From Minisyncoccota bacterium (GTDB lineage: Bacteria > Patescibacteriota > Minisyncoccia > Phycocordibacterales > UBA6065): a stretch of DNA of 64,000 nt. The translations under genes and the position numbers were made by a program. Shown one piece after another: positions 1 through 64,000 of this stretch. Positions within the stretch are counted from its first letter, which is position 1. Every line of letters begins with the position of its first letter. The stretch lies in NCBI GenBank assembly GCA_035546035.1, contig DASZXC010000008.1, positions 252,265 through 316,264 on the forward strand. The letters run 5' to 3'. The notes beneath the pieces are model-generated. The model was not told the DNA's origin, did not search any database, and saw only the letters and a program-made list of their open reading frames with translations.

Positions 1-89
1 CTTTCAAAAAGGGCCATTTGCCTTGGAAAAGGCTCTGTGTCGTGATATGGTATGCAAATCTCTGCTGAAATTTGGTTGCAGGGGCCCAT

Positions 90-163
90 GTCGGGGTAGC
101 TCAGTTGGTTAGAGCACAGGACTCATAAGCCTGGGGTCGTGGGTTCGACTCCCACCCCCGACA
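90..163 (+). tRNA. tRNA-Met (anticodon CAT)
   Basis: Cloverleaf readable: acceptor GTCGGGG/CCCCGAC, D-arm GCTCAGTTGGTTAGAGC, anticodon loop CTCATAA, T-arm GTGGG-TTCGACT-CCCAC; CCA not encoded. Confidence 0.85.
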
Positions 164-207
164 CACGTGATTTTTTAGTCGGTTTGTGATTAAATAAGTC
201 GCGCACT

Positions 208-281
208 GCGGGTGTAGCTCAGTTGGTTAGAGCGCGTCCCTGTCACGGACGAGGCCGCGGGTTCGAGTCCCGTCACTCGCG
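208..281 (+). tRNA. tRNA-Asp (anticodon GTC)
   Basis: Acceptor GCGGGTG/CACTCGC (one G-U), D-arm GCTCAGTTGGTTAGAGC, anticodon loop CTGTCAC, T-arm GCGGG-TTCGAGT-CCCGT. Confidence 0.85.
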
Positions 282-298
282 CAGAGTCTGTTTTTTAG

Positions 299-334
299 AA
301 AAGGTCCCCTGAATACGCTTCAGGGGACCTTTTC
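299..334 (+). terminator. Intrinsic terminator hairpin after tRNA pair
   Basis: AAAAGGTCCCCTGAA-tacgc-TTCAGGGGACCTTTT, 15-bp perfect stem followed by T-run. Confidence 0.75.
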
Positions 335-366
335 GTACTAGAAATGAACCTTTAAATAATAACTAT

Positions 367-549
367 ATGAACGAAGACAATTCGACTACAAACGCCATCC
401 TCGTCATTCTTATCGTGATCGTGGTGGGCTTTATCGTCTGGTTCGTCATGTCCCGTCCGTCTGCCGCGCCTGCGAATAACGATCAGACTCCTGCTATCCA
501 AGTAAACTTGCCAGGCTCTTCTACCGACGGAAGTCCTTCGGCGCAGTAA
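367..549 (+). CDS. Small hydrophobic membrane protein (60 aa), hypothetical
   Basis: ORF with one predicted TM helix (ILVILIVIVVGFIVWFV), flanked by two terminator hairpins. Confidence 0.4.
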   Translation: MNEDNSTTNAILVILIVIVVGFIVWFVMSRPSAAPANNDQTPAIQVNLPGSSTDGSPSAQ

Positions 550-550
550 C

Positions 551-612
551 GCTAAAATACAATAATAAAACACCCCAGGGCCTGGCGGGGTGTTTTATTA
601 TTGTATTTTAGC
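551..612. repeat. Perfect palindrome with 26-bp arms (copy 1 of 3 related elements); probable bidirectional terminator
   Basis: GCTAAAATACAATAATAAAACACCCC-agggcctggc-GGGGTGTTTTATTATTGTATTTTAGC between convergent genes. Confidence 0.8.
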
Positions 613-613
613 G

Positions 614-1021
614 TTACATCTTCAGGATCTTCACGCCGTGAGGATTCCTGTAGACTCGCACGAAGACAACGGTTATATACGCAGACACTGCGATGGTGAA
701 GAATGTCGCGGCGATGGACTGGAGAGGGAGTATCGTCCAGAACGTCTCGAGAGCCGATGCGAAATACGCCGGCGTCATGGCGAACGTGTTCCTGAGGGTC
801 TTTAGCGCCGCTTCAGCCGACGCGTTCGAGAGCGCTCGGTATATATCGACTGAAAGCACGCTCAAGTTGAGGCAGAGCACGGCGGTCGAGAAGGCGAGAT
901 ACTTGCCGTATCCGGCCAGAAATACGCGCTTCATGATCCTTCCGTGGAGGTGCGCTGGCATGGGTTCTTCCGGCAGAGCTTCTATCATCGCGTCCGTCAA
1001 TTTATATTCCTGATCGTTCAT
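614..1021 (-). CDS. Putative anti-sigma factor / membrane protein, second gene of the ECF sigma operon
   Basis: Immediately downstream of ECF sigma gene on same strand; central hydrophobic helix; no recognisable catalytic motif. Confidence 0.45.
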   Translation of the reverse strand: MNDQEYKLTDAMIEALPEEPMPAHLHGRIMKRVFLAGYGKYLAFSTAVLCLNLSVLSVDIYRALSNASAEAALKTLRNTFAMTPAYFASALETFWTILPLQSIAATFFTIAVSAYITVVFVRVYRNPHGVKILKM

Positions 1022-1049
1022 GTATGTAATGTGATTTTATTCGCAGGCT

Positions 1050-1595
1050 TTATTCATAGTTTACGAGCAACGTCGCCAGCTGTTTCTTTGCCCTCGATAA
1101 TCGGGTCTTCAGCGTATTGATCGGGATAGAGAGCATGTCCGCTATCTCTTCATAGCTGAATCCGTCCTTGTAATAAAGGATTATCGGCCCCCGGTAGAGG
1201 AGGTTGAGGCGATCTATGGCGGCTGCCACGTCTTTCGTTTCGATATTGTCTTCTGTAGACACCGAGTAGTACGACGCGCTATCAGGCTTTGTTTCGTACT
1301 CTTCGTCAAGCTCGGTCGTGGCCTGGCGCTTCTTCTTGCGGAGAAAGTCGTATGCCGTATTCGTCGCGATCGTGTATATCCAGGACTTGATGTTCTTCGA
1401 AGGATCGATCGCCTTTATATGCTTGAATATCTTGACGAAGGTGTCTTGGATAAGGTCCTCGGCATCGTCTTTAGAGCCAACGAGGCGGACCAGATAGCTC
1501 CACAAAGGCTTCTCGAACGTCGAAACGATCTCCTCGAAAGCCAGGATATCTCCTTTTCGAGCCCTCTCGAGTATTTCAGGGGGTATGGTGCTCAT
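1050..1595 (-). CDS. RNA polymerase ECF-type sigma-70 family factor
   Basis: Region 2 (DLIQDTFVKIFKHI, SWIYTIATNTAYDFLRKKK) and region 4 (FSYEEIADMLSIPINTLKTRLSRAKKQL) motifs; start placed at internal ATG 1595 (MSTIPPEI) rather than the extended ORF start 1772. Confidence 0.85.
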   Translation of the reverse strand: MSTIPPEILERARKGDILAFEEIVSTFEKPLWSYLVRLVGSKDDAEDLIQDTFVKIFKHIKAIDPSKNIKSWIYTIATNTAYDFLRKKKRQATTELDEEYETKPDSASYYSVSTEDNIETKDVAAAIDRLNLLYRGPIILYYKDGFSYEEIADMLSIPINTLKTRLSRAKKQLATLLVNYE

Positions 1596-1609
1596 GTTGC
1601 CTATAAGTA

Positions 1610-1636
1610 TACGTCGCAGAATGAAGATTTGTTTCA
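1610..1636 (-). promoter_or_regulatory. ECF-type promoter (TGAAAC-N17-CGTA) upstream of ECF sigma gene; likely autoregulatory
   Basis: Minus strand reads TGAAAC aaatcttcattctgcga CGTA, about 10 nt upstream of ATG 1595; same AAC-N17-CGTA architecture at 5381 and 12242. Confidence 0.55.
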
Positions 1637-1677
1637 GAGCTGAAAGCGTTATATACAAGAGTCGTACTAGATATATT

Positions 1678-2346
1678 ATGACGTCGAGGATAAATGCAAA
1701 GGAGGCCATAGAGCTGCAAAAAGAGATGCGAAAGGACGTCAGGATCGAACCTGTCCGCCGGCCTATACGCACGATAGCTGGAGCCGACGTGTCTTTGGAA
1801 AGGTTCGGCGACGAGCTTTATGCCGGCATAATCGTGCTCTCATATCCTGACCTGAAGCCTGTAGAGCATGCGGTCGCCAAAATGAAAGTCGAGTTTCCCT
1901 ATATTCCAGGCCTACTTTCGTTTCGCGAGATTCCGGGGCTTATAAGATGTTTGGAGAAGCTTTCGGCGAAGCCTGACCTCATTATCGTAGATGGGCAGGG
2001 AATAGCGCACCCGCGAAGGCTGGGCATCGCCGCGCATCTCGGTATCGTATCCGGCGTGCCGACGATCGGTTGCGCGAAGTCTCGGCTCTATGGCGTGTTC
2101 GAAGCGCCGAAGAATGTCGGCGATGCGACGCCGGTCACAGATCCAAAGACGAGTGAGCTTATCGGCTATGCCCTGAAATCGAAAGCCCGGTCGAATCCTC
2201 TGATCATATCTCCGGGATACAAGGCGGACGTTGAAGACGCGCTTTCGATTGTCCGCGAAACGGTGCGCGGCTATAAACTGCCGGAACCTACCCGGAAGGC
2301 GCATGAGTTGGTGAATAGATTCAGAAGGGGCGAGATCCGCGAATAG
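1678..2346 (+). CDS. nfi: Endonuclease V (deoxyinosine 3-prime endonuclease)
   Basis: IAGADVS, IPGLLSFRE, DGQGIAHPRRLGIAAHLG and PTIGCAK motifs; start at internal ATG 1678 to avoid overlap with divergent sigma gene. Confidence 0.85.
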   Translation: MTSRINAKEAIELQKEMRKDVRIEPVRRPIRTIAGADVSLERFGDELYAGIIVLSYPDLKPVEHAVAKMKVEFPYIPGLLSFREIPGLIRCLEKLSAKPDLIIVDGQGIAHPRRLGIAAHLGIVSGVPTIGCAKSRLYGVFEAPKNVGDATPVTDPKTSELIGYALKSKARSNPLIISPGYKADVEDALSIVRETVRGYKLPEPTRKAHELVNRFRRGEIRE

Positions 2347-2372
2347 CGCCTGACGATGCCTCGCGTTTTCGG

Positions 2373-2445
2373 AGCCACCTCCCGGGATCGAACCGGGGAC
2401 CTCTACTTTACGAAAGTATTGCTCTACCAGCTGAGCTAAGGTGGC
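2373..2445 (-). tRNA. tRNA-Thr (anticodon CGT)
   Basis: Reverse complement gives GCCACCT-TA-GCTCAGCTGGTAGAGC...anticodon loop TTCGTAA...T-arm CCCGG-TTCGATC-CCGGG...AGGTGGC; no CCA encoded. Confidence 0.8.
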
Positions 2446-2461
2446 GGAATGTATGACCGCC

Positions 2462-2527
2462 TGGAGCCAACGTCCGGGATCGAACCGGAGACCTCGTCAT
2501 TACCAATGACGTGCTCTACCGACTGAG
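2462..2527 (-). tRNA. tRNA-Thr (anticodon GGT)
   Basis: Reverse complement GCCAACG-TA-GCTCAGTCGGTAGAGC-ACGTCATTGGTAATGACG...T-arm CTCCGG-TTCGATC-CCGGA(G)...CGTTGGC-T-CCA (CCA encoded). Confidence 0.85.
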
Positions 2528-2625
2528 CTACGTTGGCGGCAATTCGAAACAAAGCCGAAAAGACAAAGCCTACTATAGTTTATTTCGGCCCTTTTTGCAA
2601 AATAAGGCCCGGATCCGAGGAGCGA

Positions 2626-2654
2626 TTGACAGACCGGCGTATTCATATATTATC
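2626..2654 (+). promoter_or_regulatory. Sigma70-like promoter (TTGACA-N16-TATTAT) driving a short non-coding unit upstream of prfB
   Basis: TTGACA at 2626-2631, TATTAT at 2648-2653; no plausible CDS downstream before a strong terminator. Confidence 0.35.
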
Positions 2655-2659
2655 CATAC

Positions 2660-2814
2660 ACGCCGACCGGGGAGAACCGTGTGCTCGCATGAAATCCCGG
2701 TAGAGGCGGAAGGCCGGTCATTCGGAAGACGTTTGTGCCCGACACCCAGAGGGCATTTTTCCGAAAAAACCCCGGACTTGGGCCGGCGCGGATCGCGCCG
2801 GCCCTCTTTATTTC
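2660..2814 (+). ncRNA. Candidate small structured RNA (unclassified), bounded by promoter and intrinsic terminator
   Basis: About 150 nt GC-rich segment with complementary blocks (CCGGGG/CCCCGG; TTCGGAA/TTCCGAA; TGCCC/GGGCA) and ending in terminator hairpin; the only ORF here overlaps the tRNA genes and is rejected. Confidence 0.3.
2780..2814 (+). terminator. Intrinsic terminator (11-bp GC stem plus U-run) 37 nt upstream of prfB
   Basis: GGGCCGGCGCG-gat-CGCGCCGGCCC followed by TCTTTATTT. Confidence 0.75.
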
Positions 2815-2850
2815 ACCGAATCCCGCAAGGGCCCTGATGCTATACTTTTA

Positions 2851-3723
2851 ATGATGAACGACAAGGCAAAGCGCATCGCCGAAATAGAGTTTCTCATGAC
2901 CGAGGCGTCCTTTTGGGACAACAAAGACCGCGCGCAGGCGATGCTGCGGGAGCTGAACGATCTCAAGGCCGCCATCGCCGAAGCCGACAAATACGAAAGG
3001 GGAAATGCCATCGTTACCATATTCTCCGGTGCCGGAGGCGACGATGCGGAGGATTTCTCGCGCATGCTCCTTGAGATGTATATGAAGTATGCCGACCGAA
3101 AGGGTTGGTCAGTCGCGTTCCTCCACGACAACCAGAACGATCGCGGCGGATACAGGAACGTGACGCTCGAGATCGGAGGCAAGGGCGCGTATGGGACGCT
3201 TAAGAACGAATCGGGCGTGCACCGCTTGGTCCGCGTATCGCCGTTCAATGCCAAAAAGCTCCGCCACACGTCGTTCTCTCTGGTCGAAGTGATCCCGAAA
3301 TTCGAAAAGACGGAAAGACTCGATATCCCTCCCGAAGAGATAAAAATAGAGTTCGCCAAATCGTCCGGTCCGGGGGGCCAGAACGTGAACAAGCGCGAAA
3401 CCGCGGTGCGCTTGGTCCATATCCCGACGAAGATCGCCGTTCACGTATCGAGCGAGCGCTCCCAGGCCGATAATCGCAGCCGTGCGATGGATATATTGAA
3501 GGCGAAGATATACAAAATGCGCGAAGACGAGCGCATCGCAAAGGAGAAAGGCATGCAGATATCGAAGACGACCGATATCGAATGGGGCAATCAGATACGA
3601 TCGTATGTTCTGCACCCGTATAAGATGGTCAAAGACCACCGCACCGACGCGGAGACCGCCAATGTAGACGCGATTCTGGGCGGAGACATCGATATGTTCA
3701 TAGAAGCCGAAAAGAACCTGTAG
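2851..3723 (+). CDS. prfB: Peptide chain release factor 2 (N-terminally short form, no programmed frameshift)
   Basis: SPF tripeptide motif (RVSPFNAK) specific to RF2, GGQ motif (GPGGQNVNK), single uninterrupted frame; extended -10 (TGcTATACT) 4 nt upstream of ATG suggests leaderless transcript. Confidence 0.85.
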   Translation: MMNDKAKRIAEIEFLMTEASFWDNKDRAQAMLRELNDLKAAIAEADKYERGNAIVTIFSGAGGDDAEDFSRMLLEMYMKYADRKGWSVAFLHDNQNDRGGYRNVTLEIGGKGAYGTLKNESGVHRLVRVSPFNAKKLRHTSFSLVEVIPKFEKTERLDIPPEEIKIEFAKSSGPGGQNVNKRETAVRLVHIPTKIAVHVSSERSQADNRSRAMDILKAKIYKMREDERIAKEKGMQISKTTDIEWGNQIRSYVLHPYKMVKDHRTDAETANVDAILGGDIDMFIEAEKNL

Positions 3724-3762
3724 TTGGGCCGTTGCGTAGTATGGTAGAATAGATGCCTACGC

Positions 3763-4443
3763 ATGATCAGATTCGATAAAGTAACCAAGGTATATTCGGA
3801 CGACTCGGTGGCCCTCGAAGACGTATCGCTCCATATCGAGCCTAAAGAATTCGTATCCATCGTCGGACATTCGGGCGCCGGTAAGACGACCCTCATAAAG
3901 ATGATCCTTGCCGAGGAAAAGCCGACTAAGGGCCGTGTCCTGTTCGAATCGACGGACGTGAACAAGATACATCGGAAGAAGATGCCGGAATACCGCCGCC
4001 GCATCGGAACGGTGTTCCAGGACTTCAGGCTCATTCCGAACAAGACGGTGTTCGAGAACATAGCGTTCGCTATGGAGGCGGCGGGGAGGACCGACGAAGA
4101 GATCGCTTCCGACGTGCCTCACGTTCTTGACCTCGTGGATCTGGGCCGAAAGATATGGAACTTCCCGAACGAGCTTTCCGGCGGCGAAAAGCAGCGCGTC
4201 GCCATCGCTCGCGCTATCGTCAATCAGCCCGATCTCATCATCGCGGACGAGCCGACGGGAAACCTCGACCCGGTGAACACGTTCGAGATCGTGCAGATAT
4301 TGAAGAAGATCAACGACCTCGGCACCACGGTCATCCTTACGACCCATAATAAGGGCGTCATAGAGAACATCGGCCGCCGCGTCGTCACTATGGAAAAAGG
4401 TCGCGTCGTGCGCGACGACACGGAAGGCAAATACGCTATATAA
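3763..4443 (+). CDS. ftsE: Cell division ATP-binding protein FtsE
   Basis: Walker A GHSGAGKTT, ABC signature LSGGEKQRVAIARA, Walker B LIIADEPTGNLD; followed by ftsX. Confidence 0.9.
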   Translation: MIRFDKVTKVYSDDSVALEDVSLHIEPKEFVSIVGHSGAGKTTLIKMILAEEKPTKGRVLFESTDVNKIHRKKMPEYRRRIGTVFQDFRLIPNKTVFENIAFAMEAAGRTDEEIASDVPHVLDLVDLGRKIWNFPNELSGGEKQRVAIARAIVNQPDLIIADEPTGNLDPVNTFEIVQILKKINDLGTTVILTTHNKGVIENIGRRVVTMEKGRVVRDDTEGKYAI

Positions 4444-4460
4444 TCGAATCACCCAACAGC

Positions 4461-5378
4461 ATGTTCTGGATCAATACCAAACGAATAGTGAAATCCGGCT
4501 TCGTGTCATTCTGGAGGAACGGCTTCGTCTCGCTCTCGTCGGTCCTCATCATGACGCTCACGCTCTTCGCGCTCGGCGGCATCATGTTCGCGGGCGCTAT
4601 CCTTAACTCGTCCCTTAATCAGATCAAGGCAAAGGTAGACGTGAATGTCTACTTCGTCCCGACCGCCGATGAGGACAGTATCCTCGCCCTTCAGAAGAAG
4701 CTCGAAGCGTTGCCCGAAGTGGCGAGCGTCGAATACGTTTCCCGCGAAGACGCCCTGGAGAATTTCAAGACGCTCCACGCCAATGACCAGATCACGCTCC
4801 AGGCGCTCGACGAGCTCGGCGACAATCCTTTGGGCGCCATCTTGAATATCAAGGCCAAGGAGCCGTCGCAGTACGAGGGCATCGCCAAGTTCCTCGATTC
4901 CGAAGGCGGCGAGGGAGGGGCATTCATAGACAAGATCAACTATTACCAGAACAAGACGGCGATAGACACGCTGACGAGGATGATAAGCGGCGGAACCAAG
5001 ATCGCGCTCGCGATCACGCTCGCGCTCGTGATCATCTCTATCCTCATCGTCTTCAATACCATACGCCTGGCCATCTATATCGCGAGGGAGGAGATCGCGG
5101 TCATGAGGCTCGTGGGCGCGTCTAACCGATTCGTACGCGGTCCGTTCATCATTTCAGGTATTATGTACGGCCTCGTGTCAGCCGTCATCACGCTCCTGTT
5201 CTTCTATCCGGCGACGTTCTGGATATCGAACGTGACCGCGACGTTTTTCAGCGGCTTCAACCTGTTCTCGTATTATATAAACAACATGCCGATCGTTATG
5301 GGCGTCATCCTCGGCGCAGGCGTCATCCTCGGCGCCATATCAAGCTATCTCGCGGTGCGAAAGTATCTTCGCCTCTAG
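4461..5378 (+). CDS. ftsX: Cell division permease-like protein FtsX
   Basis: N-terminal TM, large periplasmic loop, C-terminal 3-TM FtsX-like permease fold, adjacent to ftsE. Confidence 0.85.
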   Translation: MFWINTKRIVKSGFVSFWRNGFVSLSSVLIMTLTLFALGGIMFAGAILNSSLNQIKAKVDVNVYFVPTADEDSILALQKKLEALPEVASVEYVSREDALENFKTLHANDQITLQALDELGDNPLGAILNIKAKEPSQYEGIAKFLDSEGGEGGAFIDKINYYQNKTAIDTLTRMISGGTKIALAITLALVIISILIVFNTIRLAIYIAREEIAVMRLVGASNRFVRGPFIISGIMYGLVSAVITLLFFYPATFWISNVTATFFSGFNLFSYYINNMPIVMGVILGAGVILGAISSYLAVRKYLRL

Positions 5379-5380
5379 CC

Positions 5381-5407
5381 GGGAACGATTTCGTAAGGTT
5401 TTTCGTA
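5381..5407 (+). promoter_or_regulatory. ECF-type promoter GGGAAC-N17-CGTA upstream of secreted protein gene
   Basis: GGGAAC (5381-5386), 17-nt spacer, CGTA (5404-5407); overlapped by three direct repeats TTCGTA(A/G)G at 5390, 5402 and 5412. Confidence 0.5.
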
Positions 5408-5466
5408 GTACTTCGTAAGGACGCACTATAAAGAAGGACGCGTCCTTTACAAGCTAAGAAAACCTT

Positions 5467-6201
5467 ATGAAAAAACCAAAGGCATTTGCGTACTCCGCGG
5501 TTTCGATCGCCTTGGCGGCGGCCCTGCCGGTCTCCGCGCAGGTAACGGGCGGATTAAATACGGGAGTGGGCGCAGATATCAATATCGGGTCAGGGACGAA
5601 TGCGGCCGTTAACGTCGGCGGGGTCGCATCGAGCTCGTCAAATACGAGCGGCAATGCTTCGTCTGGCGTGACCGTAGGCGGCACGGTCACCGCCGGCGCT
5701 TCGGCGAACGCGCCTTCGGCCCACATCGAGACGTTCGCCGTTTCGCGAAGCGATGCGAAGGCGACTACGACCGAATACATAGCTCCTGCGAACGTCACTT
5801 CGCAGGCTGATTTCGAGACCTATTCTAAGGCTCTCGTCATGGCCGACGAGAATGTGGCCAAGATATCGACGGGCGACGACTATGTCTCTGTCTGGTACCA
5901 TGAGCCTGCCAAGGTGCTCGGCGTCATCCCCGTGACCGCTACGGTCAAGGCGACTGTCGACGCGGCAGGAGATGTGAGCGTCGACTATCCGTGGTGGTAC
6001 GGCCTCTTCGTCAAAGACGACACGGCCGTGGACTTCAAGAACGACATAGATACCACTGCCGGCGTCATCGCCCGAGGCGAAGCTTCTGCGACGCTCTCTT
6101 CATCCGCGAAGGCGCGGCTCGTGAATGCGGTGCGAACCACTATGAAGGCTCACTATGACGCAAACGTCAGCGCGTCGTCATCAGAGACCGCCGCTTATTA
6201 G
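5467..6201 (+). CDS. Secreted hypothetical protein (signal peptide, Gly/Ala/Ser-rich N-terminal region)
   Basis: Signal peptide MKKPKAFAYSAVSIALAAALPVSAQ; no recognisable domain. Confidence 0.6.
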   Translation: MKKPKAFAYSAVSIALAAALPVSAQVTGGLNTGVGADINIGSGTNAAVNVGGVASSSSNTSGNASSGVTVGGTVTAGASANAPSAHIETFAVSRSDAKATTTEYIAPANVTSQADFETYSKALVMADENVAKISTGDDYVSVWYHEPAKVLGVIPVTATVKATVDAAGDVSVDYPWWYGLFVKDDTAVDFKNDIDTTAGVIARGEASATLSSSAKARLVNAVRTTMKAHYDANVSASSSETAAY

Positions 6202-6272
6202 GAAGCACGCAAAATGCATACAAAGAACGCCCCAGGCCCTAGGGCGTTCTTTGTATGCATTTTGCGTGCTTC
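6202..6272. repeat. Perfect palindrome with 31-bp arms (copy 2 of 3); probable terminator
   Basis: GAAGCACGCAAAATGCATACAAAGAACGCCC-caggcccta-GGGCGTTCTTTGTATGCATTTTGCGTGCTTC directly after stop codon 6201. Confidence 0.8.
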
Positions 6273-6298
6273 TCGGTAAGAGCGTACAATGACCGCGC

Positions 6299-6889
6299 AT
6301 GGAACGTTCCGACATTGATCTTATGAGCGCTTCAAAGGCGGGCGATACTCGCGCTTTCGACGAATTGGTCGGTCGCTATGCCGATCGCATCTATGCATTC
6401 GTCTTGCGCCTCTCGGGCGACGCGAACACCGCCGCCGATGCCGCGCAGGAGACGTTCATCAAGGTCTGGAAGAATCGGAAGAAATATCAAGCGGGCAGGA
6501 ACGTCTCGCCGTGGATATTCGCTATCGCCCGGAACGCGACGTTCGATCTCCTTCGCAAGAAGAAAGACCGCGCATTCTCTTCGATCCAATCGGACGATGC
6601 CGGCGACGTAGGGGAAAGCATCCCTGACGAATCGATAGATATTCCGGAAGGATTCGACCGCAGGAAATTCGCCGAGCTCCTCGAAGAGACCATCGAAACC
6701 CTGACGCCGAATCAGAGGGCTGTCGTCATGCTCCATGACGTGGAGGGCATGACGTTCGACGAGGCGGGGGAAGCCTTGGGAAAGCCCCTTAATACCGTTA
6801 AAAGCCATTACAGGAGAGCTATAGCGGCTCTAAGGATTAAACTCGGATCAAAGCTCGCCGGCAGGCCGGGACCGCACCAAAATCGCTGA
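6299..6889 (+). CDS. RNA polymerase ECF-type sigma-70 family factor (second copy)
   Basis: Region 2 (AQETFIKVWKNRKKY, SPWIFAIARNATFDLLRKKK) and region 4 (MTFDEAGEALGKPLNTVKSHYRRAIAALR). Confidence 0.85.
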   Translation: MERSDIDLMSASKAGDTRAFDELVGRYADRIYAFVLRLSGDANTAADAAQETFIKVWKNRKKYQAGRNVSPWIFAIARNATFDLLRKKKDRAFSSIQSDDAGDVGESIPDESIDIPEGFDRRKFAELLEETIETLTPNQRAVVMLHDVEGMTFDEAGEALGKPLNTVKSHYRRAIAALRIKLGSKLAGRPGPHQNR

Positions 6890-6907
6890 AATTAACGTAT
6901 ACATGTC

Positions 6908-7306
6908 ATGGCACTACAGAGCCGTCCATTCTCAGGAATAGCGAATATCGAAGCTCCGGGATCTCTCCGCGAGTCCGTTCGCGCGCGTGTAGCCGTCATA
7001 GAGCGCCGCGCATGGATATTCCGATTCTCCGGCCTTGCCGGCCTTGCGCTTGTCTCTGTTTCAGGCTTCGTCGCATCGTGCGCATATGTCTATCAGGCAG
7101 TAGCCGCATCGGGCTTTATCCAGTACGTCTCTCTTATCTTCTCTGACGGAACCGACGTCCTCGCTTTCTCAAAAGAGCTCTCTCTTTCCATGCTCGAATC
7201 TCTTCCCGCATTCGGCATCGCGCTCGTCCTTGCCGCCGGCCTTGTGGCCGTAGGCTCGGTCATGACTTCGGTCAGATTTGCCCGCCACTTTAACAGCGTT
7301 GCTTAA
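6908..7306 (+). CDS. Putative anti-sigma factor (membrane protein)
   Basis: Directly follows ECF sigma gene; two hydrophobic segments; no catalytic motifs. Confidence 0.45.
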   Translation: MALQSRPFSGIANIEAPGSLRESVRARVAVIERRAWIFRFSGLAGLALVSVSGFVASCAYVYQAVAASGFIQYVSLIFSDGTDVLAFSKELSLSMLESLPAFGIALVLAAGLVAVGSVMTSVRFARHFNSVA

Positions 7307-7311
7307 ATTTT

Positions 7312-7845
7312 ATGAACGAACCGATCAATAAGAGATTCGACGATATATGGGACAAGGTCTTTTCAGGTCCTACCAAAGGCCGGCGCATCGCGCTCGTGCT
7401 TGTCGGAGTCATAGCGACGCTCCTCGTATTCCAGGCGGGCGTGTCTGTCGGCTACCACAAAGCTTCGTTCTCGTACCGATCGAGCGATAGATTTTTTCGG
7501 ATGGTCCAAGGCCCTGAAACGGGCGTCGCGTCGCTAACGACGGGCTTTCCCGTAGACGAATTCTCTGCGAGCCACGGCACAGCGGGCCGAATCGTATCGG
7601 TGTCGCTTCCTACCTTCGTCGTCGCGAGCCCTGATAACCGCGAGCAGACCGTCACTATCGACGGAAACACGGTCGTCCGCATGTTCAGGGCGACCGCATC
7701 GTCGTCCGATATACGGCCTGAACAATTCACCGTCGTATTGGGCGAGCCGAACCAGGCCGGAACCATTCAGGCCCGCTTCGTGCGTATCATGCCCGCGACC
7801 ATGAGCGTCCAGGGCGTTCAGACCATACAGTCTTTTCCTCGCTAA
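7312..7845 (+). CDS. Membrane-anchored hypothetical protein in sigma/efflux operon
   Basis: N-terminal TM helix (IALVLVGVIATLLVF), 5-nt gap to upstream gene, 2-nt gap to macA-like gene. Confidence 0.4.
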   Translation: MNEPINKRFDDIWDKVFSGPTKGRRIALVLVGVIATLLVFQAGVSVGYHKASFSYRSSDRFFRMVQGPETGVASLTTGFPVDEFSASHGTAGRIVSVSLPTFVVASPDNREQTVTIDGNTVVRMFRATASSSDIRPEQFTVVLGEPNQAGTIQARFVRIMPATMSVQGVQTIQSFPR

Positions 7846-7847
7846 TC

Positions 7848-9539
7848 ATGAAAAAAATAAAAACCTGGATCATAGCCCATAAGATAATGGCCGGAGTGGC
7901 GGCTGTCGCCGTCGTAGCCGTCAGCTATGGCGTATACCGCCATGCATCGCCCGCGTCCGCGGCGACGAAATACGTCCTCGCGAACGTGGAGAAGGGCACG
8001 CTCATCTCGTCTGTTTCTGGATCGGGCCAGGTCGCTGCCCAGAACCAGGTGACGGTGACGAGCAATGCGTCAGGCGATATCACGTCGGTCCTGGTTCAGG
8101 ACGGCGATCAGGTCGTCGCAGGCCAGACGCTTGCGACCATAGAAGCGGCGGACGCGTCTCGCGCCGTGGACAATGCCGAATTGGCTCTCGAAAATGCCCG
8201 CGTCGCATATGACAAGGCTGTAAAGGAGTCCGAGAACCAGTCCGCATCGTCGACCGTCTCTGACGTCGCCAAAGCATATCAGGCGGGATACAACGCTATC
8301 GTCGCGACATCCATCGATCTTCCGGCTATATTCTCCGGTTTGAATGATCTCTATTACACGCCGTCGCATTCTCCGTATTTCTCCGACATAAAGCTCGCGA
8401 ACGAAGTAGACGCGGCGGCGGTCACATATAAAGAGCAGGCGGGTTCCGCATTTGACGAGGCGCGCAATGAATACCAGGCGAACTTTCTCCGCTACAAGAA
8501 CATCTCCGAGACGTCCTCCGAAGAAGAGATCGTCGCGCTCCTCGACGAGACGGACGTCATCCTGAAAAAGCTCCTCGGCTCGCTTTCCGGCACGTATAGC
8601 ACGCTCGATTATGTCGAAGGCAAGCTCTCGGCCGTACCTTCGGTGCTCACGAGCGACAAGTCCGCGGTATCGTCATATGTCAATAAGGTCAATAGCGACT
8701 CTTCGAGCATCACCAACGCGCTCTCGGCCATAGACAACGCAAAGACCGCAGGGACGTCAGCGAGCCTCTCCATGAAATCGGCCGAGCTTTCGGTCCGCCA
8801 GGCCGAATCGTCTCTTTCCGACGCACAGATAGCGCTGGCCGACCATCGCGTCAAGGCGCCGTTCTCCGGGCTCGTGGCAAAAGTGATCGCCAAGAACGGC
8901 GACAAGGCAAATAACGGCTCCCAAATCGCGACTCTCGTCACCAAGGAACAGATGGTGAACATATCGCTCAATGAGATCGACGCGGCCAAGATCGCGAAAG
9001 GGGACAAAGCGACGCTCACGTTCGATGCCATCGAAGACCTGACGCTCGCTGGGCACGTCTCGAACGTGGACCTCGTCGGCAGCGTGTCGCAGGGCGTCGT
9101 GTCGTACAGCGTCCAGATCGCATTCGATTCCGTCGACGACCGCGTGAAGCCGGGCATGACCGTGAATGCGAGCATCGTTACCGACGCGAAGCAGGACGTG
9201 CTCTTGGTCCCGTCAGGAGCGGTCAAGACCGTAGGCGGAGTCTCATACGTCCAGATACTTCCGACGACATATGACGCGGCCGAGGGGGCGCAGGGAATCA
9301 TTCCTGACGAGGCTCCGACGAATATCCCCGTAACCATCGGCAGTTCGAATGATTCGGAGGTCGAGATCGCGTCAGGCCTCGCCGAAGGCGAACAGATCGT
9401 CGCACGCACCGTCACGTCGTCCGGCGCGACCCGATCGACGACCCCGACCATATTGAACAGCATCGGCGGATCGCGCGCGGGCGGCAATGCCGGCGCGGCC
9501 GCGGGAGGGACGTTTCGAGCGGTCCAATTCAGCCGATAG
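7848..9539 (+). CDS. Efflux transporter periplasmic adaptor subunit (HlyD/MacA family)
   Basis: N-terminal TM anchor, long coiled-coil, C-terminal beta-barrel motifs (VKAPFSGLVAKV, KPGMTVNASIVT, LLVPSGAVK); followed by MacB-like ATPase and permease. Confidence 0.8.
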   Translation: MKKIKTWIIAHKIMAGVAAVAVVAVSYGVYRHASPASAATKYVLANVEKGTLISSVSGSGQVAAQNQVTVTSNASGDITSVLVQDGDQVVAGQTLATIEAADASRAVDNAELALENARVAYDKAVKESENQSASSTVSDVAKAYQAGYNAIVATSIDLPAIFSGLNDLYYTPSHSPYFSDIKLANEVDAAAVTYKEQAGSAFDEARNEYQANFLRYKNISETSSEEEIVALLDETDVILKKLLGSLSGTYSTLDYVEGKLSAVPSVLTSDKSAVSSYVNKVNSDSSSITNALSAIDNAKTAGTSASLSMKSAELSVRQAESSLSDAQIALADHRVKAPFSGLVAKVIAKNGDKANNGSQIATLVTKEQMVNISLNEIDAAKIAKGDKATLTFDAIEDLTLAGHVSNVDLVGSVSQGVVSYSVQIAFDSVDDRVKPGMTVNASIVTDAKQDVLLVPSGAVKTVGGVSYVQILPTTYDAAEGAQGIIPDEAPTNIPVTIGSSNDSEVEIASGLAEGEQIVARTVTSSGATRSTTPTILNSIGGSRAGGNAGAAAGGTFRAVQFSR

Positions 9540-9562
9540 GGCTTCATCCGGCATCTAACACC

Positions 9563-10270
9563 ATGATCGAGATAAAGAACGTCACCAAAACGTATTCTGA
9601 AGGCACCGACGTCGCGTTTCAGGCCCTGAAAGGTGTGAATTTTACGATCAAGGACGGCGAATTCGTGGCCATCATGGGCCCGTCCGGTTCCGGCAAGTCC
9701 ACGCTCATGCATATCATGGGCGCCTTGGATACTCCGTCTTCAGGGCATTATCTCCTCGATGGAAAGGACGTATCGACGCTTTCCGATGACGAGCTCGCTG
9801 ATATCCGAAAGGGCAAGATCGGCTTCGTATTCCAGGCTTTCAATCTGTTGCCGCGTACGACGGTCCTGCGAAACGTAATGCTGCCCTTGGTCTATGCGGG
9901 GGAAGAGCCGGGCGCGCGCGAAGCGCGCGCCAAGACAGCTCTCATATCTGCAGGGCTCAATGAAAGCCATTTCAGCCACCGATCGAACGAATTGTCGGGG
10001 GGCCAGATCCAGCGCGTGGCCATCGCCCGCGCGCTCGTGAACGATCCGACGCTCATATTGGCCGACGAGCCGACGGGAAACCTCGATTCCCGCACGGGCG
10101 AAGTCGTTTTGGGCACGTTCCAGAAATTGAACGAAGAAGAGGGCCGCACCATCGTCCTCATCACTCACGAGCATGACGTGGCCGAACATGCCAAAAGGAT
10201 CATTTTCATCAGGGACGGCAAGATAGAGAGCGATACGTCGGACCATAAGCGTCGTAAGGCAAATATATGA
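9563..10270 (+). CDS. ABC transporter ATP-binding protein (MacB/LolD-like)
   Basis: Walker A GPSGSGKST, signature LSGGQIQRVAIARA, Walker B ILADEPTGNLD, H-loop ITHE. Confidence 0.9.
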   Translation: MIEIKNVTKTYSEGTDVAFQALKGVNFTIKDGEFVAIMGPSGSGKSTLMHIMGALDTPSSGHYLLDGKDVSTLSDDELADIRKGKIGFVFQAFNLLPRTTVLRNVMLPLVYAGEEPGAREARAKTALISAGLNESHFSHRSNELSGGQIQRVAIARALVNDPTLILADEPTGNLDSRTGEVVLGTFQKLNEEEGRTIVLITHEHDVAEHAKRIIFIRDGKIESDTSDHKRRKANI

Positions 10271-11490
10271 GAGCCATAGACCTCATCGAAGAGACGCATA
10301 CGGCCCTTTCGGCGAACAAAGTCCGCACGGGCCTTACCATGCTCGGAATCATCATCGGCATCGCGTCCGTCATCGCCATGACGGCTATCGGCGCCGGCGC
10401 CCAGAATTCCATCGAATCGAGCATCCAGTCAATCGGCTCGAACCTCGTCATGGTCATGCCTGGATTCCAGAGGACGCAGGGCTACGCTGTCTCCGTCGGC
10501 CGCGGGGCGTCGAGGACGCTCACGCGCGCAGACGCCGACGCGCTCGCGACGGAACTAACGCTCGCCAAAGCCGTCGCTCCGGAAATAACCGGCCGCTATC
10601 AGGTCACAGCAAAAGGGACGAACACTAACACGTCCGTTGTCGGCGTCACGGCTTCCTATCCGGGCGTGAGGAACGTCCAGGTGGAAACAGGCGATTTCAT
10701 CAGCGACGAACAGGACAAATCTATAGCAAAAGTCGCCGTCCTCGGCCCGACGGCGCGCGACGACCTGTTCGGAGAAGGGTCGGACCCGGTAGGGCAGATC
10801 ATCCGCATCAAGGGCATTCAATTCACCGTCATCGGCATCACCAAATCAAAGGGCGGCAGCGGCTTCGGCAGCCAGGACGACATGATCTTCATCCCTTTCA
10901 TGAGCGCGGCGCGATATCTGGCAGGTGATACCTATGCGACGACGATCAGCGTCCAGGCCGTAGACGCCAAATCGATGAGCGACCTGCAGACCGAGGTGAC
11001 CGGTGCACTCCTCGTCCGGCATAAAATATCCGACCCGGCCGCGGCCGATTTCACGGTCTTGAACCAGGCGGACATCGTGGCTACCGCATCATCGGTGACG
11101 AGCACTTTCACTATGCTCCTTGCCGCCGTAGCGGGCATATCGTTGGTCGTGGGAGGCATCGGCATCATGAACATGATGCTCACCACGGTGACCGAGCGTA
11201 CCCGCGAGATCGGCCTTCGCAAGGCTATCGGCGCGAAGAAGAAAGATATCAACTATCAATTCCTCGCCGAAGCGATCGTCCTCACGTTCCTCGGAGGGGC
11301 GATCGGGGTCGCGCTGGGGTGGGCGATAGCGTTCGCTTTGACGTCGTTCGGCGTCCTGCAGGCGTCGGTATCGCTTTCCTCGGTGCTCCTCGCATTCGGA
11401 GTGTCTGCGGCGATAGGGATCGTCTTCGGATACTATCCGGCGCGTCGGGCGGCAGATCTGAATCCGATAGAAGCGCTCCGATATGAATAA
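10267..11490 (+). CDS. ABC transporter permease (MacB/FtsX-like, 4 TM with large periplasmic domain)
   Basis: MacB_PCD-like periplasmic region then FtsX-like C-terminal TM bundle; start overlaps ATPase stop by 4 nt. Confidence 0.85.
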   Translation: MRAIDLIEETHTALSANKVRTGLTMLGIIIGIASVIAMTAIGAGAQNSIESSIQSIGSNLVMVMPGFQRTQGYAVSVGRGASRTLTRADADALATELTLAKAVAPEITGRYQVTAKGTNTNTSVVGVTASYPGVRNVQVETGDFISDEQDKSIAKVAVLGPTARDDLFGEGSDPVGQIIRIKGIQFTVIGITKSKGGSGFGSQDDMIFIPFMSAARYLAGDTYATTISVQAVDAKSMSDLQTEVTGALLVRHKISDPAAADFTVLNQADIVATASSVTSTFTMLLAAVAGISLVVGGIGIMNMMLTTVTERTREIGLRKAIGAKKKDINYQFLAEAIVLTFLGGAIGVALGWAIAFALTSFGVLQASVSLSSVLLAFGVSAAIGIVFGYYPARRAADLNPIEALRYE

Positions 11491-12019
11491 TCTCGGCGCT
11501 TTCGTGACGGTATTAAAAGGCATTAAGAACACTACATACGTGAAAAACTCGCATAAAATGATTATCGGCGCGGTCGTTATAGCAGGAGCGTTCTTCTATG
11601 GAGGATACGCATATGCGGCGCATGCGGCTCCTAAAGGAATGAACATGCGCTTCTCCATGGGAGCGAACGGCTCGATGGCGCGTTCGGGAGGCGCGGCTTC
11701 GTTTAATACCGCCGGCGGAGCGGGTACGGCCTTCCGCGCGGGCGGAATGGGTGCCGGCGGAGGATTCGTCACCGGCACGGTCCTTTCCAAAGACGACCAG
11801 TCGGTTACGGTAAAGCTTCAGGACGGCGGATCGAAGATCGTATTCGTCGGCGGTTCGACTCAGGTCATGAAAAGCGTGGCGGGGTCGATCGCAGATATTT
11901 CCGTCGGCGCGAACGTAATGATAACGGGTTCCCAGAACCAAGACGGCAGCGTCACTGCCCGATCGGTTGATATCCGGCCGATGCGCATGGCGTCGACGTC
12001 CATGCCTGTGAAGCAGTAG
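11483..12019 (+). CDS. DUF5666-like secreted glycine-rich protein (typical companion of MacAB in Gram-positive/CPR genomes)
   Basis: Signal/TM then Gly-rich stretch then VTGTVLSKDDQSVTVKLQDGGSKIVFVGGSTQVMK...ITGSQNQDGSVTARSVDIRP; true start may be internal ATG 11558. Confidence 0.6.
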   Translation: MNNLGAFVTVLKGIKNTTYVKNSHKMIIGAVVIAGAFFYGGYAYAAHAAPKGMNMRFSMGANGSMARSGGAASFNTAGGAGTAFRAGGMGAGGGFVTGTVLSKDDQSVTVKLQDGGSKIVFVGGSTQVMKSVAGSIADISVGANVMITGSQNQDGSVTARSVDIRPMRMASTSMPVKQ

Positions 12020-12200
12020 ACAGTAGTACGATACAGGCCTGAGGATTTGTACAGGACACTTTTCGGCATCTCCTACGTATTACATGCAGAAGGCGTTCTT
12101 TCAACAAATAATCTCAAAAGATCAAAAATAGTGCTGCAAGGGAATCACGCTCGCGGAAAGACCTATTCTTTCCAATGCCGATACTTTACACGGCATGAGC

Positions 12201-12236
12201 GATGATAAAAGCCTCCTCTCGGAGGCTTTTATCATT
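12201..12236. terminator. Intrinsic terminator hairpin
   Basis: GATGATAAAAGCCTCC-tctc-GGAGGCTTTTATCATT, A/T tracts on both sides. Confidence 0.7.
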
Positions 12237-12241
12237 CGCGT

Positions 12242-12265
12242 AACCTTTACGCAAAGGCCTTCGTA
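12242..12265 (+). promoter_or_regulatory. ECF-type promoter AAC-N17-CGTA upstream of lmo0937-family gene
   Basis: cgtAAC (12242-12244), 17-nt spacer, CGTA (12262-12265), about 36 nt upstream of ATG 12301. Confidence 0.45.
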
Positions 12266-12300
12266 TTAAAAACGAGCTTATAAGCGATAATCCATAACGT

Positions 12301-12453
12301 ATGCTCGTAACCATAGCAACGCTCCTCGTCATCCTCTGGCTTCTCGGTCTCATAACGTCATATACCGTCGGAGGATTCATTCACGTCCTTCTCGTCGTCG
12401 CCGTCATAATGTTCCTCATCAGGATCATACAAGGCAGGAATCCGGTGTCGTAA
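12301..12453 (+). CDS. lmo0937-family small membrane protein (50 aa), below the 60-aa ORF-track cutoff
   Basis: Translation MLVTIATLLVILWLLGLITSYTVGGFIHVLLVVAVIMFLIRIIQGRNPVS matches the conserved two-helix lmo0937 family pattern. Confidence 0.7.
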   Translation: MLVTIATLLVILWLLGLITSYTVGGFIHVLLVVAVIMFLIRIIQGRNPVS

Positions 12454-12476
12454 GCGTCGCTCCGCGAAGCGCAGGG

Positions 12477-13337
12477 CTACGGCTTCCTGATCGCTTTCAT
12501 GAAGGCGTCGAGCGCCATCGCCGCGCCGGAGGAATTGCGATGGCCGCCTCCGCCGAGGATGGCCGCGATATCGAGAGCCGACGGCGTATGCGAATCAAGG
12601 CTTCTAAAGCTGATCTTCACCCGGTGCGCCTCGATGGTGAACAAGCCCACGGCGCGGTCGCGTTCTTTCGACAAGATATTGCCGCTCTCCGATTTGTAGG
12701 CCGTAATGTTATAGAAAGGCACCGTATGCTGGCCTATCAGAAGGTCCACCGGCTCGGTGCCTTTTATCGCGTGGGCGATCATAAAATCCCCGTATTCGCT
12801 GATGATACGGCCTTTTTCTATGGCAGCGTCGAGCGAGCCGTTCAAAAGCGCGGCTACTTCTTCGGGTCTATTCGAAAGGGGATAGAGATAGCTCGCTACA
12901 TATTTCGTCTTGTCGCCGTATTTCCAGTTCCAGAGGTCGAAGTCTTCGACGTACGTGATGAGTTCCGGGACTTTCTCGCCGGGGAAGAGATATGACCAGG
13001 ACAACGATGATCCGCATTTCGAATTATCGAATACATAGGTGAAGTTCTCATTCTGCGCGGCGAGGGCCATATATTCGTCGCGAACACTCGCATGGTGATC
13101 GATCGACGTGACCTTGCGACCGGCGGCTAAAAATTCTTTTGCGCCGATGACGCAGTCCACGGTCAGGACGCGGTCGCGTGGCGTCGTCTGGGCGATGAGC
13201 TCAGCGATCTCTTCAGCCGTCGCGCCATGGCTCATGGCGAACAAAAGCGCGCCGGGATATTTTTTCGAAACGACCGCCGCCGATGTCGTGCCGTCGCTGC
13301 AGTCTTTGTGATATATCGCTATAGTTTTCTCTGTCAT
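12477..13337 (-). CDS. DHH-family phosphoesterase (NrnA-like oligoribonuclease / pAp phosphatase)
   Basis: DHH motif (TSIDHHAS) and DHHA1 motif GGGGH (ILGGGGHRNSSGAA). Confidence 0.8.
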   Translation of the reverse strand: MTEKTIAIYHKDCSDGTTSAAVVSKKYPGALLFAMSHGATAEEIAELIAQTTPRDRVLTVDCVIGAKEFLAAGRKVTSIDHHASVRDEYMALAAQNENFTYVFDNSKCGSSLSWSYLFPGEKVPELITYVEDFDLWNWKYGDKTKYVASYLYPLSNRPEEVAALLNGSLDAAIEKGRIISEYGDFMIAHAIKGTEPVDLLIGQHTVPFYNITAYKSESGNILSKERDRAVGLFTIEAHRVKISFRSLDSHTPSALDIAAILGGGGHRNSSGAAMALDAFMKAIRKP

Positions 13338-13339
13338 TT

Positions 13340-13969
13340 TTATTCGGTTTTTGCTCGTTTAGCCTGTCTTTCTTGGATAAGGGCATTTCTCATGGCCAGG
13401 CCGAACATAAGCCCGTTCATGACGACCATGAGTACCGGAAGCGTGGCGATATAGAGGTCCCATATCGGCACCGCCGCCAGGTTCAGGACCGAGCCGACGA
13501 AGAACAGCGTCCAGCCTTCGAGATCAAGCTCTTCGCGGGTCATGGGATTGCTGTAGACCCTCCACATGACGGGGATATAGCCGATAAAGCCGATGATAAG
13601 GGTGAGAGTAAGCGCCACGAACGGCGTGTCGAAATGGAACCATCGGATCGAAGATATGGCGACGACGACGAGTATGAGCCTTTCGAGCGTCCCCCAGCCC
13701 TGGCGGCCGTATTTGAAAGAAAGGGCGGTGATGACGCTTGAACCCAGGAAATACGCCGCCGGAACCCATATGGTTGCGCGGGCGCCGAGAGCATAGTAGC
13801 TCATGAGTATAAGGAGGCTCGAAAGCGTCCAGACGAGCCACGAGGCGCGCTCAGGCGGCGCTTCGCCCTTTATTATCTTTATGACGTATGGTGCATAGCC
13901 TGCCAGAGAGCAGGCGCCGCCGATAACGCCGAGATACGGGAGTATGGTCATAAGTATTAGTATACGCAT
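13340..13969 (-). CDS. Polytopic membrane protein, hypothetical
   Basis: Six predicted hydrophobic helices; 3-nt gap to downstream NrnA gene. Confidence 0.5.
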   Translation of the reverse strand: MRILILMTILPYLGVIGGACSLAGYAPYVIKIIKGEAPPERASWLVWTLSSLLILMSYYALGARATIWVPAAYFLGSSVITALSFKYGRQGWGTLERLILVVVAISSIRWFHFDTPFVALTLTLIIGFIGYIPVMWRVYSNPMTREELDLEGWTLFFVGSVLNLAAVPIWDLYIATLPVLMVVMNGLMFGLAMRNALIQERQAKRAKTE

Positions 13970-14018
13970 ATTGGCGGGCTTTGCACCGATATGCGATGAT
14001 AGAGCGTATTACAGGCAT

Positions 14019-14501
14019 ATGAAAACATACGGCACCAAGTTCGTTATCAGCCTCGTAGCTTTTGTAGCACTTATAGGCGCTATCTTCGCCTATGTATCGC
14101 GATCAGGAGGCAAAGCGGGTGCCTTGACCGATACCGAGGCTTCGTCTACGCCCGTCGTCGCTGAAAACCCTTCTGACGCAGCGCAAGATATACCCCGAAC
14201 CGGCAGATACAAGGACGGCACATATAGCGCCCGCGGCACCTATCAGTCGCCAGGCGGCCTCGAATCGGTTGATGTGACGCTCGTGCTCAAGAACGACGTC
14301 ATCACCGACGCTTCGGTCGTATCGAATGCGACTATTCCGCAGTCGATCATGTTCCAGGGCAAATTCATCTCTGGCTTCAAGGCTCTCGTTGTTGGCAAGA
14401 ACATAGATACGGTAAAGCTCGACAAGGTATCGGGGTCGTCTCTCACTCCGAAGGGTTTCAACAGCGCGGTCACCGAGATCAAGGCTGAAGCGGCGGCGTA
14501 A
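14019..14501 (+). CDS. FMN-binding domain protein, membrane-anchored (NqrC/RnfG/PplA-like)
   Basis: N-terminal TM anchor; FMN_bind-like core with flavinylation-type motif DKVSGSSLT; immediately upstream of ApbE; start placed at ATG 14019 rather than the extended ORF start 13944. Confidence 0.7.
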   Translation: MKTYGTKFVISLVAFVALIGAIFAYVSRSGGKAGALTDTEASSTPVVAENPSDAAQDIPRTGRYKDGTYSARGTYQSPGGLESVDVTLVLKNDVITDASVVSNATIPQSIMFQGKFISGFKALVVGKNIDTVKLDKVSGSSLTPKGFNSAVTEIKAEAAA

Positions 14502-14504
14502 ATC

Positions 14505-15386
14505 GTGCGGCTCATGGCATCGAGATTTACATTCGAAGCCATAGGTACCTCGTGGGCCATATATATTCCGGAAGATCTCTCTCCAGAAAGGGAAAAGGCG
14601 CTCCTCGACGCTATACGTACGCGCATCTCTGATTTTGATAAGGCGTATTCGCGGTTCAGAGACGATTCATTGGTCGCTGAGATGTCACGCAAAGCGGGCG
14701 AGTATCGTCTGCCTGACGATGCTTTGCCCATGCTTTCGCTCTATAGAGAACTCTATGACATTTCAGGCGGGCTTGTGACGCCTCTGGTCGGCCAGACGCT
14801 TTCGGATGCGGGATATGACGCGGCGTATACTCTGCGTCCGAGAGCGGATATCGCCCGTGCTAAGCCGTGGGAGGATGTCATCGAATATGAACACCCGATG
14901 ATCAGGATCAAGGAGCCCGTGCTTTTGGATTTCGGCGCTTTAGGCAAAGGATATCTCGTCGATATTGTCGCCGAAGTCATCCGCGGTTTCGGTATCCAGA
15001 ATTATTCTGTTGACGCGGGCGGCGATATCGCGTATCGGGGCGCTGCGCCGCTTCGCGTCGGATTGGAAAATCCGACGGACACGAAACAGGTCATCGGTGT
15101 CGGAGAGCTAAAGGGAGGGAAATGCATATGCGGATCGGCAGGTAATAGGCGCGCATGGGACAGGTTCCATCACATCATCAATCCGCAGACGGCCGAATCG
15201 CCGAAACACATTCTCGCCCTCTGGATCGTTGCCGATACGACGCTTCTTGCCGATGCGCTTTCGACGGCACTCTTCTTTGTGGGGCCGGAGAAGCTGGCGA
15301 AATACGATTTCGAGTACGCTGTCGTATTCGCTGACCGTTCAGCTGTTAGATCACATAATTTTCCGGGAGATTTCTTCGAAGCCTAG
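14505..15386 (+). CDS. apbE: FAD:protein FMN transferase (ApbE family)
   Basis: ApbE family length and motifs (FEAIGTSWAIYIP, DFGALGKGYLVD, GGDIAYRG, CGSAGNRR), 4-nt gap after FMN-binding gene. Confidence 0.85.
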   Translation: MRLMASRFTFEAIGTSWAIYIPEDLSPEREKALLDAIRTRISDFDKAYSRFRDDSLVAEMSRKAGEYRLPDDALPMLSLYRELYDISGGLVTPLVGQTLSDAGYDAAYTLRPRADIARAKPWEDVIEYEHPMIRIKEPVLLDFGALGKGYLVDIVAEVIRGFGIQNYSVDAGGDIAYRGAAPLRVGLENPTDTKQVIGVGELKGGKCICGSAGNRRAWDRFHHIINPQTAESPKHILALWIVADTTLLADALSTALFFVGPEKLAKYDFEYAVVFADRSAVRSHNFPGDFFEA

Positions 15387-15420
15387 AAAGGCCCGGCGCG
15401 GTATACTTAAGTAAAAATAT

Positions 15421-15834
15421 ATGAACAAACTCTACGCATTGGCTCCGACGATATTGCGCATAGGCATGGCGTTGGTATTTCTCTGGTTCGGATCGAGCCA
15501 GTTCATCGATACCGTCGCGTGGACGGCATACGTGCCCGAATGGGTCGTCTCGATGTCGCCTGTGAGCGTCGAGACCCTGGTCCATATCAACGGCGCGATC
15601 GAGATCGTATTCGGAACGGCGCTTCTTTTGGGGTTCTTTACTCGCATCGCCGGATTCATTTTGGCGCTTCATATGGTCCATATCGCTACGCTCGTCGGAT
15701 ACAATGCGACCGGCGTGCGCGATTTCGGCTTGGCTATCGCGGCTATCGCGGTCTGGCTCAACGGCAAAGATGCCTGGACGCTCGATGCGTATCTTGCCAA
15801 AGACCGGTCTGCCCAGATGCAGAGTGGAGTATAA
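15421..15834 (+). CDS. DoxX-family membrane protein
   Basis: Four TM helices with DoxX-like N-terminus (ILRIGMALVFLWFGSSQF). Confidence 0.7.
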   Translation: MNKLYALAPTILRIGMALVFLWFGSSQFIDTVAWTAYVPEWVVSMSPVSVETLVHINGAIEIVFGTALLLGFFTRIAGFILALHMVHIATLVGYNATGVRDFGLAIAAIAVWLNGKDAWTLDAYLAKDRSAQMQSGV

Positions 15835-15862
15835 TAGACAGGTTACAAGTTAATCCATTTTT

Positions 15863-16288
15863 ATGGCAGCAGTACCTATTAATTACGCGGCGCTTTTAGT
15901 CGCGGCCGTTATATCGGTGGCGCTCGGCTTCCTCTGGTACGGTCCTCTTTTCGGCAAGAAGTGGATGACTCTCACCGGGATCCCTATGCCTGCGGAAAAG
16001 CCTCCGTTCTCCGTCATGGTGAGGCCGATGGTCATGTCCGTCGTCGGGTCGCTCTTTATGGCATTTGCGCTCATCCATAACATCACGTTCGGGGCGTCGT
16101 ATCTGAACATGTCGGGAGCGTGCGTCGGCTTGTTCGCCGCGTTCTGGAACTGGCTCGGTTTCGTCGTTCCTCCGGCGCTCAATCATGTCGGATGGGAAGG
16201 AAAGCCGTGGACGCTGTTTTGGATCAATACAGGGTACTTTCTCGTCTATATGGCGATCATCGGCGCGATGCTCGCTGTCTGGCAGTAA
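15863..16288 (+). CDS. DUF1761-like membrane protein
   Basis: Four TM helices, N-terminal NYAALLVAAVISVALGFLWYGPLFGKKW pattern. Confidence 0.55.
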   Translation: MAAVPINYAALLVAAVISVALGFLWYGPLFGKKWMTLTGIPMPAEKPPFSVMVRPMVMSVVGSLFMAFALIHNITFGASYLNMSGACVGLFAAFWNWLGFVVPPALNHVGWEGKPWTLFWINTGYFLVYMAIIGAMLAVWQ

Positions 16289-16291
16289 AAC

Positions 16292-16359
16292 ACTGGAAAC
16301 AAAGTAATATAAAACACCCCGCCAGGCCCTGGGGTGTTTTATATTACTTTGTTTCCAGT
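16292..16359. repeat. Perfect palindrome with 29-bp arms (copy 3 of 3); bidirectional terminator between convergent genes
   Basis: ACTGGAAACAAAGTAATATAAAACACCCC-gccaggccct-GGGGTGTTTTATATTACTTTGTTTCCAGT; stop codon of minus-strand gene lies inside right arm. Confidence 0.8.
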
Positions 16360-16892
16360 AGCTTGCCGTCAGAGACGTGAAGGCGCATTGATTTTCCTAC
16401 GGAAGGAGATATGGTCATCGGCTCATCAGGCTTGCGATCAGAATAATTTACGATGACGATGCCGTCGCGGATCTGGGTGGTCTGGGGCGCGATGCGGTCG
16501 CCGAGGAATACCGCATTAGTGCCGCGATAGCCGCTTTCGGATCCCAAAGCGACGGCGGCGTAATAGAACATGCCGCTTCCGCTTGAATCGCTCGTCAGGA
16601 TGAATGCGATATCGGCGCGGCCGTCCCCGTTCAGATCGCCCTTGGCGTCATTGCCGAAATAGCGGACAGTGGTCTTGGTCGCTGAACCGGGAGACGTCTC
16701 GACCGTCGCGAGGCCGTTTGCGAGCTTCACCAAAGCGCCTTCGACGATATAGGAAGCGTTTTGGGCGTCAGAGGACGCTTTTGCGCGGCCTACGAGCTTT
16801 ACGATCCATAAAGAAACGAGCACGACGGCTACGATCGCGAGGACGATCCATGCCGTCTTTATCCAATTTTTGACGAAGCTCTTCCTCATCAA
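16344..16892 (-). CDS. Membrane-anchored secreted hypothetical protein
   Basis: N-terminal TM (AWIVLAIVAVVLVSLWIV); extended -10 TGcTATAAT 6 nt upstream of ATG, so probably a leaderless transcript. Confidence 0.5.
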   Translation of the reverse strand: MMRKSFVKNWIKTAWIVLAIVAVVLVSLWIVKLVGRAKASSDAQNASYIVEGALVKLANGLATVETSPGSATKTTVRYFGNDAKGDLNGDGRADIAFILTSDSSGSGMFYYAAVALGSESGYRGTNAVFLGDRIAPQTTQIRDGIVIVNYSDRKPDEPMTISPSVGKSMRLHVSDGKLLETK

Positions 16893-16928
16893 CCGATTAT
16901 AGCAGAAGAGGGCGAGAAATTTGTCCGC

Positions 16929-17405
16929 CTATGCTTCGTCGTACGTCCTCTGGAGCGCGGCGATGTCCAATTTCGCCATGCCGAGCATCGCTTTCATCAT
17001 GGCGTCGTTCTTTTTCTCGTTGCCCTTGGACATCAATTCTTCCATCATGGCCGGGACGACCTGCCACGAGAGGCCGTATCTGTCTTTGAGCCAGCCGCAC
17101 TGGCTTTCGGCGCCGCCTTTGACCAGGGAGTCCCAATAATAGTCCACGTCAGCCTGATCTTTGCAGTCTATGACGAACGAAATAGCCTCATTCATTTTGA
17201 ATACCGGCCCGCCGTTCAGCCCCATGAATCTCTGGCCATTCAATTCGAATGTGACGGTGACGACCGAGCCTGGCTTGCCGGGACCGATGTCGGTATAGCG
17301 GGCGATGTCGAGGATCTTGGAGTTCTCTTTAAATATGGAGACATAGAAATTGGCCGCTTCTTCAGCCTGGTTATCGAACCACAGACACGGATAGATTTTC
17401 TGCAT
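16929..17405 (-). CDS. VOC-family protein (PhnB-like / 3-demethylubiquinone-9 methyltransferase domain fold)
   Basis: N-terminal MQKIYPCLWFDNQAEEAANFYVSIF signature of PhnB-like glyoxalase-fold proteins. Confidence 0.75.
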   Translation of the reverse strand: MQKIYPCLWFDNQAEEAANFYVSIFKENSKILDIARYTDIGPGKPGSVVTVTFELNGQRFMGLNGGPVFKMNEAISFVIDCKDQADVDYYWDSLVKGGAESQCGWLKDRYGLSWQVVPAMMEELMSKGNEKKNDAMMKAMLGMAKLDIAALQRTYDEA

Positions 17406-17799
17406 ATGTTTTGAAGTTATCGAGTATGGCCTGCCAGCCCGCGCGCTGGAAATCGGCAGGGTGGACGTTCTCGGGATCGAACGTCTCGATGACGCGGACG
17501 CCGTCTGCCGTCGACTCGAACGATAGCGACACGGCGCGTCCGTCGTCTATGGTGTAGGCGATGGCCTTCTCCGTTTCGACGACGCTGTATATGCCGCCGA
17601 AATCGAACGATGCCGATCCGTCCTTGGCCGCCATGGTCGTGACGAACCTGCCGCCGACGCGCAGGTCGTTCGTCGCGGCAGGGCACATCCAGTCCTTCGA
17701 CGCGAATGCCCAGTTCTTGATGTGTTCAGGCTTGTTCCAAGCGTCCCACACGGTCTTTGGATCGGCTTTGACGATCGTTTGTACGGTTATTTTTTCCAT
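17371..17799 (-). CDS. SRPBCC-family protein (AHSA1 / activator of Hsp90 ATPase-like)
   Basis: MEKITVQTIVKADPKTVWDAWNKPEHIKNW typical AHSA1-domain N-terminus. Confidence 0.7.
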   Translation of the reverse strand: MEKITVQTIVKADPKTVWDAWNKPEHIKNWAFASKDWMCPAATNDLRVGGRFVTTMAAKDGSASFDFGGIYSVVETEKAIAYTIDDGRAVSLSFESTADGVRVIETFDPENVHPADFQRAGWQAILDNFKTYAENLSVSVVR

Positions 17800-18337
17800 A
17801 TGCGTCTATAGTATCACGGACGAAGTCCTTGATGTCGCCGGCACGCTCGCGAATGATGATAGAGAGCCATGCAGTATATCTTTCCGGGTCATTCGAGACG
17901 TCGCGGACGAGGTCGTCCAAGCCTATCCACCGATAATCGGACGCTTCTTCAGGATGAAGGCGGGGAGCGTCGTCCGAGACGCCGAAAAAGACATGGTCGA
18001 ATTCGTGTTCGGTAAGGCCACGGTCGAGCCTTACCTTATATACGAATGAAAACGCTTCTTGGAGGCGGCAATCTATGCCCATCTCTTCCCGAAGGCGCCG
18101 ATGGATGGCGGTTTCGATATCCTCGTCCTGACGCGGATGGCTGCAGCACGTATTCGTCCAAAGCCCGCCGGAATGATATTTGGCCGGGTGCCGTTTCTGT
18201 AGCAGGATATCGCCCTTGGAGTTGAATACGAATATCGAAAACGCTTCGTGAAGGCTGCCGATCTGGTGCGCTCGCAGTTTTCCGATGCCGCCGATCCTCG
18301 CGCCCGTGCCGTCTACGAGGTTGATAGTCTCTTCCAC
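17726..18337 (-). CDS. idi: Isopentenyl-diphosphate delta-isomerase, type 1 (NUDIX fold)
   Basis: HEAFSIFVFNSKGDILLQKR, WTNTCCSHP and EHEFDHVFFG motifs; 3-prime end overlaps next gene by 74 nt. Confidence 0.8.
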   Translation of the reverse strand: MEETINLVDGTGARIGGIGKLRAHQIGSLHEAFSIFVFNSKGDILLQKRHPAKYHSGGLWTNTCCSHPRQDEDIETAIHRRLREEMGIDCRLQEAFSFVYKVRLDRGLTEHEFDHVFFGVSDDAPRLHPEEASDYRWIGLDDLVRDVSNDPERYTAWLSIIIRERAGDIKDFVRDTIDAYGKNNRTNDRQSRSKDRVGRLEQA

Positions 18338-18338
18338 G

Positions 18339-18722
18339 CTATATGCTCCTCATCATCCTCATCGGGTCCGGATGGGTCTTCGATACGGCGACCAGCGCGA
18401 TGACAATGATGCCCGAAACGAGGTGCGGCATCCATGCGTTCATCGGTCCGGTCGAGAATCCGAATATCCAGGGCGATGCGGCTAGGACTACCGCCGCTAT
18501 GAAATCGAAGAGCAAGTGGACGGGCATCGGGATGATCTTTGCGACGCTCCATTCATAGTTCGTGAGGAGCGAATATATGATGAGGCCGACGCCGAGCGTT
18601 CGCGGGATCACGACCGCCGGGCCTCCCATGCCGGAGAACATGAATATGTTAGGGGCGAGGATAAGGGCGATGCCTGCCACGTAATCGAGGATACCGTGGA
18701 ACCAAGTGGGGACGAATTTCAT
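18339..18722 (-). CDS. SPW-repeat membrane protein
   Basis: Four TM helices with SPW motif (LAASPWIFGF). Confidence 0.6.
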   Translation of the reverse strand: MKFVPTWFHGILDYVAGIALILAPNIFMFSGMGGPAVVIPRTLGVGLIIYSLLTNYEWSVAKIIPMPVHLLFDFIAAVVLAASPWIFGFSTGPMNAWMPHLVSGIIVIALVAVSKTHPDPMRMMRSI

Positions 18723-18817
18723 TGATATAAAATCGATGCTTATAAGGGCCGGAGGGCCGAGATAAGTGTAGGGAAGGTGGGGTAAAGAAAGGGTGAAGAA
18801 GTCGTAAAATCTTCCTC

Positions 18818-19051
18818 CTACTTGATCATGTGCCTGTATTCTCGCGCGAATTTTCTTACCAGCCTTATTTTATACCACTGCCAGGGAGTAAGATGCCGTC
18901 GCCAGTGTCGTGAGAGATATTCTGCCTGATTGCAAGAGGCGCAGGCGTAGATGAACATCGATTCCGGTTCGTACTGGAGATGATATTTTACTTTCTTATT
19001 ATTGTCGCTGTAAGGGCGACGGCAAATCGGGCAGATTTCTATATCGCTCAT
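18818..19051 (-). CDS. Small zinc-ribbon protein, hypothetical
   Basis: Two CxxC pairs (CPIC...CASC); lower-GC segment next to tRNA-Gln. Confidence 0.4.
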   Translation of the reverse strand: MSDIEICPICRRPYSDNNKKVKYHLQYEPESMFIYACASCNQAEYLSRHWRRHLTPWQWYKIRLVRKFAREYRHMIK

Positions 19052-19082
19052 AGGCGTATTTTAACAAAATCTATTTTTCGTG

Positions 19083-19153
19083 TTGCCGGACTTGGAATCG
19101 AACCAAAATTTTCGCTTTCAGAGAGCGACGTCCTGCCTTTAGACGATCCGGCA
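19083..19153 (-). tRNA. tRNA-Gln (anticodon CTG), U1:A72 first pair
   Basis: Reverse complement TGCCGGA-TC-GTCT-AAAGGCA-GGAC-G-TCGCT-CTCTGAA-AGCGA-AAAT-TTTGG-TTCGATT-CCAAG-TCCGGCA-A; 71 nt, no CCA. Confidence 0.75.
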
Positions 19154-19271
19154 ATATTATTGCGGCCCGCGCCGCGATGCTTTAAGAAATTAGCATATTT
19201 CATGGAAAAAATGAAATAGGCGGCTCATCCGTAGTATCATAGGTAGGTCCGACTATTAGATTAAACATATT

Positions 19272-19490
19272 ATGTACCTATACTATCCTACGTTCGGCTT
19301 CTTCAACGTCCTTAATACCGTCTTCTGGATCATATTCGTTATATTCATCATCAAGCTCATTAAACGAGGCAGTAGGCCGTGGAATAACGTCTGGAGCGAT
19401 CGTTCTATGGATATCCTCCGCGAACGGTACGCTAAGGGCGAGATCAGCAAGGAAGAATTCGAGGCGCGAAAGAAAGACCTTCAGGGCTAG
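19272..19490 (+). CDS. SHOCT-domain membrane protein
   Basis: N-terminal TM plus C-terminal SHOCT motif ILRERYAKGEISKEEFEARKKDL. Confidence 0.65.
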   Translation: MYLYYPTFGFFNVLNTVFWIIFVIFIIKLIKRGSRPWNNVWSDRSMDILRERYAKGEISKEEFEARKKDLQG

Positions 19491-20005
19491 CGGTTCTCGA
19501 CGCTCTTTCGGAGCGATTGTATTTCGAGCGATAGGCTGACCCCGACGGCCGCGACGGCTGCCAGGAGCACGCCCGCATAGAACACGAGCCAGTTGAAATC
19601 AGATTCGACGTCAAAGCTCGCCGAAGCCTTGGCATCCGTCACCTGGGCATTCGAGACCCGCACCTCGATCGCGTGCCTCCCGGCCTTGGCTTTCTCCGGA
19701 ACGATGACGAAGTCAACGAACGACGCCTGGGTCTCGATCGCTTTGACGAACTCCGCATCGGCGATAGGCTTTCCGTCTTCGAGCACGCGGTACGATATCT
19801 GGAAATCGCGGCGCATGTCGTTTTCCGGGAACAGCGCCTCTATCTGGAAGTAAAGGCGCTCTCCGGCATGGACCGACGCATATTTTTCAGGGACATAGAC
19901 GGTGACCGACGCCGCGCGCGCCTTATCTGCGCCCAACGCCGCGCCGAAGACGGCGAATATCGCCGCGAGAAGAGCCGCCCTGATGATTGTCTTAGTCGTT
20001 TTCAT
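19487..20005 (-). CDS. Surface-operon gene 4: secreted protein with C-terminal TM anchor, hypothetical
   Basis: Signal peptide (MKTTKTIIRAALLAAIFAVFGAALGA), C-terminal helix; ATG 20005 chosen over TTG 20032; overlaps upstream gene stop by 14 nt. Confidence 0.45.
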   Translation of the reverse strand: MKTTKTIIRAALLAAIFAVFGAALGADKARAASVTVYVPEKYASVHAGERLYFQIEALFPENDMRRDFQISYRVLEDGKPIADAEFVKAIETQASFVDFVIVPEKAKAGRHAIEVRVSNAQVTDAKASASFDVESDFNWLVFYAGVLLAAVAAVGVSLSLEIQSLRKSVENR

Positions 20006-21002
20006 GCTTGATTCGGAAGACCATACTACCAATTACGGCTATAAGCGTTAGAGATGTTGCAAGGGCGAATCCATAGAGGATCATGAGCCGCGTCTCCCAG
20101 TGGAAGAGGTCGCGCTCGTCCGACGCGCTCGCGAGCACCCAGTAATTGTCGGCTTCAGGCCCCTGGCGAACGCCGGGAAGGACGATGTGGCGGTACGAGA
20201 ATACCCGTCCTTCTTCGGTGAAATTGCCCGCCGCCTCGTCTGAAAAGAGCCCTTTTACGACTGCTTCGGGGTAGAGCTCGGGAAGATACGACGACAGTTC
20301 CTTTCCGTTCTTCGATGCCAGGAATTTGCCGTCATGGTCGGCGAGGAATACCACTTCGTTTACGCGTTCGGCTCCGCGGATTTCGTCCAGGACGTATTTG
20401 AGGTCGAGCGTGAGCGCCAGGTATCCGTGCACGATGCCGTCGTATTCGACGGGAGCCATGATGTGGATGAAGGGCGTCCTGGTGCCGTCGGGGAACGTGT
20501 AGTCGAGGAGTCCCGATATCTGTATGTCGGTGCTGCTCGATGACCGCAGGTCGTCGAGGAGGTTCCTGAATTGCGGCTCTTCGTCTATGAACGATGCGAT
20601 AGAGTCGCTGGCCTCTGAATAGTCGTCGGCGACGAATCGGAAAGACTGGCCTTTGATAGGTTCGTAATAGACGTGGCAGTATTCGCGGTGAGAGGCGACG
20701 AAGGCTTTGAGGCGCTTTTCGAACGTAGCCTTGCTCACGGGCGATGCCGACGCATGGGCGGCGATGAGATCGGACATCCAGGCTACTTCGTCCCGCGCGT
20801 CTATGGCGAACCGTTCGAGCGACCGGGACAGGGAATCGAGCCTGTCTCCGGCGGTGTCGAGCGTCGCCGCGCGGGTCAGGCTGGCCGCCTGTTCGTACGC
20901 CAGGTACGCATGCAATGAAATAGAGCATGCGAGGACTATGAGGAGCGACAAAGCGATCCTTTTCGACGCATGGCTGTTAAAGATCCTTTTACCAGTTTTC
21001 AT
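19992..21002 (-). CDS. Surface-operon gene 3: bitopic membrane protein with large extracytoplasmic domain, hypothetical
   Basis: N- and C-terminal TM helices flanking about 270-aa domain; 14-nt overlap with upstream gene. Confidence 0.5.
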   Translation of the reverse strand: MKTGKRIFNSHASKRIALSLLIVLACSISLHAYLAYEQAASLTRAATLDTAGDRLDSLSRSLERFAIDARDEVAWMSDLIAAHASASPVSKATFEKRLKAFVASHREYCHVYYEPIKGQSFRFVADDYSEASDSIASFIDEEPQFRNLLDDLRSSSSTDIQISGLLDYTFPDGTRTPFIHIMAPVEYDGIVHGYLALTLDLKYVLDEIRGAERVNEVVFLADHDGKFLASKNGKELSSYLPELYPEAVVKGLFSDEAAGNFTEEGRVFSYRHIVLPGVRQGPEADNYWVLASASDERDLFHWETRLMILYGFALATSLTLIAVIGSMVFRIKHEND

Positions 21003-22188
21003 ACTTTTTCTTTTGATTTCTCCTCTTTACGGCCGCTAGTCCGTAATAGCGGTGGATGAACCAGGTAATAGCCGATATGATGGCCGCGATAAGCAGATAC
21101 CAGGGCAGTCTGCATCCGAACCACGCGAGAATGGCGACATGATCGACGAGCCATTCGAACGGCCACCAGAGGCCGCACATCATTCCCGTGCCGACGACGT
21201 TGAATCGCGCGTTCAGGGTCTCTCGCGAGCTCGTGCCGTACGTCACGTCGAGCGTGAGCCAGTACGATCCCGGTTCGAGGCCGAGCTCCGTCATGCGCTT
21301 GTTATAGACGATCTGGGTTTCGACGGACGTCGTTGCGGTCTCGGTGCGGCGGGTCGCGCCCGACTCGTCCTTGATGGAGAAGAGCATCGTCGCCGGAGTG
21401 CGGTCCGTGCCGAAATTGGTGAACGTGACGCGCGAGACGAGGTCGTCGCCGACGTCTATATGGTCGGGATCGATCGCGAGCGTGATGTCGAAGAGGAAGC
21501 GGGGAATAGATGCCGCCGTCGGTTCGCCGATCCCGCGCTTTGCCAGCACCGTCGCGGCCGCGAGCGCTTCAGGCGGAGCCGCCGTCGGAAGGATGATCGT
21601 CGTAGGCGCTGCGAGCACGCCTGATGACAGGCCCGGATTCGACGGATTATTCTGGGGAGCGTTTTGCAGGTTAGGGACGTCGCTTTTCGTGCCTGTTCCG
21701 CCGCCTCCGCCAGTCGGCGTTGTCGGTGGCGTCGCCGGAGGCGTAGCGGCAGGTTGCCAGTATGTTTTGACCTTGAAATCAGATGAGCCGCACGACGAAG
21801 TGTTGTCGCAGTTAAGGCTGATCTGCCCGGTAACGCTCGAATTTGCGTATCCGTGAAAGAATCCCTGCGAGTCTATCGTCGCGTTGGAAAAGTCTATGTA
21901 GCCGGAGCTCTCGCCCCAGGCATATCCCGACAGGTCCCCGTGAGCGTCGTTCGCGACATATGTCGACCCTGTCGGCGCGAGGCTTATCCAGCCCAGATTC
22001 TCGCTCCAGACATATCCGGTGAGCTTGGAATCCGTCACTTGGGCATTGCCCTCGTTCGTCCCGAAATTGAGCCAGCCCGCTTTTTCGCTCCATGCGTACG
22101 GATATGACGGATCTATTCCTCCGCCCGCGGCAAATGCGAATGCAGGGAAGAGAAGGGCTAGGAAGAGCGCGATGCGGAGAGTTTTCAT
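20989..22188 (-). CDS. Surface-operon gene 2: secreted protein with W-rich repeats, Pro/Thr linker and C-terminal TM
   Basis: Signal peptide; three repeats of form YAWSEKAGWLNFG / GYVWSENLGWISL / GYAWGESSGYIDF; PATPPATPPTTPTGGGGG linker; C-terminal hydrophobic anchor. Confidence 0.55.
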   Translation of the reverse strand: MKTLRIALFLALLFPAFAFAAGGGIDPSYPYAWSEKAGWLNFGTNEGNAQVTDSKLTGYVWSENLGWISLAPTGSTYVANDAHGDLSGYAWGESSGYIDFSNATIDSQGFFHGYANSSVTGQISLNCDNTSSCGSSDFKVKTYWQPAATPPATPPTTPTGGGGGTGTKSDVPNLQNAPQNNPSNPGLSSGVLAAPTTIILPTAAPPEALAAATVLAKRGIGEPTAASIPRFLFDITLAIDPDHIDVGDDLVSRVTFTNFGTDRTPATMLFSIKDESGATRRTETATTSVETQIVYNKRMTELGLEPGSYWLTLDVTYGTSSRETLNARFNVVGTGMMCGLWWPFEWLVDHVAILAWFGCRLPWYLLIAAIISAITWFIHRYYGLAAVKRRNQKKKYENW

Positions 22189-22189
22189 G

Positions 22190-25150
22190 TTATTGGACCA
22201 CGATGTAATTCCATTTATACGTTGCGGCGCCGCTGATGGTCACGCCAAGGCCGGTCACCGTAAAGCCTGTCGTGTTCGAGTTCACGTACAGGTTCAGGGC
22301 CGTAAGGCCGAGAGGGAGCTGTGCGGCGGCCGAGCTCGCCGGCGTAAGGACGACGAACGGCGCCGTGCCATAGGGCGTAGCGAATGTCAGCGTGACGAGC
22401 GCCCCCAATCCCAGGACGCCTCCTGAACCCAGCGTGAACGTGATCTCGCCCGCTGTGTCCGTGCCGCGCACCACGACGGAACCTCCGGAGCCAAGGGTGA
22501 GGGCCGCGCCTGCTGACGCGCTCGGCGTTCCGCCCTGGCCTTTGAGGTGGACGACCGATGCCGTGCCGCCGACGGAGAGCAGATCGTTCGGCGTGGACGA
22601 TCCTACGCCGACCTTGCCCGCGCTCGAGATAGTCATGGTCGAAGTGCCCGAGACGGTACTGCCATTCATGGCGTAATATGCCATCTGTCCGGCGAGGCCC
22701 GGAGAGACGACCGTCGATGACGCTAGGCCAAGCGACGACGTCGCGACCCATGCTGGCGATCCGCCGACGAGGGAGAGTATCGAACCGTTCGTCGTCGCGG
22801 AAAGTCTTGAAAGAGTCCCTGCGCCCGATGCATAGAGGATGTCGCCGACCGAATACGTCGTCTGTCCCGTGCCGCCGTGGCCCGCGTCTACGGCCGTACC
22901 GTTCCATATTCCCGCCGTTATGGTGCCCAGGGTCGTTATGGACGTCTGGCCGACATATGTCGGCGCGATATCCACTGACGGATTGCCCGATACGCCGTCG
23001 CCGTTCGTCAAGGTGATGCGGTTCGATGTGCCCTGGATCGTGCGCGCGGCATATGTGCCTGCGCCCGTGCGGACCAGCATTCCCGCCGTTCCTACGGCGC
23101 CGAGATTATCGAGGGCCGCGCCGTTGGCGACGCCGTATCCGGCGAGCGATGTCGGCGTTCCGGTAATTGATGACCACGTCGTCGAAGCATTAACGGTGAA
23201 AAGGGTCGAAGTCGCCACGGATACCCATGCCGATCCGTTCCAGGACAATATGTTTCCCGACGTTCCGCCCGCGGCATGGGCGATCGTTGACGAGCCGCTA
23301 ATGTACGACGCTACCTGGCTGTTGCTATAGAATTTATTATTCCCTTCGGTGATATCATCGGTGGTGATGCCGGTGAAATTGGCGTTCAGCGTGTTCCCCG
23401 ACCATGACAAGTGCGTGCCGGCCGTTATGCGCGCCGATGGGGATTGATAGAACGACGCCCATTCGGTCGTCGAAGCGACCAAAGGTATGGTGCGGCCCGA
23501 TGCGACCGATATGGTGTCGCCCGTGCGTGCGAGAGGGAATGAAAACAAGAGTGGCGATTCATACGTTCCTCCCGCGGCGAAAAGCGACGACGTCGCGACT
23601 GAAACCCATGCTGTGCCGTTCCAGGATAGGAGATTGCCCGAAGTCCCTCCCGCCGCGTGAGCTATTGTCGAAGAGCTGTTTATATATGTAGCGACTTGGC
23701 CGTTGCTGAAATATTTATTGGTGCCCTCGGGTATATCATCCGTCGTAATGCCTATGAAGCTTGCATTCAACGTGTTGCCGCTCCAAGACAGATGAGTTCC
23801 GGCGGTGATTCGTGATGACGGATTCTGAAGGAAGACATTCCATTCAGACGTTGAAGCCTGAAGCGGAATCGTATATCCCGCCGCAAGCGCGACAGAATTA
23901 GCTGAACGCGAAAGAGGAAACGAGAACGACAGAGGCAGTTCATAGTCAGTGCCCGATTGTGCCGCAGAGACGTTTCCCGATCCGTCGGCTTTGATGATCC
24001 CCGATACGGCGCCCAGATCCGCGCCGCCGCTATTCGATATATTAAGCGACGACGTCGCGACCCATGCAGGCGATCCGCTCACTATGGAAAGGATTTGGCC
24101 ATTCGAGCCTCCTGACGACAATCCGGTACCGCCGTGCGCGATGCCCAGAACCCCTGTCATGTGGCTTATGTCCAGAGCGCTTTCATCGACGGAGAACGTC
24201 GTCCCTGCGAGGTTCAATCCCGAACCCGCAGAATAAGCGATGCCTCCGCCCGTGACGCCGAGGGATGAAGTGGCGATCCATGTCGGCGCGCCCGCGACGA
24301 CAGACAGCACTTGGCCGTTCGATCCGACAGATGAAAGTCCGGTACCTCCATGCGCCGTCCCGAGGACGCCCGTCATATTGGCGATATTGAGAGCGCTTTC
24401 ATTTACCGAAAACGTCGTGCCGACGAGGCTCAGACCCGAACCTGCGGAATATACCGTGCCGCTGCTCGATACGCCCAGCGTCGTCGTCGAAACCCAGGTC
24501 GGCGCGCCGGATACGATTTTCAGGACCTCGCCTTCGTTTCCGTTTGGGAACGATGCGACTGTCGTCGGACCCGATGCATAGAGGAGCGCATTCGACGCGA
24601 ACGAAGTCTGTCCTGTGCCGCCTTTCGCGACGGGAAGGACTCCGCCTATGAGCGACAGGTCGAGCTGCGATTGATTGACCGAGAATACCGAGCCGACCAG
24701 CGTCAGTCCGGTTCCCGCGCTGTAAGTATTGGTCGTCGAGCCGGTCGTCGAAGCGAATGCCGTCGGATCGAGCCACATCGGTACGCCGCCCGATATGGTG
24801 AGCACCTGTCCGTCAGTGCCGACATGGAGCGCTGAAAGCGTATTGGCTGACGATGCGTAGATCACGTCGCCCGACGCATATGAATTGAGGCCGGTTCCGC
24901 CTTGGCCCGCAGAGAGAGGCGTCGTCAGGCCGGAAAGGGACGTAATATCGCCGTTCGCGGCCTTGGCGGCGTAATTGAATTGGACCGTGCAGTTGGTCGT
25001 GCTCGGAAGGCAATTCGGCGTCAGCGTTTCGGCCGGATTGTACGCGCTTCCCGGCGGAGCAGCGAGGGCGGCAAGCTGGCTTCCTCCGAACGAAGCGATT
25101 CCAAGCGCGAAAACATAAAGCCCCGCGCGCACGAATGTCCTGATTCTCAT
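22190..25150 (-). CDS. Surface-operon gene 1: 986-aa secreted repeat protein (tail-fibre-like GGTG repeats)
   Basis: Signal peptide MRIRTFVRAGLYVFALGIASFGGSQLAALA; more than 8 copies of about 45-aa repeat (...HGGTGLSS.GSNGQVLS.V.G.P.W..TSSLG...); two about 130-aa near-identical repeats (ELPLSFSFPLSRSAN... / ESPLLFSFPLARTGD...) also visible as DNA direct repeats 23340-24060. Confidence 0.7.
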   Translation of the reverse strand: MRIRTFVRAGLYVFALGIASFGGSQLAALAAPPGSAYNPAETLTPNCLPSTTNCTVQFNYAAKAANGDITSLSGLTTPLSAGQGGTGLNSYASGDVIYASSANTLSALHVGTDGQVLTISGGVPMWLDPTAFASTTGSTTNTYSAGTGLTLVGSVFSVNQSQLDLSLIGGVLPVAKGGTGQTSFASNALLYASGPTTVASFPNGNEGEVLKIVSGAPTWVSTTTLGVSSSGTVYSAGSGLSLVGTTFSVNESALNIANMTGVLGTAHGGTGLSSVGSNGQVLSVVAGAPTWIATSSLGVTGGGIAYSAGSGLNLAGTTFSVDESALDISHMTGVLGIAHGGTGLSSGGSNGQILSIVSGSPAWVATSSLNISNSGGADLGAVSGIIKADGSGNVSAAQSGTDYELPLSFSFPLSRSANSVALAAGYTIPLQASTSEWNVFLQNPSSRITAGTHLSWSGNTLNASFIGITTDDIPEGTNKYFSNGQVATYINSSSTIAHAAGGTSGNLLSWNGTAWVSVATSSLFAAGGTYESPLLFSFPLARTGDTISVASGRTIPLVASTTEWASFYQSPSARITAGTHLSWSGNTLNANFTGITTDDITEGNNKFYSNSQVASYISGSSTIAHAAGGTSGNILSWNGSAWVSVATSTLFTVNASTTWSSITGTPTSLAGYGVANGAALDNLGAVGTAGMLVRTGAGTYAARTIQGTSNRITLTNGDGVSGNPSVDIAPTYVGQTSITTLGTITAGIWNGTAVDAGHGGTGQTTYSVGDILYASGAGTLSRLSATTNGSILSLVGGSPAWVATSSLGLASSTVVSPGLAGQMAYYAMNGSTVSGTSTMTISSAGKVGVGSSTPNDLLSVGGTASVVHLKGQGGTPSASAGAALTLGSGGSVVVRGTDTAGEITFTLGSGGVLGLGALVTLTFATPYGTAPFVVLTPASSAAAQLPLGLTALNLYVNSNTTGFTVTGLGVTISGAATYKWNYIVVQ

Positions 25151-25219
25151 GCGATCAATTAATGCTAGGTATTACGAAAGCATTGTGCGTATGACGGCGT
25201 AAAGGAAAGATAAAGAAAG

Positions 25220-25235
25220 GGTCAAGAAAAAGTCA
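25220..25235 (-). promoter_or_regulatory. Shared 16-bp motif, site 1 (coding-strand TGACTTTTTCTTGACC) about 70 nt upstream of surface-protein operon
   Basis: Identical 16-mer GGTCAAGAAAAAGTCA also at 28859-28874; direct repeat TGAC-N7-TGAC (11-bp periodicity) typical of OmpR/PhoB-family binding sites. Confidence 0.45.
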
Positions 25236-27197
25236 GCCGGCATAAGCTTCCAGAAACTGCATCATGGTCTCGCGGTCGGCGAGGGCTTTGCGCGCGGCGC
25301 TTTCAAGGGGCGTCAAAAGGGAGTTCAGATACGAATGCTCTTTGAGCGCCGGATTGGTTTCGAGAGACGATCGCGCTTTGTCCGCATGGAAGAGCACCGC
25401 CGCCGCGACGTCGCGTATGGTCTTGTCCCAGAAAACGGAACGGAGGGCAGACATGTCTTCGCTCAGGTCGCATTCGCGCTCGCCGGTCTTCGCTTTCCAC
25501 TGAGAAAGGCATCGAACGCTCGCTGGGTTGAAGAATCCGCGCTCGAGGTCCTTCTGCCAGTCATGAGCGTCGTCATTCAATTGCCGCGCGACGAGATAAT
25601 TCTTGAAAAAGGCGAGCAGGCTCGTTATCTCGCGGGAATCAGGGCTGAAACCGCGGCGGATGAGCATGGTGATCGGTCCCAATGCATGCCCGATCGACTT
25701 TTCGGCGATGACGTCGAGATTTTTATAGTCGGGAAGGCTTTCGACGTCGATTATCTTTCCGGCGAATCTGGTCTGGTGCCTTTCCCAGGCATTCGCTGAT
25801 TCGATCTTGTCCATGAGCGCCGTGAATACGCCGCGCTCCGCGGCCGGGATCATATCGGTATATATGTGCACGACCTCGCGGAGCATCATGTTCGCCAGCG
25901 GCACGTGCTCGGGTTCGCCTTCGTCGTCCAAAATGTCGTCGTATATGCGGTATGCGATCCAGCCGAACAGATTCGCGGCGCCGAGCGTGACTGCTTCGCC
26001 AGCGTCTGATTTTTCCCGTGCGGGCGGGACGCCGATCGATTTTTCGAAATGATAGGGAAGGAGCGTGATCTGCCGGCCCGGATCGCCGAGCGTGAGCATG
26101 CGTATGTAGCGGCCGAGCGATTCTATCTGCCGCATGCTCTGCCCGCCGCATCGGTTAGCGACCCTGTTCACGATCGCTTCATGGACCGAATCATCATACG
26201 TCCGGTCGTCCTGCGCGCGATCGTTCCGCGCCTTTATGTCTTGCGTGGCAGAATTCAATCGAACGTACATTGCCAGAGCTTCGACGCAGAACGCCGCGGT
26301 CAGAGCGGGCGCACCGCTGTACAGGATCGAGCTGCGCGCTTCTTCTATATAGATAGGGTCGGCTTTCCATTCGCGTTCGTCGCAGATCTGTTCAAGCCTT
26401 TTTGCCATGATTCCTAATCGCGAATCGTCTGCATGCCGGAAAGTGCCCGAATCGGCATATGTATACCCGGCCAGAGTCGTTAAAGCGCAGGCGGTTTCAA
26501 GCGCCGTATTGCAGAGTTCGTCTGTTTGCCGCAGGGCGACGATATCGGCGACGGCTTTTTCGGCGGCATTTTGCGGAATGCTTCGTTCCAAAAATCTGGC
26601 CATGAAATACAGCATGACCACGGGCGACGCATAATATTTTGACCGATACGTTCCCGTTTCTATGCGCGACAAACAGAGCGCTTTCAGATTCGGCAAAACG
26701 ATATGTTGCGTTTTCAGGAACGTTCCGATATTGGCATTCACGACCGGGTCGATATCGTGCCAGCGGCGTCGGTCCGCGTCAGGTACGATACCGGAGACGA
26801 GCCACGTCTCGTACGGGCCGCCCGGCTTCTCCTCGGCAGAAATCAGCGCTTCAGTGAATCCTGCCAGCGCCGCGCCGTCTATTTTTTCCGGCATGTATGC
26901 GGCCAACGCCTGCAACGCGCACGACGTATCGTCCAGGTCGTCGGGGTACGGCTTGGCCCGCGCCTCGTCGCAGTCGCGGCGCCAATAGTTCCATGTCCAT
27001 CGGGCGTTGCGCTCTTTTAATATGAATTCGCAGCCTTTGCGTATGATATCCGCCGCGACCGGTTCGTTCTGTACGCCGCGCAAGGCGAGCAATATAAGAG
27101 ACGTATGAAAGACATTATCAAACCCGCCGTCCTTCTTCTGCGAGGACTCGATATGGCGCAAGGCCTTCTGTATTGATCTTTGAGGATTGCTTTCCAT
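25233..27197 (-). CDS. Two-domain terpene-synthase-like protein: N-terminal prenyltransferase/squalene-cyclase repeat domain with DxDDT[AS]-like motif plus C-terminal isoprenoid-synthase-fold domain with two Asp-rich motifs
   Basis: N-term: QKKDGGF and EKPGGPYETW PFTB/QW-like repeats, DLDDTS (class II cyclase DxDDTA-like). C-term: YDDILDDE (DDxxD) and RQLNDDAHD (FQxxDDxxD-like) about 115 aa apart. Confidence 0.55.
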   Translation of the reverse strand: MESNPQRSIQKALRHIESSQKKDGGFDNVFHTSLILLALRGVQNEPVAADIIRKGCEFILKERNARWTWNYWRRDCDEARAKPYPDDLDDTSCALQALAAYMPEKIDGAALAGFTEALISAEEKPGGPYETWLVSGIVPDADRRRWHDIDPVVNANIGTFLKTQHIVLPNLKALCLSRIETGTYRSKYYASPVVMLYFMARFLERSIPQNAAEKAVADIVALRQTDELCNTALETACALTTLAGYTYADSGTFRHADDSRLGIMAKRLEQICDEREWKADPIYIEEARSSILYSGAPALTAAFCVEALAMYVRLNSATQDIKARNDRAQDDRTYDDSVHEAIVNRVANRCGGQSMRQIESLGRYIRMLTLGDPGRQITLLPYHFEKSIGVPPAREKSDAGEAVTLGAANLFGWIAYRIYDDILDDEGEPEHVPLANMMLREVVHIYTDMIPAAERGVFTALMDKIESANAWERHQTRFAGKIIDVESLPDYKNLDVIAEKSIGHALGPITMLIRRGFSPDSREITSLLAFFKNYLVARQLNDDAHDWQKDLERGFFNPASVRCLSQWKAKTGERECDLSEDMSALRSVFWDKTIRDVAAAVLFHADKARSSLETNPALKEHSYLNSLLTPLESAARKALADRETMMQFLEAYAG

Positions 27198-28653
27198 TTC
27201 CTCCTGGTGGATGAGCGCGAGGGAAGACGATGGTGAAATTCGAGCCTTCCCGCTCGACGCTTTTGACCGCTATGGTCCCTTTGAAATCTTTGACGACGAT
27301 GTCCTGCGCATTCGATAGTCCGATGCCCATCCCTCGGTGTCTCTCTTTGGTGGTGAAGAACGGATCGAATATCTTGCCGATGACGGCCGCCGATATGCCG
27401 CAGCCATGGTCTCGCACGATGATCTTGATATCGCCCTTGTTTTCGATCAGGCGCACGGCGACGATCCTCTGATCGAACGGCAATGCAGTATTGTTGTACG
27501 AATCGATCGCGTTCGATATGAGGTTTCCGATGACGTGCTGGAGCTTTGTCGGATTGCCGAACGTCGAAACGCGCTTGTCCGCCGCCCAGTCTATGCGGAC
27601 TTTCGTCTGCGCCGCTTTATACGAGAGAAGCGCCAATGCCTCTTCGATCTCGCCGTTCACCGAGAACTCTTCCTCATGGTCGGGCATGGTCAGCTGCTTT
27701 CGGACCGTCGTCACGAATCGCTCGAGCTTCCGCGAAGCCTGGACCGCCCGGCCGACGCTTTCCCTGATATCCTGCATATCGGGGTGGAGCGAATCCTTCA
27801 GATTGTTGACGTTCGCCGCCACCGCCGAAAGGGGATTCATCAGGTCGTGGAATATTCCCGACGACAGCCTGCCGAATTCGGCGAAATGATAGAGCTGCGC
27901 CAATTTTTCCGCCTGCGCCTGGCGCAATTCGCGGGTACGCTCGACGACCGTCGATTCGAGCGACTCGTTCTTCTCTATGAGCGCCCTTTCCGACCTTCGC
28001 GCCCGGGCGAGCGAGTTCTCTATGTCCTTGTTCGAAAGCCAGGCGATCAATTCGATAGCGAAGAAGAACAGGCAATATTTGATGACGTCTACGCTCTCGT
28101 GCGTCTCCTGCATCCATTTCGTGTCTATCGTGATGGCGCCCGCATCGCCCATGAACCTGCAGACGATGAGAGATATCATGACGATGGCGCTGAAGGCGAG
28201 GCTGAATCTAGTGCCGATGAGCGCCCCTGCCATGATGATAAGGAGCGCGTACATGAGGAGCGTGGACGGCAGGTCCGTGCCCCAGCGATAGACGCCGTAC
28301 GTCGTCGCGGCATAGAAGAACGTGATGGCGAAATACGAGACGAGGTCGAAATAGCCCTTGCGCGAAGCGATATATCCCGCGATGAACAGGGCGGGGAATA
28401 TGCTGAAAACGAAGAACGGTATGCCCTCGTATCCCGGCCCTGCTTCGATCTGGCTGATGAGGACGAGCGTATCGAGCGCGAGCAAGAGGCATATCGACCC
28501 TACGAGTATGACGTTCAGGATCGTCTCCCTGCGGCGGTCGTCTTCGGTCGTCGAGCGCGGCTCGAAGAATATCCGGTATAGAAAACGGATACTTCTTTTA
28601 AAGAAACGTTCGGAGCTTTGAGCGTCCTCGTTTTTCCGGAGAGAAGTATCCAT
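27118..28653 (-). CDS. Sensor histidine kinase (polytopic membrane sensor domain)
   Basis: Six N-terminal TM helices, HisKA H-box (IFHDLMNPLSAV), HATPase_c N/G1/G2 boxes (GNLISNAIDSY, DHGCGIS, GMGIGLS); 3-prime end overlaps next gene by 80 nt. Confidence 0.85.
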   Translation of the reverse strand: MDTSLRKNEDAQSSERFFKRSIRFLYRIFFEPRSTTEDDRRRETILNVILVGSICLLLALDTLVLISQIEAGPGYEGIPFFVFSIFPALFIAGYIASRKGYFDLVSYFAITFFYAATTYGVYRWGTDLPSTLLMYALLIIMAGALIGTRFSLAFSAIVMISLIVCRFMGDAGAITIDTKWMQETHESVDVIKYCLFFFAIELIAWLSNKDIENSLARARRSERALIEKNESLESTVVERTRELRQAQAEKLAQLYHFAEFGRLSSGIFHDLMNPLSAVAANVNNLKDSLHPDMQDIRESVGRAVQASRKLERFVTTVRKQLTMPDHEEEFSVNGEIEEALALLSYKAAQTKVRIDWAADKRVSTFGNPTKLQHVIGNLISNAIDSYNNTALPFDQRIVAVRLIENKGDIKIIVRDHGCGISAAVIGKIFDPFFTTKERHRGMGIGLSNAQDIVVKDFKGTIAVKSVEREGSNFTIVFPRAHPPGGNGKQSSKINTEGLAPYRVLAEEGRRV

Positions 28654-28802
28654 TTTCCCTTAGTCCTTAGGCCTCATCGGTCCATGGGTACATGGTAGCC
28701 GACGCGAGGGCAGCCTCCCGTGCCTCTACGGCGCTTCGCGAAGAAGCGTCGGTGAGGATCTTTTCGACAACGTTGTTCATATGCATGAGAAATGAGTTGC
28801 TA

Positions 28803-28837
28803 AGGAACAGATGCCTATTCGACGATAGGTTGTTCCT
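28803..28837. repeat. Nested palindrome in regulator-kinase intergenic gap
   Basis: AGGAACAG-atg-CCTATTCGACGATAGG-ttg-TTCCT: outer arms AGGAACA/TGTTCCT, inner arms CCTAT/ATAGG. Confidence 0.4.
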
Positions 28838-28858
28838 TCGAAATTGTCGGGCCTGCCC

Positions 28859-28874
28859 GGTCAAGAAAAAGTCA
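28859..28874 (-). promoter_or_regulatory. Shared 16-bp motif, site 2, just downstream of response-regulator stop and about 200 nt upstream of kinase start
   Basis: GGTCAAGAAAAAGTCA identical to 25220-25235. Confidence 0.45.
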
Positions 28875-28887
28875 AATTATAGTAAAA

Positions 28888-29556
28888 CTAATCGTCCTTT
28901 ATCTTGTATCCGCGGCCGGGAATGTTGTAGATCAGCTTTTCCCGCTTCTTTTCGAGCTTTTTGCGCAAGTTGACGATGTGTGTCTCTATGGTCTTCGAGA
29001 GGGGGTCGCTCTCCATATCCCAGACGTGCTCCATGATGGTGCCGCGCGATACGACTTTGCCCTTGTTGCGGAGGAGGAGCTCGAGGAGGGCGAATTCTTT
29101 CCTGGTGAGATACACGTCTATGCCGTTCTTGGTCACTTCCTGGCTTCCGGCATCGAGGAGCACGCCGCCCGCGGCGAACGTCGTCGGTTCGACTTTGTAC
29201 GTGCGGCGGAGCAGGGCGCGCATGCGCGATACGAGCTCCTGATGGGAATACGGCTTGGTGATATAGTCGTCGGCGCCGGAATCGAGGGCAAGCGCCTTGT
29301 CGTCCACGTGGGCATTGACCGAGAGCATCAGGATAGGGACGTGGCGCCCGACGCGGCGGATCTCCTGGCAGACTTCGAGACCGGTCTTTTTCGGCATCGA
29401 ATGATCCAGGATGATCAGGTCGTATTCGTTGGTGCGGGCCATGAACGAACCGGCCGCGCCGTCCGCCGCAGTGTCTACGGCAAAACATTCTGCCTGGAGT
29501 GTGGCTTTGAGGAGGTCTCTGGTCTCCGCTTGGTCGTCCACGACGAGTATCCTCAT
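28888..29556 (-). CDS. OmpR-family response regulator (receiver plus winged-helix DNA-binding domain)
   Basis: MRILVVDDQ, phospho-acceptor context LIILDHSMP, C-terminal trans_reg_C (RLELLLRNKGKVVSRGTI...NIPGRGYKI); start at ATG 29556. Confidence 0.85.
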   Translation of the reverse strand: MRILVVDDQAETRDLLKATLQAECFAVDTAADGAAGSFMARTNEYDLIILDHSMPKKTGLEVCQEIRRVGRHVPILMLSVNAHVDDKALALDSGADDYITKPYSHQELVSRMRALLRRTYKVEPTTFAAGGVLLDAGSQEVTKNGIDVYLTRKEFALLELLLRNKGKVVSRGTIMEHVWDMESDPLSKTIETHIVNLRKKLEKKREKLIYNIPGRGYKIKDD

Positions 29557-29651
29557 GGGATTAGTAGTGTTGCCCAAAGTATATACCACCAGGGGTTTTT
29601 GGCTATTTAGCCGTTATCCACGGCCCTCCGCGCCGTGCCGCTCCCGCTTCC

Positions 29652-29680
29652 TTGCAACCTGTCTAAATACGTGCTATAAT
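29652..29680 (+). promoter_or_regulatory. Sigma70 promoter TTGCAA-N17-TATAAT for DEAD-box helicase gene, with about 95-nt structured leader
   Basis: TTGCAA 29652-29657, TATAAT 29675-29680; leader contains hairpin CGTGAC...GTCACG. Confidence 0.6.
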
Positions 29681-29776
29681 ACTACCACTAGTGATTTGAT
29701 TCTCTCGTCATGTACGTGACTTGGCAGATTCGGGTCACGCGGAAAGGCTCTGACGCAATTAACGGAGCCGCATAAT

Positions 29777-31267
29777 ATGACACCCATAAAAACTCTCGAA
29801 GCGGCAGAGCATGCCGTTTCTCCGTCGGTTAAATTCACCGATCTGTCGTTGAGCGATTCGCTCCTCGGCGCTCTCAATAAGCATGACTTCGTCACCCCGA
29901 CGCCGATCCAGTCGCGCGTCATCCCTTTGGGCATCGAAGGCAAAGACATCATCGGCATCGCCCAGACCGGAACGGGCAAGACGCTCGGCTTCGGCATTCC
30001 TATGATCGAGCGCATCATCGCGGACAAGAACGCTCGCGGATTGGTGCTTTTGCCTACGCGCGAGCTTGCATTGCAGGTGGACGAGACGATCCGCAAGGTC
30101 GGCACCGGCCTCGGCATATATACTGCCGTCCTCATCGGCGGCGATTCGATGGGACGCCAGATCCGCGACCTTCGCGCCGGTCCCAATATCGTCATCGCGA
30201 CGCCAGGACGCTTGATAGACCATCTCGAGCAGAAGACGATCTCGCTCGACCGCGTCTCGATGCTCGTCTTGGATGAAGCGGACCACATGTTCGACATCGG
30301 CTTCATGCCGCAGATCAAGGAGATCGTGAAAAAGGTGCCGAAGACGCGCCAGACCATGCTTTTCTCCGCGACCATGCCCGAGCCGATCGCGAAATTAGCT
30401 ATGGAGCATATGCAGCTGCCGTTGCGTATCGAGGTCGCTCCTGCGGGCACGGCGAATAAGAACGTCGAACAGGAGATCGTCGTCGTCGAGCGTAAGGCCA
30501 AGTTCGGCTTGCTCTCCAAGCTCGTCGGCGAACATCAGGGCCAGCCGGTGCTCGTATTCACGCGCACCAAGCACGGCGCGAAGGAGATCGCGCGATCGCT
30601 CCGCGATTCCGGCATGACCGCTGCAGAGATTCATTCGAACCGCACGCTCGGCCAGAGGCGCGAGGCGTTGGACGGCTTCAAGAAGCATAAATATCAGGTC
30701 CTCGTGGCGACCGACATCGCGGCGCGCGGCATAGACGTCAAAGACGTCGCTCTCGTCGTCAACTACGATCTGCCTGAGCAGTCCGAAGACTATGTCCACC
30801 GCATCGGCCGTACCGGCCGCGCGGGCAAGGAAGGCAAGGCGGTTTCGTTCGCGACCCCGGACCAGAAGCGCGACATCATGGATATCGAGCGCCTTATAAA
30901 GAAAGAGATCCCTCGCAAGAGCCACGAAGGCGCGGCTATGTCCGAAAGCTCGTTCAGCGGCGGGTCTCGCGGTTACGGATCGCGCGGCGGACGCGGATTC
31001 GGTCGCGGAGGTTTCCGCGGCAGCAGGGGCGGTTTCCGCGGAGGTCCACGAAGCTTCGGCGGTCCTCGCGGCGGTCATTCGTCGCATTCTGCGCATGGCC
31101 ACTCGCATGGTCACGCAGGCCATACGGTAGGCTCTCATGGCGGCGCATCGCGCGGCCCTCGACGCGGTTTCAATTCAAAATATCCTCGACCTCTCAAGAC
31201 CGATCCTTCGAAGAAGGTAGAGCTCGGCACCGGTTACAGGCGCGTATTCAGGAAGGGCGTCCGATAA
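29777..31267 (+). CDS. DEAD-box ATP-dependent RNA helicase with C-terminal RGG/His-rich low-complexity tail
   Basis: Q-motif, Walker A AQTGTGKT, DEAD box (VLDEAD), SAT, HRIGRTGRAG; tail GGRGFGRGGFRGSRGGFRGG...HSSHSAHGHSHGHAGH. Confidence 0.9.
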   Translation: MTPIKTLEAAEHAVSPSVKFTDLSLSDSLLGALNKHDFVTPTPIQSRVIPLGIEGKDIIGIAQTGTGKTLGFGIPMIERIIADKNARGLVLLPTRELALQVDETIRKVGTGLGIYTAVLIGGDSMGRQIRDLRAGPNIVIATPGRLIDHLEQKTISLDRVSMLVLDEADHMFDIGFMPQIKEIVKKVPKTRQTMLFSATMPEPIAKLAMEHMQLPLRIEVAPAGTANKNVEQEIVVVERKAKFGLLSKLVGEHQGQPVLVFTRTKHGAKEIARSLRDSGMTAAEIHSNRTLGQRREALDGFKKHKYQVLVATDIAARGIDVKDVALVVNYDLPEQSEDYVHRIGRTGRAGKEGKAVSFATPDQKRDIMDIERLIKKEIPRKSHEGAAMSESSFSGGSRGYGSRGGRGFGRGGFRGSRGGFRGGPRSFGGPRGGHSSHSAHGHSHGHAGHTVGSHGGASRGPRRGFNSKYPRPLKTDPSKKVELGTGYRRVFRKGVR

Positions 31268-31309
31268 TCAATCCTCGAAGCGGGCGCGCAAGCGTCCGCT
31301 TTACCTATC

Positions 31310-32832
31310 ATGGCCACCGACGTAGTACTGCGGTTCGACGAAGTGTCGTTCGAATACGGGCACAATAAGCCGATCCTCGACGAGGTGAGCTTTTCGGTGC
31401 GCCGCGGCTCGAAGATCACCATCATGGGCCAGAACGGCGCGGGCAAGTCGACGATATTCGGCATGATATTGGCGGCAGCGGGGCAGAATGCGGGCCAGGG
31501 TCAGACTACGCCGAAAATTACGAGTGGCAACATCCACATCACCCGCGGCCTTTCGATCGCCATCGCGCGGCAGGTCATTCCGCGACCGGAATTGGCGCTT
31601 TCCGTCAGGGACTTTTTCCAAAAAGCCCTCATGGACACGAATGGCGGCAAAAAGTGTACGATATCGACCCGCGCATGGACGAAGCGCTCGATGCGGTGAA
31701 CTTTCCATTGCCTGCGACGGGAAAGGACCGCGTTGTCAGCTCGTTCTCGGGCGGGCAGCAGGCGCGATTTTTGCTAGCTTCGGCCTTGGTCCAGAATCCG
31801 GATATCCTGTTGCTCGACGAGCCGACGAACAATCTGGACAAAGCGGGTATCGAGCACCTGACCGCATTCCTCAAAGCGTATCCGAAGACCGTCATCGTCA
31901 TTTCGCACGAGGCGGATTTCCTCAATTCATTCACGGACGGCGTCTTGTACCTGGATGTGCATACCAAGAAAGTCGAGCAGTATCAGGGCGACTATTATGA
32001 CGTGCTCAAAGACATAACTGCGCGCGTCGATCGCGAAAATCGCGCCAATGCGTTGCTCCAGAAAGAGATCCAGGCCAAGAAAGACCAGGCCAATGCATTC
32101 GCCATGAAGGGCGGCGGGCTTCGCTTGGTCGCCAAGCGCATGCGCGAGAAAGCCGAAGAGCTCGAAGAAGACATCGTCGAGGTGCGCAAGGAAGACAAGA
32201 CCATCAAGCCGTTCACCATTCCTGCGCAGCCTGAATTCACGGGCGTGATCATGGAGATCAAGGGATATAAGGTATTCAAGAACCATAAGCCGGTGAAAAG
32301 GACATGCGCGGTGAAATTGAAGCGCCGCCAGCACCTGCTTTTGAAGGGTCCGAACGGCATAGGGAAGTCGACGCTACTCGAAGCTTTGGCGACGGGCAAG
32401 AATTCAGATGGCAGCGCGAACGAAGGCGCGACGATCGCATCGGGCGCGCGCGTCGGATACTATCGCCAGGATTTTTCGACCCTGAATTTCGAAGATACGG
32501 TGCACGAATCGCTGCTGTCGGCGTCGGCGACGCATATCGAACAGCATATCCGCGCGGTCGCGGCAGGATTTTTGATACATGCAGACATGATGGATACCAA
32601 GATCGGCGCATTGTCCGAAGGCCAGAAAGGCCTCGTGGCATTTGCGCGATTGGTCCTGCAGAAGCCCAGCCTCCTCATTTTGGACGAGCCTACGAACCAT
32701 ATTAATTTCAGGCACATTCCTGTGATCGCCAAGGCGCTGGATGAATATGAAGGTGCGATGATATTGGTGAGCCATGTGCCGGAATTTGTGTCGCAAATTC
32801 GGATCGATGAGACGTTGGATTTGGAGGGGTAG
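31310..32832 (+). pseudogene. ABC-F family ATPase (two ABC domains) interrupted by a +1/-1 frame change in an A5 run (31649-31653); frameshifted gene, possible sequencing error
   Basis: ORF 31310-31699 (Walker A GQNGAGKST) and ORF 31654-32832 (signature SGGQQAR, second Walker A GPNGIGKST, LSEGQKG, ILDEPTNH) are contiguous in different frames; one extra A restores NGGKKVYDIDPR. Confidence 0.7.
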
Positions 32833-32998
32833 TCAGGTTGTCTCATTTTTTAATATAACGTATTATCCGTCTGTGAACTTATGGCTCCACACTGAGGAGA
32901 GGCCAAGAATAAACACTATTAAATTAATAGTGGCTAGGTTTGCTTCAGATAGAAATTTAAAATCCGTCTTTTCTGGCAATGAGAAAATCTGGCCAATA

Positions 32999-34264
32999 AT
33001 GAAAGACGGTTTGTTTACATTTAAATACAAGATTGAGGGTATTAAATGTGAAAATGTTGAAAATATTTTTATAACCATTATTAGCGGTTCTTCAAGTTTT
33101 ACAGATTATCTGGTCTTTTATTCAGAAAACCCGCCGCTTGTAACTGATTCACCTCTTTATCTCATTGAAGAGACTAAGACTGGTGATAGTGAGAGCCGTA
33201 ACACGGCAGCGTATCAACGTTCTTCAAAATTTGTCTATGCCAGCTTCTTTTATCCCAAGGTTCCTAAAATCATGTTGTACAGCCTAAGGGTTGCGCAGAG
33301 AAAGGAATCGACCTCAACTTCTGTCTTCGGTACAAAACTTCTGGCGACGCTAGGTGTTGAGATTTTGGGCAGAATATTACAGAAAGACGCCTACTCAGCA
33401 TTTTCAAATATTGATGAATTGATCGAGCTTAAGAATGAAATGTCCCTTCCTCATTACGGGCTTGCTGTGCGGATAAATAAGGTAGGGGATGTAATTAAAA
33501 TATCTGCAAGGCTTGAAAAATCGGGCTATCTTTCTCATGATCCCAATATCGGTATGACGACAGTGATCAGTGCGTGTCTTAGAAAATTAGGTTGGAAGGG
33601 CCGCATCGTCATAACTGATCATGGCTTGGCGAGTCAAAAAAATGTAGGAGTAAGAAACAAATTTATTGCTATTGCCAATCAGCTCGGTGTTGAGCTCGAA
33701 AATCTAACCATACCCAGGGTTTCTCTTCATGGAGAATATTGGAAGGTTGAGGCAAACAAGGAGAAAATAGGAACAATTTTTACTAGTATTCTCTGCGAAG
33801 AATTTACGGACTCGGTTGCTATCTATGAAAATCATGGAGGCTGTGAAAGGGGCTATTTTATTTCTGAAAAAAATAAAGAAAATATAGAATATCTTGCTGT
33901 CCCAAAATTTTCAGATAGAGAAAAATACAAGGCGGGGGACAAAAGTTATATCATTTCTATTCCCGATCTAGTCCTCTACGATAGAAAAAGAGACATAATC
34001 ATTAATGCGGAAGGCAAGGTTTTTGCAAAGCGGGAGGAGGGTTATAAGGAAATAGGTGGGTTTGACTCGTTCGAAGATAAATTTATTAAAAAGTATTATC
34101 CGGGCTCAGAAATTTCAAGGACGCTCATACTTTCAGGCAGTAAAGACGAGGCGATTGATAATCCAATTACAGGCTTACTCTTAAATCAAGACGGATTAAT
34201 CGTCTTGGGGGAAAAGACACCTCTCTTGTTCAAGGAGGCTGTGGCGAATCTACTTTCTTTGTAG
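32999..34264 (+). CDS. Putative Type II restriction endonuclease of low-GC R-M island (two PD-(D/E)xK-like motifs)
   Basis: Low-GC coding; motifs TDSPLYLIEETK and IPDLVLYDRKRDIIINAEGK; convergent with and overlapping 3-prime end of methyltransferase gene; start at first ATG inside AT-rich region rather than the extended ORF start 32774. Confidence 0.4.
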   Translation: MKDGLFTFKYKIEGIKCENVENIFITIISGSSSFTDYLVFYSENPPLVTDSPLYLIEETKTGDSESRNTAAYQRSSKFVYASFFYPKVPKIMLYSLRVAQRKESTSTSVFGTKLLATLGVEILGRILQKDAYSAFSNIDELIELKNEMSLPHYGLAVRINKVGDVIKISARLEKSGYLSHDPNIGMTTVISACLRKLGWKGRIVITDHGLASQKNVGVRNKFIAIANQLGVELENLTIPRVSLHGEYWKVEANKEKIGTIFTSILCEEFTDSVAIYENHGGCERGYFISEKNKENIEYLAVPKFSDREKYKAGDKSYIISIPDLVLYDRKRDIIINAEGKVFAKREEGYKEIGGFDSFEDKFIKKYYPGSEISRTLILSGSKDEAIDNPITGLLLNQDGLIVLGEKTPLLFKEAVANLLSL

Positions 34265-35314
34265 TAAATATAGCTGTTCTTTTATATGCTTTTTTGTCGC
34301 AGACTCCCCTTTGTTATTGCTTTTGAAACGGAGATAGTTGATTTCCTTCATTTGAACGCTTCCAAACTCACTAAGTATTTTTAGAATCTCTGCCTGAGGC
34401 ATAATACCTTCAGAGTTGTAACTAAGAAGTAGGCATTTGTATTTTGCTTCACTCACTACAGTTTTTAATGCTCTGAGTGCACTATTTGGATTACAGAATT
34501 CTGACTTCTGTTCACTGTAATCTCGCATACCCGTAATCCCCTTTATCGCTGGATTGTCATATCTCGCAATTGTCTCCAGTAAATGATAATTTGGTGCATA
34601 CTGTCTTTCGTTATATGGAGGATCAAGGTAGAGAACATCAACCTTTAAGTCCGATATTAAATCCATGCTATTTTTGTTATAGACACGGTAATTTCTCTTC
34701 CCGGTGTAAAGCTTTATAGGTTTTATCTCGAATCTTTTCAAAGATCTCGGGTCGTATTTTTTTAAGAAAGCGGCATATACACCAGAAATATTTGCGTAAA
34801 AGGGTACACTTTCGATCAAACATGCCAGTAGCACAAAATATTCATTTTCTGAAATTATTTTTTCTTTTCTCCATAATTCAATCTGTTGGCGTTGGGCATC
34901 AATTTTCTCCGCGTTCTTTCCAGTTAAATATTTACGTATGAATTGCTCGTTCCGCGTTCCTTCTTCAGTGTAGTTTTCATATATAAACCCTTTGATACCG
35001 CCCAAATTATTAAGATAGAACAAGACCTGTTCTAGGGAATTTGAGAATAGAGCCTCTGATGCGGTTGTTCCGATCCTGTTTAAAAGCCTCGCAAATCTAA
35101 CCTCCTCATTATTTTCTATATAAGCTTTCTGTAATACGAAAGAGAAGTACATTAGATCCGATGAAAGGACAGAGTAACCCTTTTCCTTAAAGAATCTACC
35201 TACGTTTGATGTACCGGAAAAAAAGTCACAAAAGGTGCCGTCTTGGAATCCTAAATCAACGACGGTTGAGTGTATTTTCTCCAGGAGCTTTTCTTTGTTT
35301 CCGATGAATCTCAT
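34250..35314 (-). CDS. N6-adenine DNA methyltransferase (Dam/D12-class, DPPY motif)
   Basis: N-terminal MRFIGNKEKLL, FxGxG region and catalytic VLYLDPPYNE; start overlaps stop of upstream methyltransferase (TAATG). Confidence 0.8.
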   Translation of the reverse strand: MRFIGNKEKLLEKIHSTVVDLGFQDGTFCDFFSGTSNVGRFFKEKGYSVLSSDLMYFSFVLQKAYIENNEEVRFARLLNRIGTTASEALFSNSLEQVLFYLNNLGGIKGFIYENYTEEGTRNEQFIRKYLTGKNAEKIDAQRQQIELWRKEKIISENEYFVLLACLIESVPFYANISGVYAAFLKKYDPRSLKRFEIKPIKLYTGKRNYRVYNKNSMDLISDLKVDVLYLDPPYNERQYAPNYHLLETIARYDNPAIKGITGMRDYSEQKSEFCNPNSALRALKTVVSEAKYKCLLLSYNSEGIMPQAEILKILSEFGSVQMKEINYLRFKSNNKGESATKKHIKEQLYLLQRK

Positions 35315-36423
35315 TAGTAGTTGGTGATTAATACCTCAGACACTTTTCCTCTTTTGGTTGTATTTGAGTTGAGAGAACGACTAGATTGTACCGTATAAAT
35401 GTTGAAATCTTTATAGAGATCTCTTATGAACTTACAATCCGAATTCGAAAGCATTACATAAGCGCCTTTTTTATGTAATTCAGTGACGGTTTTTCTGAGT
35501 CTTATTTGATCTTCCTCGTAAAACCTTTCTTTGGTATACCTCGTAAAGTCTGAAGTCTTCGAGATCGGGTAGTAGGGAGGATCAAAAAAAACGAGGTCCT
35601 TTTTTGCTACATTTTTCGTTGCTTCCTCAAAATCAGAACATTCCAAAGAAGTCTTCTTGAGGGTTTTTGAAGCTTTTAGAATTGTCTCTGCGTCGCATAT
35701 AACCTTATCTAGTGAACTACCAATAGGGACATTAAATTGCCCTTTTCCATTTACTCTGTAAATACCATTAAAACAGGTTTGGTTTAAATAAATTGCCCGG
35801 GCGGCTATTTCATAGTTTCTGAAATGGCTAAAAAGATTGTAATTTCTATCCAAATTTCTTATGTGCTCGTAGAGTTTTTCGGAGTGTCTTTCTTTTAGTT
35901 TTTTCAGGGTATCAATTACTAGTTCAGGAAAATCACGGACAGCTTTATAGGTTTCAAGTAATTCTCGGTTATTGTCATTGAGAAATGATTTTTCTGGATT
36001 AAGCTCAAAGAATATCGCGCCCCCTCCAAGGAAGGGCTCAAAATAGCGATTATATTTTTTTGGGAAGTAATTTTTGTATTGTGCAACCATGCCTCTCTTA
36101 CCTCCAACCCACTGTAAGAAAGGTTTAGGACGATTTTTTTCGTGATTTTCTGCCTCTCTCTGTGAATTGTTGGTTAACGGAAATTTCTCGAGTTCCTTTT
36201 TTAAGATGGATTCTTTAAAAGAGATTAAATTCGATGGGTCACATTGTAGATAGTTACAAAGGGTATCGATGGTCGTCAGATCTATTCTTGTTGTTTTCTT
36301 GTTAGCAATTGCGTGTCCTTGCTGGTAACTAAGACCAGTATCTTTACATAATTTATAAAGAGTTTTCCCCTCCCTCTCTAAAATTTTCTTTAGGTTTATT
36401 TCTATACTCATTATGTTCTTCAT
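35314..36423 (-). CDS. HTH(XRE)-fused N6-adenine DNA methyltransferase (Dam-like, DPPY)
   Basis: N-terminal HTH (LYKLCKDTGLSYQQGHAIANKK), Dam motif I FLQWVGGKRGM / FEPFLGGGAIFFEL, catalytic VFFDPPYYP. Confidence 0.8.
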   Translation of the reverse strand: MKNIMSIEINLKKILEREGKTLYKLCKDTGLSYQQGHAIANKKTTRIDLTTIDTLCNYLQCDPSNLISFKESILKKELEKFPLTNNSQREAENHEKNRPKPFLQWVGGKRGMVAQYKNYFPKKYNRYFEPFLGGGAIFFELNPEKSFLNDNNRELLETYKAVRDFPELVIDTLKKLKERHSEKLYEHIRNLDRNYNLFSHFRNYEIAARAIYLNQTCFNGIYRVNGKGQFNVPIGSSLDKVICDAETILKASKTLKKTSLECSDFEEATKNVAKKDLVFFDPPYYPISKTSDFTRYTKERFYEEDQIRLRKTVTELHKKGAYVMLSNSDCKFIRDLYKDFNIYTVQSSRSLNSNTTKRGKVSEVLITNY

Positions 36424-36445
36424 TATATCAATAATGATTGATATA
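36424..36445 (-). promoter_or_regulatory. Palindromic operator abutting start codon of HTH-methyltransferase gene (C-box-like)
   Basis: TATATCAA-taatga-TTGATATA; a third TTGATAT copy at 36463-36469. Confidence 0.5.
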
Positions 36446-36532
36446 ATGAACCAGAGTGCCTGTTGATATCCTTGTCTTCTTCTTAAGCACTCTTTATTTT
36501 CCAGAACTCAGATCTCATATATAATCTTCTCT

Positions 36533-37225
36533 ATGCTCAAACGCACCTGGTTCCCTGGCCTCGTCGCCCTTATAATCGTCTTCTGTGTCTACTGGTTCGG
36601 AATACGCGATAGTGGCCCGTCTACGACCCTCGATCCTTACAACCAAAACCCTGCCGCGCAGAATCCAGGTATCTCCAACAGCCAAATCCAAACTCCGACC
36701 CAGCAAGAGACTCCTTCTACAAGCGATATAAAAACCATCATGGATAACATCACGACCGCGACCCTTCACACGAATAAAGGCGACATCACGATCCAGTTCA
36801 ACCCGGAGACGCCGATCACCGCGGCTAATTTCGTGAAGCTCGCCAAGGCCGGCTTCTATAACGGCACGAAATTCCACCGCGTCATCAAGGGCTTCATGGA
36901 CCAGGGCGGCGATCCTTTTTCCAAGGACGATTCGCTCATGGCTCGATGGGGAACGGGCGGTCCCGGCTATCAGTTCGAGGACGAGATCGGTCCTGATAAC
37001 AAGAACGATGTCGGCACCATCGCCATGGCCAATGCCGGTCCTAATACCAATGGCAGCCAGTTCTTCCTGAATGCGGCGGCGAATAATTTCCTCGACGACA
37101 AGCACACCGTATTCGGCAAGGTGACCAAGGGCCTCGACATCGTTATGGCCATCAACAATGTGCAGACCGATGAAAACGACCGACCTGTGTCGCCGGTCGT
37201 GATTGAGAGCGTCGATTTGAAATAA
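36533..37225 (+). CDS. ppiB: Peptidyl-prolyl cis-trans isomerase, cyclophilin type (membrane-anchored/secreted)
   Basis: N-terminal TM, cyclophilin motifs FHRVIKGFMDQGGDP, GTIAMANAGPNTNGSQFF, HTVFGKV. Confidence 0.9.
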   Translation: MLKRTWFPGLVALIIVFCVYWFGIRDSGPSTTLDPYNQNPAAQNPGISNSQIQTPTQQETPSTSDIKTIMDNITTATLHTNKGDITIQFNPETPITAANFVKLAKAGFYNGTKFHRVIKGFMDQGGDPFSKDDSLMARWGTGGPGYQFEDEIGPDNKNDVGTIAMANAGPNTNGSQFFLNAAANNFLDDKHTVFGKVTKGLDIVMAINNVQTDENDRPVSPVVIESVDLK

Positions 37226-37255
37226 GGCGGCGCATTTACTGATAACGCTGAAATA

Positions 37256-37522
37256 ATGGCCGCATATTATCTCTATATGGTCTCCTGCGCCGACGGCACG
37301 CTCTATACCGGCATCACGACCGATCTGGATCGAAGGATGGCCGAGCACAATGCGGGCGGCAAAGCGGGCGCGAAGTACACGCATGCCCGCCTGCCGGTCC
37401 AATTGGCGTATTCAAAGAAATATAAAGACCGCTCGTCCGCATCCATCGCCGAAGCGGCTCTGAAGAAGCTTTCCCGCGAGGAAAAGATGGAGATGATAGC
37501 GGTGGAGGCTTTGATAGGGTAG
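37256..37522 (+). CDS. GIY-YIG nuclease-family protein (UPF0213-like)
   Basis: YYLYMVSCADGTLYTGITTDLDRRMAEHN GIY-YIG core. Confidence 0.75.
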   Translation: MAAYYLYMVSCADGTLYTGITTDLDRRMAEHNAGGKAGAKYTHARLPVQLAYSKKYKDRSSASIAEAALKKLSREEKMEMIAVEALIG

Positions 37523-37547
37523 GCGTTCGCCTGGACATAAGAGAGAA

Positions 37548-37580
37548 AAAAGCCCCGCGTTCGTACGAACGCGGGGCTTT
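37548..37580. terminator. Bidirectional intrinsic terminator between convergent genes
   Basis: AAAGCCCCGCGTTCG-ta-CGAACGCGGGGCTTT flanked by A-run and T-run. Confidence 0.75.
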
Positions 37581-37596
37581 GGATTTTTAAGCGCTT

Positions 37597-38064
37597 TCAG
37601 ATCAATTCCCAGGTCTTCTTCTCGCAATCGATGGCGATGCCGTGACCGCGGTCGAATTGCTGCCTCGGGATGGTGGGCATCTTCAACACCACCGATCCGA
37701 ATGAATGGGGAAGCTGTTCCGCCATTTCGAGATGAGTGATCACGACGAGGGTTTCCATGTTCTCGCGGCAGCCGTCTATCGCCGCAAGCGCATGGGACAC
37801 GAAGCAATTCCTTTCGTCAGAGTAGAGCCCAGGGAATGTCTTGGTCCGGAATATGCTGCCGGTGCCGATCTGGATCCAGTAAGCGGTGCGGATCGCCCGC
37901 AGGGCTTCCGACGAGATCACGATAGTTTTTCCCGGTCTGGAATTGAACCGCTCCTTGATGAGCTTGCCTAATTCGACGGCTCGGTCATTGCCTGCTTGGG
38001 TGAGAAACTTGCCTGAATCGTCGGCGTCGCAATGCCGGAGGATGATGAGTCTTTTGAGGTCCAT
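37597..38064 (-). CDS. Histidine phosphatase superfamily protein (SixA-like)
   Basis: RHG-type motif LIILRHCDA near N-terminus, about 155 aa; start at ATG 38064. Confidence 0.65.
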   Translation of the reverse strand: MDLKRLIILRHCDADDSGKFLTQAGNDRAVELGKLIKERFNSRPGKTIVISSEALRAIRTAYWIQIGTGSIFRTKTFPGLYSDERNCFVSHALAAIDGCRENMETLVVITHLEMAEQLPHSFGSVVLKMPTIPRQQFDRGHGIAIDCEKKTWELI

Positions 38065-38152
38065 ACAAGAGCGTTGTTTATCCTGTATTACCATTTGAGC
38101 CTTTTATTGTCCATTAGTATGGCTCTATCACTGGTTATCCACAGGCTTATCC

Positions 38153-38181
38153 TTGCAGGTGAACCTTAGTTCACTTATACT
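38153..38181 (+). promoter_or_regulatory. SOS-type promoter: TTGCAG-N17-TATACT with LexA operator GAAC-N4-GTTC (Cheo-box type) occupying the spacer
   Basis: TTGCAG 38153-38158; gtGAACcttaGTTCac 38159-38174; TATACT 38176-38181; 27 nt upstream of ORF 38208 which precedes lexA. Confidence 0.65.
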
Positions 38182-38207
38182 TATCGCATAACGTTTAGCG
38201 CCCGCGA

Positions 38208-38429
38208 ATGGGCGAGATAACCAAAACGAATATGAGCAAATACGAATTGCGAAAGACGATCAAAAGGGAATTAAAAGACCTCAACTGGAAGATAGACATG
38301 AAGATAGTCCGCGGCCTTCCATACAGGACCGAGGCCCGCAGGCACAAATTCCTCATCATGCAGCTCAACAGGCTTTCGAAGAGCTCTACGGGCATTCTTT
38401 CGGCATTCTTCGATCGCGTAGCGGCGTAA
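38208..38429 (+). CDS. Small basic hypothetical protein (73 aa) under putative LexA control
   Basis: ORF directly downstream of SOS-box promoter and upstream of lexA; Lys/Arg-rich. Confidence 0.4.
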   Translation: MGEITKTNMSKYELRKTIKRELKDLNWKIDMKIVRGLPYRTEARRHKFLIMQLNRLSKSSTGILSAFFDRVAA

Positions 38430-38469
38430 GGCGGGGCTGATTATTGTAGAAAGAGGGTATAATTCATCC

Positions 38470-39036
38470 ATGATCGAAACCTATAAGAAAAAGATCATAG
38501 CCTTCTACGAACGGCATAAGCGCATGCCGGGGTATAAGGAATTGATGGATATCACGGGTTTCAAATCCAAGAATGCGGTCTACAAGATGATCAACAAGCT
38601 CGTCGAGCTCGGCGTTATTACGAAGGACGGCGAGGGCAGGATCGCCCTTGTGCGATCGGGGAGCGAGATACCCATGCTCGGTCTTGTCGAAGCCGGTATC
38701 CCGACGGTGGCGGAAGAATCCGATCTCGATGTCCTGAATCTCAACACCTATCTCGTTGAGGACAGGGAGAGTTCGTACCTGCTCGAGGTCAAGGGCGACT
38801 CTATGATAGAAGAGGGTATAAGGGAAGGTGACCTCGTGGTTGCGGAGAAGCGCGGCGATGCGAAGGAAGGCGATATCGTCATCGCCGAAGTGGATGGAGG
38901 CTGGACGATGAAATACTACCGAAAGAAGGGCAGCCAGATCTATCTAGAGCCTGCCAACAAGAAATACAAGCCGATCTATCCCGAATACGATCTCAAGATC
39001 GCGGCTATCGTGAGGGGAGTGATACGCAAATACTAG
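38470..39036 (+). CDS. lexA: LexA repressor (S24 peptidase)
   Basis: N-terminal winged HTH, cleavage-site region VEAGIP, catalytic Ser in VKGDSM and Lys in AIVRGVIRKY context; TATAAT 6 nt upstream of ATG. Confidence 0.85.
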   Translation: MIETYKKKIIAFYERHKRMPGYKELMDITGFKSKNAVYKMINKLVELGVITKDGEGRIALVRSGSEIPMLGLVEAGIPTVAEESDLDVLNLNTYLVEDRESSYLLEVKGDSMIEEGIREGDLVVAEKRGDAKEGDIVIAEVDGGWTMKYYRKKGSQIYLEPANKKYKPIYPEYDLKIAAIVRGVIRKY

Positions 39037-39037
39037 T

Positions 39038-39421
39038 ATGCAGGAATTCGAGCTTATGGCGGCGGTCGCATACGATCGACTGCCGGAATGGGTGCGCACC
39101 AGAATGAAGAACGTCGCCATAACGATCGAAGATTTCGTAGATACCGATACTGTCCGTGATATGGGCCTTGAAGACCATATGGGACTTCTCGGTCTCTATA
39201 AAGGCGTGCCGCAGACCGAACGGACGATTGCCGCAGGATTCGAGATGCCTGATACGATCGTCCTCTACCGCATGCCGATACTGGAAGAGGCTTCGGATTC
39301 TGGAAAACCGATCGAAGATGTCTTATTCGAGACTCTTTGGCACGAGATCGCGCATCATTTTGGCCTCACCGAAGAGGACGTCGAGAAAAGGGAAAGCGAA
39401 GAGTTCGGCGAGCCTGTATAA
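39038..39421 (+). CDS. Metallopeptidase-family protein (DUF1025-like, HExxH)
   Basis: LWHEIAHHFG zinc-binding motif, about 127 aa, 2 nt after lexA stop. Confidence 0.7.
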   Translation: MQEFELMAAVAYDRLPEWVRTRMKNVAITIEDFVDTDTVRDMGLEDHMGLLGLYKGVPQTERTIAAGFEMPDTIVLYRMPILEEASDSGKPIEDVLFETLWHEIAHHFGLTEEDVEKRESEEFGEPV

Positions 39422-39428
39422 TCTGCCT

Positions 39429-39815
39429 ATGGAAAATACAACTCATACGAAAACGATCTGGGCATGGCTTATTATCGCGATCCTTGTGGTCCTCGCATAT
39501 GTTTCTTTTCATATGATTAAGAGAGGCGGTGATATCGATGTCCCGCCGGGCTTCGTCGGTCCTAAAAACGACATCGTGAATGACGTCGTATTCGCGTGCA
39601 CGGCAGGAAAAAGCATCCATGCCGTATTTCATACGACTAATACGGTCGACCTCGTCCTTTCTGACGGCCGCGCTCTCTCTATTCCGCAGGTCATATCTGC
39701 ATCCGGCGCTCGCTATGCCGACGCCGACGAATCATTCGTCTTCTGGAACAAGGGCAACACAGCGTTCATACAAGAAAAAGGAGCGACGACGTTCGCAGGC
39801 TGCGCTATCAAATAG
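39429..39815 (+). CDS. MliC-family membrane-bound lysozyme inhibitor-like protein
   Basis: N-terminal TM/signal, conserved SASGARYA and FWNKG...E pattern of MliC family; ORF-track entry 39156..39815 is a 5-prime over-extension. Confidence 0.65.
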   Translation: MENTTHTKTIWAWLIIAILVVLAYVSFHMIKRGGDIDVPPGFVGPKNDIVNDVVFACTAGKSIHAVFHTTNTVDLVLSDGRALSIPQVISASGARYADADESFVFWNKGNTAFIQEKGATTFAGCAIK

Positions 39816-39818
39816 CTG

Positions 39819-41168
39819 CTAGGCCTTTTTAGCAGCATCTGTTCCCGCGACCCATCCCGTAGACCAGCAGAGCTGGAGGCTGTATCCGCCCGAAGGCCTT
39901 TCGATATCTAGAACGTCTCCGACCAGATACAGATTCGGCACGATGCGCGATTTCATAGTCTTGAAATCGACTTCTTCGAGCTTTACGCCGCCCGATGCGA
40001 CGATGGCTTTCTCTTTGCCGAGGAATCCGATGGGCGTCATGCGCATGTCTTTCAGGATCTTTACGAGGCGAAGGCGCTCTTCGCGCGTAACGATATTGAT
40101 CTCTTTTTCAGGGTCGAGCTGCGCCAATTCGATGACGGCCGAAGACATCGCCGGCGTGACGAGGTCTTTGATCGCATTCTTTACCTTCTTATTGGAATTA
40201 GCCGTAAACGATTCCTGCGCTTTTTTATCCAAAGCTGCATTGTCGAAATCGGGCATTATGTCGAGCGAAAGCTCTACTTTGTCGCCGGGCTGGGCGTACT
40301 GGAGCGATTCGCGGACGTCCTTCGAGAAATTGATAGCCAGAGGGCCGCTGATGCCGAAATGGGCGAATACCATGCGGCCGACGAGCGATTTTCCCCGCGA
40401 TTCTTTGCCGTTCTCTTTTACATTTTCCGCGCCTTGGCCAGCAGCCCGTTTTTCGATGATCGTCAGTTTCGCGTGCTGATTGGAAACGCCCGATAGCTCG
40501 CGCACCCATTTTTCGCCGATCTTTATGGGAACGAGGGCGGCATCAGGCTCGACGATGGTATGGCCCGCTTTGCGGAGCCATTCGAATCCCTCGCCCGTTG
40601 AACCGGTTTCAGGATGCGATGTGCCGCCAGTCGCGATGATGTATGAATCAGCGACGATGGTTTCGATCACTTTCGCGCCGCTTTTACTTTCGCCGCGCAT
40701 CACGTTCACGCCCACGATCTTGCCGTCCTGGATGTGAAGCCCTTTGGCCGAGACGCCTGACGCGACTTCGACCTTAGTATCCTTCATATATTTGACGAGC
40801 ACGTCCCACACCGATTTTGCGCTGTTGGATAGAGGGAAGACGCGACCTTCGTTTTCGACTTTGGTCGGCATATTGCGGCCGTTGAAAAAAGCGAGCGACT
40901 CGGCGACCGCATGCTGCGCGAAGGTCGAGAACAGGAATTTGCCCTTGCCCTTGAGCTTGCCGAGGAACGCGCGGATATCAGGCGTATCGTTCGTGACGTT
41001 GCATCGCCCGCCGCCGGTGATGAGGAGCTTCTTGCCGAGACCCTCGTTCTTTTCGATCAGAACGACCGATGCGCCCGATTCAGCCGCGCGCCCGGCCGCC
41101 ATCATGCCCGCCGGGCCTCCGCCGATGACGCAGACGTCATATCTTTCCTTAAAAGCGCCTTTCTTCAT
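39819..41168 (-). CDS. HI0933-family FAD-dependent oxidoreductase (BaiN/aminoacetone oxidase-like)
   Basis: YDVCVIGGGPAGMMAA, ITGGGRCNVTN hallmark, C-terminal GDVLD motif. Confidence 0.85.
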   Translation of the reverse strand: MKKGAFKERYDVCVIGGGPAGMMAAGRAAESGASVVLIEKNEGLGKKLLITGGGRCNVTNDTPDIRAFLGKLKGKGKFLFSTFAQHAVAESLAFFNGRNMPTKVENEGRVFPLSNSAKSVWDVLVKYMKDTKVEVASGVSAKGLHIQDGKIVGVNVMRGESKSGAKVIETIVADSYIIATGGTSHPETGSTGEGFEWLRKAGHTIVEPDAALVPIKIGEKWVRELSGVSNQHAKLTIIEKRAAGQGAENVKENGKESRGKSLVGRMVFAHFGISGPLAINFSKDVRESLQYAQPGDKVELSLDIMPDFDNAALDKKAQESFTANSNKKVKNAIKDLVTPAMSSAVIELAQLDPEKEINIVTREERLRLVKILKDMRMTPIGFLGKEKAIVASGGVKLEEVDFKTMKSRIVPNLYLVGDVLDIERPSGGYSLQLCWSTGWVAGTDAAKKA

Positions 41169-41230
41169 AACGAGAACAGGCTACCATGGAATCTCGTAGT
41201 ATCATATGTACATCCGATAATTTCACTTTT

Positions 41231-41872
41231 ATGGCTTCATCAGAAAAACACATAGAGGCAAAGACGATACTCGTATTCGCGGTCATCGCTCTGGCGGCGG
41301 TCGCTCTGGCTTGGTTCATATTCGCTCCGAAATCCGAGGATTATGAGACGACGGGCAATGGTTCGACTACTTCTCCGGTAACGGCGAACGGCACGTTCTA
41401 TTCGAATCAGGATATGGCATTCAGCGTCACGGTGCCTGTCGGATTCACCGTAGACGAATCGTATATAAACCAGAATCTCGGTCCTGGCCGGGAGATTCCG
41501 GGCATCGCATTCAAAATCCCGGCGTCCGTCGCGGCAGGCACGAATCTGTCTGCCGATTCAAAGGTCTCCGTCGAAGAGCTTTCCGACGTGGACTGCATGC
41601 CTGCCGATTTTCTTTACCAACCGCGATCGTCGGCTCCCGTCGCTATCGGGTCTAATCGGTTCATTGTGGCAACTTCAGCCGATGCGGGCGCCGGGAATAT
41701 ATATGAAGAGACCGTCTATGTGACCGAACGCGGCAGCCGCTGCTATGCGGTCCGCTATTTCATCCATTACGGCAATATCGGCAATTATCCCGCGGGCGCG
41801 GTGAAAGAATTCGATCGTGCCGCGCTCGTACGATCGTTCGATGCGATCACTGCAAGCCTTAGGCTCATATAG
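41231..41872 (+). CDS. Membrane-anchored secreted hypothetical protein (paralog A)
   Basis: N-terminal TM (ILVFAVIALAAVALAWFIF); shares pattern with next gene; start at ATG 41231. Confidence 0.45.
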   Translation: MASSEKHIEAKTILVFAVIALAAVALAWFIFAPKSEDYETTGNGSTTSPVTANGTFYSNQDMAFSVTVPVGFTVDESYINQNLGPGREIPGIAFKIPASVAAGTNLSADSKVSVEELSDVDCMPADFLYQPRSSAPVAIGSNRFIVATSADAGAGNIYEETVYVTERGSRCYAVRYFIHYGNIGNYPAGAVKEFDRAALVRSFDAITASLRLI

Positions 41873-41873
41873 C

Positions 41874-42455
41874 ATGGCCGCGCTCGCTGAAAAGAAGAAG
41901 GGATCGTCTCTTGTATACGCAGGGGCGGCGCTTCTTATCGTCGTCGGCGCGTATGCGTATCATATGTATCCCTCGTCTTCGACCGCGCTCACCGACAAGA
42001 CGGCGAAAAGCTATACTTCCGCCCAATTCGGCATTTCATTCCTATACCCGCATGGATATACGATCAAGGAAGATAATGTAGGTCCGTCGGCGCCTCTGCA
42101 TCACGTCATAACGTTCGTTCCGGAAGGATTGTCGGCCGTGCCTCAAAACAGCGAAGCGCCCGCAGGCATCGCGTTCGAAATCCGCGAGAACGAGCCTGTC
42201 GAGATGAGCGCCGAGACATTCATACGGACGGATCCGGCATCGAATTGGAATATAGCGACGAGCGGTATCGTGCCCAAGACCTATGGATCCGTATCAGGCA
42301 TGGAATATTCATGGTCCGGTCTGTATGAAGGCAGGTCTTTCGTCGTTGCTCGCCGCGGTTTCATCTATGTCTTCTCCGTGACAAGATTCGAACCGACCGA
42401 TGCGGCGCTTTCCGATTTTGATCGGATCCTTTCGACGCTCGAATTAGCTGAATAG
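41874..42455 (+). CDS. Membrane-anchored secreted hypothetical protein (paralog B)
   Basis: N-terminal TM; parallel segments to paralog A (FSVTVPVGFTVDESY vs FGISFLYPHGYTIKEDN; FDRAALVRSFDAITASLRL vs FDRILSTLELAE). Confidence 0.45.
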   Translation: MAALAEKKKGSSLVYAGAALLIVVGAYAYHMYPSSSTALTDKTAKSYTSAQFGISFLYPHGYTIKEDNVGPSAPLHHVITFVPEGLSAVPQNSEAPAGIAFEIRENEPVEMSAETFIRTDPASNWNIATSGIVPKTYGSVSGMEYSWSGLYEGRSFVVARRGFIYVFSVTRFEPTDAALSDFDRILSTLELAE

Positions 42456-42490
42456 ATCGGCGGTGAAAGGCGCTCTGGTATAATAGGCGC

Positions 42491-43864
42491 ATGAAGATCA
42501 ACCGGTCTCCCTGGATTCACCAGCTCGACAAGACCCGTGCGGTGGAAAAGCTCCGTGCTGACATCGAAACCGATATCGCCATCGTGGGCGCGGGTATCGC
42601 GGGCATAGCGACCGCGTTCTTTGTCCTGAAACATACGGACAAGAAAGTCGCCATCATAGAAAAGAGCCGCATCGCGCACGGCGCTACGGGACATAATGCG
42701 GGGCAGATCGTGAGCTATTTCGAAAGGCCGTTTACCGAGCTTTGCGAAGAGTTCGGGCTCGATCTGGCAGCGGAAGGCCAGCGATCGATAGAGCTTGCCT
42801 GGGAGCTTTTTGACGAAATGTATACCGAAGCGGGGCTCCGCATCCCGTTCTCGCGCTTCATCGGATATGACGGCCTTTCGACATACGACCAGGTCCTGGG
42901 GCATCTAAAGAACGCTGTCCTGCGCGCGAAGACGGGCTTGCCGATACAGGAGATGTGGCTCTCCGATCGGACAGCGTTTGCCGCCAATATCCCGAAAGAA
43001 TATGCGGGCTTCTATAAATTAGTCCCGCAAGAGGATATCCAGACGGCGCTCGAGACCGAAAAGAGAGGCTTCGTGGCGGTGACGCTCCATCATAAGGGCG
43101 TGGTCAATTCGGCGCTTTTTTCCGAACATGTCGCGGCGTATATAAAGCAGAAATACCGCGACCGGGTCATCATATATGAAGAGACTCCTATATTGAAGGT
43201 CGTCTTGCATGACAAGGATGCTGTGCTCGATGCGGGCACGCATATGGTGACAGCCGATCACGTCGTCCTGTGCACGAACGGCTTCGAGAACCTGACTATC
43301 CAGAACAAGGCCGGCATGGCTATCGATACCAAGTTCCATCACCTGGTGAACGGCGTCGTGGGGCGTATGTCCGGCTATCTGGAGAAGATGAACAAGCCGC
43401 CGATGGCCGCGAGCTATTACGTTCCCCCTGAAGGCGGCTTCGCTAACATGGACGACCCGTATTTCTATATCACTCGCCGCGAATATGAATATGAAAAGGG
43501 CGCGGACCATAACCTGGTCTGCCTCGGCGGCCCCCAGCACGATATCCCTGACCGCGAAGAGTATCTATATGAATTCGACTATCCTGAAGAAGTCCAGGTC
43601 GAAGTAGACAAGTTCGTTCGCGACCTCTACGCCGTCGAGCCGAACCGCAAGATCGAATACCAGTTCACCTGGCACGGTCTCATGGGATATACGCCGAACC
43701 GCGTCCGATTGATTGGCGCAGAGCCGAAGAACCAAGTCCTGTTATATAACCTCGGCTGTAATGGCGTCGGCATATTGCCGTCTATATACGGAGGCAAGCG
43801 TATCGCCCGCATCCTTTCCGGCGACAAGGTCGAGAAGTCCATATTCGATCCGAAGGAGCCGTAG
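42491..43864 (+). CDS. FAD-dependent oxidoreductase (DAO family)
   Basis: Rossmann dinucleotide motif IAIVGAGIAGIATAF...VAIIEK, GATGHNAGQI. Confidence 0.8.
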   Translation: MKINRSPWIHQLDKTRAVEKLRADIETDIAIVGAGIAGIATAFFVLKHTDKKVAIIEKSRIAHGATGHNAGQIVSYFERPFTELCEEFGLDLAAEGQRSIELAWELFDEMYTEAGLRIPFSRFIGYDGLSTYDQVLGHLKNAVLRAKTGLPIQEMWLSDRTAFAANIPKEYAGFYKLVPQEDIQTALETEKRGFVAVTLHHKGVVNSALFSEHVAAYIKQKYRDRVIIYEETPILKVVLHDKDAVLDAGTHMVTADHVVLCTNGFENLTIQNKAGMAIDTKFHHLVNGVVGRMSGYLEKMNKPPMAASYYVPPEGGFANMDDPYFYITRREYEYEKGADHNLVCLGGPQHDIPDREEYLYEFDYPEEVQVEVDKFVRDLYAVEPNRKIEYQFTWHGLMGYTPNRVRLIGAEPKNQVLLYNLGCNGVGILPSIYGGKRIARILSGDKVEKSIFDPKEP

Positions 43865-43932
43865 GCGGATACAGAGGGCGGGGAAGAGGAAAGAAAAAGC
43901 GGCGCGCATGCACATGCGCGCCGCAGTCGCTT

Positions 43933-44523
43933 TCAAACGGCAACAGGTTCCTGGTTAAGGACGTCGTAGCTCACTTCCTCTAGATTTCCTGCGGGAATCC
44001 TGAAGGGAATGGGCTTGTCGGTGTCCCGGAACGGAAAGACCACGAGATCGGCGCCGTTCTCCCGTCTGATGAAGAGAAGGATGGTGCCGACTTCGAGGTA
44101 CTTGTCGTTGACCTTGGTCTTGTCCGACCATTTGATCTGCATGGGGACCAGCTCGATGAAGTGTCCCTCGTCGCTCGGGACAAGATGTCCGTCGCGGGGA
44201 GGGATGCGCCTCTTCGCCGTGATCCGTTCCGGCTTGCCGTCCGGGTGCTCGAGAAATCCGGTGATCTGCCCGCTCATGCCGGCGATCGTCGCGAATTGCC
44301 CGATCCTGAAAGGCCCGATGCCTTTTACGATCAGCGCTTTTCTTTTCACTCGATTCCTTACGTTTGAGGGTTTAGATGCAAAGAACAAATCGGAGAAGTC
44401 ATTCTCGCCTTTAAAAGCAGGGAGGTCAACTGTGGAAAAGTCTTTGATACAGGGCTGTAATAGGACACTATATTGACATAAGTAAATTAATATATTGTAA
44501 AGTTTTCCTACTCCCGCGATCAT
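43933..44523 (-). CDS. Hypothetical protein, start uncertain (possible small beta-barrel domain)
   Basis: C-terminal two-thirds GC-typical coding; N-terminal 80 codons fall in AT-rich promoter-like DNA so true start is probably internal (about 44277). Confidence 0.3.
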   Translation of the reverse strand: MIAGVGKLYNILIYLCQYSVLLQPCIKDFSTVDLPAFKGENDFSDLFFASKPSNVRNRVKRKALIVKGIGPFRIGQFATIAGMSGQITGFLEHPDGKPERITAKRRIPPRDGHLVPSDEGHFIELVPMQIKWSDKTKVNDKYLEVGTILLFIRRENGADLVVFPFRDTDKPIPFRIPAGNLEEVSYDVLNQEPVAV

Positions 44524-44743
44524 GCGGAGGACGGCTAAGCGCTGTTTCGGTCCAGATGTCTTTTATATTTCCAGGACGACAGACTAGGAACGGCTTTCAT
44601 AAAGGACATCGAATAGGGTATCGGAGCTCAGTTTGTCTTTTATGTGTCCTTTATAGCCAGCGCCGCTTGCGATCCGGCCCCACATTGAGCCATTTCTTTG
44701 ACATAGAGGCGTATTTGCCTAAGGTGGAGATAAGTCGCCCACG

Positions 44744-47700
44744 ATGCAAATCCTTCTGAAGCTTAGGAAATCTCACGTTAAAGCGCTTTCCGCAGCGCTC
44801 ATTTCTGCTGTCCTGGCGCAGCCTTTCATGGTGCTCATGCCGACCCAGGCGTATGCCGACAGCGCATCGGCGGGGCAGGTATACACATTCAGCAATCCCG
44901 GCACGACCAGTTGGAATATTCCGGTCAACGCTACCCAGATCCGCATCAAGGCGTGGGGCGGCGGCGGAGGCGGCGGTAACGGCGCGAAGACGGGCAACCA
45001 CAATATCTCGGGCTTCGGCGGCGGCGCGGGAGCGTATGCCTCGGCCGATTATTCCGTTTCAGCTCCGAACGACTCGCTTACGATCACGGTCGGCGCGGGT
45101 GGCACGGCATATCAGACCGGATCTATAGCCCTCGGCGGCTCGAATAGCGAGATCCGAACGTCGGGCGGCACCATCATCGCAGGCGCGGGCGGCGGCGGCG
45201 CGGGCGTCTCTGGCGTAGACGGCGGAACCCAGGGATCCGGCAGCGACGGCCAGTCGGGCCAAGGAACCGGCGGCGGGCTTCCGGGTACGACAAATAACGG
45301 CGCGGGTGGCCATGGCGGCACTGCATATGCAGGCGATGTATTCCTTAACGGCGGCGACGGAGGCCCTTATGCTTTCGATGGCGATAACCCCTACGCGTCT
45401 GACGGCGGGTCTTCTCCGTTCGGCGGCGCGGGCGGTTCGCGAGGACGCTGCGGACGCGACGGCGCATGCCCAGGCAGCCAGCCTGGAAGCTCATTGGCCC
45501 AGGACGGCGCATTTCCTGGCGGCGGCGGAGGCGGTTCCGATGTCGGCACCGGCGGCTATGGCGCGAACGGCCAGGTCACGATCGAGATCCTCTCGACGTC
45601 CGGTCCCGCAGACCAGGCTCCTATCGGTTTCCTCGATTCCGTATCGTGTTCGAGCATAAACGGCTGGACTCTCGATCCTGATACGCCGGCGATCTCGAAT
45701 ACCTATCACATCTATATGGACGGCCCTGCTGGTTCAGGAACGGTCATCGCCGGTCCTACGGCAAGCGACCCTCGCGGCGATGTGAACAATGCTACCGGCT
45801 ATGCGGGCGATCATGGATTCAGCTACCCAACTCCTGATGTTTTGAAGGACGGTGGAACTCATCAGATCTACGTCTACGGCATTAATACGGATACTATCGA
45901 TCTGAATCATACGAATACGCTTCTTAACAACAGCCCTATGACGCTTTCGGGCTGTACTCTGCCTAGTAATCCCGGCGGCGGCAATACCAATAACGGCCTC
46001 TCCGTCTCGATCAGCGCGACGCCTTCGAGCGTGACGATCCCGAACGGCGGATCGGCTCCGGTCTCTATAACCTCGACCGCTGCCTATACCTCGAATACCA
46101 TCACTCATCATGGCCTTGAGGTTCGTTTCAACGGCGGCGCATGGCAGAACGCGGGCGCATGGCCGATTCCTGTCGCGAACAGCGCGCAGGTCTCTGACGC
46201 GTCGTTCACCACGCTCGACCTGACCCAGGCGGGATCGTATGATTTCCGCGCATATGCTTCTGCCGACGGCGGGGCGAATTACGTATATTCCTCTATCCAA
46301 ACCGTATCGGCTACGACGGGCAACGGAGGCGGCGGTAATAATAGCCAGGGCGTAAGCGTCGACCTTTCCGTCGCTTCCTCGACCGTTTCGATCCCGAACG
46401 GCGGCTCCGTCCAGCTTTCTATGGTCTCGGCCGCGACGGTCACCGGCGGTACGGCTCTTACTCAGCATGGACTCGAAATGCGCCTCAACGGCGGCGCATG
46501 GATGAATGCGGGAGCATGGAACGGACTGGTCGCGAATGCGCCGCAAGCGACCGATGCGTCATTCTCGGCTCTCAATATCAATCAGCCTGGCGCCTATGAA
46601 TTCCGCGCATATGCATCGATCGACGGGACGAATTACGTCTATTCTTCGATCCAGCCTGTTTTAGCGGCCGGAGGTCCTGGTCCCGGCACGCCTCTTTCCG
46701 TATCCGTTTCCGTAAATCCGTCGTCTGTTTCCATTCCGAACGGCGGTTCCGTCGCGGTTTCCGTCACCTCGACCGCAAGCTATGGCGGCAGCTCTATCAC
46801 GCATCACGGGCTCGAGATAAGCTATAACGGCGGCGCATGGATGAATGCGGGAGCATGGCCGAATCCTGTTCCGAACGTTGCCCGAACCTCGGACGCTTCT
46901 TTTGTCGCCCTTAATTTGAGCCAGGTGGGCACCTATGATATCCGCGCCTATACGTCCACTGACGGCGGCGTTACCTATGTGTATTCTGCTCCGCAGACCG
47001 TAACGGCGACCGTCGGCGGCGGAGGTGGCAATAACGGCACGACGACGCTTTCGGTCACGATGACGGCGACCCCGACCGCGGTCATCATCCCTCCTTCGGG
47101 CGGCGGTGCCACCATTTCTATAACCTCGACGGCTAACGTCCCGTCAGGTGCTACCCTGACCCAGCATGGTTTGGAGATGAGCGTGAACGGCGGCGCATGG
47201 CAGAACGCGGGCGCATGGAATAATCCTCTTCCGAACACGGCCCGCATTACCGATGCGACGTTCCCTATGCTCACGCTCACGATCCCGGCCGTGTACACTT
47301 TCCGTGCATATGCTTCGACTGACAATGGCGCTACCTATGTCTATTCGCCGGTCCAGACGGTTTCCGCGGAACCTCTTTCCGTAGACATCTCCGTCAATCC
47401 GACATCTATCACGTTCACGTCGGCAGGACAGATTATTCCTGTTTCGATCACGTCGACCGCGACGTATACCGGCACGAACGGCGCTCTTTCGCACCACGGC
47501 CTCGAGATGCGCCTCAACGGCGGCGCATGGCAGAACGCGGGCGCATGGAACCCCGCGTTGCCGAACGTTCAGCGCTCGACCGACGCGTCGTTCACCGCGC
47601 TCGACCTGACCCAGGCGGGATCGTATGATTTCCGCGCATATGCTTCTGCCGACAACGGCGCTACCTATGTATACTCTCCGACCCAGACCGTGACGGCGAC

Positions 47701-48751
47701 TTCGACTGTCAATAACGGCGGTAACAACGGCGGCGGCAATACGGGCGGCGGGGGAGGCTCGTCTGGCGGCGGCTCGGTAGGTACCGGCGGCGGTACCGGT
47801 CCTAATGGCGCGTGTATCGGCAACTGCCCTCCTACCTCTAATGTAAGGATGGTCTCTTCAGGCGGCGGCGTTATCCCGGGCGATATCTGGATCCTCATCG
47901 ATTCGGTAAAGGCAGCTCCTGCGTCAGGTCCGACCGCTCCCGAGCTCGTCTGCCCGTCGGTCAATCTCATAACCAAGTTCCTCAAGGCGGGGACGCAGAA
48001 CGATCCTAACGAGGTCCGAAAGCTCCAGTATTTCCTCAATACCTATGAAAATGCCGGCCTTAACGTAGACGGCGTATTCGACGCGGCGACGGAAGCCGCG
48101 GTAAAGGCGTTCCAGAACAAATATGCCGATGAGGTATTGGCTCCGTGGGGCGCTAATACGGCGGCTACGGGCATCGTATATATAACGACGGCGCGCAAGA
48201 TCAATCTCGTATTCTGCGCCGATCATCCGAATTATGACGGCAGCGACGTAAAGGACATCATTGATAATAATGTCCTTAATAATCCGACGCCTGACAATTC
48301 AGGCGAATTCCAGGGCGTCATAGGCCAGGCTACGACCTCGCCTAACATAGCGGGCGTATTTGGCGCCTTTACAGGCCGTCTTATGGATATCCTGCGCAGC
48401 CTTCATCTCTATCCGCTGCTGGTACTCCTTCTCCTTCTTCTTGGAATGGCCTTTATTTTGCAAGGGACCTTTATAAAGGACATCAACTCCTTGAAAGCCT
48501 TGGCTGCCTTCATGCGCGGCATAGCCATCCTTGCCGTAGGCTCTGTCCTTAATGTCCTTAATACATTGTCCTTTATGCTCAATCCTGCATGGCTTGCGCA
48601 GAAGACGGGGCTTACGCTCGCATGGGTGCTGGCGCTCGACGTAGCGAATGCTCTCGCCGTAGTCGCGGTCTGTATCGCTATCCTCCTCGCTCTCTATAGC
48701 AGAATCGTGGAGCTCGAAAAGAACGCTTCGGATATTCCGATCAATAAATAG
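44744..48751 (+). CDS. 1335-aa surface protein: signal peptide, Gly-rich N-domain, seven tandem repeats of about 115 aa, peptidoglycan-binding-like domain, C-terminal TM helices
   Basis: Signal MQILLKLRKSHVKALSAALISAVLAQPFMVLMPTQAYA; repeats containing HHGLE(M/V)R.NGGAW(Q/M)NAGAW; PG_binding_1-like VRKLQYFLNTYENAGLNVDGVFDAATEAAVKAFQ; three C-terminal hydrophobic helices. Confidence 0.7.
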   Translation: MQILLKLRKSHVKALSAALISAVLAQPFMVLMPTQAYADSASAGQVYTFSNPGTTSWNIPVNATQIRIKAWGGGGGGGNGAKTGNHNISGFGGGAGAYASADYSVSAPNDSLTITVGAGGTAYQTGSIALGGSNSEIRTSGGTIIAGAGGGGAGVSGVDGGTQGSGSDGQSGQGTGGGLPGTTNNGAGGHGGTAYAGDVFLNGGDGGPYAFDGDNPYASDGGSSPFGGAGGSRGRCGRDGACPGSQPGSSLAQDGAFPGGGGGGSDVGTGGYGANGQVTIEILSTSGPADQAPIGFLDSVSCSSINGWTLDPDTPAISNTYHIYMDGPAGSGTVIAGPTASDPRGDVNNATGYAGDHGFSYPTPDVLKDGGTHQIYVYGINTDTIDLNHTNTLLNNSPMTLSGCTLPSNPGGGNTNNGLSVSISATPSSVTIPNGGSAPVSITSTAAYTSNTITHHGLEVRFNGGAWQNAGAWPIPVANSAQVSDASFTTLDLTQAGSYDFRAYASADGGANYVYSSIQTVSATTGNGGGGNNSQGVSVDLSVASSTVSIPNGGSVQLSMVSAATVTGGTALTQHGLEMRLNGGAWMNAGAWNGLVANAPQATDASFSALNINQPGAYEFRAYASIDGTNYVYSSIQPVLAAGGPGPGTPLSVSVSVNPSSVSIPNGGSVAVSVTSTASYGGSSITHHGLEISYNGGAWMNAGAWPNPVPNVARTSDASFVALNLSQVGTYDIRAYTSTDGGVTYVYSAPQTVTATVGGGGGNNGTTTLSVTMTATPTAVIIPPSGGGATISITSTANVPSGATLTQHGLEMSVNGGAWQNAGAWNNPLPNTARITDATFPMLTLTIPAVYTFRAYASTDNGATYVYSPVQTVSAEPLSVDISVNPTSITFTSAGQIIPVSITSTATYTGTNGALSHHGLEMRLNGGAWQNAGAWNPALPNVQRSTDASFTALDLTQAGSYDFRAYASADNGATYVYSPTQTVTATSTVNNGGNNGGGNTGGGGGSSGGGSVGTGGGTGPNGACIGNCPPTSNVRMVSSGGGVIPGDIWILIDSVKAAPASGPTAPELVCPSVNLITKFLKAGTQNDPNEVRKLQYFLNTYENAGLNVDGVFDAATEAAVKAFQNKYADEVLAPWGANTAATGIVYITTARKINLVFCADHPNYDGSDVKDIIDNNVLNNPTPDNSGEFQGVIGQATTSPNIAGVFGAFTGRLMDILRSLHLYPLLVLLLLLLGMAFILQGTFIKDINSLKALAAFMRGIAILAVGSVLNVLNTLSFMLNPAWLAQKTGLTLAWVLALDVANALAVVAVCIAILLALYSRIVELEKNASDIPINK

Positions 48752-48801
48752 TCAGATATCGGCTCGCGGTCGCAAGGGTCGGACTTTGATATAATTCGCA
48801 T

Positions 48802-49176
48802 ATGAGCAAATACACATCGTGGATCATTATCGGCATAGCGGTAGTTCTCATCATTGGCGGCATAGTTTGGTACGGCGATCAGCCAGGTCAGTACGATCAG
48901 TTCGCGACCTGCATAAAAGACAGCGGCGCGACGTTCTTCGGCGCGTTCTGGTGCCCTCATTGCCAGGAGCAGAAGTCGCTTTTCGGCAAATCGTGGAAGA
49001 AGCTCCCGTACGTCGAATGCTCGACGCCTGACGGCCAGGGGCAGACCGAGATCTGCAAGACCAATAACATAGAGAGCTATCCGACCTGGCAGTGGAAGTC
49101 GGGTGACCGAAAGACGGGCGTGCTTACGTTCGATGAGCTCTCGCAATTCACCGGCTGTCCGGCCATAAAGGGATAA
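48802..49176 (+). CDS. Membrane-anchored thioredoxin-fold thiol-disulfide oxidoreductase (CPHC active site)
   Basis: N-terminal TM, WCPHCQEQK redox motif; extended -10 TGaTATAAT 6 nt upstream of ATG. Confidence 0.7.
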   Translation: MSKYTSWIIIGIAVVLIIGGIVWYGDQPGQYDQFATCIKDSGATFFGAFWCPHCQEQKSLFGKSWKKLPYVECSTPDGQGQTEICKTNNIESYPTWQWKSGDRKTGVLTFDELSQFTGCPAIKG

Positions 49177-49181
49177 ATAGC

Positions 49182-49724
49182 ATGCTTGCAACCATCGTAA
49201 ATCCGATCTGGGGAGCTCTATCCGTCGTCGCACTCATACTCTCTGCGCTCCTTCTCGCCGCACGCTTTTCTCCGGCGCTCCGACAAAGCTCGTTCGGCCG
49301 ATTCTTCGCGGATAAAGGGCTCTTGGTCGCATTCGTCGTGTCGCTCCTCGCCACGGCAGGAAGCCTCATATATTCAGACGTGATCGGCTATGAGCCGTGC
49401 AAGCTCTGCTGGTTCCAGCGCATATTCATGTATCCGCAGGTCATCCTTATGGGCATAGCGCTCTGGAAAAAGCATGACTGGATGAAGACATACGGCCTCG
49501 CGCTCTCGTGCATAGGAGCGGCGATCGCCCTCTATCACATATCGGGGCAGTACGGCCTCGCGCCTCTGCCGTGCGCCGCCGTCGGGCAGTCGGTATCGTG
49601 CGCAAAGGAATTCGTCCGCACGTTCGGATTCATAACCATTCCGGCCATGTCCTTCTCAGCATTCTCCCTTATCGCGACGACGCTCTGGCTTTCCATACCA
49701 TGGTCCACTCCATCGCGTACATAA
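49182..49724 (+). CDS. Disulfide bond formation protein B (DsbB/BdbC family)
   Basis: Four TM helices, CKLCWFQR first Cys pair, second Cys pair CAAVGQSVSC in periplasmic loop. Confidence 0.8.
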   Translation: MLATIVNPIWGALSVVALILSALLLAARFSPALRQSSFGRFFADKGLLVAFVVSLLATAGSLIYSDVIGYEPCKLCWFQRIFMYPQVILMGIALWKKHDWMKTYGLALSCIGAAIALYHISGQYGLAPLPCAAVGQSVSCAKEFVRTFGFITIPAMSFSAFSLIATTLWLSIPWSTPSRT

Positions 49725-50197
49725 CGGCTCTGGTACTCCTCGCTCCGGCGATCCTAATGGCATTCGTGCCGATGCTTCCGGCGCTTACCTATATGTTTGT
49801 GGTGGCGCTCGCATTCGGCGTCATTGACCGATTCACGGCGCTTTCCGGCATGGATGTGCTGATACTCCTGTGCATCAGCCTGACATCGATCGTTATCGAC
49901 CATACGTCAGGCCTTTTGGGCGCTAAATACGGCGGCGCGCATACGAAATCGCTCCTCTGGGGAATGCTTGGCGCGTTCGCAGGGCTCTTTATCTTTCCCG
50001 CATTCGGGAGCTTTATCGGACTCTTTTGCGGCGTATTGATCGCAGAGCTCTATTTCCGCCGAAAGCATGAAGATAGGGGAGGAAAGGCTCTCAAAGCCGC
50101 GGGAAGCGCCCTGTTGGGCACGGCGGTCGGCGTCGCCGTGAACGTGGCGCTTTCGATCGTCTTCCTTATCCTTTTTACCGTTTTCGCCCTCAATTAA
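49700..50197 (+). CDS. DUF456-like membrane protein
   Basis: Four TM helices, Gly-rich helices (GLLGAKYGG, GAFAGLFIFPAFGSFIGLF); start at ATG 49700 (the longer track ORF begins with GTG 49508 inside dsbB). Confidence 0.55.
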   Translation: MVHSIAYITALVLLAPAILMAFVPMLPALTYMFVVALAFGVIDRFTALSGMDVLILLCISLTSIVIDHTSGLLGAKYGGAHTKSLLWGMLGAFAGLFIFPAFGSFIGLFCGVLIAELYFRRKHEDRGGKALKAAGSALLGTAVGVAVNVALSIVFLILFTVFALN

Positions 50198-50680
50198 ATG
50201 TCTAACGGAACGAAAATAGCCATAGCGGCGCTCATAATCCTTCTCGGAATCTATGCATTCTTTGCACTCGATATTCCTTACAGGTCTTCTGACGAAGCGT
50301 CTTCGACTCCGATTACAGGCGGGACGAATTCGGCTGCCCAAAGCGACCTGCCATTCCTGACGTCGCCGGCTTCGGGCGCGGCTATATCGTCTCCGGTCCA
50401 TATGACGGGCGAAGCCCGCGGCAATTGGTACTTCGAAGCATCGTTCCCGATCGAAATCGTTTCGGCGAACGGCACGGTCCTCGGCACCGGGCATTCCAAT
50501 GCGACGAGCGACTGGATGACGGCCAATTTCGTTCCGTTCACCGCCGATATCTCGTTCAACGCAGGCTCGTCATCGGCCGGATTCATCAGGATCAAGAACG
50601 ACAATCCGTCGGGCGATCCCGCTCGCGACAAGCATTTCGATATCCCCGTTATGTTCGCCACATCGTCGAAGGTCAGATAA
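50198..50680 (+). CDS. Gmad2 immunoglobulin-like domain secreted protein
   Basis: N-terminal TM/signal; GEARGNWYFEASFPIEIVSANGTVLGTG...WMTANFVPF pattern of Gmad2 domain. Confidence 0.55.
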   Translation: MSNGTKIAIAALIILLGIYAFFALDIPYRSSDEASSTPITGGTNSAAQSDLPFLTSPASGAAISSPVHMTGEARGNWYFEASFPIEIVSANGTVLGTGHSNATSDWMTANFVPFTADISFNAGSSSAGFIRIKNDNPSGDPARDKHFDIPVMFATSSKVR

Positions 50681-50689
50681 TATAAAGAT

Positions 50690-50995
50690 ATGTCATCGCT
50701 TATCCACGCCGATATCTTCTTTTTCATCTCGACGATCGCGCTCGTGCTCATATCTATCGGCATATGCATCACGCTCGTCTATGTCATCGCTATCCTCAAA
50801 AACGTCCGGGAAATGACCGATAAGGGCAAGGAAGAATGGGACGAGATCGTTTCGGACTCAAAAAAGCTCCGCTTGGCGCTCCGCGACGAAGGCATGAAAT
50901 GGAAACATGTCGTAGACCTCGTGCGTACCTTCTTTGTGAGGGACTCCGAAAAGCGATCCGTCAAAGCGGTCAAACACAAGGCGGTCAATAAATAA
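50690..50995 (+). CDS. Small membrane-anchored hypothetical protein
   Basis: Single N-terminal TM then charged helical region. Confidence 0.4.
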   Translation: MSSLIHADIFFFISTIALVLISIGICITLVYVIAILKNVREMTDKGKEEWDEIVSDSKKLRLALRDEGMKWKHVVDLVRTFFVRDSEKRSVKAVKHKAVNK

Positions 50996-51003
50996 CTATA
51001 TAT

Positions 51004-51423
51004 ATGGCAGATCATAAAAATGGCGCCACAGGCGCTATCATCGCGGGCATTGCGGGACTGACGGCTGCGGCGGTCGGGGCATATTATCTGTACGGCCACG
51101 AAGACGCCGCTAAAAACCGGGCCAAGGTCAAAAGCTGGATGCTCAAAGCCAAAGGCGAAGTCCTCGACGAGCTCGAGAGCGTTCGAGATGTCACTGAATC
51201 GGCATATATGAGCGCCGTTGACGTCGTGGCGCAGAAATATCGCGAGCTCAAGAATATAGATCAGGACGAATTGGCCGCTTTCATAACCGAGATGAAGGGC
51301 CATTGGCAGGGTATTCGAAAGACCTTTGAATCGCACGCTTCGCCTTTGTCCGCAAAGAAAAGCGCCAAGGCCGTTGCAAAGCCGTCCGGCAGGAAAGCTC
51401 CCCGAACTCCGAGGAAGAAATAG
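51004..51423 (+). CDS. YtxH-like hypothetical protein with Lys-rich tail
   Basis: N-terminal Gly/Ala helix (GAIIAGIAGLTAAAVGAYYL), C-terminal basic tail. Confidence 0.4.
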   Translation: MADHKNGATGAIIAGIAGLTAAAVGAYYLYGHEDAAKNRAKVKSWMLKAKGEVLDELESVRDVTESAYMSAVDVVAQKYRELKNIDQDELAAFITEMKGHWQGIRKTFESHASPLSAKKSAKAVAKPSGRKAPRTPRKK

Positions 51424-51443
51424 CGGCGTGCTATCATATTCTC

Positions 51444-52202
51444 ATGAAGACATCGTGGGGAGGCGTCGCTGATTGGTATGACAAGGTAGTGAACGACGAG
51501 GACTCATACCAGTCCCAGGTCGTCTTGCCATACATTTTGCGCCTCATAACCCCAAAGAGGGGCGACAATATATTGGATCTTGCCTGCGGGCAGGGATTTT
51601 TTTCGCATGCGCTTGCCGCTGAAGGCGCTCGGGTGACGGGCGTAGATATCGCCCCGGAGCTCATCGATATCGCGCGAACCCACGCGATGCATAATCAGGA
51701 GTTTTTCGTGTCTTCCGCGGACGATCTGCGCGCGTTCAGAGATAAAAGCTTCGATGCCGCGCTGTGCATCCTGGCCATTCAGAACATAGAGAGCATGGGC
51801 AAGGCGTTCAAAGAGGTCGCGCGCGTTTTGAAGACGGGAGGGAAGTTCGTCCTGGTCTTGAATCACCCGGCATTTCGCATACCGAATAAGAGCTCATGGG
51901 GTTTCGATGAAAAGACGAATAGCCAGTACCGCCGCGTCGATGAATACGTATCCGAAAGCCGTTCCGCCATAGACATGCATCCAGGGCAGGACGCAGAGGG
52001 TAAAAAAGAGCTTACCTATTCATTCCACAGGCCGATCCAGGGATATTCGAAGGCGCTCGCCAATGCGGGCTTTGTCATAGCGAGGATAGAAGAGTGGATG
52101 TCGCATAAAGAGAGCGAAAAAGGGCCGCGAAAACAGGCAGAAGATAAGGCGCGCAAGGAGTTTCCAATGTTCATGTGCATTGAATGTGTGAAAAGTTATT
52201 AA
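51444..52202 (+). CDS. Class I SAM-dependent methyltransferase
   Basis: Motif I ILDLACGQGFFS, motif post-I VTGVDIAPEL, motif II FDAALC. Confidence 0.8.
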   Translation: MKTSWGGVADWYDKVVNDEDSYQSQVVLPYILRLITPKRGDNILDLACGQGFFSHALAAEGARVTGVDIAPELIDIARTHAMHNQEFFVSSADDLRAFRDKSFDAALCILAIQNIESMGKAFKEVARVLKTGGKFVLVLNHPAFRIPNKSSWGFDEKTNSQYRRVDEYVSESRSAIDMHPGQDAEGKKELTYSFHRPIQGYSKALANAGFVIARIEEWMSHKESEKGPRKQAEDKARKEFPMFMCIECVKSY

Positions 52203-52259
52203 AAAATCTTCATTTTTTCTTCAGGTCGGCTTGCTATACTGAAGCCATATAAAAAAGCC

Positions 52260-53006
52260 ATGAATACATATTCGATCCCTAATCTCGACAGGATGATGAC
52301 CCTCGATACGGCGCCGGGCGAGCGCCAGTATGTGTACAAGCTCCGCGACCTTCCGGAAGCCGACAAACCGCGCGAGAAACTGCTCGCGCATGGCCCTAAC
52401 AGCCTTTCGATCGTCGAATTGGTGGCGATCATCCTGAATACCGGCACGGTCAAAGAAGACGTGCTTTCCATGGCGTCTCGCATCATCCGTGAATATGGCG
52501 AAAAAAGCTTTGCGTCCCTCGACGATGCCAAAAGACTCTCCGTTGATCTCGATATTCCTTTGGTAAAGGCTTGCCAGGTCGTCGCATCGTCTGAATTGGG
52601 CCGTCGATTCTATAAAAAGCCGGGTGGCAGGAATATTGCCATCAGGAATGCCAAAGACGTTTCGAATTATGTCCGCGATATGCATGAATTGCCGAAGGAG
52701 TATCTCCGCGGCATATACCTCAATAACCATCACCGCATCGTGCATGACGAAGTCCTTTCGATGGGCACTCTCGATGCGAACATCATTCATCCGCGCGAGG
52801 TTTTCAAGCCCGCATTCGAATACGGCGCTTCTGCGGTCATTCTCGTTCACAACCATCCATCGGGCGTCACGACGCCTTCCGGCTCCGATATAGAGATAAC
52901 TCGTCAGCTCGTCGAAGCCGGAAAGATCATGGGCATAGCGCTCGTCGACCATGTGATCGTAAGCAAGGGCAAATACACGAGCGTGCCTGCTATCTATCAG
53001 GAATAA
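52260..53006 (+). CDS. radC: RadC-family JAB/MPN domain protein
   Basis: HhH N-terminal region, JAMM motif HNHPSGVTTPSGSD. Confidence 0.85.
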   Translation: MNTYSIPNLDRMMTLDTAPGERQYVYKLRDLPEADKPREKLLAHGPNSLSIVELVAIILNTGTVKEDVLSMASRIIREYGEKSFASLDDAKRLSVDLDIPLVKACQVVASSELGRRFYKKPGGRNIAIRNAKDVSNYVRDMHELPKEYLRGIYLNNHHRIVHDEVLSMGTLDANIIHPREVFKPAFEYGASAVILVHNHPSGVTTPSGSDIEITRQLVEAGKIMGIALVDHVIVSKGKYTSVPAIYQE

Positions 53007-53019
53007 AATCGGCGGCTCG

Positions 53020-53268
53020 ATGTACTATTCATCTCTCAAACCCGTATACCTGACCCTTCGAGACCTGCCTGAAGGGGTCGAACAGCCTATACAGACGAGC
53101 TATCTCAATATGCTCATGGGCATGTTCCTCCGTATCCTCGTCAAAATCTATTCTCCCGATGACCTCGTCGAAGAAGACAGGGCGAAGCTCCGCAAATACC
53201 TCGAACGCATATTCGAAGCGAAGGATGCCCTTATGGGCAAAGACACAGGCAACGGCCGCGACTACTAG
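53020..53268 (+). CDS. Small hypothetical protein
   Basis: ORF only; typical codon usage. Confidence 0.35.
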   Translation: MYYSSLKPVYLTLRDLPEGVEQPIQTSYLNMLMGMFLRILVKIYSPDDLVEEDRAKLRKYLERIFEAKDALMGKDTGNGRDY

Positions 53269-53282
53269 CGCTGTCGCGATAA

Positions 53283-54452
53283 TTAGACGATCCTCGTATC
53301 TTTTAGGGCATACGTATAGCGCAGGCCATAGAGCATAAAGAGGCCAAGGAATACGAATAAGCCTTTTATATCGAAACCAAAGAAAAGGATCGTCGCAATA
53401 ACGGGGCTCACGATATAGGCGAGAGGGCGCACCATACGCGCAAAGCTGATGATATTCGTATTCGAGGCATTTACGTGCTTGAAGAAATAGATATCTATCA
53501 TCACTTCGGCCGATGCGGCGCCGACGCGGGTCAGGAATAATATTGCCGCCCAGATCACCGCATTATGGTCGGTCACGAATCCGATCGCCCCCGTCGCGAG
53601 GCCCATCAGAATGAAGCTCGCCGTTAGCACCTTCTTCTCGCCATGCCTGTCGGCGAATCGTCCCAAAGGACCGCCTACCAGTACGAACGGGATCAGCATA
53701 AACGTGAATATGAGGCCGATCTGCGACCAGTCGAAGCCGACCGTCTCGTGAAGGTATATCGGCGTGTAAATGATCATCCAGGCATAGAAGAATTGGAGCA
53801 GGAAGCTCAAAAAGAGGATGCTTTTGACGTCGCGGTCTGCCCATACCTGAATGAAGCCCTTCCAGAACGGCAGGCGGCTGTATGCGGGGTCTTTGACGTC
53901 GCGCAGGCCGAAGAATACGAGGAATATCGCCGGTATCAGGGTTATGCCCGCAACGGCGTACATATTGCCGTATATGTTGTCTTTGAGTATCGCTGATGTG
54001 ATAAGGGGCGCTATGAGCCACGCCGCGTTCGTTATGGCGAAGAACGCGCCGCGTATCTTGCCGGTCCTCGCATCGCTCGAGAATCCTTCCAAGAAGACGT
54101 CGATGGTGAAGTTCGTGAGCGCGACGGCGACGAAGTTCAATATGAACGACGAGACGATGACGATGACCGACTGGCCCGTCGCAAGGCCCGCAAGCGACAG
54201 CATAGAGAGAAAAAGCAGACCGAGGGTCGTCTTGAAATTGCCGAAGCGGCGCAGGGCGTCGGACATCTCGACGAATGCCATGATGGCGATGATAGAGCTC
54301 GCGGTGTATATGATGCCGACGAGCCCGTCGCCCGTGAATTTGGCGAGGAACGACGAATTCACGTACGTCGGAATGGCATAGCTCAAGTTGAATACGAATC
54401 CGATGACGTACATCACGAACCGCTTTCCGACGAGCCTTTTCTCTTCTGGCAT
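53283..54452 (-). CDS. MFS transporter
   Basis: 12 predicted TM helices, MFS motif A-like GRFADRHGEKK. Confidence 0.8.
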   Translation of the reverse strand: MPEEKRLVGKRFVMYVIGFVFNLSYAIPTYVNSSFLAKFTGDGLVGIIYTASSIIAIMAFVEMSDALRRFGNFKTTLGLLFLSMLSLAGLATGQSVIVIVSSFILNFVAVALTNFTIDVFLEGFSSDARTGKIRGAFFAITNAAWLIAPLITSAILKDNIYGNMYAVAGITLIPAIFLVFFGLRDVKDPAYSRLPFWKGFIQVWADRDVKSILFLSFLLQFFYAWMIIYTPIYLHETVGFDWSQIGLIFTFMLIPFVLVGGPLGRFADRHGEKKVLTASFILMGLATGAIGFVTDHNAVIWAAILFLTRVGAASAEVMIDIYFFKHVNASNTNIISFARMVRPLAYIVSPVIATILFFGFDIKGLFVFLGLFMLYGLRYTYALKDTRIV

Positions 54453-54460
54453 GAAGCCAA

Positions 54461-56440
54461 TTATATCGTGAGAAGGACCGGAATGACCACCGGGCGCTTC
54501 GCGGTCTCCTGGAAGAGGTGCCTCGAGACCGTATCGGTGACGTTAGCCTTGATCATTTCGACGTTGAGGGGATTCATGCCGCGGGCGGTATCTTCGATGG
54601 TGTTCTTGATGATGTCGCGGGTGTCGCGGAGGAGGTCCTGGGATTCGCGAAGGTATACGAAGCCGCGGGAGATGATATCCGGAGACTTGCGAAGGCGACC
54701 CGTCTGGGCGTCTATGACGGCGAAGACGATGAACATGCCGTCCTGAGCGAGCGACTGGCGGTCGCGGAGGACCACTTCCTGCGCGTCGCCCACGGCGAAG
54801 CCGTCGACAAGCACCAAGTTCGCAGGAGCCTTCTCCTTGAGGACGCGGATCTTCCTGCCTTCCTCGTAGATCTCGATGACCGAGCCGTTGTCGGGCACGA
54901 CGACGTTCTCGCGCGGAGTGCCGAGGGACATGGAGAGCTCTGCGTGCTGGCGGAGGAAATAGTGGTAGCCGTGAAGGGGCACGAAGAAGCGGTACTTGAT
55001 CTGCTCGTGTATCCATTTCAATTCGTCGCGGTTGCCGTGGCCCGATGCGTGGATATCCGAGTCGAGATAGGTGATGACGCGCGCCTCGGTGCGGTAGAGA
55101 TTGTCCTTCAATTTGATGACGGCGTTGTAGTTCGTCGGGATGATAGACGAAGAGAGGAGGATGGTATCGGTCTTGCGGAGCTGGACGTGCTTGTGCTGCT
55201 TCGTCGCCATGCGCATGAGGGCGGCGAATTCCTCGCCCTGGGCGCCGGTCACGAGCATTACGATCCTGTCAGGCGGGTATTTCTCGATGTCTTCGACGGG
55301 AATGATGTTCTTGATCTCCGCGAGCTTGAGGTGTTTGATGATGTCGACGTTGGTCTTCATCGAGCGTCCCTCGACGACGACTTTCTTGTTGTATTTCTCC
55401 GCGGCCTTGATGATGGCGATGATGCGCTCTACCTGGGACGCGAAGGTGCCGATGATGAGACGACCTGACGTAGTCTGGATGAACTTGTCTATATTCTCGA
55501 TGACGACGGATTCAGAGAGCGAGAAGCCGGGCTTTTCGATCGACGTCGAGTCCATGGTCAACAGGAGGACGTTGCGGTCCTTGAACTGGCGGTACTGCTC
55601 GATCTCTTCTTCGGTGGGGACGCCCTTGATGTTGTCCACGCGCACGTCTTCGATGAAGACGATGTCGCCGTACGGCGTATCTATGATGAGCCCCATCGAG
55701 TCAGGGATAGTGTGGGAGATAGGGAAGGTCTTCACCTTGATCTTGCCGCAGGTGATGGTCTCGTTGCCGCTGATGACTTTGATGTCGAGCGGTTCGAGGT
55801 GAGGAAACTCCTCCTGGCGCTTCTGGATCATGATGGCGCCGAACTGGCGGGTATAGAGAGGCGGGTACCCGATGCGGTCAACTACATATGGGATGCCGCC
55901 GATATGGTCCAGATGGCCGTGGGTGATGAAAAGGGCGCGGATGCGGTCTTTGCGCTCTTCGAGGTATTTCGTGTTCGGAAGGATGTAGTCGATGCCCGGC
56001 GTCGCCTCCTCTTTGAATTGAAAGCCGGCGTCGATGACGATGATGTCTTCGCCGATCTCGATAGCGGTCATGTTCTTGCCGATCTCTTCCACGCCGCCGA
56101 GCGGGATGATGCGGATATTGCCCGGAGCGATAGGCGGGATAGGGGCCAGAGGAGCGCGATTCTCGCTCCTTTCTTCGCCGATCTCGATAGCCGGGGTGCC
56201 CGCGCCGCCGTGAGCGCGGCTCGAGCCGCTCATGCCTCCGCGGGATCCGCCGAATCGGCGGGGACCCTTGCTCCGCATCATGCGCTTCATGCGCCCGCCG
56301 AGGCCTCCTCCCATGCCGCCGCGAGGCCCGCGAAAGCTCCTGCCTCCGCGATTGCCCCGCCTCGGTCCCCGTCCTTCGCCTGCATGATGAGGCGCTCCCG
56401 TCGTCCGTTCTGCCGTCTGTGGTTTGTTCTGATCTTCCAT
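54461..56440 (-). CDS. rnj: Ribonuclease J with N-terminal Gly/Arg-rich extension
   Basis: Metallo-beta-lactamase motif FITHGHLDHIGGIPYVV, beta-CASP and C-terminal domain; about 100-aa N-terminal RGG/GGR-rich low-complexity extension. Confidence 0.9.
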   Translation of the reverse strand: MEDQNKPQTAERTTGAPHHAGEGRGPRRGNRGGRSFRGPRGGMGGGLGGRMKRMMRSKGPRRFGGSRGGMSGSSRAHGGAGTPAIEIGEERSENRAPLAPIPPIAPGNIRIIPLGGVEEIGKNMTAIEIGEDIIVIDAGFQFKEEATPGIDYILPNTKYLEERKDRIRALFITHGHLDHIGGIPYVVDRIGYPPLYTRQFGAIMIQKRQEEFPHLEPLDIKVISGNETITCGKIKVKTFPISHTIPDSMGLIIDTPYGDIVFIEDVRVDNIKGVPTEEEIEQYRQFKDRNVLLLTMDSTSIEKPGFSLSESVVIENIDKFIQTTSGRLIIGTFASQVERIIAIIKAAEKYNKKVVVEGRSMKTNVDIIKHLKLAEIKNIIPVEDIEKYPPDRIVMLVTGAQGEEFAALMRMATKQHKHVQLRKTDTILLSSSIIPTNYNAVIKLKDNLYRTEARVITYLDSDIHASGHGNRDELKWIHEQIKYRFFVPLHGYHYFLRQHAELSMSLGTPRENVVVPDNGSVIEIYEEGRKIRVLKEKAPANLVLVDGFAVGDAQEVVLRDRQSLAQDGMFIVFAVIDAQTGRLRKSPDIISRGFVYLRESQDLLRDTRDIIKNTIEDTARGMNPLNVEMIKANVTDTVSRHLFQETAKRPVVIPVLLTI

Positions 56441-58237
56441 TTAATTGTTATTAAGTATCGAATCCTTGTCCTTCACGAATATGTCCCAGACCCGTTCGGT
56501 ATCCACGTACCAGCGCTCTACTCCGAGGAAGCGATCCGACGACGTCGTGATCTCTCCCAGCTCTACTCCATGGAGCTTTGCCGGAACGGCATAGAGGAAA
56601 TCGGGGCTCCAGAGGAATACCGCCGGGGTGTCGTTGGCGATCTCGGATTTGACCGTCGCGTACGAAGCCGCCGCAGCTGACGACGACGTGGCCGCCTGCA
56701 TCTTTTCCAGAGCCTTGTCCACTTTCTGGTTGGTATAAAGGGCGATATTAAGGCCCGGATCGTTCCTCTGGGACGAATGCCAGAACGGATAGAGGTCCGA
56801 GTTCTTGCCCGTTACGAGGCCGAAGAGGAGCGCGTCGTATTTGCGCGGCCTGATGACGCTCTGGTTCAGGTCAGACGGCTCGTATACCTGCACGTCCATG
56901 CGAGCGCCGAATGCCGTCCAGGTCTCCTCTAATCTCTTCGCCGCGAGGACGAGCTCCGGGACGTTCGCGGTAGAAAGGGTAAAGGCGAGGGTGGTCGTCG
57001 CCGCGCCTTTGGTCTTTGCCTTGTATTCGTATATGCCGGTATCGGGATTCTTCTTCCATCCTGCCTTCGCGAGGATCGCCGCGGCATTCGCCGCCGTGGT
57101 CGAGGCAGCCGCCGCGCCCGCGGCGTTCTTTTCGGTCGTGGTCGGAGGGAGCGGGCCGTCTACTGCCGTGCCGTATCCCGAGAGAACGCTCGCGATAAGC
57201 GAGTCTTTGTCGACGGCGGCGTTCAAGGCCTGACGGACTTCCTTTCGCGCCAGGATCTCGTTCTGGTTCTGGTCAAAGAAGACGCCGAAGACGCGGGTCA
57301 GAGGCGCGGTCAAAAGCGCCGCTCCGCCGATATTCGCCGCCGATGCCGGCGAAAGATTCGACGCGCTTTCTACTTCGCGGGCGACGAGGGCGTCGTCGAG
57401 CGCCTGCTCGGTCGCGAACGCTTTTATCGAAAGGCTTGTTATGTAGGGCTCGCCGAGAGCGTAGTCCGGATTGGCTTTGAGCACGAATTCGGTCGGAATG
57501 CCGTCGGACGACTTCAAGACCGAGGCGATGACGTACGGACCCGATCCGACCGCGGTGGTGTTAAGCGACGAGAACGGCATCTGGTCCACGGTCAGGCTCT
57601 TCCAGAGGTGCGACGGCAGGATGCCGAGCGTCAGATTGTTTATGAAAGGCGCGTACGCCTGCTTGAGCCTGAAGGTCACTTCCTTCGGTCCCGTCTTTTC
57701 GACGGTGACGCCTTGCCAGTTCACGTAGCGCGGGCTCTTCAGGGTCGAATCCTGGGCTTTCTGGACGGTATAGACGACGTCGTCGGCGGAAACGGCCGTT
57801 CCGTCGCTCCAGACGGCTTTGTCCCGGATCGTAAGGGTATAAGTAAGGCCGTCAGGCGAAATGGTGTACGACTGGGCGAGGTCAGGGACGATAGAGCCGT
57901 CCGGCTCTGCCTTGAGGAGGCCCGAATAGACGAGCTGGGTCAGGTCGCGGTCCGCGTCGGATACGGCAAGGAGGGGATTCACGAATCGCGGCGTGCCGAC
58001 GATGCCTTCGACGAGCGATCCGCCGCGGCGGGGCACGTCGACCGAAAAGCTATCGCTCACTTTTCCGAGCAAAGACAGAACGCCCCAGGCGAATGCCACG
58101 AAGCAGACGAGGAAGAGGACTTTCTCGGTTATGGAAAAAGACGAAGCGACGGAATCTATCTTTTCGAGGCTCTTGTTCTTGCGGTCGCGCGACAATGATT
58201 CGAGAAGCGCGCGGAAGAAAGGTTGTTTCTGTTCCAT
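56441..58237 (-). CDS. ABC transporter substrate-binding protein, family 5 (peptide/nickel type), membrane-anchored
   Basis: N-terminal TM; family-5 SBP length and motifs (GSGPYV, LLFGL.TGKNSDLYPFWHSSQ). Confidence 0.75.
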   Translation of the reverse strand: MEQKQPFFRALLESLSRDRKNKSLEKIDSVASSFSITEKVLFLVCFVAFAWGVLSLLGKVSDSFSVDVPRRGGSLVEGIVGTPRFVNPLLAVSDADRDLTQLVYSGLLKAEPDGSIVPDLAQSYTISPDGLTYTLTIRDKAVWSDGTAVSADDVVYTVQKAQDSTLKSPRYVNWQGVTVEKTGPKEVTFRLKQAYAPFINNLTLGILPSHLWKSLTVDQMPFSSLNTTAVGSGPYVIASVLKSSDGIPTEFVLKANPDYALGEPYITSLSIKAFATEQALDDALVAREVESASNLSPASAANIGGAALLTAPLTRVFGVFFDQNQNEILARKEVRQALNAAVDKDSLIASVLSGYGTAVDGPLPPTTTEKNAAGAAAASTTAANAAAILAKAGWKKNPDTGIYEYKAKTKGAATTTLAFTLSTANVPELVLAAKRLEETWTAFGARMDVQVYEPSDLNQSVIRPRKYDALLFGLVTGKNSDLYPFWHSSQRNDPGLNIALYTNQKVDKALEKMQAATSSSAAAASYATVKSEIANDTPAVFLWSPDFLYAVPAKLHGVELGEITTSSDRFLGVERWYVDTERVWDIFVKDKDSILNNN

Positions 58238-58292
58238 ATGAGAGCCCGCCCGAAGGCAAAGCTGTGTTGGTTACGTAAGGTAAGAGAGTTTC

Positions 58293-58523
58293 CTAGCGGA
58301 CGAGCGAGAGGAAAGAGGTGAGCGCGAAAAGGATGCCGAGGACGATAGTCGCGATGAAGAGCGTCTTTTCAAGGCCGCGCCTGGTATGGAATACCGAGCT
58401 CATATTGTCCGCGCTGCCGAGCGCGCCTCCGTTCTGCGCGCCTGTCTGCTGGAGAAGGACGGTCAGAATGAGGAGCACCGATATGGTTATCTGTATATAC
58501 GGCAGCACGCTAGAAATACTCAT
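58293..58523 (-). CDS. secG: Preprotein translocase subunit SecG
   Basis: Two TM helices (VLPYIQITISVLLILTVLLQ ... LFIATIVLGILFALTSFL) with Gly-rich loop; start at ATG 58523. Confidence 0.6.
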   Translation of the reverse strand: MSISSVLPYIQITISVLLILTVLLQQTGAQNGGALGSADNMSSVFHTRRGLEKTLFIATIVLGILFALTSFLSLVR

Positions 58524-58623
58524 GGAGGAGATACTACCACGCCTTCGGGAACGGCGCAATTCGAGGTCCGGCCAATAAAAAAGCCCGCGGCGGATGTTCA
58601 GTCCGGCGCGGGCTCGAGAGAGA

Positions 58624-58633
58624 GGGGGGGGGG
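58624..58633. repeat. Homopolymeric G10/C10 tract in intergenic region upstream of secG
   Basis: agagGGGGGGGGGGagag; adjacent hairpin AGCCCGCG...CGCGGGCT. Confidence 0.9.
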
Positions 58634-58637
58634 AGAG

Positions 58638-58991
58638 CTATCGTTCAGAGTCGAAGGCGAGCGACGGATGCATGTCCCGCAGCTCGGCTTCGCTCATAGG
58701 CTCTGGCTGGACGAGGCTGCCGTCGTGGTACTTCTTGACGACGTATGCGACTCGTTTGATCGCCGGCATCCAGGCGTCTTCTTCGTTGAAGCGCTCGATG
58801 CAGACGCTGTTCTGGACCACCATGATGCTCAAGATCCCGAAGACTTCCATGATCTCCCGGAACGGCGCGGGAAAGGCTTTTTCCGGCATGTCTGCCGCCT
58901 GGCCTTTGAACCAGGAGATATCCGGGTGGATATCGCGGTCGAAATGCACGAAAGCGAGGCAAGAACTGACGATCTTGTATCCGTGAATCAT
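58638..58991 (-). CDS. Hypothetical protein (117 aa)
   Basis: ORF only; no motif recognised. Confidence 0.35.
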   Translation of the reverse strand: MIHGYKIVSSCLAFVHFDRDIHPDISWFKGQAADMPEKAFPAPFREIMEVFGILSIMVVQNSVCIERFNEEDAWMPAIKRVAYVVKKYHDGSLVQPEPMSEAELRDMHPSLAFDSER

Positions 58992-59048
58992 TGTCGTTAA
59001 GGGTCTTAAGGGTTGAAAGTTCTAAGTTTGAGCCTATTTTACATTATA

Positions 59049-59077
59049 TTGACAGCTCTTGTCAAGAGGTGTATAAT
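59049..59077 (+). promoter_or_regulatory. Consensus sigma70 promoter TTGACA-N17-TATAAT with -35 embedded in palindrome TTGACAgctctTGTCAA
   Basis: TTGACA 59049-59054, TATAAT 59072-59077, palindrome 59049-59065; 48 nt upstream of ORF 59126. Confidence 0.6.
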
Positions 59078-59125
59078 TAGGTTAGGTTAACGTCTCCTCA
59101 GTTCACCCTCAACCCCGATTACGCC

Positions 59126-59491
59126 ATGCTCTTCACATACGTTCTGGTCGCGGTGTGGATCGCCGCATATTTCGGTATCCTCATCGCGGATCTCGTCGGC
59201 CTCGCCGTGTACGCGTTCGAGAACCCTGACTGCAAAAAAGTCTCGGCGGCGGTGACGCTCGTCATCGGCGCTCTCCTCGTCGCGAGCCTCGGCTACGTCT
59301 CGATCCGCATCGCCCTGTTCTTCGGCTCCTATGTCTGGTGGAAAGAGCTCCTCGCCTCGCTCACGGTCTTCGCGATCTCCTGGAAGGCGAGCTGCAAGAT
59401 CTACAAGAACATGGATTTCTTCATCACCCACGTGGATTATGACCTGATCCAGGGCAAAAAGCGGCGCTCCCGCCCGCCCACGTTCGTCTGA
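59126..59491 (+). CDS. Membrane protein, hypothetical (3 TM)
   Basis: Three hydrophobic helices; downstream of consensus promoter. Confidence 0.45.
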   Translation: MLFTYVLVAVWIAAYFGILIADLVGLAVYAFENPDCKKVSAAVTLVIGALLVASLGYVSIRIALFFGSYVWWKELLASLTVFAISWKASCKIYKNMDFFITHVDYDLIQGKKRRSRPPTFV

Positions 59492-59577
59492 AGGACTCAA
59501 GACAAAGCTCCCGCCGTCCGGCACTCCCGGATGCGCGGGGCTTTTTTCTTTGGTAGAATAAGGCTCCCCGCGGTTCC

Positions 59578-60231
59578 ATGAACGAACAAAACCATAAGGC
59601 CTCTCACAATCCCGTCCTGACCTTTCTCGACCGATTCCTCGACGTGCCGGAGGCTAAGGTCACGTATCTCACCAAAGCGACCGCCGTAGACCGGCTGCTC
59701 GCCAAGACCTTTCTCAAGCTCTTGCCTCCCGGCATCACGCCGAACGACATAACCAAGTTCAGGCTTCTTTCCGTTCCGTTCATCGGCGTCCTTCTCGGCT
59801 TCGATTTCTTCGCTTCCGGAACGGTGCTCTTCTTGTTCGCGGCATTCTCTGACGCGCTCGACGGCGCTCTCGCCAGGACGCAGAGGAAGATCACGACCTG
59901 GGGCACGCTCTATGATCCGATCGCGGACAAGCTCCTGATCGGCCTGGTCTCCGTCATTATCATCTCGAAATACGTGAGCACGCATCTGGCGCTCGCCATC
60001 GTCCTGATCGAGGTCGCCCTGGTATCGTCGGCGTATTACCGATATAAGGGCAGGGTGGTGCCGGCAAAGACCATGGGAAAGAGCAAGATGATCCTCCAGT
60101 GCGTGGGCATCATCGTGCTCCTCCTCTCAATTCTTTTTAATATCCCGGCACTGCTCGCGGTCGCTACGTGGATACTCTACGGAGCCGTCGTCTTCGGCCT
60201 TCTGTCGCTCTTTGTTTTTCGCTCGATATAA
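59578..60231 (+). CDS. CDP-alcohol phosphatidyltransferase family protein
   Basis: Conserved DALDGALAR...G...DPIADK motif, 5-6 TM. Confidence 0.75.
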   Translation: MNEQNHKASHNPVLTFLDRFLDVPEAKVTYLTKATAVDRLLAKTFLKLLPPGITPNDITKFRLLSVPFIGVLLGFDFFASGTVLFLFAAFSDALDGALARTQRKITTWGTLYDPIADKLLIGLVSVIIISKYVSTHLALAIVLIEVALVSSAYYRYKGRVVPAKTMGKSKMILQCVGIIVLLLSILFNIPALLAVATWILYGAVVFGLLSLFVFRSI

Positions 60232-60245
60232 TCCATACTTAAGCC

Positions 60246-60800
60246 ATGAAAAGATCAACCATAATCATCATCGTCGTTGTCGTACTGATCCTCGGATATA
60301 TAGGCGTCTCATATAATGGGCTCGTCACCGCGTCAGCGTCCGCCGACGCGCAGTGGGCGCAGGTAGAAACCCAGTATCAAAGGCGCTTCGACCTCATCCC
60401 GAATCTGGTGAACGCGGTCAAGGGCGCCATGAAGCAGGAGCAGGCGGTATTCGACGCTATAGCCGATGCTCGCACGCGATATTCGGGCGCCGCTACGGCG
60501 AGCGACAAGGCTGAAGCCGCGAGTGAAGTAGAGTCTGCGTACGCGCGGCTCCTCGTCGTTATGGAAAACTACCCGACGCTCAAGTCGTCCGAGAACGTCA
60601 TGACGCTCCAGGCACAGATAGAAGGCACTGAAAACCGCATATCGGTCGAGCGCGGCAGGTATAACGACGCGGTCCGGGACTATAACCTCCGCGTAGCGCG
60701 ATTCCCGAGCTCTCTCGTCGCGGGAACGTTCGGGTTCGGCGCCAAGGCATACTTCCAGTCCGCGGCGGGCGCCGACACGGCGCCGACCGTAGAGTTCTAA
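60246..60800 (+). CDS. lemA: LemA-family protein
   Basis: N-terminal TM, LemA core (YNGLVTASASADAQWAQVETQYQRRFDLIPNLV, VMENYPTLK, RGRYNDAVRDYN). Confidence 0.85.
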   Translation: MKRSTIIIIVVVVLILGYIGVSYNGLVTASASADAQWAQVETQYQRRFDLIPNLVNAVKGAMKQEQAVFDAIADARTRYSGAATASDKAEAASEVESAYARLLVVMENYPTLKSSENVMTLQAQIEGTENRISVERGRYNDAVRDYNLRVARFPSSLVAGTFGFGAKAYFQSAAGADTAPTVEF

Positions 60801-60804
60801 ATAT

Positions 60805-61707
60805 ATGAAGCGAGCCGCCTTCATCATGAATGCGGTAGCGGCGCTCGCGAGCTCAATAATTATATTTTGCAGCCTCGCGAGCGCCGCTTTTGCCTATGTA
60901 AGCCCCGGCGAAGCCACGGGATACGCGAACGACTTCGCCCAAATACTTCCGGCCGATAAGCGGGCCGCTCTCGAATCGAAGCTCTCCGCATTCCATTCGG
61001 AAACAGGCGCAGAGATCGCCGTCGCGACGGTCAAAAGCCTCGACGGCGACACGGTAGAGGATTTCGCGGCGAAGCTTTTCCAGGAGTGGGGGATTGGAAG
61101 GAAAGATGCCGACAACGGCATGCTTATCCTCGTCGCCCCGAACGAACGGGAGATGAGGATCGAAGTCGGCTACGGGCTCGAACCTTCGGTGACCGACGCC
61201 GCGGCGTCTCTCATTGTGAGGAACATCATGATTCCGGCATTCCAAAAAGGCGATTATTACGCCGGCATAGACGCCGCGGCGGATCAGGCCATCGGGCTCA
61301 TCAAAAACGATCCTGAAGCGGTGAAGTGGGCGAACGACGCCGAACATGCCGATTCCGCCGCGATATCGACGGGCCTCGTCATATTCCTTCTCTTCATCGC
61401 GTTCCGCCTGCTCATATTCATGGCGACGACGAAATCCTGGTGGCTCGGCGGTGTCGTCGGCGGGGCGCTCGGCCTCATATTCATAGGCACGCTTTTCGGT
61501 ATTGCCGGATGCGCGCTGGGCGGACTTCTCGCCGATTTTCTTCTGTCCCGATTCGCAGGCGATTGGATCAAAAAGCATTTCCACGATCATCGCGGTCCGG
61601 GCGGCCCTTGGTTCATCGGCGGCCTTGGTGGGGGAAGGGGTGGCGGAGGATTCGGCGGGTTCGGAGGCGGATCATCGGGCGGCGGCGGCGCCAGCGGCCG
61701 CTGGTAA
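60805..61707 (+). CDS. TPM-domain protein (YgcG-like) with Gly-rich C-terminus
   Basis: Signal peptide, TPM domain (GAEIAVATVKSLDGDTVEDFAAKLFQEWGIG), TM, GGGRGGGGFGGFGGG tail; LemA-TPM pairing. Confidence 0.8.
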   Translation: MKRAAFIMNAVAALASSIIIFCSLASAAFAYVSPGEATGYANDFAQILPADKRAALESKLSAFHSETGAEIAVATVKSLDGDTVEDFAAKLFQEWGIGRKDADNGMLILVAPNEREMRIEVGYGLEPSVTDAAASLIVRNIMIPAFQKGDYYAGIDAAADQAIGLIKNDPEAVKWANDAEHADSAAISTGLVIFLLFIAFRLLIFMATTKSWWLGGVVGGALGLIFIGTLFGIAGCALGGLLADFLLSRFAGDWIKKHFHDHRGPGGPWFIGGLGGGRGGGGFGGFGGGSSGGGGASGRW

Positions 61708-61736
61708 GCAGGCGGCTCCGCTCCGTAAGCTGGAAG

Positions 61737-62042
61737 CTATCGCGCGAGCCAGAGGGCGAAGGACAGATATATGATCGTGATGACCGCGAACGCTCCGACC
61801 GTCTTGAGGAAAAGATTCAGCGCCTCCTTCTTTTTCCCGTCGACGAGCAGGATCGCGGGCTGGTAAAAGAAGAGATATCCCATGAGGGCTACTGAAAGAG
61901 TGACGAGCGATACCATTCCCATCGGTATCAGCACGGTCTCCGGTCCCTGGAAGCGATTTTCGCCGACCCAGTTAAGCCCTAAGAAGATAAGCGCGATATA
62001 GCCTCCCGCCACAGCCGCATTATAGAAAGGATTTTTGCTCAT
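61737..62042 (-). CDS. Small membrane protein, hypothetical
   Basis: Three TM helices; start moved to internal ATG 62042 because longer ORF overlaps tRNA-Ser. Confidence 0.4.
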   Translation of the reverse strand: MSKNPFYNAAVAGGYIALIFLGLNWVGENRFQGPETVLIPMGMVSLVTLSVALMGYLFFYQPAILLVDGKKKEALNLFLKTVGAFAVITIIYLSFALWLAR

Positions 62043-62122
62043 GTCCTTTAGAATAGCTGATATGCCGATAATGTTACATCGTTTGGCGAAAGTCTGCGCA
62101 TCGAGTATAAATAAGGTCTCAC

Positions 62123-62212
62123 GGAGGCGTCGCATAGTGGTCTAGTGCGCGACCCTGGAAAGGTCGTATATCCGAAAGGGTATCGAGAGTTCGAATCTCT
62201 CCGCCTCCGCCA
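62123..62212 (+). tRNA. tRNA-Ser (anticodon GGA), long variable arm, CCA encoded
   Basis: GGAGGCG-TC-GCATAGTGGTCTAGTGCGC-GACC-CTGGAAA-GGTCG-TATATCCGAAAGGGTATC-GAGAG-TTCGAAT-CTCTC-CGCCTCC-G-CCA. Confidence 0.85.
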
Positions 62213-62284
62213 GTTTGACAACGGTTTTTCCGTGCCTAGTATGGGGTCCAGAACCCTCAACCCAACCCTCGATATATCGAAATA

Positions 62285-63040
62285 ATGAGCAATGAACATA
62301 TCGCGCAGGAGAATCTCCGGGCGCTCGCCAGTAACCCGTATCCCGGTCGCGGATTCGTCCTCGGCCTTTCCGAGGACGGCGAGTCCTTCTTCCAGGTCTA
62401 TTGGATCATGGGCCGGAGCGAATCGAGTCGCAACCGCGTATTCGAATGTGGCATGGAGCAGCCGCTCTCTTTTTCCGGGCCTCGCGTCTCGACGAGGGCC
62501 GCCGATCCGTCCAAGGTCCAGGAGAAGGACCGGCATCTCATCATCTATGATGCGATGCTCGAGGCGCCTGGTCTCTTCGTCGTGAGCAACGGCGCCCAGA
62601 CCAATGCCGTTCGCGACGCTATGAAGGACGGCGCCTTCCTTATGGACTCTCTCAAGGACTGGCAATACGAGCCTGACGCGCCGAATCATACGCCCCGCAT
62701 CACGGGCGTGATCGACCTTCGTCCCGGCGGCGAGGCTGAAATCGCCGTGCTTCTCAAGACCCCGGACGGCGACGGATGCGTTCGGATGCGCTATCCTCTC
62801 GGCCTTCAGCCCGGTTTCGGATATTGCGTCACGACGTACGAGACCGACGGCAATCCGTTGCCTTCGTTCCGCAAACCGCCGTATATCATGCCGATCCGGG
62901 GCTTGGTTCACGATATCCTCGATACGTACTGGTCGGCGCTCGATAAGGTCAATCGGGTCGCGATCGTCGTAAAGCAGATCTGGCGCGAGCCGAAGTCATC
63001 GACCATCGCCATCGAGAACAAGCATCGGCTTCCCGGCTGA
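62285..63040 (+). CDS. IMP cyclohydrolase, PurO-like (archaeal-type)
   Basis: N-terminal NPYPGRGFVLGLSEDGESFFQVYWIMGRSESSRNR resembles PurO GR.LVVG....F.AYRVSSRSFPNR core. Confidence 0.55.
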   Translation: MSNEHIAQENLRALASNPYPGRGFVLGLSEDGESFFQVYWIMGRSESSRNRVFECGMEQPLSFSGPRVSTRAADPSKVQEKDRHLIIYDAMLEAPGLFVVSNGAQTNAVRDAMKDGAFLMDSLKDWQYEPDAPNHTPRITGVIDLRPGGEAEIAVLLKTPDGDGCVRMRYPLGLQPGFGYCVTTYETDGNPLPSFRKPPYIMPIRGLVHDILDTYWSALDKVNRVAIVVKQIWREPKSSTIAIENKHRLPG

Positions 63041-63088
63041 CCGCCTTCCGTTCTTTGCGAAGCCGCCACAAGAAGTGGCGGCTTTTTC

Positions 63089-63847
63089 TTATACGGTCCG
63101 ATTATATTTTCCCGTAACGGTATTCCAGTAGATGAACATGAGCTCGACGCTCGAATCGATGTACGAGCGCAGTCCAACCTTGGATCCCGCAGGATTATCC
63201 CAGACCACGGGCATCTCTTTCACCGCATAGCCATGCTTCTGGGCGATGACGAGGAGCTCGATGTCGAAGCCGAACCGCTCGATCTTCTGCAGGGCGAAGA
63301 TTTCGTCCGCAGCGCGGGCGCTGAAGAGCTTGAAGCCGCGCTGGGTATCGGATACTCCCGATGCGGTCACGAGGCCCACGATCGCTTTCGTTATCTTGCC
63401 GAGCAGCCGGCGATGCCAGCCGTTATGCTCTATCGTCCGCGATCCTTCATGGGCGATCGAGCCGATCACGATATCGCAGCTTGACCCTCTCATGGCATCG
63501 AGGAATCGTTCGACGGCGCCGATCTTCACGGAATTGTCAGCATCCATGTAGAGCCTGTATGCGCCGCAGGCTTTTTCCATGCCAGTCTTCACGGCGTGGC
63601 CTTTGCCGCGGTTCTCGGCATGCTCGATCAGCCGCAGGCCGGGGAAGGATTCGGCGAATTCCTTCACTACGCGGCTCGTATCATCCCTCGATCCGTCGTC
63701 TACGACGATGATCTCATATCGAAGGCCCGCGGGCGCTGAAAAATATAAATAGCGCTTGATGCTGTCGAGCGTCGCGCCGATCCTCTTGGATTCATTATAG
63801 GCAGGGATAATAACCGACAGGTCGATGCCGTTTCTCATAGTGTTCAT
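63089..63847 (-). CDS. Family 2 glycosyltransferase (polyprenol-phosphate sugar synthase-like)
   Basis: LSVIIPAYNE, IVVDDGSRDDT, DAD-type motif YMDADNS. Confidence 0.85.
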   Translation of the reverse strand: MNTMRNGIDLSVIIPAYNESKRIGATLDSIKRYLYFSAPAGLRYEIIVVDDGSRDDTSRVVKEFAESFPGLRLIEHAENRGKGHAVKTGMEKACGAYRLYMDADNSVKIGAVERFLDAMRGSSCDIVIGSIAHEGSRTIEHNGWHRRLLGKITKAIVGLVTASGVSDTQRGFKLFSARAADEIFALQKIERFGFDIELLVIAQKHGYAVKEMPVVWDNPAGSKVGLRSYIDSSVELMFIYWNTVTGKYNRTV

Positions 63848-63878
63848 GTTTTTATCGCTAAGCAGTAAGCCTCTGCGT

Positions 63879-64000
63879 TTATTCGGGCCGTTCCCTGAAG
63901 ACGAAGGTCTTATATCCGATGAAGTTCCACGCGAGGACCAGCAGGGTCCCGCATATCGCGCCCATGTTCGCCGCTACTCTGGAGTCCAAAGGCGAAGAGA
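63879..64000 (-). CDS. GtrA-family membrane protein (C-terminal fragment; gene continues beyond window)
   Basis: C-terminal ...GTLLVLAWNFIGYKTFVFRERPE typical of GtrA family, adjacent to GT2 gene. Confidence 0.55.
   Translation of the reverse strand, partial: SSPLDSRVAANMGAICGTLLVLAWNFIGYKTFVFRERPE

Follow-up and report, generated by a model that had tools for sequence, protein, structure and literature searches.

How three perfect palindromes of about 70 bp, all within 16 kb, came to lie at gene ends, and what they may do there, is the question raised by this locus. Their source is an uncultured Paceibacterota (CPR) genome, assembled from a metagenome. The window, i.e. the whole stretch of DNA analysed, covers 64 kb of this genome, 47 kb of it outside the region of the palindromes. 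These are labelled E1 (546-617), E2 (6202-6272) and E3 (16292-16359) and are composed as follows, arms and loops being given without strand.

546-576: E1 left arm, 31 bp, holding the TAA stop codon (547-549) of a 60-amino-acid gene
577-586: E1 loop AGGGCCTGGC, the reverse complement of the E3 loop
587-617: E1 right arm, 31 bp, holding the minus-strand stop codon (614-616) of a 135-amino-acid gene
565-598, minus strand: core module of E1, matching E3 16309-16342 over all 34 nt
6202-6232: E2 left arm, 31 bp, beginning right at the end of the TAG (6199-6201) of a 244-amino-acid gene
6233-6241: E2 loop CAGGCCCTA, a 9-nt centre
6242-6272: E2 right arm, 31 bp, including TTTTGCGT at 6260-6267
16292-16320: E3 left arm, 29 bp; positions 16292-16307, the outer 16 nt, are a reverse-complement copy of the 3' end of a 182-amino-acid gene
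16321-16330: E3 loop GCCAGGCCCT, the exact reverse complement of the E1 loop
16331-16359: E3 right arm, 29 bp, of which 16344-16359 encodes L-E-T-K-stop of the 182-amino-acid gene on the minus strand
16309-16342, plus strand: core module of E3, matching the reverse complement of E1 565-598 over all 34 nt

The original prediction of three palindromes at these places was confirmed: the perfect arms of 31 (E1), 31 (E2) and 29 bp (E3) compare with at most 16 bp in all other hairpins of the 64 kb, 16-bp arms being the longest found there. Folding z-scores of the palindromes range from -9.6 to -14, and a 26-nt core occurs twice in the window, where shuffled sequence would be expected to give 0.00 copies. 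Roughly ten hairpins of the window resemble terminators, and among them only E1, E2 and E3 are extended. The arm lengths first proposed hold for E2 and E3, whereas those of E1, given as 26 bp, are in fact 31 bp (546-576/587-617). An alternative reading of E2 has 35-nt arms about a single centre base, C6237, with one mismatch. The expected loop of 9-10 nt with GGCC at its centre is present in every element, and the A/T tracts described as flanking the elements are located inside the arms.

Three related genomes were available for comparison: L010 and L013 for the E1 and E2 sites and L006 for the E3 site. The genes around the elements, together with a -10-like box, are these.

367-549, plus strand: 60-amino-acid membrane-protein gene, ending in E1, with orthologues in L010 and L013
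614-1021, minus strand: 135-amino-acid gene, the last of an ECF sigma operon, ending in E1
1050-1772: sigma open reading frame of the same operon, as called
5467-6201, plus strand: 244-amino-acid gene HVU06693.1, upstream of E2
6285-6290, plus strand: TACAAT -10-like box, 12 nt past E2 and 8 nt ahead of the ECF sigma ATG
6299-6889, plus strand: ECF sigma factor gene, downstream of E2
15863-16288, plus strand: DUF1761 gene, its stop 3 nt ahead of E3
16344-16892, minus strand: 182-amino-acid gene HVU06708.1 (annotated as 181 amino acids), its last four codons and stop within the E3 right arm

As predicted, the elements begin 0-3 nt past stop codons, or else contain stops in their arms, and the genes flanking two of them, E1 and E3, are convergent, those flanking E2 co-directional. 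The outermost 5 bp of the E1 arms, GTAAC/GTTAC, carry the stop codons of both convergent genes, and the stop of the 135-amino-acid gene has the same position in L010. The TACAAT box downstream of E2 is likewise kept in L010 and L013.

Since the sequence derives from a metagenome-assembled genome and palindromes are hard for de Bruijn assemblers, the perfect right arms might in principle be the product of a short-read assembler that folded back at hairpins. Logan contigs (k=31) from the same sample, SRR12170516, do break at all three elements, but their ends coincide with a 31-nt inverted repeat or with the common 34-mer, both of which are branch points in a k=31 graph. The support from these independent contigs concerns E2 and E3. 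Contigs enter E3 from both flanks, reading the same arm and then the loop in the opposite orientations predicted of a true palindrome. Moreover, gene order on both sides of E1 and E2 is as in the relatives, and a core common to separate loci is not expected from assembly error. We consider an artefact of this kind very improbable indeed. In practical terms, long palindromes of this type disrupt k-mer assemblies, as the Logan contigs ending at each element illustrate.

The centre of each palindrome has the form of a terminator. Each core comprises an A-tract, a GC-rich stem and a T-tract and can therefore be read as a terminator on both strands, with the arrangement AAAACACCCC-loop-GGGGTGTTTTAT in E1 and E3 and AAAGAACGCCC-loop-GGGCGTTCTTTG in E2. 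The isolated GC stem-loops have folding energies of -10.3 and -13.4 kcal/mol, and the E1 core module, at -16 to -17 kcal/mol, resembles a bidirectional terminator hairpin of standard size. Together with their position downstream of stop codons, the GC-rich hairpins with a U-tract and an opposite-strand A-tract correspond to what is looked for in bidirectional terminators. Sequence form, position and orthology thus suggest that the central module probably terminates transcripts arriving from either strand. The original reading of the elements as bidirectional terminators gains support from the position, from the form of the core and from the presence of ordinary terminators at the orthologous sites of relatives. 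Searches of the window against Rfam yielded only tRNAs at the gathering score and, in E-value mode, only a sub-threshold generic hairpin match (mir-934, 29 bits against a cut-off of 80 bits).

All three orthologous sites, in related genomes with the same gene order, contain ordinary terminator hairpins of 10-15 bp: AAAAAACCCTCCG-ta-CGGAGGGTTTTTT at the E1 site in L010, AAGCCTCTA-tcgcgg-TAGAGGCTTTTT at the E2 site in L010, with a similar one in L013, and AAGACCGCAC-gcga-GTGCGGTCTT at the E3 site in L006. Perfect hairpins with arms of more than 15 bp were absent from the approximately 180 kb of fetched loci, a partly redundant set which includes around 85 kb of syntenic DNA from relatives, and the long perfect palindromes are therefore regarded as lineage-specific. 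Their appearance has not lengthened the loci. The intergenic spacer at E1 measures 64 nt in the window and 67 nt in L010, while the distance from stop codon to TACAAT at E2 is 83 nt both in the window and in L013; such near equality implies that there was no net insertion.

One arm of E3 can be traced to its source. The residues ...GKLLETK* encoded by the right arm conform to G.L[VLIA]E[VT]..[KQ]*, the consensus for the C-terminus of the family, present in most single-domain homologues. As this arm is the native C-terminus (LLETK*), the left arm must be a reverse-complement copy of local DNA, showing the E3 arms to be an inverted duplication, one native and coding, the other its reverse complement. 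An ancestral sequence is also retained in E2, where TTTTGCGT of the right arm matches the T-tract of the relatives' terminators, TTTTTGCGT in L010 and TTTTTTGCGC in L013; at this site the relatives already have quasi-palindromic pairing outside the main stem. We infer that the arms of E1 and E2 are likewise local inverted duplications. One ancestral arm (E2 and E3), along with shorter or imperfect repeats at the relatives' orthologous loci and no net insertion, is the pattern expected of template switching during replication, a process by which inverted repeats become perfect and longer and the spacers between them may be inverted (PMC5941160; PMC8794818; PMC6357072; PMC8604942; PMC13100816).

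On balance, therefore, we lean towards regarding E1, E2 and E3 as lineage-specific, over-extended bidirectional intrinsic terminators, the stems of which were perfected and lengthened by replication template switching. The functional unit would be the central module, consisting of an A-tract, a GC-rich stem of 6-8 bp, a loop of 9-10 nt with GGCC and a T-tract, and the locus-specific outer 16-19 bp of the arms would be dispensable for termination. A nascent strand folding back at the hairpin would copy its own arm, giving a local inverted duplication (quasi-palindrome perfecting). On the side being overwritten, extension would halt once it reached the stop codon, as copying beyond that point would harm a gene; running as far as the stop codons, it would leave palindromes that take up the entire intergenic gap. 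Template switching does not explain why, among some ten terminator-like hairpins, extension affected only three. Arms of such similar length (29, 31 and 31 bp) might indicate a mechanism of fixed tract length instead of growth limited by selection.

Nor can local template switching account for what the elements have in common. The identity between E1 and E3 covers 34 nt in opposite orientation, including the asymmetric loop (ATAAAACACCCC-GCCAGGCCCT-GGGGTGTTTTAT). The ACACCCC/GGGGTGT core originally attributed to all three elements is confined to this pair; E2 has ACGCCC/GGGCGT and resembles the others only at the centre CCAGGCCCT, i.e. CCCCAGG-C-CCT(A/G)GGG. Between the outer 16-19 bp of the arms of E1, E2 and E3 there is no similarity. 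The 34-nt identity of E1 and E3 and the diverged version in E2 require that the core was copied from one locus to another; gene conversion, ectopic template switching and a tiny mobile hairpin are candidate routes.

The original suggestion of a dispersed REP/MITE-like family would imply a mobile element, either the entire palindrome of about 70 bp or a hairpin cassette measuring about 34-41 nt, which would spread to gene ends, any terminator function being incidental. The presence of the 34-nt core at two unrelated loci, and of a diverged third, would suit such an element, as would the similar arm lengths and the absence of E1, E2 and E3 from the orthologous sites of three relatives. However, such a family is not supported. 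The outer arms are unrelated, direct reading reveals no target-site duplications or other flanking direct repeats, and the spacers are not longer by the length of an element, being about equal to those of relatives; the outer arm of E3 is native coding sequence. Three copies in 64 kb, with unrelated arms, are not the many dispersed copies with conserved arms of REPs and REPINs, and the terminal inverted repeats and duplications of MITEs are missing. No further copies were found in the other 47 kb of the window, scanning GTDB genomes, JGI metagenomes and IMG/VR for the exact core yielded only chance matches or none, and a phage BLAST gave no copies. The window has no transposase, integrase or reverse transcriptase, and a search of its approximately 70 open reading frames for a RAYT (Y1 HUH transposase) was negative. 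A mobile palindromic element consequently seems unlikely.

Integron attC sites were also considered. These are imperfect palindromes with R''/L''-L'/R' core sites and extrahelical bases, found in co-oriented cassette arrays beside an integrase gene. The identification was rejected: the palindromes are perfect, the window has no integrase, and the flanking genes are convergent, of housekeeping type and in the same order as in relatives.

In a bolder proposal, which we regard as distinctly unlikely, a minimal terminator cassette able to propagate itself would hop between gene ends and seed palindrome growth; this cassette would be the conserved hairpin of some 34 nt, made up of the A-tract, CACCCC, the loop centred on GGCC, GGGGTG and the T-tract. 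Transfer would take place by ectopic template switching at stalled forks, without a dedicated enzyme, and the runaway growth so seeded would use up the whole spacer as far as the stop codons. If true, non-coding hairpins would have a means of spreading that has not been described before, one that also remodels 3' ends in reduced CPR genomes.

Conservation of the centre in all three elements, with differing arms, might alternatively reflect, as was also suggested originally, a recognition site for a protein at the DNA level or a site of RNA processing. A dimeric regulator linked to ECF sigma operons could bind the near-palindromic CCCCAGG-C-CCTGGGG centre: both ECF sigma genes of the window adjoin an element, E1 closing one operon and E2 preceding the -10 box of the other, and L006 carries a third sigma gene at the E3 site. 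The number of elements is only three, however, and the association with sigma genes was spotted post hoc. As RNA, the perfect double-stranded stems of 29-31 bp could set mRNA 3' ends, since RNase III can in principle act on perfect stems exceeding 22 bp; yet there is no match to an Rfam family. Lastly, a DNA methyltransferase might bind the CCWGG/GGCC centre, the bound protein stalling forks and triggering template switching; in E. coli, template switching at quasi-palindromes is promoted by complexes of protein and DNA at Dcm sites (PMC6357072). Against this, the window encodes no C5-cytosine methyltransferase, both methyltransferases there being of the N6-adenine class, and CCWGG and GGCC are neither avoided in the window nor restricted to the loops of E1, E2 and E3. 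Locus-specific perfect outer arms are left unexplained by any such site, and we give these proposals little credence.

Long palindromes are unstable in model bacteria, and the elements bear on the tolerance of CPR bacteria for them as well as on the origin of long RNA and DNA hairpins. If the template-switch reading is right, they offer a clear natural case of that process making perfect palindromes of about 70 bp at functional sites, with growth ending exactly at coding boundaries and one arm demonstrably derived from the 3' end of a gene. They look like a case of a mutational process that is already known, rather than a novel type of mobile element, although the common core leaves room for the more interesting reading of a hopping terminator hairpin.

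REPs and REPINs, mobilised by RAYTs, are likewise palindromes outside coding sequence, located at gene 3' ends and frequently where two genes converge, and roles in termination and mRNA stability have been proposed for them. However, they are imperfect palindromes in tens to hundreds of copies, with conserved arms and variable loops or spacers, whereas in the present elements it is the centre that is conserved, each having arms of its own. Terminator MITEs such as the Correia elements of Neisseria resemble E1, E2 and E3 in being small, non-coding and near gene ends, with inverted-repeat ends, but MITE copies have common terminal inverted repeats, target-site duplications and added spacer length, none of which is seen here. 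Inverted pairs of the DUS/USS uptake sequences, serving as terminators in Neisseria and Pasteurellaceae (PMC1852404), likewise involve a short conserved sequence recurring in hairpins. There the conserved sequence forms the stem and recurs about once per kb genome-wide; in E1, E2 and E3 it forms the loop and the top of the stem, and within the 64 kb it is limited to these three. Intrinsic bidirectional terminators between convergent genes also lie directly past stop codons, with a GC stem, an A-tract upstream and a T-tract downstream, and canonical examples occupy the relatives' orthologous sites. The elements differ in their perfect stems of 29-31 bp (usually 5-15 bp) and in the homologous core common to three loci; the loops of 9-10 nt (usually 3-8 nt) and the U-tract, wholly paired in the complete hairpins, count against a terminator reading. 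Quasi-palindrome correction and inverted-repeat expansion by template switching (model of Ripley, 1982; PMC5941160; PMC8794818; PMC6357072; PMC13100816) give no account of a core held in common between loci, and reported events usually make repeats perfect or longer by only a few bases, compared with a gain of some 17-19 bp per arm at three loci here. The likenesses are perfect arms at sites where the repeats of relatives are short or imperfect, a native arm paired with its reverse complement, as in E3, and no net insertion, and spacer inversion, a known by-product of template switching, could explain the opposite orientation of the E1 and E3 loops.

The three long palindromes of the window, here called E1, E2 and E3, exist as the original prediction described them, their perfect arms enclosing loops of unpaired bases as follows:

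546-576 and 587-617: arms of E1, 31 bp, loop AGGGCCTGGC
6202-6232 and 6242-6272: arms of E2, 31 bp, loop CAGGCCCTA
16292-16320 and 16331-16359: arms of E3, 29 bp, loop GCCAGGCCCT

The E1 arms, earlier put at 26 bp, are thus 31 bp long, the extra GTAAC/GTTAC at their ends containing the stop codon of each convergent gene, and the A/T tracts once taken to flank the elements sit inside the arms. A scan of the whole window yielded ten hairpins with a score of at least 10, and E1, E2 and E3 alone have arms exceeding 16 bp. Folding of the full-length hairpins gave -47 to -64 kcal/mol, corresponding to z = -9.6 to -14 against shuffled sequences. Perfect hairpins with arms of 10-16 bp, mostly terminator-like, were found at 298-334, 2780-2804, 12202-12235, 36419-36450, 37549-37580, 43899-43924 and 63060-63084. 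Terminator-like examples include one 3' of tRNA-Asp and another with the sequence ATGATAAAAGCCTCC-tctc-GGAGGCTTTTATCAT, while 37549-37580 is a 32-bp palindrome without a loop and 36419-36450 is composed of AT only.

Palindromes of this length might be suspected of arising in assembly. The source genome belongs to the CPR/Patescibacteria (around 56% GC), and the proteins encoded by the flanking genes are 100% identical to HVU06693.1 and HVU06708.1, from a Candidatus Paceibacterota MAG (TPA). E2 and E3 were checked independently in Logan k=31 contigs of run SRR12170516. One contig (L001) proceeds from the DUF1761 gene through the E3 left arm into the loop GCCAGGCCCT, ending at the close of the 34-mer common to E1 and E3; a second (L020), arriving from the opposite flank of E3, contains the same arm sequence with the loop reversed (AGGGCCTGGC); and a third (L015) ends 30 nt inside the E2 left arm, at the point where the 31-nt inverted repeat branches the graph. 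Since these contigs independently support the palindromes, an assembly artefact is very unlikely for E2 and E3.

Each palindrome is fitted closely to the neighbouring genes. E1 fills the whole spacer between the stop codons of a 60-aa gene (367-549, +) and a 135-aa gene (614-1021, -), the latter being the last of an ECF sigma operon. E2 begins directly after the stop codon of a 244-aa gene; 12 nt separate its other end from a TACAAT box, which precedes the start codon (ATG) of the second ECF sigma gene by 8 nt. E3 begins 3 nt past the stop codon of the DUF1761 gene, and its right arm includes the final four codons and stop of a convergent 182-aa gene. The GC stem-loops at the centres of the three elements fold with -10 to -13 kcal/mol, and the 34-39-nt central modules, which carry an A-tract and a T-tract, with -16 to -23.5 kcal/mol. 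Each centre is plausibly, to judge from its sequence, position and orthology, a normal-sized bidirectional terminator acting on transcription from either side. Rfam searches at gathering and permissive thresholds gave no relevant family match.

Both ECF sigma genes of the window (1050-1772 and 6299-6889) abut a palindrome, E1 lying at the operon end and E2 before the -10 box, although this link was seen only post hoc and may be coincidental. For the first of them (1050-1772, -), an endonuclease V gene (1585-2346, +) overlaps the 5' end of the longest ORF called; since the sigma orthologues measure 181 aa, the actual start of the gene probably lies downstream of 1772. In all three genomes compared, TACAAT lies 6-11 nt upstream of the ECF sigma ATG (window 6285-6301; L010 10794-10813; L013 10825-10839), suggesting an mRNA that would be leaderless or have a very short leader, with the promoter packed against the upstream terminator.

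The similarity among the three elements is concentrated at their centres. E1 and E3 share 34 identical nucleotides, ATAAAACACCCC GCCAGGCCCT GGGGTGTTTTAT, including the asymmetric loop and in opposite orientations. The ACACCCC/GGGGTGT pair proposed for all three elements holds for E1 and E3 only; E2 carries ACGCCC/GGGCGT and has in common with the others only the centre CCAGGCCCT. After re-centring, all three display a near-palindromic centre, CCCCAGG-C-CCT(G/A)GGGG, around which E2 becomes a 35+1+35 palindrome with one mismatch, while E1 and E3, read directly, are perfect to the centre but for a one-sided 3-nt GCC insertion. Similarity between the outer arms was not significant against shuffles. 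The differences between E2 and E1/E3 (A:T to G:C changes and symmetric small indels) appear mirrored on both arms, which would fit continued arm homogenisation, although the segments are short and AT-rich and the pattern is only suggestive.

Orthologous sites were compared in relatives represented by the loci L006 and L010 (GCA_035545915.1 and Logan contigs) and L013 (an ENA scaffold). Gene order is the same in the three related genomes, with protein identities of 63-71% and 53%, and an ordinary terminator hairpin is present at every orthologous position:

E1 site, L010: hairpin AAAAAACCCTCCG-ta-CGGAGGGTTTTTT
E1 site, L013: stem of 12-13 bp
E2 site, L010: hairpin AAGCCTCTA-tcgcgg-TAGAGGCTTTTTGCG
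E2 site, L013: hairpin similar to that of L010
E3 site, L006: hairpin AAGACCGCAC-gcga-GTGCGGTCTT

Position and orthology both favour the terminator role originally proposed. Stop codons occupy the same positions in the window as in the relatives, the E1 spacer measures 64 nt in the window against 67 nt in L010, and 83 nt separate the E2 stop from TACAAT in the window as in L013. Spacer lengths being essentially unchanged, there was no addition of around 70 bp; the change took place within the existing spacers. No perfect hairpin with arms longer than 15 bp occurs in the approximately 180 kb of fetched loci (partly redundant, with about 85 kb of syntenic relative DNA), and on these sequences the long-palindrome trait is specific to the window lineage. 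Two larger rearrangements were also considered, one in which E1 and E3 would be terminal repeats of a mobile segment of 15.7 kb and one in which they would bound an inversion; both were rejected since gene order and orientation across E1 and E3 match L010 and L013.

The comparison revealed further differences in gene content. Exactly at the place of E3 (compared interval, window 16289-16343), L006 has a 234-aa ECF sigma gene (10488-11192) between the DUF1761 and 182-aa genes; it has no orthologue in the window, the best match, at 35% identity, being the sigma gene beside E1, and two more distant relatives (P0010 and P0146), checked for loss versus gain of the sigma gene, show no synteny at the E3 site. 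A GH8 glycosidase, a 484-aa gene and a GT2 cellulose-synthase-like gene, present between the 286-aa and 209-aa genes in all three relatives (L006 3257-7528; L010 from 19257 onward; L013 from 19379 onward), are missing at window 13337-13340, apparently through a lineage-specific loss of some 4.3 kb; no palindrome marks that junction. A 974-aa unannotated gene between ftsE and ftsX in L010 (6027-8951), also present in its Logan counterparts, is absent from the window and L013. Large ORFs of 399, 986, 654 and 414 aa at 20989-28581 have no Pfam or NCBIfam match, and their L006 orthologues are likewise unannotated. Family models match the RNase J homologue (54461-56440) from residue 109 on, the preceding 108 aa or so forming an N-terminal extension. 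Finally, 31654-36423 is a low-GC island (37-45% GC against around 56% elsewhere), probably concerned with restriction-modification or defence, and contains:

31654-32832: ABC/AAA_21-type ATPase
32774-34264: unannotated 496-aa ORF
34250-35314: D12-class N6-adenine DNA methyltransferase
35314-36423: D12-class N6-adenine DNA methyltransferase with HTH domain

The direction in which the arms were remodelled is clearest at E3. The 182-aa protein ends ...VSDGKLLETK*, with the L-E-T-K-stop codons inside the E3 right arm, and most single-domain homologues among 120 retrieved end in G.L[VLIA]E[VT]..[KQ]* (for example GGKLVEVK*, NGKLAETTK* and DGQLVEINK*). Since this C-terminus is typical of the family, the right arm is native coding DNA, and the left arm (ACTGGAAACAAAGTAA...) must therefore have been copied, as the reverse complement, from the 3' end of the neighbouring gene. 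E2 gives a weaker indication of the same kind: its right arm, which would again be native with a copied left arm, retains TTTTGCGT, matching the T-tract of the relatives' terminator, and imperfect pairing outside the main stems is already seen in the relatives. On the overwritten side each palindrome ends 0-3 nt from a stop codon, as it should if copying beyond that point would harm a gene. Imperfect complementarity continues past the perfect arms of E3 (43 nt, 86%), but was treated as chance because coding is conserved on both sides and the level is only slightly above that of L006.

Replication template switching, acting on the DNA, best explains the outer arms: a nascent strand would fold back on the hairpin and copy its own arm. 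When termination occurs, the outer arms would lie outside the transcript. Published work documents that template switching perfects quasi-palindromes, homogenises and expands inverted repeats and inverts their spacers (PMC5941160; PMC8794818; PMC8604942; PMC13100816; PMC6357072), and such spacer inversion could produce the opposite loop orientations of E1 and E3. Template switching does not account for the 34-nt core that E1 and E3 share identically and E2 in diverged form, for the restriction of the extension to these three hairpins, or for the close similarity of their arm lengths (29-31 bp). The core loci lie 5.6 and 15.7 kb apart and a copy of the core must have passed from one to another, either by ectopic template switching or gene conversion or as a tiny mobile hairpin; the shared core leaves a modest probability that a more novel process is at work. 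In E. coli, template switching is stimulated by protein-DNA complexes at Dcm sites (PMC6357072), and one might speculate that CCWGG/GGCC in the shared centre is linked to such a stimulation or that CCCCAGGCCCTGGGG is a candidate recognition sequence for a C5 methyltransferase or regulator. However, the window encodes no C5 methyltransferase, and within it CCWGG and GGCC show no restriction-site avoidance and also occur outside the loops.

The dispersed REP/MITE-like family first envisaged is without support on present evidence. The window holds no further copies and encodes no transposase, RAYT (the transposase mobilising REP/REPIN), integrase or reverse transcriptase. Scans with the exact 20-mer core, in collections evidently lacking the source MAG, gave two hits in GTDB genomes and two in JGI metagenomes, all in GC-rich DNA with no surrounding palindrome and hence attributable to chance; IMG/VR contained no match to either the E1/E3 or the E2 core, and a phage BLAST returned nothing. 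E1-E3 differ from MITEs in their unconserved arms, lack of target-site duplications and lack of length gain, and from REP/REPIN elements in those same arms and in having no other copy in the window; the layout of REPINs is, indeed, reversed, the centre being conserved and the arms variable. With bidirectional intrinsic terminators, on the other hand, they agree in the positional and sequence features tested, and they are best explained as a variant of these known terminators, putatively hyper-extended by template switching.

Follow-up and report, generated by a model that had tools for sequence, protein, structure and literature searches.

The window, by which we mean the whole 64-kb stretch of DNA that was analysed, contains between 19487 and 29556 a cluster of genes that, as originally predicted, all lie on the minus strand. 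From the regulator onward, the cluster holds the following features:

28888..29556, minus strand: OmpR/PhoB-family response regulator gene (ATG at 29556, stop TAG at 28890-28888)
28860..28886, minus strand: operator-like array 1, a threefold direct repeat with 11-bp spacing (window sequence and relatives)
28843..28848, minus strand: -10-like hexamer GACAAT, assigned by eye, 10 nt past the last repeat hexamer TTGACC
28804..28836, minus strand: conserved stem-loop (outer stem GGAACA/TGTTCC, inner stem CCTAT/ATAGG)
28667..28780, minus strand: 37-aa prepeptide gene, MNNVVEKILTDASSRSAVEAREAALASATMYPWTDEA
27118..28653, minus strand: sensor histidine kinase, 511 aa
25233..27197, minus strand: 654-aa two-domain enzyme gene (NCBI annotation: 642 aa from 27161)
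25199..25236, minus strand: operator-like array 2, a fourfold direct repeat with 11-bp spacing (window sequence and L005)
25182..25187, minus strand: -10-like hexamer CACAAT, assigned by eye, 10 nt past the last repeat hexamer TTTACG
22190..25150, minus strand: 986-aa secreted protein with a signal peptide and GGTG-containing repeat units
20989..22188, minus strand: 399-aa protein, signal peptide and C-terminal membrane anchor
19992..21002, minus strand: 336-aa protein, two membrane segments around a weak dCache-like domain
19487..20032, minus strand: 181-aa protein, signal peptide and C-terminal membrane anchor

The cluster does contain a two-component pair. The regulator matches the Pfam families Response_reg (7e-28) and Trans_reg_C (1e-23) and reaches the cut-off of no NCBIfam equivalog, and the kinase matches HisKA and HATPase_c. 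A hydropathy scan of the kinase gives 5-6 membrane-spanning segments (residues 48-206), with extracellular loops nearly absent. Near the regulator ATG, a promoter-like TAGCCA-16-TATACT is found at 29605-29578.

The enzyme gene had been labelled a terpene-synthase-like fusion, correctly so, since motifs, profile match and fold match agree. Its N-terminal domain is class II terpene cyclase-like with the DxDD-type motif PYPDDLDDT, and its C-terminal domain is trans-isoprenyl-diphosphate-synthase-like with YDDxLD and QxxDDxxD; the DxDD-type motif, DDxxD and QxxDDxxD are invariant in the enzyme family, which at E<=1e-30 comprises 1,581 clusters at 50% identity. Profile matches were obtained to drimenol synthase (9mhs, 8e-18) and AstC, and Foldseek relates the AlphaFold model (pLDDT 92) to MstE (6sbb), drimenyl-PP synthase (7xru) and the polyprenyl synthases 4jyx, 3aqb and 1rqj. 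The protein is 100% identical to HVU06718.1 (Ca. Paceibacterota), which assigns the window to a genome of that CPR/Patescibacteria lineage. It has no Pfam match above threshold, and polyprenyl_synt matches one of 49 family members, weakly.

Regulator and kinase genes are separated by 234 nt, and the nested palindrome noted there (28803-28837) is real. This spacing had been regarded as odd for a two-component pair, a view we do not share: the spacer houses a putative promoter, a conserved hairpin and the 37-aa gene, which had been overlooked, and such a spacer is one of the features that define a ComQXPA-like module. If translation began at the alternative ATG, 28786, the prepeptide would be 39 aa long. 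Homologous peptides, 53 distinct sequences in all, occupy the equivalent position in other loci; they share a leader motif, (K/E)K(I/V)LTDKxAR, and an invariant Trp, which is the single Trp in 50 of the 53, is followed by 1-4 residues in 50 of the 53 and is directly preceded by Pro in 39. The prepeptide of the closest relative, L005, differs from the window copy at one residue. In many lineages the prepeptide also has a hydrophobic middle segment. The hairpin carries the loop CGTCGA (28824-28819); GTCG is present in 22 of the 30 spacers of type A (3.3 expected), flanking stems of 6 bp or more in 13 (again 3.3 expected), and compensatory changes are seen at all six consensus pairs. The stem-loop has no Rfam match.

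The order regulator, small ORF, kinase, enzyme recurs in L001 and L003/L004. Among 66 distinct species-representative loci, the genes adjacent to that of the enzyme include the kinase in 64, the peptide in 60 (and in four more just beyond the flanking interval used) and the regulator in 53. By sequence comparison, then, regulator, prepeptide, multi-pass kinase and fusion enzyme form a module that is conserved across Patescibacteria (CPR), in which the 37-aa gene is the putative head of a peptide-kinase-enzyme operon with array 1 in front.

The original prediction centred on a 16-mer, GGTCAAGAAAAAGTCA, which reads TGACTTTTTCTTGACC on the minus (coding) strand. Indeed, it occurs exactly twice in the window, at 25220-25235 and 28859-28874, with no third copy at up to two mismatches on either strand of the 64 kb. 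One copy falls, as had been described, in the gap that runs from the stop of the response-regulator gene (TAG, 28890-28888) to the start of the kinase gene (28653); the other ends 70 nt upstream of the ATG of the 986-aa gene (25150), again as described, and overlaps the TGA stop (25235-25233) of the enzyme gene. The identity is not significant by itself, because comparable accidental pairs are both present and expected in 64 kb: about four further isolated, accidental-looking exact 16-17-mer pairs were found in the window (e.g. 19900/61187, 43491/55926, 45186/61676), and simple arithmetic gives a chance expectation of about 0.5 such pairs per orientation per 64 kb. TGAC-N7-TGAC occurs three times against 1.2 expected, and at least three were reached in 12 of 100 shuffles. 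The pattern TTKAY-N6-TTKAY occurs seven times (1.2 expected), a count reached in none of 100 shuffles, and four of the seven matches are chained within the two array sites; for this genome, these scans cover the 64-kb window. What stands is the direct repeat at 11-bp spacing, and what does not is the 16-mer as its unit, the real unit being a series of three to four TT(T/G)A(C/T) repeats. The identical 16-mer is the best-matching portion of the two arrays and not a unit of its own; the exact identity is lost in L005, and the pair may be partly accidental.

Array 1 consists of TTTAC (28886-28882), TTGAC (28875-28871) and TTGAC (28864-28860), with the 16-mer corresponding to units 2-3. In array 2, the 16-mer corresponds to units 1-2, CTGAC (25236-25232, over the TGA stop) and TTGAC (25225-25221), followed by TTTAT (25214-25210) and TTTAC (25203-25199). 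The two arrays differ in register relative to their -10-like hexamers. These hexamers, GACAAT and CACAAT, are weak in the window and were assigned by eye. GACAAT is kept in L005, and GATACT, TATACT or TATAAT stands at the equivalent offset in L001, L031, L040, L070 and L078; at the offset matching CACAAT, L005 has TAGCAT.

The architecture of array 1 is also found in L001, L003, L005, L007, L020, L031, L040 and others, and triple TTnA(C/T) repeats at 11-bp spacing adjoin the regulator gene across distant Patescibacteria. A Gibbs sampler scored the family-wide triple repeat, whose information content peaks at positions 1, 2, 4 / 12, 13, 15 / 23, 24, 26, at 310.6, compared with 192-208 in shuffles, all of them mononucleotide shuffles. 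Strict triples number 28 in about 1 Mb, 18 of them in regulator-peptide or upstream-of-regulator zones and three just downstream of an enzyme gene. The "type B" lineages have TTTAAT repeats upstream of the regulator instead. Repeats of this TTTAAT type are less specific in AT-rich genomes. In L005, whose enzyme (maturase) is 59% identical, TTGAC-N6-TTTAC-N6-TTTAC is found at 12020-12046, in the intergenic region orthologous to array 2, and this repeat block is conserved while its flanks diverge; absence of the motif before orthologous operons had been named as grounds for abandoning the idea, and the triple repeat is kept before the L005 surface operon. A putative operator duplication independent of the window case is present in L083, where a 76-nt operator/promoter duplicate lies upstream of the gene for a secreted 401-aa protein, matching at 36 of 40 core positions (none of 100 shuffled queries match). 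The proposal of an operator common to two promoters thus gains comparative support, with the correction that the first site fronts the 37-aa peptide gene and not the kinase gene. The repeat array probably ties the peptide-signalling gene set to its own promoter and to the neighbouring surface operon through predicted binding.

The four downstream genes, described as a surface-protein operon, encode products with signal peptides or membrane anchors, to which no function can be assigned. The 986-aa protein belongs to no Pfam or NCBIfam family, has a weak match to phrog_30390, of unknown function, and has an ortholog in L005. Downstream of the enzyme gene, homologues of the 399-aa protein are encoded in L005, L013, L029 and L048, and the 181-aa protein, whose gene is the last before tRNA-Gln (19082-19153), has homologues in the same four loci; the 336-aa protein matches Pfam dCache_1 at 8e-07, under the cut-off, with homologues in L005, L029 and L048. 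Unrelated genes follow the enzyme gene in most loci, and the surface operon would therefore be a lineage-specific output.

We consider it fairly probable that the cluster combines a peptide-signalling module with an output operon linked to it and controlled through the arrays. By analogy with ChrPC-type maturases and ComQ, the synthase-like domain would prenylate the prepeptide Trp and, as in the ChrPC-type enzymes, the cyclase domain would then cyclise the prenyl chain. A short C-terminal lipopeptide would be released and sensed within the membrane by the kinase, which would phosphorylate the OmpR-type regulator. The phosphorylated regulator would bind the repeats head-to-tail, in the manner of PhoB at pho boxes, which take the place of the -35 element. 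It would thereby activate two operons, that of prepeptide, kinase and enzyme as positive feedback and the neighbouring one for the envelope proteins as output.

It is unlikely that the modified peptide is instead an autoinduced antimicrobial, membrane-active or host-directed effector, which the two-component system would sense for its own induction. The envelope operon would then serve export, immunity or delivery, and the operator logic would be unchanged, only the role differing. The hydrophobic middle segment of the prepeptide and the presence of envelope-operon homologues beside the module in five loci are in keeping with such a role, and known ChrPC/NctPC-type products are specialised peptide natural products, with no known pheromones among them (PMC13290415). 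Transporter, protease and immunity-type genes are, however, not conserved in the module, the core after the Trp is merely 1-4 residues, and a near-universal architecture that is widespread in very small genomes fits core signalling better than a variable weapon.

Similarly, we regard as improbable a free cyclic terpenoid product, either membrane lipid or diffusible signal, with the kinase sensing this lipid or the state of the membrane. On this view a prenyl diphosphate would be built or ionised by the synthase-like domain and cyclised by the cyclase, and the small protein, rather than being a substrate, would modulate the kinase or act as a membrane micro-protein. In keeping with true isoprenyl diphosphate synthases, neither DDxxD nor QxxDDxxD varies in the family, and with this canonical second aspartate-rich motif the C-terminal domain may act on free isoprenoids, as a chain-elongating or class I synthase. 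Moreover, the best sequence matches of the N-terminal domain, drimenol and drimenyl diphosphate synthases, act on free FPP, and the kinase sensor is of the intramembrane type. But RRG, typical of chain-elongating synthases around the first aspartate-rich motif, is absent from the family consensus, and MstE, the best match by fold, works on a prenyl chain that is already attached to an aromatic ring, which it cyclises. A free terpenoid would also leave the invariant near-C-terminal Trp and the conserved leader of the 53 peptides unexplained, and the characterised trans-IDS-like peptide prenyltransferases all target Trp (PMC13290415).

Lastly, the 16-mer could be a coincidence or a generic promoter (-35-like TTGAC, T-rich spacers), with the surface operon expressed by read-through, there being no terminator between the enzyme and 986-aa genes, or from a constitutive promoter like the canonical one at 59038-59080, which likewise has TTTAC 11 bp upstream of TTGACA; the other exact pairs and the non-significance of TGAC-N7-TGAC alone fit this, yet it is very unlikely, as the distance between the last repeat and the -10-like hexamer is at both sites 10 nt instead of 16-18 nt, which makes that repeat unusable as a normal -35, and as runs of three to four repeats, strictly phased at 11 bp, persist where proteins are 30-40% identical, always beside the regulator gene, with the L005 array and the L083 duplicate pointing the same way.

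The peptide-signalling reading has several counterparts in known systems. In the E. coli pho regulon, PhoB binds pho boxes head-to-tail in place of the -35 element. As there, we find a winged-helix regulator and direct repeats of 11-bp periodicity, each a conserved 5-7 bp core with a T/A-rich spacer, in an array that stands for the -35 element, ends about 10 bp upstream of the -10 and is predicted to autoregulate its own operon; the core, however, is CTGTCAT there and TT(T/G)A(C/T) here, in three to four units, and the present system has no link to phosphate, the regulator scoring under every NCBIfam equivalog cut-off, PhoB included. Nisin induces its own production via NisRK, a two-component system that senses a modified ribosomal peptide and activates the structural-gene promoter and a second cluster promoter, as predicted here. 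The nisin system differs in its lanthionine chemistry and in its dedicated transporter and immunity genes, absent here.

Fused maturases of the ChrPC/NctPC type are reportedly treated by Hubrich et al. in Chem in 2024. According to PMC13290415, ChrPC is a fused prenyltransferase-cyclase for ribosomal peptides: it transfers a prenyl group from C10-C20 donors to a peptide Trp and subsequently cyclises that group. These enzymes combine a trans-IDS-like prenyltransferase domain with an MstE-like monodomain class II cyclase, and the window enzyme has both folds, both catalytic motifs and an adjoining Trp-peptide gene. The text consulted describes for them no dedicated two-component system, autoregulatory operator or CPR host (PMC13290415), and here the predicted substrate Trp is near-terminal and the core very short. 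ComQ, PalQ and StheQ are likewise trans-IDS-like Trp prenyltransferases (PMC13290415; bioRxiv 10.64898/2026.08.29.745113). StheQ/StheX of Sphaerobacter thermophilus and PalQ/PalX resemble our case as ComQ-like Trp prenyltransferases beyond Bacillus with an adjacent peptide gene, the modified Trp being second from the C-terminus in StheX (bioRxiv 10.64898/2026.08.29.745113) and C-terminal in PalX (PMC10853753); StheQ and PalQ are, however, single-domain enzymes without a cyclase, and an adjacent kinase or regulator is not described for them (same sources).

The module also resembles Bacillus ComQXPA, with a predicted prenyltransferase-cyclase of the ChrPC type in the role of modifying enzyme. 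Its host belongs to the CPR; outside Firmicutes, the 2014 census recorded no such locus. The second aspartate-rich motif is a canonical DDxxD here and a pseudo-motif, NDxxx, in ComQ and StheQ (bioRxiv 10.64898/2026.08.29.745113). The gene order is regulator-peptide-kinase-enzyme and not Q-X-P-A; the enzyme is twice as long, with an extra class II cyclase domain; the prepeptide has 31-40 aa and a conserved leader, whereas ComX has about 55 aa and is hypervariable; and the kinase has 5-6 membrane segments compared with 8-10. The regulator is of the OmpR/winged-helix type, unlike ComA, which is of the NarL/LuxR type. Both systems nevertheless place four genes side by side on one strand, encoding an isoprenoid-synthase-fold enzyme, a short prepeptide with a Trp close to its C-terminus, a polytopic membrane histidine kinase and a regulator, and in both the mature signal is expected, here by prediction, to be a short C-terminal peptide lipidated on Trp.

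The 234 nt between the stop of the regulator gene and the start of the kinase gene had been flagged in the original prediction as unusual for a two-component pair. This oddity disappears on inspection, because the gap contains a small ORF on the minus strand, 28780..28667, which encodes MNNVVEKILTDASSRSAVEAREAALASATMYPWTDEA, ending in ...MYPWTDEA. The gap content is the prepeptide gene of a ComQXPA-like module with a ChrPC-type enzyme, conserved across CPR. Two distant relatives, L001 and L003/L004 (L numbers denote relatives' loci carrying homologues of the 654-aa enzyme), at 38-40% identity, have the same order of regulator, called 34-aa gene, kinase and enzyme. We collected 53 distinct peptides of 31-57 aa with the common leader motif (K/E)K(I/V)LTDKxAR(N/S). 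Trp is invariant in 53/53, preceded by Pro in 39, followed by 1-4 residues in 50/53 and the only Trp in 50; the prepeptide thus has the near-C-terminal Trp used as a criterion in the 2014 ComQXPA census (PMC4008528). The identities assigned earlier to the flanking genes, OmpR-family response regulator and histidine kinase, were both confirmed by Pfam. The regulator consists of a receiver domain and a winged-helix DNA-binding output domain (Trans_reg_C), and its best NCBIfam matches all fall under their equivalog cut-offs.

A scan with one genome per species (GTDB species representatives) returned 351 relatives of the enzyme, and the best 80 of these 351 loci are essentially all from Patescibacteria MAGs. 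Neighbouring genes were counted at the 66 distinct loci with enough upstream DNA.

Neighbours of the enzyme gene
Kinase adjoining the enzyme gene: 64/66 loci
Peptide gene just upstream of the kinase (family HMM): 60/66 loci, and in a further 4 it lies a little beyond the interval searched
Regulator adjacent: 53/66 loci

The typical CPR module also occurs in records labelled Gammaproteobacteria, Methylomirabilota, Sulfotelmatobacter and Vitreimonas (e.g. L010, L012, L016, L037, L044), the Vitreimonas-labelled locus having only 43% GC; these non-CPR taxon labels are probably wrong and would reflect mislabelled bins. CPR/Patescibacteria are ultra-small, mostly uncultured and host-dependent, with very few regulatory genes. 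Retention of a near-invariant four-gene module in hundreds of species (351 species-representative relatives; 1,581 clusters at 50% identity in the enzyme family at E<=1e-30, nearly all 620-700 aa) suggests that cell-cell or cell-host signalling matters to this lifestyle.

A hypothetical protein from a Candidatus Paceibacterota MAG matches the 654-aa protein with 100% identity, and the description of the latter as a terpene-synthase-like fusion was borne out by motifs, profile and fold matches. An alignment of 49 sequences contains three invariant motifs. PYPDDLDDT corresponds to the acid motif DxDD(T) found in class II terpene cyclases, YDDxLD is the first aspartate-rich motif, and QLNDDAHDW is the second (form QxxDDxxD). 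Residues D87, D89, T91, D420, D424, Q539, D542, D543 and D546 are invariant in all 49. The family profile matches the drimenol synthase cyclase domain (9mhs, 8e-18, residues 28-308) and AstC. In Foldseek searches with the AlphaFold model (pLDDT 92), one half matched the monodomain class II cyclase MstE (6sbb, 1e-05) and drimenyl diphosphate synthase, and the other half polyprenyl (5e-05), farnesyl and hexaprenyl diphosphate synthases. PF00348 gave a weak match in only 1/49 family members, and Pfam and NCBIfam returned nothing for the 654-, 986-, 399- and 181-aa proteins.

With these folds and motifs, the enzyme would prenylate and then cyclise the Trp of the prepeptide, and the processed peptide would be exported and sensed by the kinase. 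We lean towards such a Trp-lipopeptide signal. An autoinduced antimicrobial or effector peptide would use the same circuitry; we regard this role as unlikely. A free terpenoid product, with the small protein acting as a kinase modulator, would agree with the drimenol synthase match and would leave the Trp found in every peptide without a part in the chemistry, and this too appears improbable.

The original prediction was built on the 16-mer GGTCAAGAAAAAGTCA, which indeed occurs in exactly two copies in the window, at 25220-25235 and 28859-28874, with no third copy in the window when up to 2 mismatches are allowed. On the coding (minus) strand it reads TGACTTTTTCTTGACC. As had been described, the copy at 28859-28874 lies between the OmpR-family regulator stop and the histidine kinase start, which are 234 nt apart; the copy at 25220-25235 shares bases with the TGA that terminates the 654-aa gene, and its end is 70 nt away from the start codon (ATG) of the 986-aa gene downstream. 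The identity of the 16-mer alone is weak evidence, since the window holds about 4 further isolated, accidental-looking exact 16-17-mer pairs, and since TGAC-N7-TGAC is found 3 times against 1.2 expected, a count reached in 12/100 shuffles. Both copies, in 11-bp register, belong to longer direct-repeat arrays, one before the prepeptide gene (site 1) and one before the surface operon (site 2).

Features of the two putative promoter regions (repeats by sequence reading, -10-like hexamers by eye)
28886-28882, 28875-28871 and 28864-28860, minus strand: site 1 repeats TTTAC, TTGAC and TTGAC
28848-28843, minus strand: -10-like hexamer GACAAT of site 1, 10 nt after the last repeat hexamer
28804-28836, minus strand: stem-loop in the prepeptide 5' leader, between the -10 and the peptide ATG
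25236-25232, 25225-25221, 25214-25210 and 25203-25199, minus strand: site 2 repeats CTGAC, TTGAC, TTTAT and TTTAC
25187-25182, minus strand: -10-like hexamer CACAAT of site 2, 10 nt after the last repeat hexamer

For the pattern TTKAY-N6-TTKAY the window has 7 matches where 1.2 would be expected, a count which none of 100 shuffles reached, and 4/7 matches are chained within sites 1 and 2. Tandem repeats of 10-11 bp that overlap or replace the -35, at the regulator's own operon among others, characterise OmpR/PhoB-type operators, and both sites have this form with units of exactly 11 bp. The pho boxes of PhoB consist of 11-bp units, the last ending about 10 bp upstream of the -10, and the geometry of sites 1 and 2 matches this established arrangement. 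We rejected TTGACC as an ordinary -35, as there is no acceptable -10 at 16-18 nt and the -10-like hexamer lies at 10 nt instead; with this spacing the repeat cannot act as a normal -35. A consensus promoter scan found nothing at site 1 or site 2. The genome does use canonical sigma-70-type promoters, as seen from TTGACA-17-TATAAT at about 59048-59076 (plus strand, within 59038-59080), upstream of a 121-aa ORF of unknown function; a TTTAC 11 bp upstream of the -35 explains why this site matches the doublet pattern.

Among the relatives, we defined as type A the 30 loci with a spacer of 70 nt or more separating the regulator and peptide genes. A Gibbs sampler run on the type A spacers returned a 28-nt motif with information peaks at positions 1, 2, 4 / 12, 13, 15 / 23, 24, 26. 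These correspond to three TTnA units spaced at 11 bp, and in most cases the motif begins 3-25 nt past the regulator stop (e.g. TTTACaaaaagTTTACcctttcTTGAT in L001, TTTACttaaacTTTACccattcTTGAC in L003 and TTTACattctcTTTACcttttcTTTAC in L007). Its score was 310.6, compared with 192-208 in ten shuffled controls. Most type A loci share with the window the -10-like hexamer at the 10-nt offset. Type B lineages have the peptide gene directly after the regulator, behind a strong Shine-Dalgarno; their repeats, TTTAAT-N5-TTTAAT, are found upstream of the regulator gene and likewise precede a -10 by about 10 nt. This arrangement was observed in Microgenomates-like lineages, e.g. L014, L015, L016, L021, L037, L044 and L046. 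The regulator recognition helix falls into two subfamilies that track the two operator arrangements, which hints, suggestively only, that regulator protein and operator co-vary. When about 1 Mb was scanned on both strands for strict triples (TT[TG]A[ACT] three times at 11 bp), 28 were found, with 18/28 in regulator-peptide or upstream-of-regulator zones and 3/28 just downstream of the enzyme gene.

The second site was followed in the closest relative, L005, where the enzyme is 59% identical and all four surface-operon proteins have orthologues. The orthologous intergenic region has TTGAC-N6-TTTAC-N6-TTTAC at 12020-12046, a conserved block flanked by an upstream insertion and a diverged downstream stretch, so the motif is retained upstream of the orthologous operon. 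L005 keeps its arrays without the 16-mer identity, and in the window the arrays reach beyond the 16-mer, in a register that differs between the sites; we therefore discarded the 16-mer as the operator unit. In L083, a Nomurabacteria MAG, a 76-nt peptide-promoter stretch at 8278-8353 (plus strand) is duplicated at 1809-1884 (minus strand) with 79% identity. The operator core matches at 36/40 positions and the similarity ends at the -10. The second copy precedes the gene of a 401-aa secreted protein on the opposite strand, at a distance of 6.4 kb from the module, and is an independent case of the two-site pattern. A search for long operator duplicates (at least 29/40 matches) in all type A loci returned L083 only, and second sites are therefore either not general or too degenerate for this test. 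L001 has a triple TTTAC-N6-TTTAC-N6-TTGCA at 12063-12089 (minus strand), located between convergent genes and directed antisense into the enzyme gene's 3' end; it may serve as an antisense promoter or be bound by the regulator in some other role.

Four comparative lines thus argue that the repeat array is a real regulatory element, and it is quite likely the operator of the regulator, which would bind the arrays and activate transcription from them. Of the regulatory reading proposed at the outset, what stands is a putative operator shared by, and conserved at, both kinds of promoter; the 16-mer as its unit does not. Coincidence or generic promoter sequence, to which the chance-like 16-17-mer pairs could be assigned, is very unlikely given the phasing and the recurrence of the arrays.

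The palindrome reported at 28803-28837 proved real and corresponds to the stem-loop of the prepeptide leader. A stem-loop is also present in the interval from operator to peptide ATG in L003, L005, L007, L020, L041, L060, L070, L073, L078, L083 and L084. The stems, of 5-12 bp, are wholly different between loci, while the loop contains (G)GTCGA. GTCG was found in 22/30 type A spacers, and 13 have stems of 6 bp or longer; the expectation is 3.3 in either case, so that the element is strongly enriched relative to shuffled sequence, and an anchored 11-sequence alignment has compensatory changes in 6/6 consensus pairs. Rfam gave no match at gathering thresholds in the whole window and none at E<=10 in 28640-28900. 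A scan of the window for GTCGA-loop hairpins was uninformative, the window being GC-rich with GTCGA occurring 233 times. A T-loop-like reading of the loop was dropped, because the register does not fit. The hairpin is absent from the second (output) promoters and hence is a feature of the prepeptide transcript rather than of the operator. We regard the GTCGA-loop hairpin as a candidate new RNA motif; within the CPR-signalling reading, held tentatively as a whole, the hairpin with its GGUCGA loop would control the prepeptide transcript.

Elsewhere in the window, at 546-602, 6202-6257 and 16292-16344, there are three long perfect hairpins whose stems measure about 25 bp. A 35-nt core (AAAACACCCC...GGGGTGTTTT) is common, in inverted orientation, to the first and third, and the hairpins resemble bidirectional terminators of extended length or copies of a small repeat element. 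At about 32700-36430 the GC content drops to 0.37-0.45, compared with about 0.56 in the rest. This low-GC island encodes two N6-adenine DNA methyltransferases of the D12 class, of which one has a Cro/C1 HTH, together with a 496-aa ORF of unknown function, and is probably a horizontally acquired restriction-modification-like cassette. Several long exact DNA repeat families at 46000-47700 (up to about 50 nt, 2-3 copies, 330-1390-nt spacing) show that a large gene here is internally repetitive.

All four proteins of the operon behind the enzyme gene carry signal peptides, membrane anchors or both. No Pfam or NCBIfam family was assigned to them, the 336-aa protein having only a sub-threshold dCache match, and comparison with PHROGs and PDB sequences gave one weak family of unknown function. 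The secreted 986-aa protein (22190-25150) matches phage protein family phrog_30390 weakly, and is internally repetitive, with '...GGTG(L/Q)...' units and DNA repeats at 22730/23582/24044. In L005, L013, L029 and L048 the enzyme gene is followed immediately by genes for homologues of three of the surface proteins, with an enzyme only about 32-35% identical in the last three, so the linkage is recurrent, albeit not universal. From this gene neighbourhood we read the surface operon as a probable lineage-specific output of the module. It would be co-induced with the signal, and the prediction for this genome is a two-promoter regulon coupling the signal to secreted, membrane-anchored proteins.

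In combination, the circuit would form a positive feedback loop, and we consider this combined picture probably the best single explanation for the gene content, synteny, peptide conservation, enzyme folds and catalytic motifs, and for the phased repeats conserved at both kinds of promoter. Extended to CPR as a group, it is a possibility we put forward with some reserve: dedicated, autoregulated cell-cell signalling via a ribosomal peptide with a prenylated, terpene-cyclised Trp, an intramembrane kinase, an OmpR-type read-out and 11-bp-phased TT(T/G)AC repeats, with envelope or surface proteins induced in some lineages. If true, the induced surface proteins could help cells attach to hosts or to one another, and the recently discovered prenyltransferase-cyclase maturases would gain a physiological role, making signalling molecules. 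Peptide, enzyme, kinase, regulator and operator are all small enough for reconstitution in E. coli.

Peptide pheromone circuits, Trp prenyltransferase-cyclases and OmpR-type direct-repeat operators are known; as far as we checked, their combination is undescribed, as are the host group and the operator. Literature searches combining ComX, ComQXPA, peptide pheromone or prenyl with CPR or Patescibacteria returned nothing relevant, no description of the module and no peptide-based signalling system for these organisms, and a survey of CPR quorum-sensing genes (PMC7567580) does not mention ComX or ComQ. ComQXPA was confined to Firmicutes in the 2014 census, and an August 2026 preprint gives Chloroflexi StheQ as the only extension 'beyond Firmicutes' (bioRxiv 10.64898/2026.08.29.745113). 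If our reading is true, ComX-type Trp lipidation reaches far beyond Firmicutes, and the module would represent a counterpart of ComQXPA that is deep-branching and more elaborate in structure.

In the preprint, PMC10853753 and PMC13290415, ComQ (Bacillus), PalQ and StheQ (Chloroflexi species) are described as trans-IDS-like enzymes that prenylate a near-C-terminal Trp of a short ribosomal peptide. ChrPC, according to the 2026 review's summary of Hubrich et al. 2024 (PMC13290415), is a prenyltransferase domain fused to an MstE-like cyclase domain; the enzyme transfers a prenyl group from C10-C20 donors to a peptide Trp and afterwards cyclises that group. The window enzyme has the same trans-IDS-like and MstE-like fusion, with the DxDD acid and the Mg-binding DDxxD, and a Trp precursor gene lies two genes upstream in 60-64/66 loci; by this architecture, both catalytic motifs and the neighbouring Trp peptide, it is an enzyme of a known kind. 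With ComQXPA the module shares its parts list: a ComQ-superfamily enzyme, a prepeptide whose Trp lies near the C-terminus, a membrane kinase and a response regulator, on one strand in the window and in 53-64/66 related loci. The gene order, however, is A-X-P-Q, whereas that of ComQXPA is Q-X-P-A. ComQ is a single-domain polyprenyl_synt-family protein of about 300 aa with DDxxD and a pseudo second motif, NDxxx, while the window enzyme has two domains in 654 aa and a canonical QxxDDxxD, the trans-IDS fold and DDxxD being present in it too. ComP-type kinases have 8-10 membrane helices; the window sensor is polytopic, with only 5-6 membrane segments detected and hardly any loops in a simple hydropathy scan. 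ComA has a NarL/LuxR helix-turn-helix, in contrast to the OmpR/PhoB winged helix found here. Because of the OmpR-type regulator, the different gene order, the extra enzyme domain and the canonical second motif, the module is not a member of ComQXPA in the strict sense. By analogy, it would most likely work like ComQXPA, with a ChrPC-type modification of the peptide.

Follow-up and report, generated by a model that had tools for sequence, protein, structure and literature searches.

According to the available part of one account, the means by which ultrasmall episymbionts recognise their hosts and stay attached to them are, type IV pili apart, largely unknown (PMC12206443). A described system that offers a comparison is that of the mosaic adhesive trimer (MAT) fibres of Bdellovibrio, which in the available sections of their description are cell-encoded, bear signal peptides and are related to phage tail fibres; a conserved element right after the signal peptide, a beta-rich N-terminal domain of ~130 aa, is thought to keep the fibre on the producer's surface, and a long repetitive shaft leads to diverse lectin-like C-terminal tips (PMC10769870). 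The same source describes members with and without S74, a chaperone domain that ensures trimerization of phage fibres and spikes. Two further groups are the phage fibres of the gp53-like_C (PF21882) and H-type lectin (PF09458) kind and the S74 proteins of Patescibacteria, here represented by P0037 from Candidatus Vogelbacteria. Periscope-type and other fibrillar adhesins are secreted proteins in which tandem repeats form a stalk that ends in an adhesive domain. A search of the literature on tail-fibre-like proteins of Patescibacteria found nothing relevant.

The window, that is, the whole stretch of 64,000 nucleotides that was analysed, encodes a protein whose predicted layout resembles that of MAT fibres, from a putative signal peptide and a conserved, though much shorter, element behind it to a repetitive shaft, a lectin-like tip and membership of a family in which some proteins carry S74 and others do not. 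On this analogy the best reading is a displayed adhesive fibre, and we think it probable, though by no means assured, that the protein is a mosaic fibre of Patescibacteria (Paceibacterota-type), non-enzymatic, secreted by the Sec route, displayed and adhesive, and built from modules that phage tail fibres also contain. If so, the re-use of a phage fibre as an adhesin, established in Bdellovibrio, would extend to a second, unrelated lineage. MAT fibres come from a Gram-negative predator, whereas the window fibre belongs to Patescibacteria and its trimeric state and surface location are predictions. The gene and its parts are as follows.

22190..25150, minus strand: fibre gene, an ATG ORF of 986 aa (ORF call)
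25061..25150, minus strand: putative signal peptide, aa 1-30 (read from sequence)
24980..25060, minus strand: conserved N-terminal leader of the predicted mature protein, aa 31-57, APPGSAYNPAETLTPNCLPSTTNCTV, with Cys47 and Cys54 (alignment of relatives)
24752..24919, minus strand: long GGTG unit 1, aa 78-133, with the motif DITSLSGLTTPLS just before it (HMM)
24473..24640, minus strand: long GGTG unit 2, aa 171-226 (HMM)
24260..24475, minus strand: 72-aa repeat, copy 1, aa 226-297, with a short GGTG unit (self-comparison, HMM)
24044..24259, minus strand: 72-aa repeat, copy 2, aa 298-369 (alignment to copy 1 and to P0002)
23558..23938, minus strand: 127-aa repeat A, aa 405-531, with the half GGTG unit GGTSGNLLSWNGTAWVSVATSSL at its end (self-comparison, HMM)
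23177..23557, minus strand: 127-aa repeat B, aa 532-658 (self-comparison)
22727..23038, minus strand: phage-shared shaft module and long GGTG unit 3, aa 705-808, NRITLTNGDGVSGNP..YVGQTSITTLGTI..GHGGTGQTTYSVGDILYAS (PHROGs, tblastn, IMG/VR)
22193..22633, minus strand: predicted beta-sandwich tip, aa ~840-986, of the H-type-lectin or gp53-like kind (profile, AF2, Foldseek)

The fibre resembles phage tail fibres and is built from modules common to them. At least 465 IMG/VR viral contigs encode the module of aa ~705-808 at 50-80% identity, and in the two contigs checked it adjoins tail genes (PHROG tail lysin, tail fiber and tail fiber assembly); in tblastn searches aa ~650-775 matched proteins of cyanophages and other phages annotated as structural, fibre or tail fibre. 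These matches, together with a tip that superimposes on viral models at 1.9 Å (below), sustain the phage-fibre likeness proposed in the original prediction, although not by way of the families it had named, as the profile check for Phage_fiber_2, BppU and collagen gave no Pfam match at E<=1. Only one relative, the ortholog P0002, aligns over the full length (71% amino-acid identity), all others sharing single modules, and a scan of genome contigs with the whole fibre protein returned no relative. Peptidase_S74 (PF13884) is present in seven listed relatives (P0010, P0022, P0037, P0049, P0069, P0098 and P0105) and absent from the window fibre by Pfam scan; some relatives are annotated as "tail fiber domain-containing protein" in Vogelbacteria and Parcubacteria. 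As for phage fibres of the PF21882 and PF09458 kind, the window fibre shares its shaft module and GGTG unit with proteins on viral contigs, and its modelled tip gives weak matches to gp53-like and H-lectin phage proteins; it differs from such fibres in its predicted signal peptide and cellular genomic context. P0037, from the same phylum, has GGTG units and the 127-aa module, whose shared pattern is TTD.L.EG.N.Y.., IPH.GG..G..LSW.G..W. Unlike P0037, the window fibre lacks S74 and ends in a lectin-like tip instead, and it has an APPGS leader and a GW-domain partner, both missing from P0037.

Searches with the complete protein were otherwise uninformative. Pfam-A hmmscan at E<=1 gave DUF6087 as its sole match (13.5 bits) and no Pfam threshold was passed; NCBIfam and PADLOC scans returned no significant family, none of the three sets contributed a toxin or enzymatic domain, and the PHROGs scan gave only phrog_30390, of unknown function. 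A PDB sequence search with the protein found no match and neither did one with the tip profile, so that, in contrast to the parallels in layout, sequence homology to the solved MAT fragments was not detected. The full-length AF2 monomer model has a mean pLDDT of 47.5 over aa 1-835, which a poor alignment would explain equally well, and falls below 50 in the shaft; it was kept out of the fold search and gives no basis for a shaft architecture.

The tip has 1,273 relatives at E<=1e-3. Among the single-stretch matches listed, it lies at the extreme C-terminus of proteins ranging from 107 to ~1,360 aa, and the bodies that it caps, Gly_rich_2 and pectate-lyase-like proteins among them, are not otherwise related. 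Conserved positions of the tip include GTD.AG, F923, P931 and Y982. Its AF2 model has a mean pLDDT of 79.8, exceeding 80 across most of the sandwich. Against viral models, Foldseek matched C-terminal domains of uncultured Caudovirales (E 1e-10, rmsd 1.9 Å, 34% identity) and, more weakly, a LIMEzero gp53-like protein (E 3.6e-3) and a phage protein labelled "H-type lectin domain" in BFVD (E 0.017, TM 0.55). Against the PDB all matches were weak (E ~0.01-0.1, TM ~0.3-0.5): Helix pomatia agglutinin (E 0.018, probability 0.99, target-normalised TM 0.48), discoidin II (E 0.11), the C-termini of the LKA1 and phi297 tailspikes, R-pyocin fibres and the tip of the Bdellovibrio fibre Bd2439 (8ol4/8onf, E 0.02, TM 0.25). 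Within the tip family, H_lectin (PF09458) gave weak, sub-threshold matches in 16 of 58 members (best 1.5e-4) and Gp53-like_C (PF21882) in 3 of 58, with P0141 scoring 17.1 bits against a cutoff of 24.9. Since the window tip itself has no Pfam match at E<=0.1 and its PDB fold matches are weak, lectin activity, which in H-type lectins is the binding of GalNAc/GlcNAc at trimer interfaces, is a guess.

These properties of the tip bear on the most durable alternative, that the protein is a structural envelope or coat fibre, S-layer-associated or part of a sheath, with no specific ligand and with a tip that serves folding or oligomerisation only; it would then be an ordinary, unannotated surface protein. 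The composition would suit such a role, with G, S, T and A making up 53% of residues and charged residues 5.7%, as would the envelope proteins encoded next door and the 74% identity of the tips in the two available orthologs, neither of which is hypervariable. What makes a pure coat fibre unlikely in our view is that the tip family caps bodies that have nothing else in common, a distribution that recalls the exchangeable receptor-binding tips reported in the available part of the MAT fibre account (PMC10769870), and that the tip has fold links and weak sequence links to H-type lectins.

The repeats of the shaft had been overstated in the original prediction. More than eight GGTG copies had been reported, and an HMM of the unit gives five full and two partial ones: three long units of 56 aa (aa 78-133, 171-226 and 753-808), two short units of 37 aa (aa 262-298 and 334-370) and two half units inside the large 127-aa repeats. 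The two large repeats that the original prediction described as near-identical, about 390 nt long, do exist, and self-blastn of the fibre gene places the internal repeats far above chance (E 4e-31 and 1e-25); they measure 381 nt, however, lie ~150 nt away from where they had been put, and are 69% identical in amino acids and 63% in nucleotides over the full unit (71% of nucleotides in a 238-nt core). The smaller pair, expected at about 220 nt, is likewise real at 216 nt, with its copies at 24260-24475 and 24044-24259 and with identities of 74% (amino acids) and 69% (nucleotides). Both the 72-aa and the 127-aa repeats are in-frame tandem duplications.

Tandem in-frame repeats would suit a length-variable adhesin of the periscope type, in which frequent recombination between DNA repeats would produce fibres of differing length within a population. 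The comparison of ortholog copy number called for earlier does reveal a difference, as P0002, the sole ortholog found, has one 72-aa unit against two in the window fibre; the gap of ~70 aa falls at about aa 304-373, and the one unit of P0002 resembles the two copies to much the same degree. This is a likeness to periscope-type adhesins, whose repeat number also varies between orthologs, and it lends weak support to the predicted recombinational size variation. Unlike those of periscope-type adhesins, the repeats here are few, heterogeneous and highly diverged. Against continuing recombination, nucleotide identity is 63-71%, paired copies have no exact word in common longer than 11-13 nt and distant units none longer than 18 nt, and Tandem Repeats Finder reported nothing in the gene. 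Exact words of 11-18 nt are likely too short for efficient homologous recombination. Moreover, both orthologs have two copies of the 127-aa repeat, which diverge within the gene as much as they do between orthologs, and an independent contig (P0001) encodes an identical protein. Because of the low nucleotide identity and the lack of any exact word longer than 18 nt, we regard the repeats as old duplications and poor substrates for recombination, and a periscope-type switch as improbable. The best reading is that the repeats set the length of the shaft and that their number shifts only over evolutionary time, with no present-day recombination switch.

Of the claims made at the outset, the 986-aa ORF is borne out, and it lies on the minus strand; secretion of its product is predicted from an apparent Sec-type signal peptide read from the sequence, with a basic n-region (MRIRTFVR), a hydrophobic core and a cleavage-type motif (ALA followed by APPGS). 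The conserved leader lies directly C-terminal to the A-x-A site in 15 of 15 aligned relatives, with the pattern APPGS.Y.P.ETL.P.C...C.V, and contains the only two cysteines of the window protein. Relatives bearing the same leader have different C-termini; as in the MAT family, variable C-terminal tips thus occur on a common scaffold, in members with and without S74. In contrast to the ~130-aa beta-rich domain described in the available part of the MAT account, this element is a Cys-loop leader of 25-55 aa. The 62-aa N-terminus, too short as a lone query, gave no match. By inspection of the sequence, a second hydrophobic segment of the membrane-anchor type is absent, and neither an LPXTG motif nor a membrane helix nor any recognised domain for wall binding shows in the sequence or the Pfam scan; the fibre differs in this from periscope-type adhesins, having neither LPXTG nor another covalent wall anchor.

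Retention could instead be provided by a second protein, encoded immediately downstream of the fibre. The downstream genes are:

20989..22188, minus strand: partner gene, 399 aa (ORF call, Pfam, alignment)
21739-22134, minus strand: GW domain of the partner, aa 19-150 (alignment of relatives)
19992..21002, minus strand: 336-aa membrane protein with a Cache-like extracytoplasmic domain (Pfam)
19487..20005, minus strand: gene of a small envelope protein that has a signal peptide and, at its C-terminus, a membrane helix (ORF call)

In the partner, a signal peptide and a conserved N-terminal GW-repeat domain are followed by a Pro/Thr linker and a beta-rich middle, and the chain closes with a membrane helix; a PDB sequence search with its profile found no match. 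Its ATG follows the fibre stop codon after 1 nt (TAA-C-ATG), and 14-nt overlaps join the partner gene to that of the 336-aa protein (ATGAAAACTGGTAA) and the latter to the small envelope gene, read from the ATG at 20005 (ATGAAAACGACTAA). Most leader-bearing fibres have a partner gene directly behind them: it lies 0-15 nt downstream in the window and at L001/L014, L003, L004, L006, L007, L013, L015, L016 and L022, and with one gene in between at L011. Among loci with leader-bearing fibres the N-terminal domain of the partner is 44-79% identical, and its anchor varies by locus, being a membrane helix in the window and PG_binding_1 repeats elsewhere. The GW partner is absent beside the leaderless S74 fibre at the control locus L012; two leader-bearing fibres, P0012 and P0097, have no partner nearby. 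The GW domain occurs in 61 GTDB loci, in most of which the upstream gene is unrelated (e.g. LeuRS or a MurJ-like protein). The partner family is therefore much broader than the fibre family and not fibre-specific, and co-regulation of surface genes might be all that lies behind the pairing. In its dedicated partner gene downstream this locus also stands apart from MAT fibres, for which none is described in the available part of the source (PMC10769870).

The data presented above have led us to propose a mechanism in which the signal peptide would be cleaved to leave a short Cys-bracketed N-terminus, a shaft and a beta-sandwich tip. The shaft, rich in G, S, T and A and made of diverged GGTG units, would have been lengthened by the old duplications (2 x 72 aa and 2 x 127 aa), giving an elongated fibre, probably a trimer, that is displayed by the cell. 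The conserved N-terminus would hold this fibre to the translationally coupled envelope partner, which would contribute its conserved GW domain and an anchor that differs by lineage (a membrane helix or repeats that bind peptidoglycan), and the distal tip might bind a surface glycan of another cell, plausibly the host of an episymbiont. A more ambitious version, which we put forward tentatively and hold to be possible at best, is that a "fibre plus dock" module of two genes is common among Patescibacteria: the GW domain of the co-translated envelope protein would capture the mature N-terminus (APPGS.Y.PGETL.P.C...C.V) of a domesticated phage receptor-binding fibre, its variable C-terminus would fasten the fibre to membrane or peptidoglycan, and exchangeable lectin-like tips would decide to which host cell an episymbiont can attach; such a module would be the CPR counterpart of MAT fibres and candidate host-recognition machinery. 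Either way, phage receptor-binding modules, a lectin-like tip found on unrelated bodies and a recurrent envelope-anchored neighbour make the fibre a concrete, testable candidate for host recognition, and from its sequence a plausible candidate for how ultrasmall Patescibacteria grip other cells.

That the fibre carries no anchor of its own would also suit a protein that is released rather than cell-bound, such as a lectin or a bacteriocin-like targeting protein. This is very improbable, as Pfam, NCBIfam and PADLOC scans of the fibre show no toxin or enzymatic domain and as retention on the cell is favoured both by the conserved N-terminus of the mature protein and by its tight coupling to a partner that is anchored.

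In the wider context of the gene, the upstream neighbours include:

25233..29589, minus strand: upstream stretch spanning the gene of a 654-aa protein with no family match, the kinase and the regulator (Pfam)
27118-28653, minus strand: histidine kinase (Pfam)
28888-29589, minus strand: OmpR-type response regulator (Pfam)

The neighbourhood is cellular (two-component system, MacB/HlyD, ApbE, NUDIX and tRNAs). Although it shares modules with annotated phage fibres and hundreds of viral contigs, it is scarcely credible that the protein is part of a virion, as the tail fibre of a phage either integrated or present as a contaminant, given its putative cleavable signal peptide, the lack of any phage-family match in the flanking genes scanned (PHROGs for the fibre and the two downstream genes, Pfam for the other neighbours), a GC content equal to that of the flanks, the same gene order and coupling at the 71%-identical P0002 locus and the membrane- or peptidoglycan-anchored partner in many Patescibacteria genomes. 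Three specific assignments were tried and rejected: a prophage tail fibre, on the signal peptide, cellular context and conserved synteny; a fibre of a contractile injection system or tailocin, as no tail, baseplate or fibre-assembly genes lie near the fibre gene; and an anti-phage defence system, on the negative PADLOC scan.

Finally, the fibre gene had been called the first of a translationally coupled operon. The 1-nt junction and the 14-nt overlaps confirm the coupling to the downstream genes; its place as first gene is not established, as same-strand genes lie upstream across a spacer of 82 nt in which no consensus promoter or terminator was found. The 654-aa gene, the histidine kinase and the response regulator may belong to the same transcription unit as the fibre.

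The fibre gene was confirmed at window positions 22190 to 25150 of the minus strand, where an ATG start opens the predicted 986-aa reading frame; an identical protein with an alternative GTG start (P0001, 980 aa) is encoded on a separate metagenome contig. As read from the sequence, the N-terminus is of the Sec signal peptide type (MRIRTFVR, a hydrophobic core and the ALA/APPGS junction), and inspection revealed no membrane-anchor-like segment beyond it. Glycine, serine, threonine and alanine make up 53% of the protein and charged residues 5.7%; the only two cysteines lie at positions 47 and 54. The window is cellular DNA. It contains six tRNA genes, the neighbours of the fibre cluster include MacB/HlyD efflux, ApbE, NUDIX and ABC ATPase genes along with an OmpR-type regulator and histidine kinase, the GC content of the fibre gene (0.59) equals that of its flanks, and no phage families were found among the flanking genes scanned. 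From its sequence, the gene, which had no annotation, appears to encode a secreted mosaic protein that resembles phage fibres and has a lectin-like tip.

The resemblance to phage fibres, part of the original prediction, was borne out by phage matches, by a module on viral contigs and by the fold of the tip, and not by a Pfam search, which matched none of the families suggested (Phage_fiber_2, BppU-like, collagen-binding). A tblastn search of 50,697 phage records matched 39, solely over aa ~650-775; most are T4-like cyanophage proteins annotated 'structural protein' or 'fiber', and a Bradyrhizobium phage tail fibre protein is also among them. The module at aa ~705-780 was aligned over 75 columns (A5), and a scan of IMG/VR with this alignment matched at least 465 confirmed viral contigs, with 47-81% identity in the best 80 matches. 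The module-bearing proteins of two such contigs match phrog_30390, as does the fibre; one additionally matches a 'tail fiber assembly' PHROG, and its adjoining genes match 'tail associated lysin' and 'tail fiber protein' PHROGs.

The C-terminal tip was searched with full HMMER (query aa 800-986, 1.84 billion representatives), which returned 1,273 proteins at E<=1e-3. Among the listed single-stretch matches, it is the final ~130 aa of the query that align, always at the very C-terminus of the matched protein (107 to ~1,360 aa long), and tip relatives include small secreted proteins made of little beyond the tip as well as fusions to Gly_rich_2 or pectate-lyase/endosialidase-N-like domains. An AF2 model built on an alignment of 57 tip relatives is a beta-sandwich (mean pLDDT 79.8; >80 over most of aa ~840-986). 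Its best viral Foldseek matches are two uncultured Caudovirales proteins (E 1e-10 and 4.5e-9, rmsd 1.9-2.0 Å, 34% identity), followed by weaker ones to a Marseillevirus 'putative tail fiber', gp53-like C-terminal proteins and an H-type-lectin phage protein. The PDB matches, to the tailspike C-termini of LKA1 gp49 and phi297 gp61, Helix pomatia agglutinin, discoidin II, R-pyocin fibres and the Bdellovibrio Bd2439 fibre tip, are thematically consistent and all weak (E 0.01-0.2). Sub-threshold H_lectin matches occur in 16 of 58 tip-family members and Gp53-like_C matches in three; the fibre's own tip matches neither profile. The predicted fold and the profiles weakly agree in direction, and because these matches are weak the tip is called H-type-lectin/gp53-like in kind and filed in neither family. 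The segment preceding the tip (aa ~800-900, motif ..VG(I/V)G(T/S)..P...L.V.G) matches 13-27 stretches in each of several giant proteins (P0137, 4801 aa; P0138, 5709 aa; P0140; P0143) and is therefore itself a widespread repeat unit.

The full-length AF2 monomer (mean pLDDT 47.5) is confident in the tip alone, and the low shaft values would fit an obligate oligomer and, just as well, repetitive sequences that align poorly. We infer a trimeric fibre only from the S74-bearing relatives and from the likeness of the tip to H-type lectins and the tips of phage fibres, both of which are trimeric.

The internal repeats are real and had been overstated, so that their original description was partly wrong. 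In a self-comparison by blastn, two pairs of direct repeats stood out strongly (E 4e-31 and 1e-25), with identities of just 71% and 69%; Tandem Repeats Finder reported nothing. The units are as follows.

Window 23558-23938, minus strand: large repeat (127 aa), copy A, aa 405-531
Window 23177-23557, minus strand: large repeat (127 aa), copy B, aa 532-658
Window 24260-24475, minus strand: small repeat (72 aa), copy 1, aa 226-297
Window 24044-24259, minus strand: small repeat (72 aa), copy 2, aa 298-369

Copies A and B share 69% amino acid and 63% nucleotide identity over the full unit, and copies 1 and 2 share 74% and 69%; at 63-71% nucleotide identity the pairs stand as direct repeats and fall short of the near-identity claimed. 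The longest identical nucleotide words are 11-13 nt between paired copies and 18 nt between distant units. With an HMM of the GGTG unit, three units of 56 aa and two of 37 aa were located, the shorter ones without the central Y..GD.lYAS..n.L..L segment; each full count is joined by two half-units within the 127-aa repeats, giving five full and two partial copies where more than eight had been counted.

P0002 (913 aa, 71% identity) is the only relative that aligns to the fibre end to end. It is encoded on two contigs that agree with the window in gene order (histidine kinase, 644-aa, fibre, 395-aa, 335-aa, 167-aa), and the same locus occurs in a GTDB genome labelled Candidatus Paceibacterota bacterium SMAG_U6182 (L014). 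Comparison of this one ortholog showed both 127-aa repeats and exactly one 72-aa unit fewer (one versus two), indicating that, on these sequences, there has been at least one change in copy number. Repeat copies inside one gene have diverged as far as the orthologs (roughly 64-74% identity in all comparisons), so the 72-aa and 127-aa duplications are old, and no signs of ongoing recombination were seen in the copy and ortholog comparisons. The predicted size variation is seen as a difference in copy number from this ortholog, and the recombination hypothesis is weak. All other relatives match in modules only, and those that are named belong to the Patescibacteria group (Vogelbacteria, Parcubacteria, Kaiserbacteria, Pacebacteria, Paceibacterota); Peptidase_S74 (PF13884) is present in seven relatives, and some of these are named 'tail fiber domain-containing protein' by NCBI.

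In 15 relatives with otherwise different bodies, the mature protein begins directly after an A-x-A site with a conserved leader, (A/V/S/T)PP(G/D/T)S.Y.PGETL.P.C.PG..NC.V. The gene 1 nt downstream of the fibre encodes the partner (399 aa). Behind a signal peptide this protein carries a ~130-aa GW domain with three GW(I/L)NF/GYAW hairpin-like repeats and a Cys pair at its end; a Pro/Thr linker and a beta-rich region follow, and the protein closes with a C-terminal membrane helix. The GW domain is 44-79% identical across loci, with 33 invariant columns among eight sequences. A GW-domain gene lies 0-15 nt downstream of a leader-bearing fibre gene at loci L001/L002/L014, L003, L004/L005, L006, L007/L017, L013, L015, L016 and L022, and one gene intervenes at L011; the C-terminal part of these other GW proteins differs from that in the window and typically consists of PG_binding_1 repeats. 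No GW-domain gene was found within 8 kb of a leaderless S74 fibre (L012) or beside the leader-bearing P0012 and P0097. Nearly all of 61 GTDB loci with a GW domain are from Patescibacteria, and in most the upstream gene is unrelated to the fibre (e.g. leucyl-tRNA synthetase, a MurJ-like protein). Taken together, the pairing is strong seen from the fibre and weak seen from the partner. We propose, as a possibility rather than a probability, that the partner is a dock holding the fibre on the envelope. Five GW-domain homologs (L021, L031, L060, L061, L062) lie on short GTDB contigs binned as Gammaproteobacteria, one of 505 bp from a Candidatus Thiomargarita nelsonii assembly. Mis-binning is one possible explanation, and another is that the contigs are Patescibacteria DNA derived from epibionts.

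The tight downstream coupling is exactly as predicted: TAA-C-ATG joins fibre and partner, a 14-nt overlap, ATGAAAACTGGTAA (window 20989-21002, minus strand), joins the partner to the next gene, and a second 14-nt overlap, ATGAAAACGACTAA (19992-20005, minus strand), follows. The ortholog locus has the same first two junctions and an 11-nt overlap at the third. The placement of the fibre as first gene of an operon is unproven, since a same-strand gene lies 82 nt upstream and no consensus promoter or terminator was found in the spacer. That gene (25233-27197, minus strand) encodes a 654-aa protein, 644 aa in the ortholog locus, with no Pfam or PADLOC family; its sole PDB match, drimenol (terpene) synthase, is insignificant (E 0.26), and it contains the DDxxD-like motifs YDDILDDEGE and NDDAHDW. 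As listed, its first 80 nt coincide with the end of the histidine kinase gene, and its true start may be later. The two 14-nt overlaps are almost identical in sequence, and at both the upstream protein ends ..EN(W/D) and the downstream protein begins MKT. A tRNA-Gln(CTG) gene (19082-19153, minus strand) lies ~330 nt beyond the gene that ends the cluster, followed by a small Cys-rich ORF (18818-19051).

In function, the closest analogue of the fibre is the Bdellovibrio family of MAT fibres. According to PMC10769870, MATs carry a signal peptide and then a conserved N-terminal domain of ~130 aa, which is presumed to attach to the predator surface; the shaft that follows is an intertwined trimer with a relationship to phage fibres, and the C-terminal tips are diverse and include lectin folds; they split into S74 and non-S74 subfamilies and are located on the predator surface, and one member binds prey surface glycans. 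The two share a common design logic, although sequence homology was not detected; the conserved N-terminal element of the fibre is much shorter than that ~130-aa domain, the producing lineage is Patescibacteria rather than Bdellovibrio, and the recurrent partner gene is a feature of the fibre. Adhesive fibres that are encoded by cells and stem from those of phages are already known, and the fibre would be a variant of these. In the literature searched, no description of tail-fibre-like adhesins in Patescibacteria was found; the machinery with which this phylum attaches to hosts is poorly known.

Elsewhere in the window, a low-GC island at ~32000-36000 (GC 0.37-0.45 versus 0.55-0.60 in the rest of the window), which may be horizontally acquired, contains three ORFs, and its 496-aa ORF has no Pfam match.

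Window 32774-34264, plus strand: ORF of the low-GC island
Window 34250-35314, minus strand: ORF of the low-GC island
Window 35314-36423, minus strand: ORF of the low-GC island

A second large surface protein (1335 aa, 44744-48751, plus strand) has no blastp similarity to the fibre and consists of a signal peptide, Gly_rich_2, six ~100-aa repeats (…HHGLE..NGGAW.NAGAW…YDFRAYAS.DGG..YVYS), PG_binding_1 and a multi-helix hydrophobic C-terminus. In two tip relatives, P0146 and P0152, Gly_rich_2 is fused to the tip domain of the fibre.
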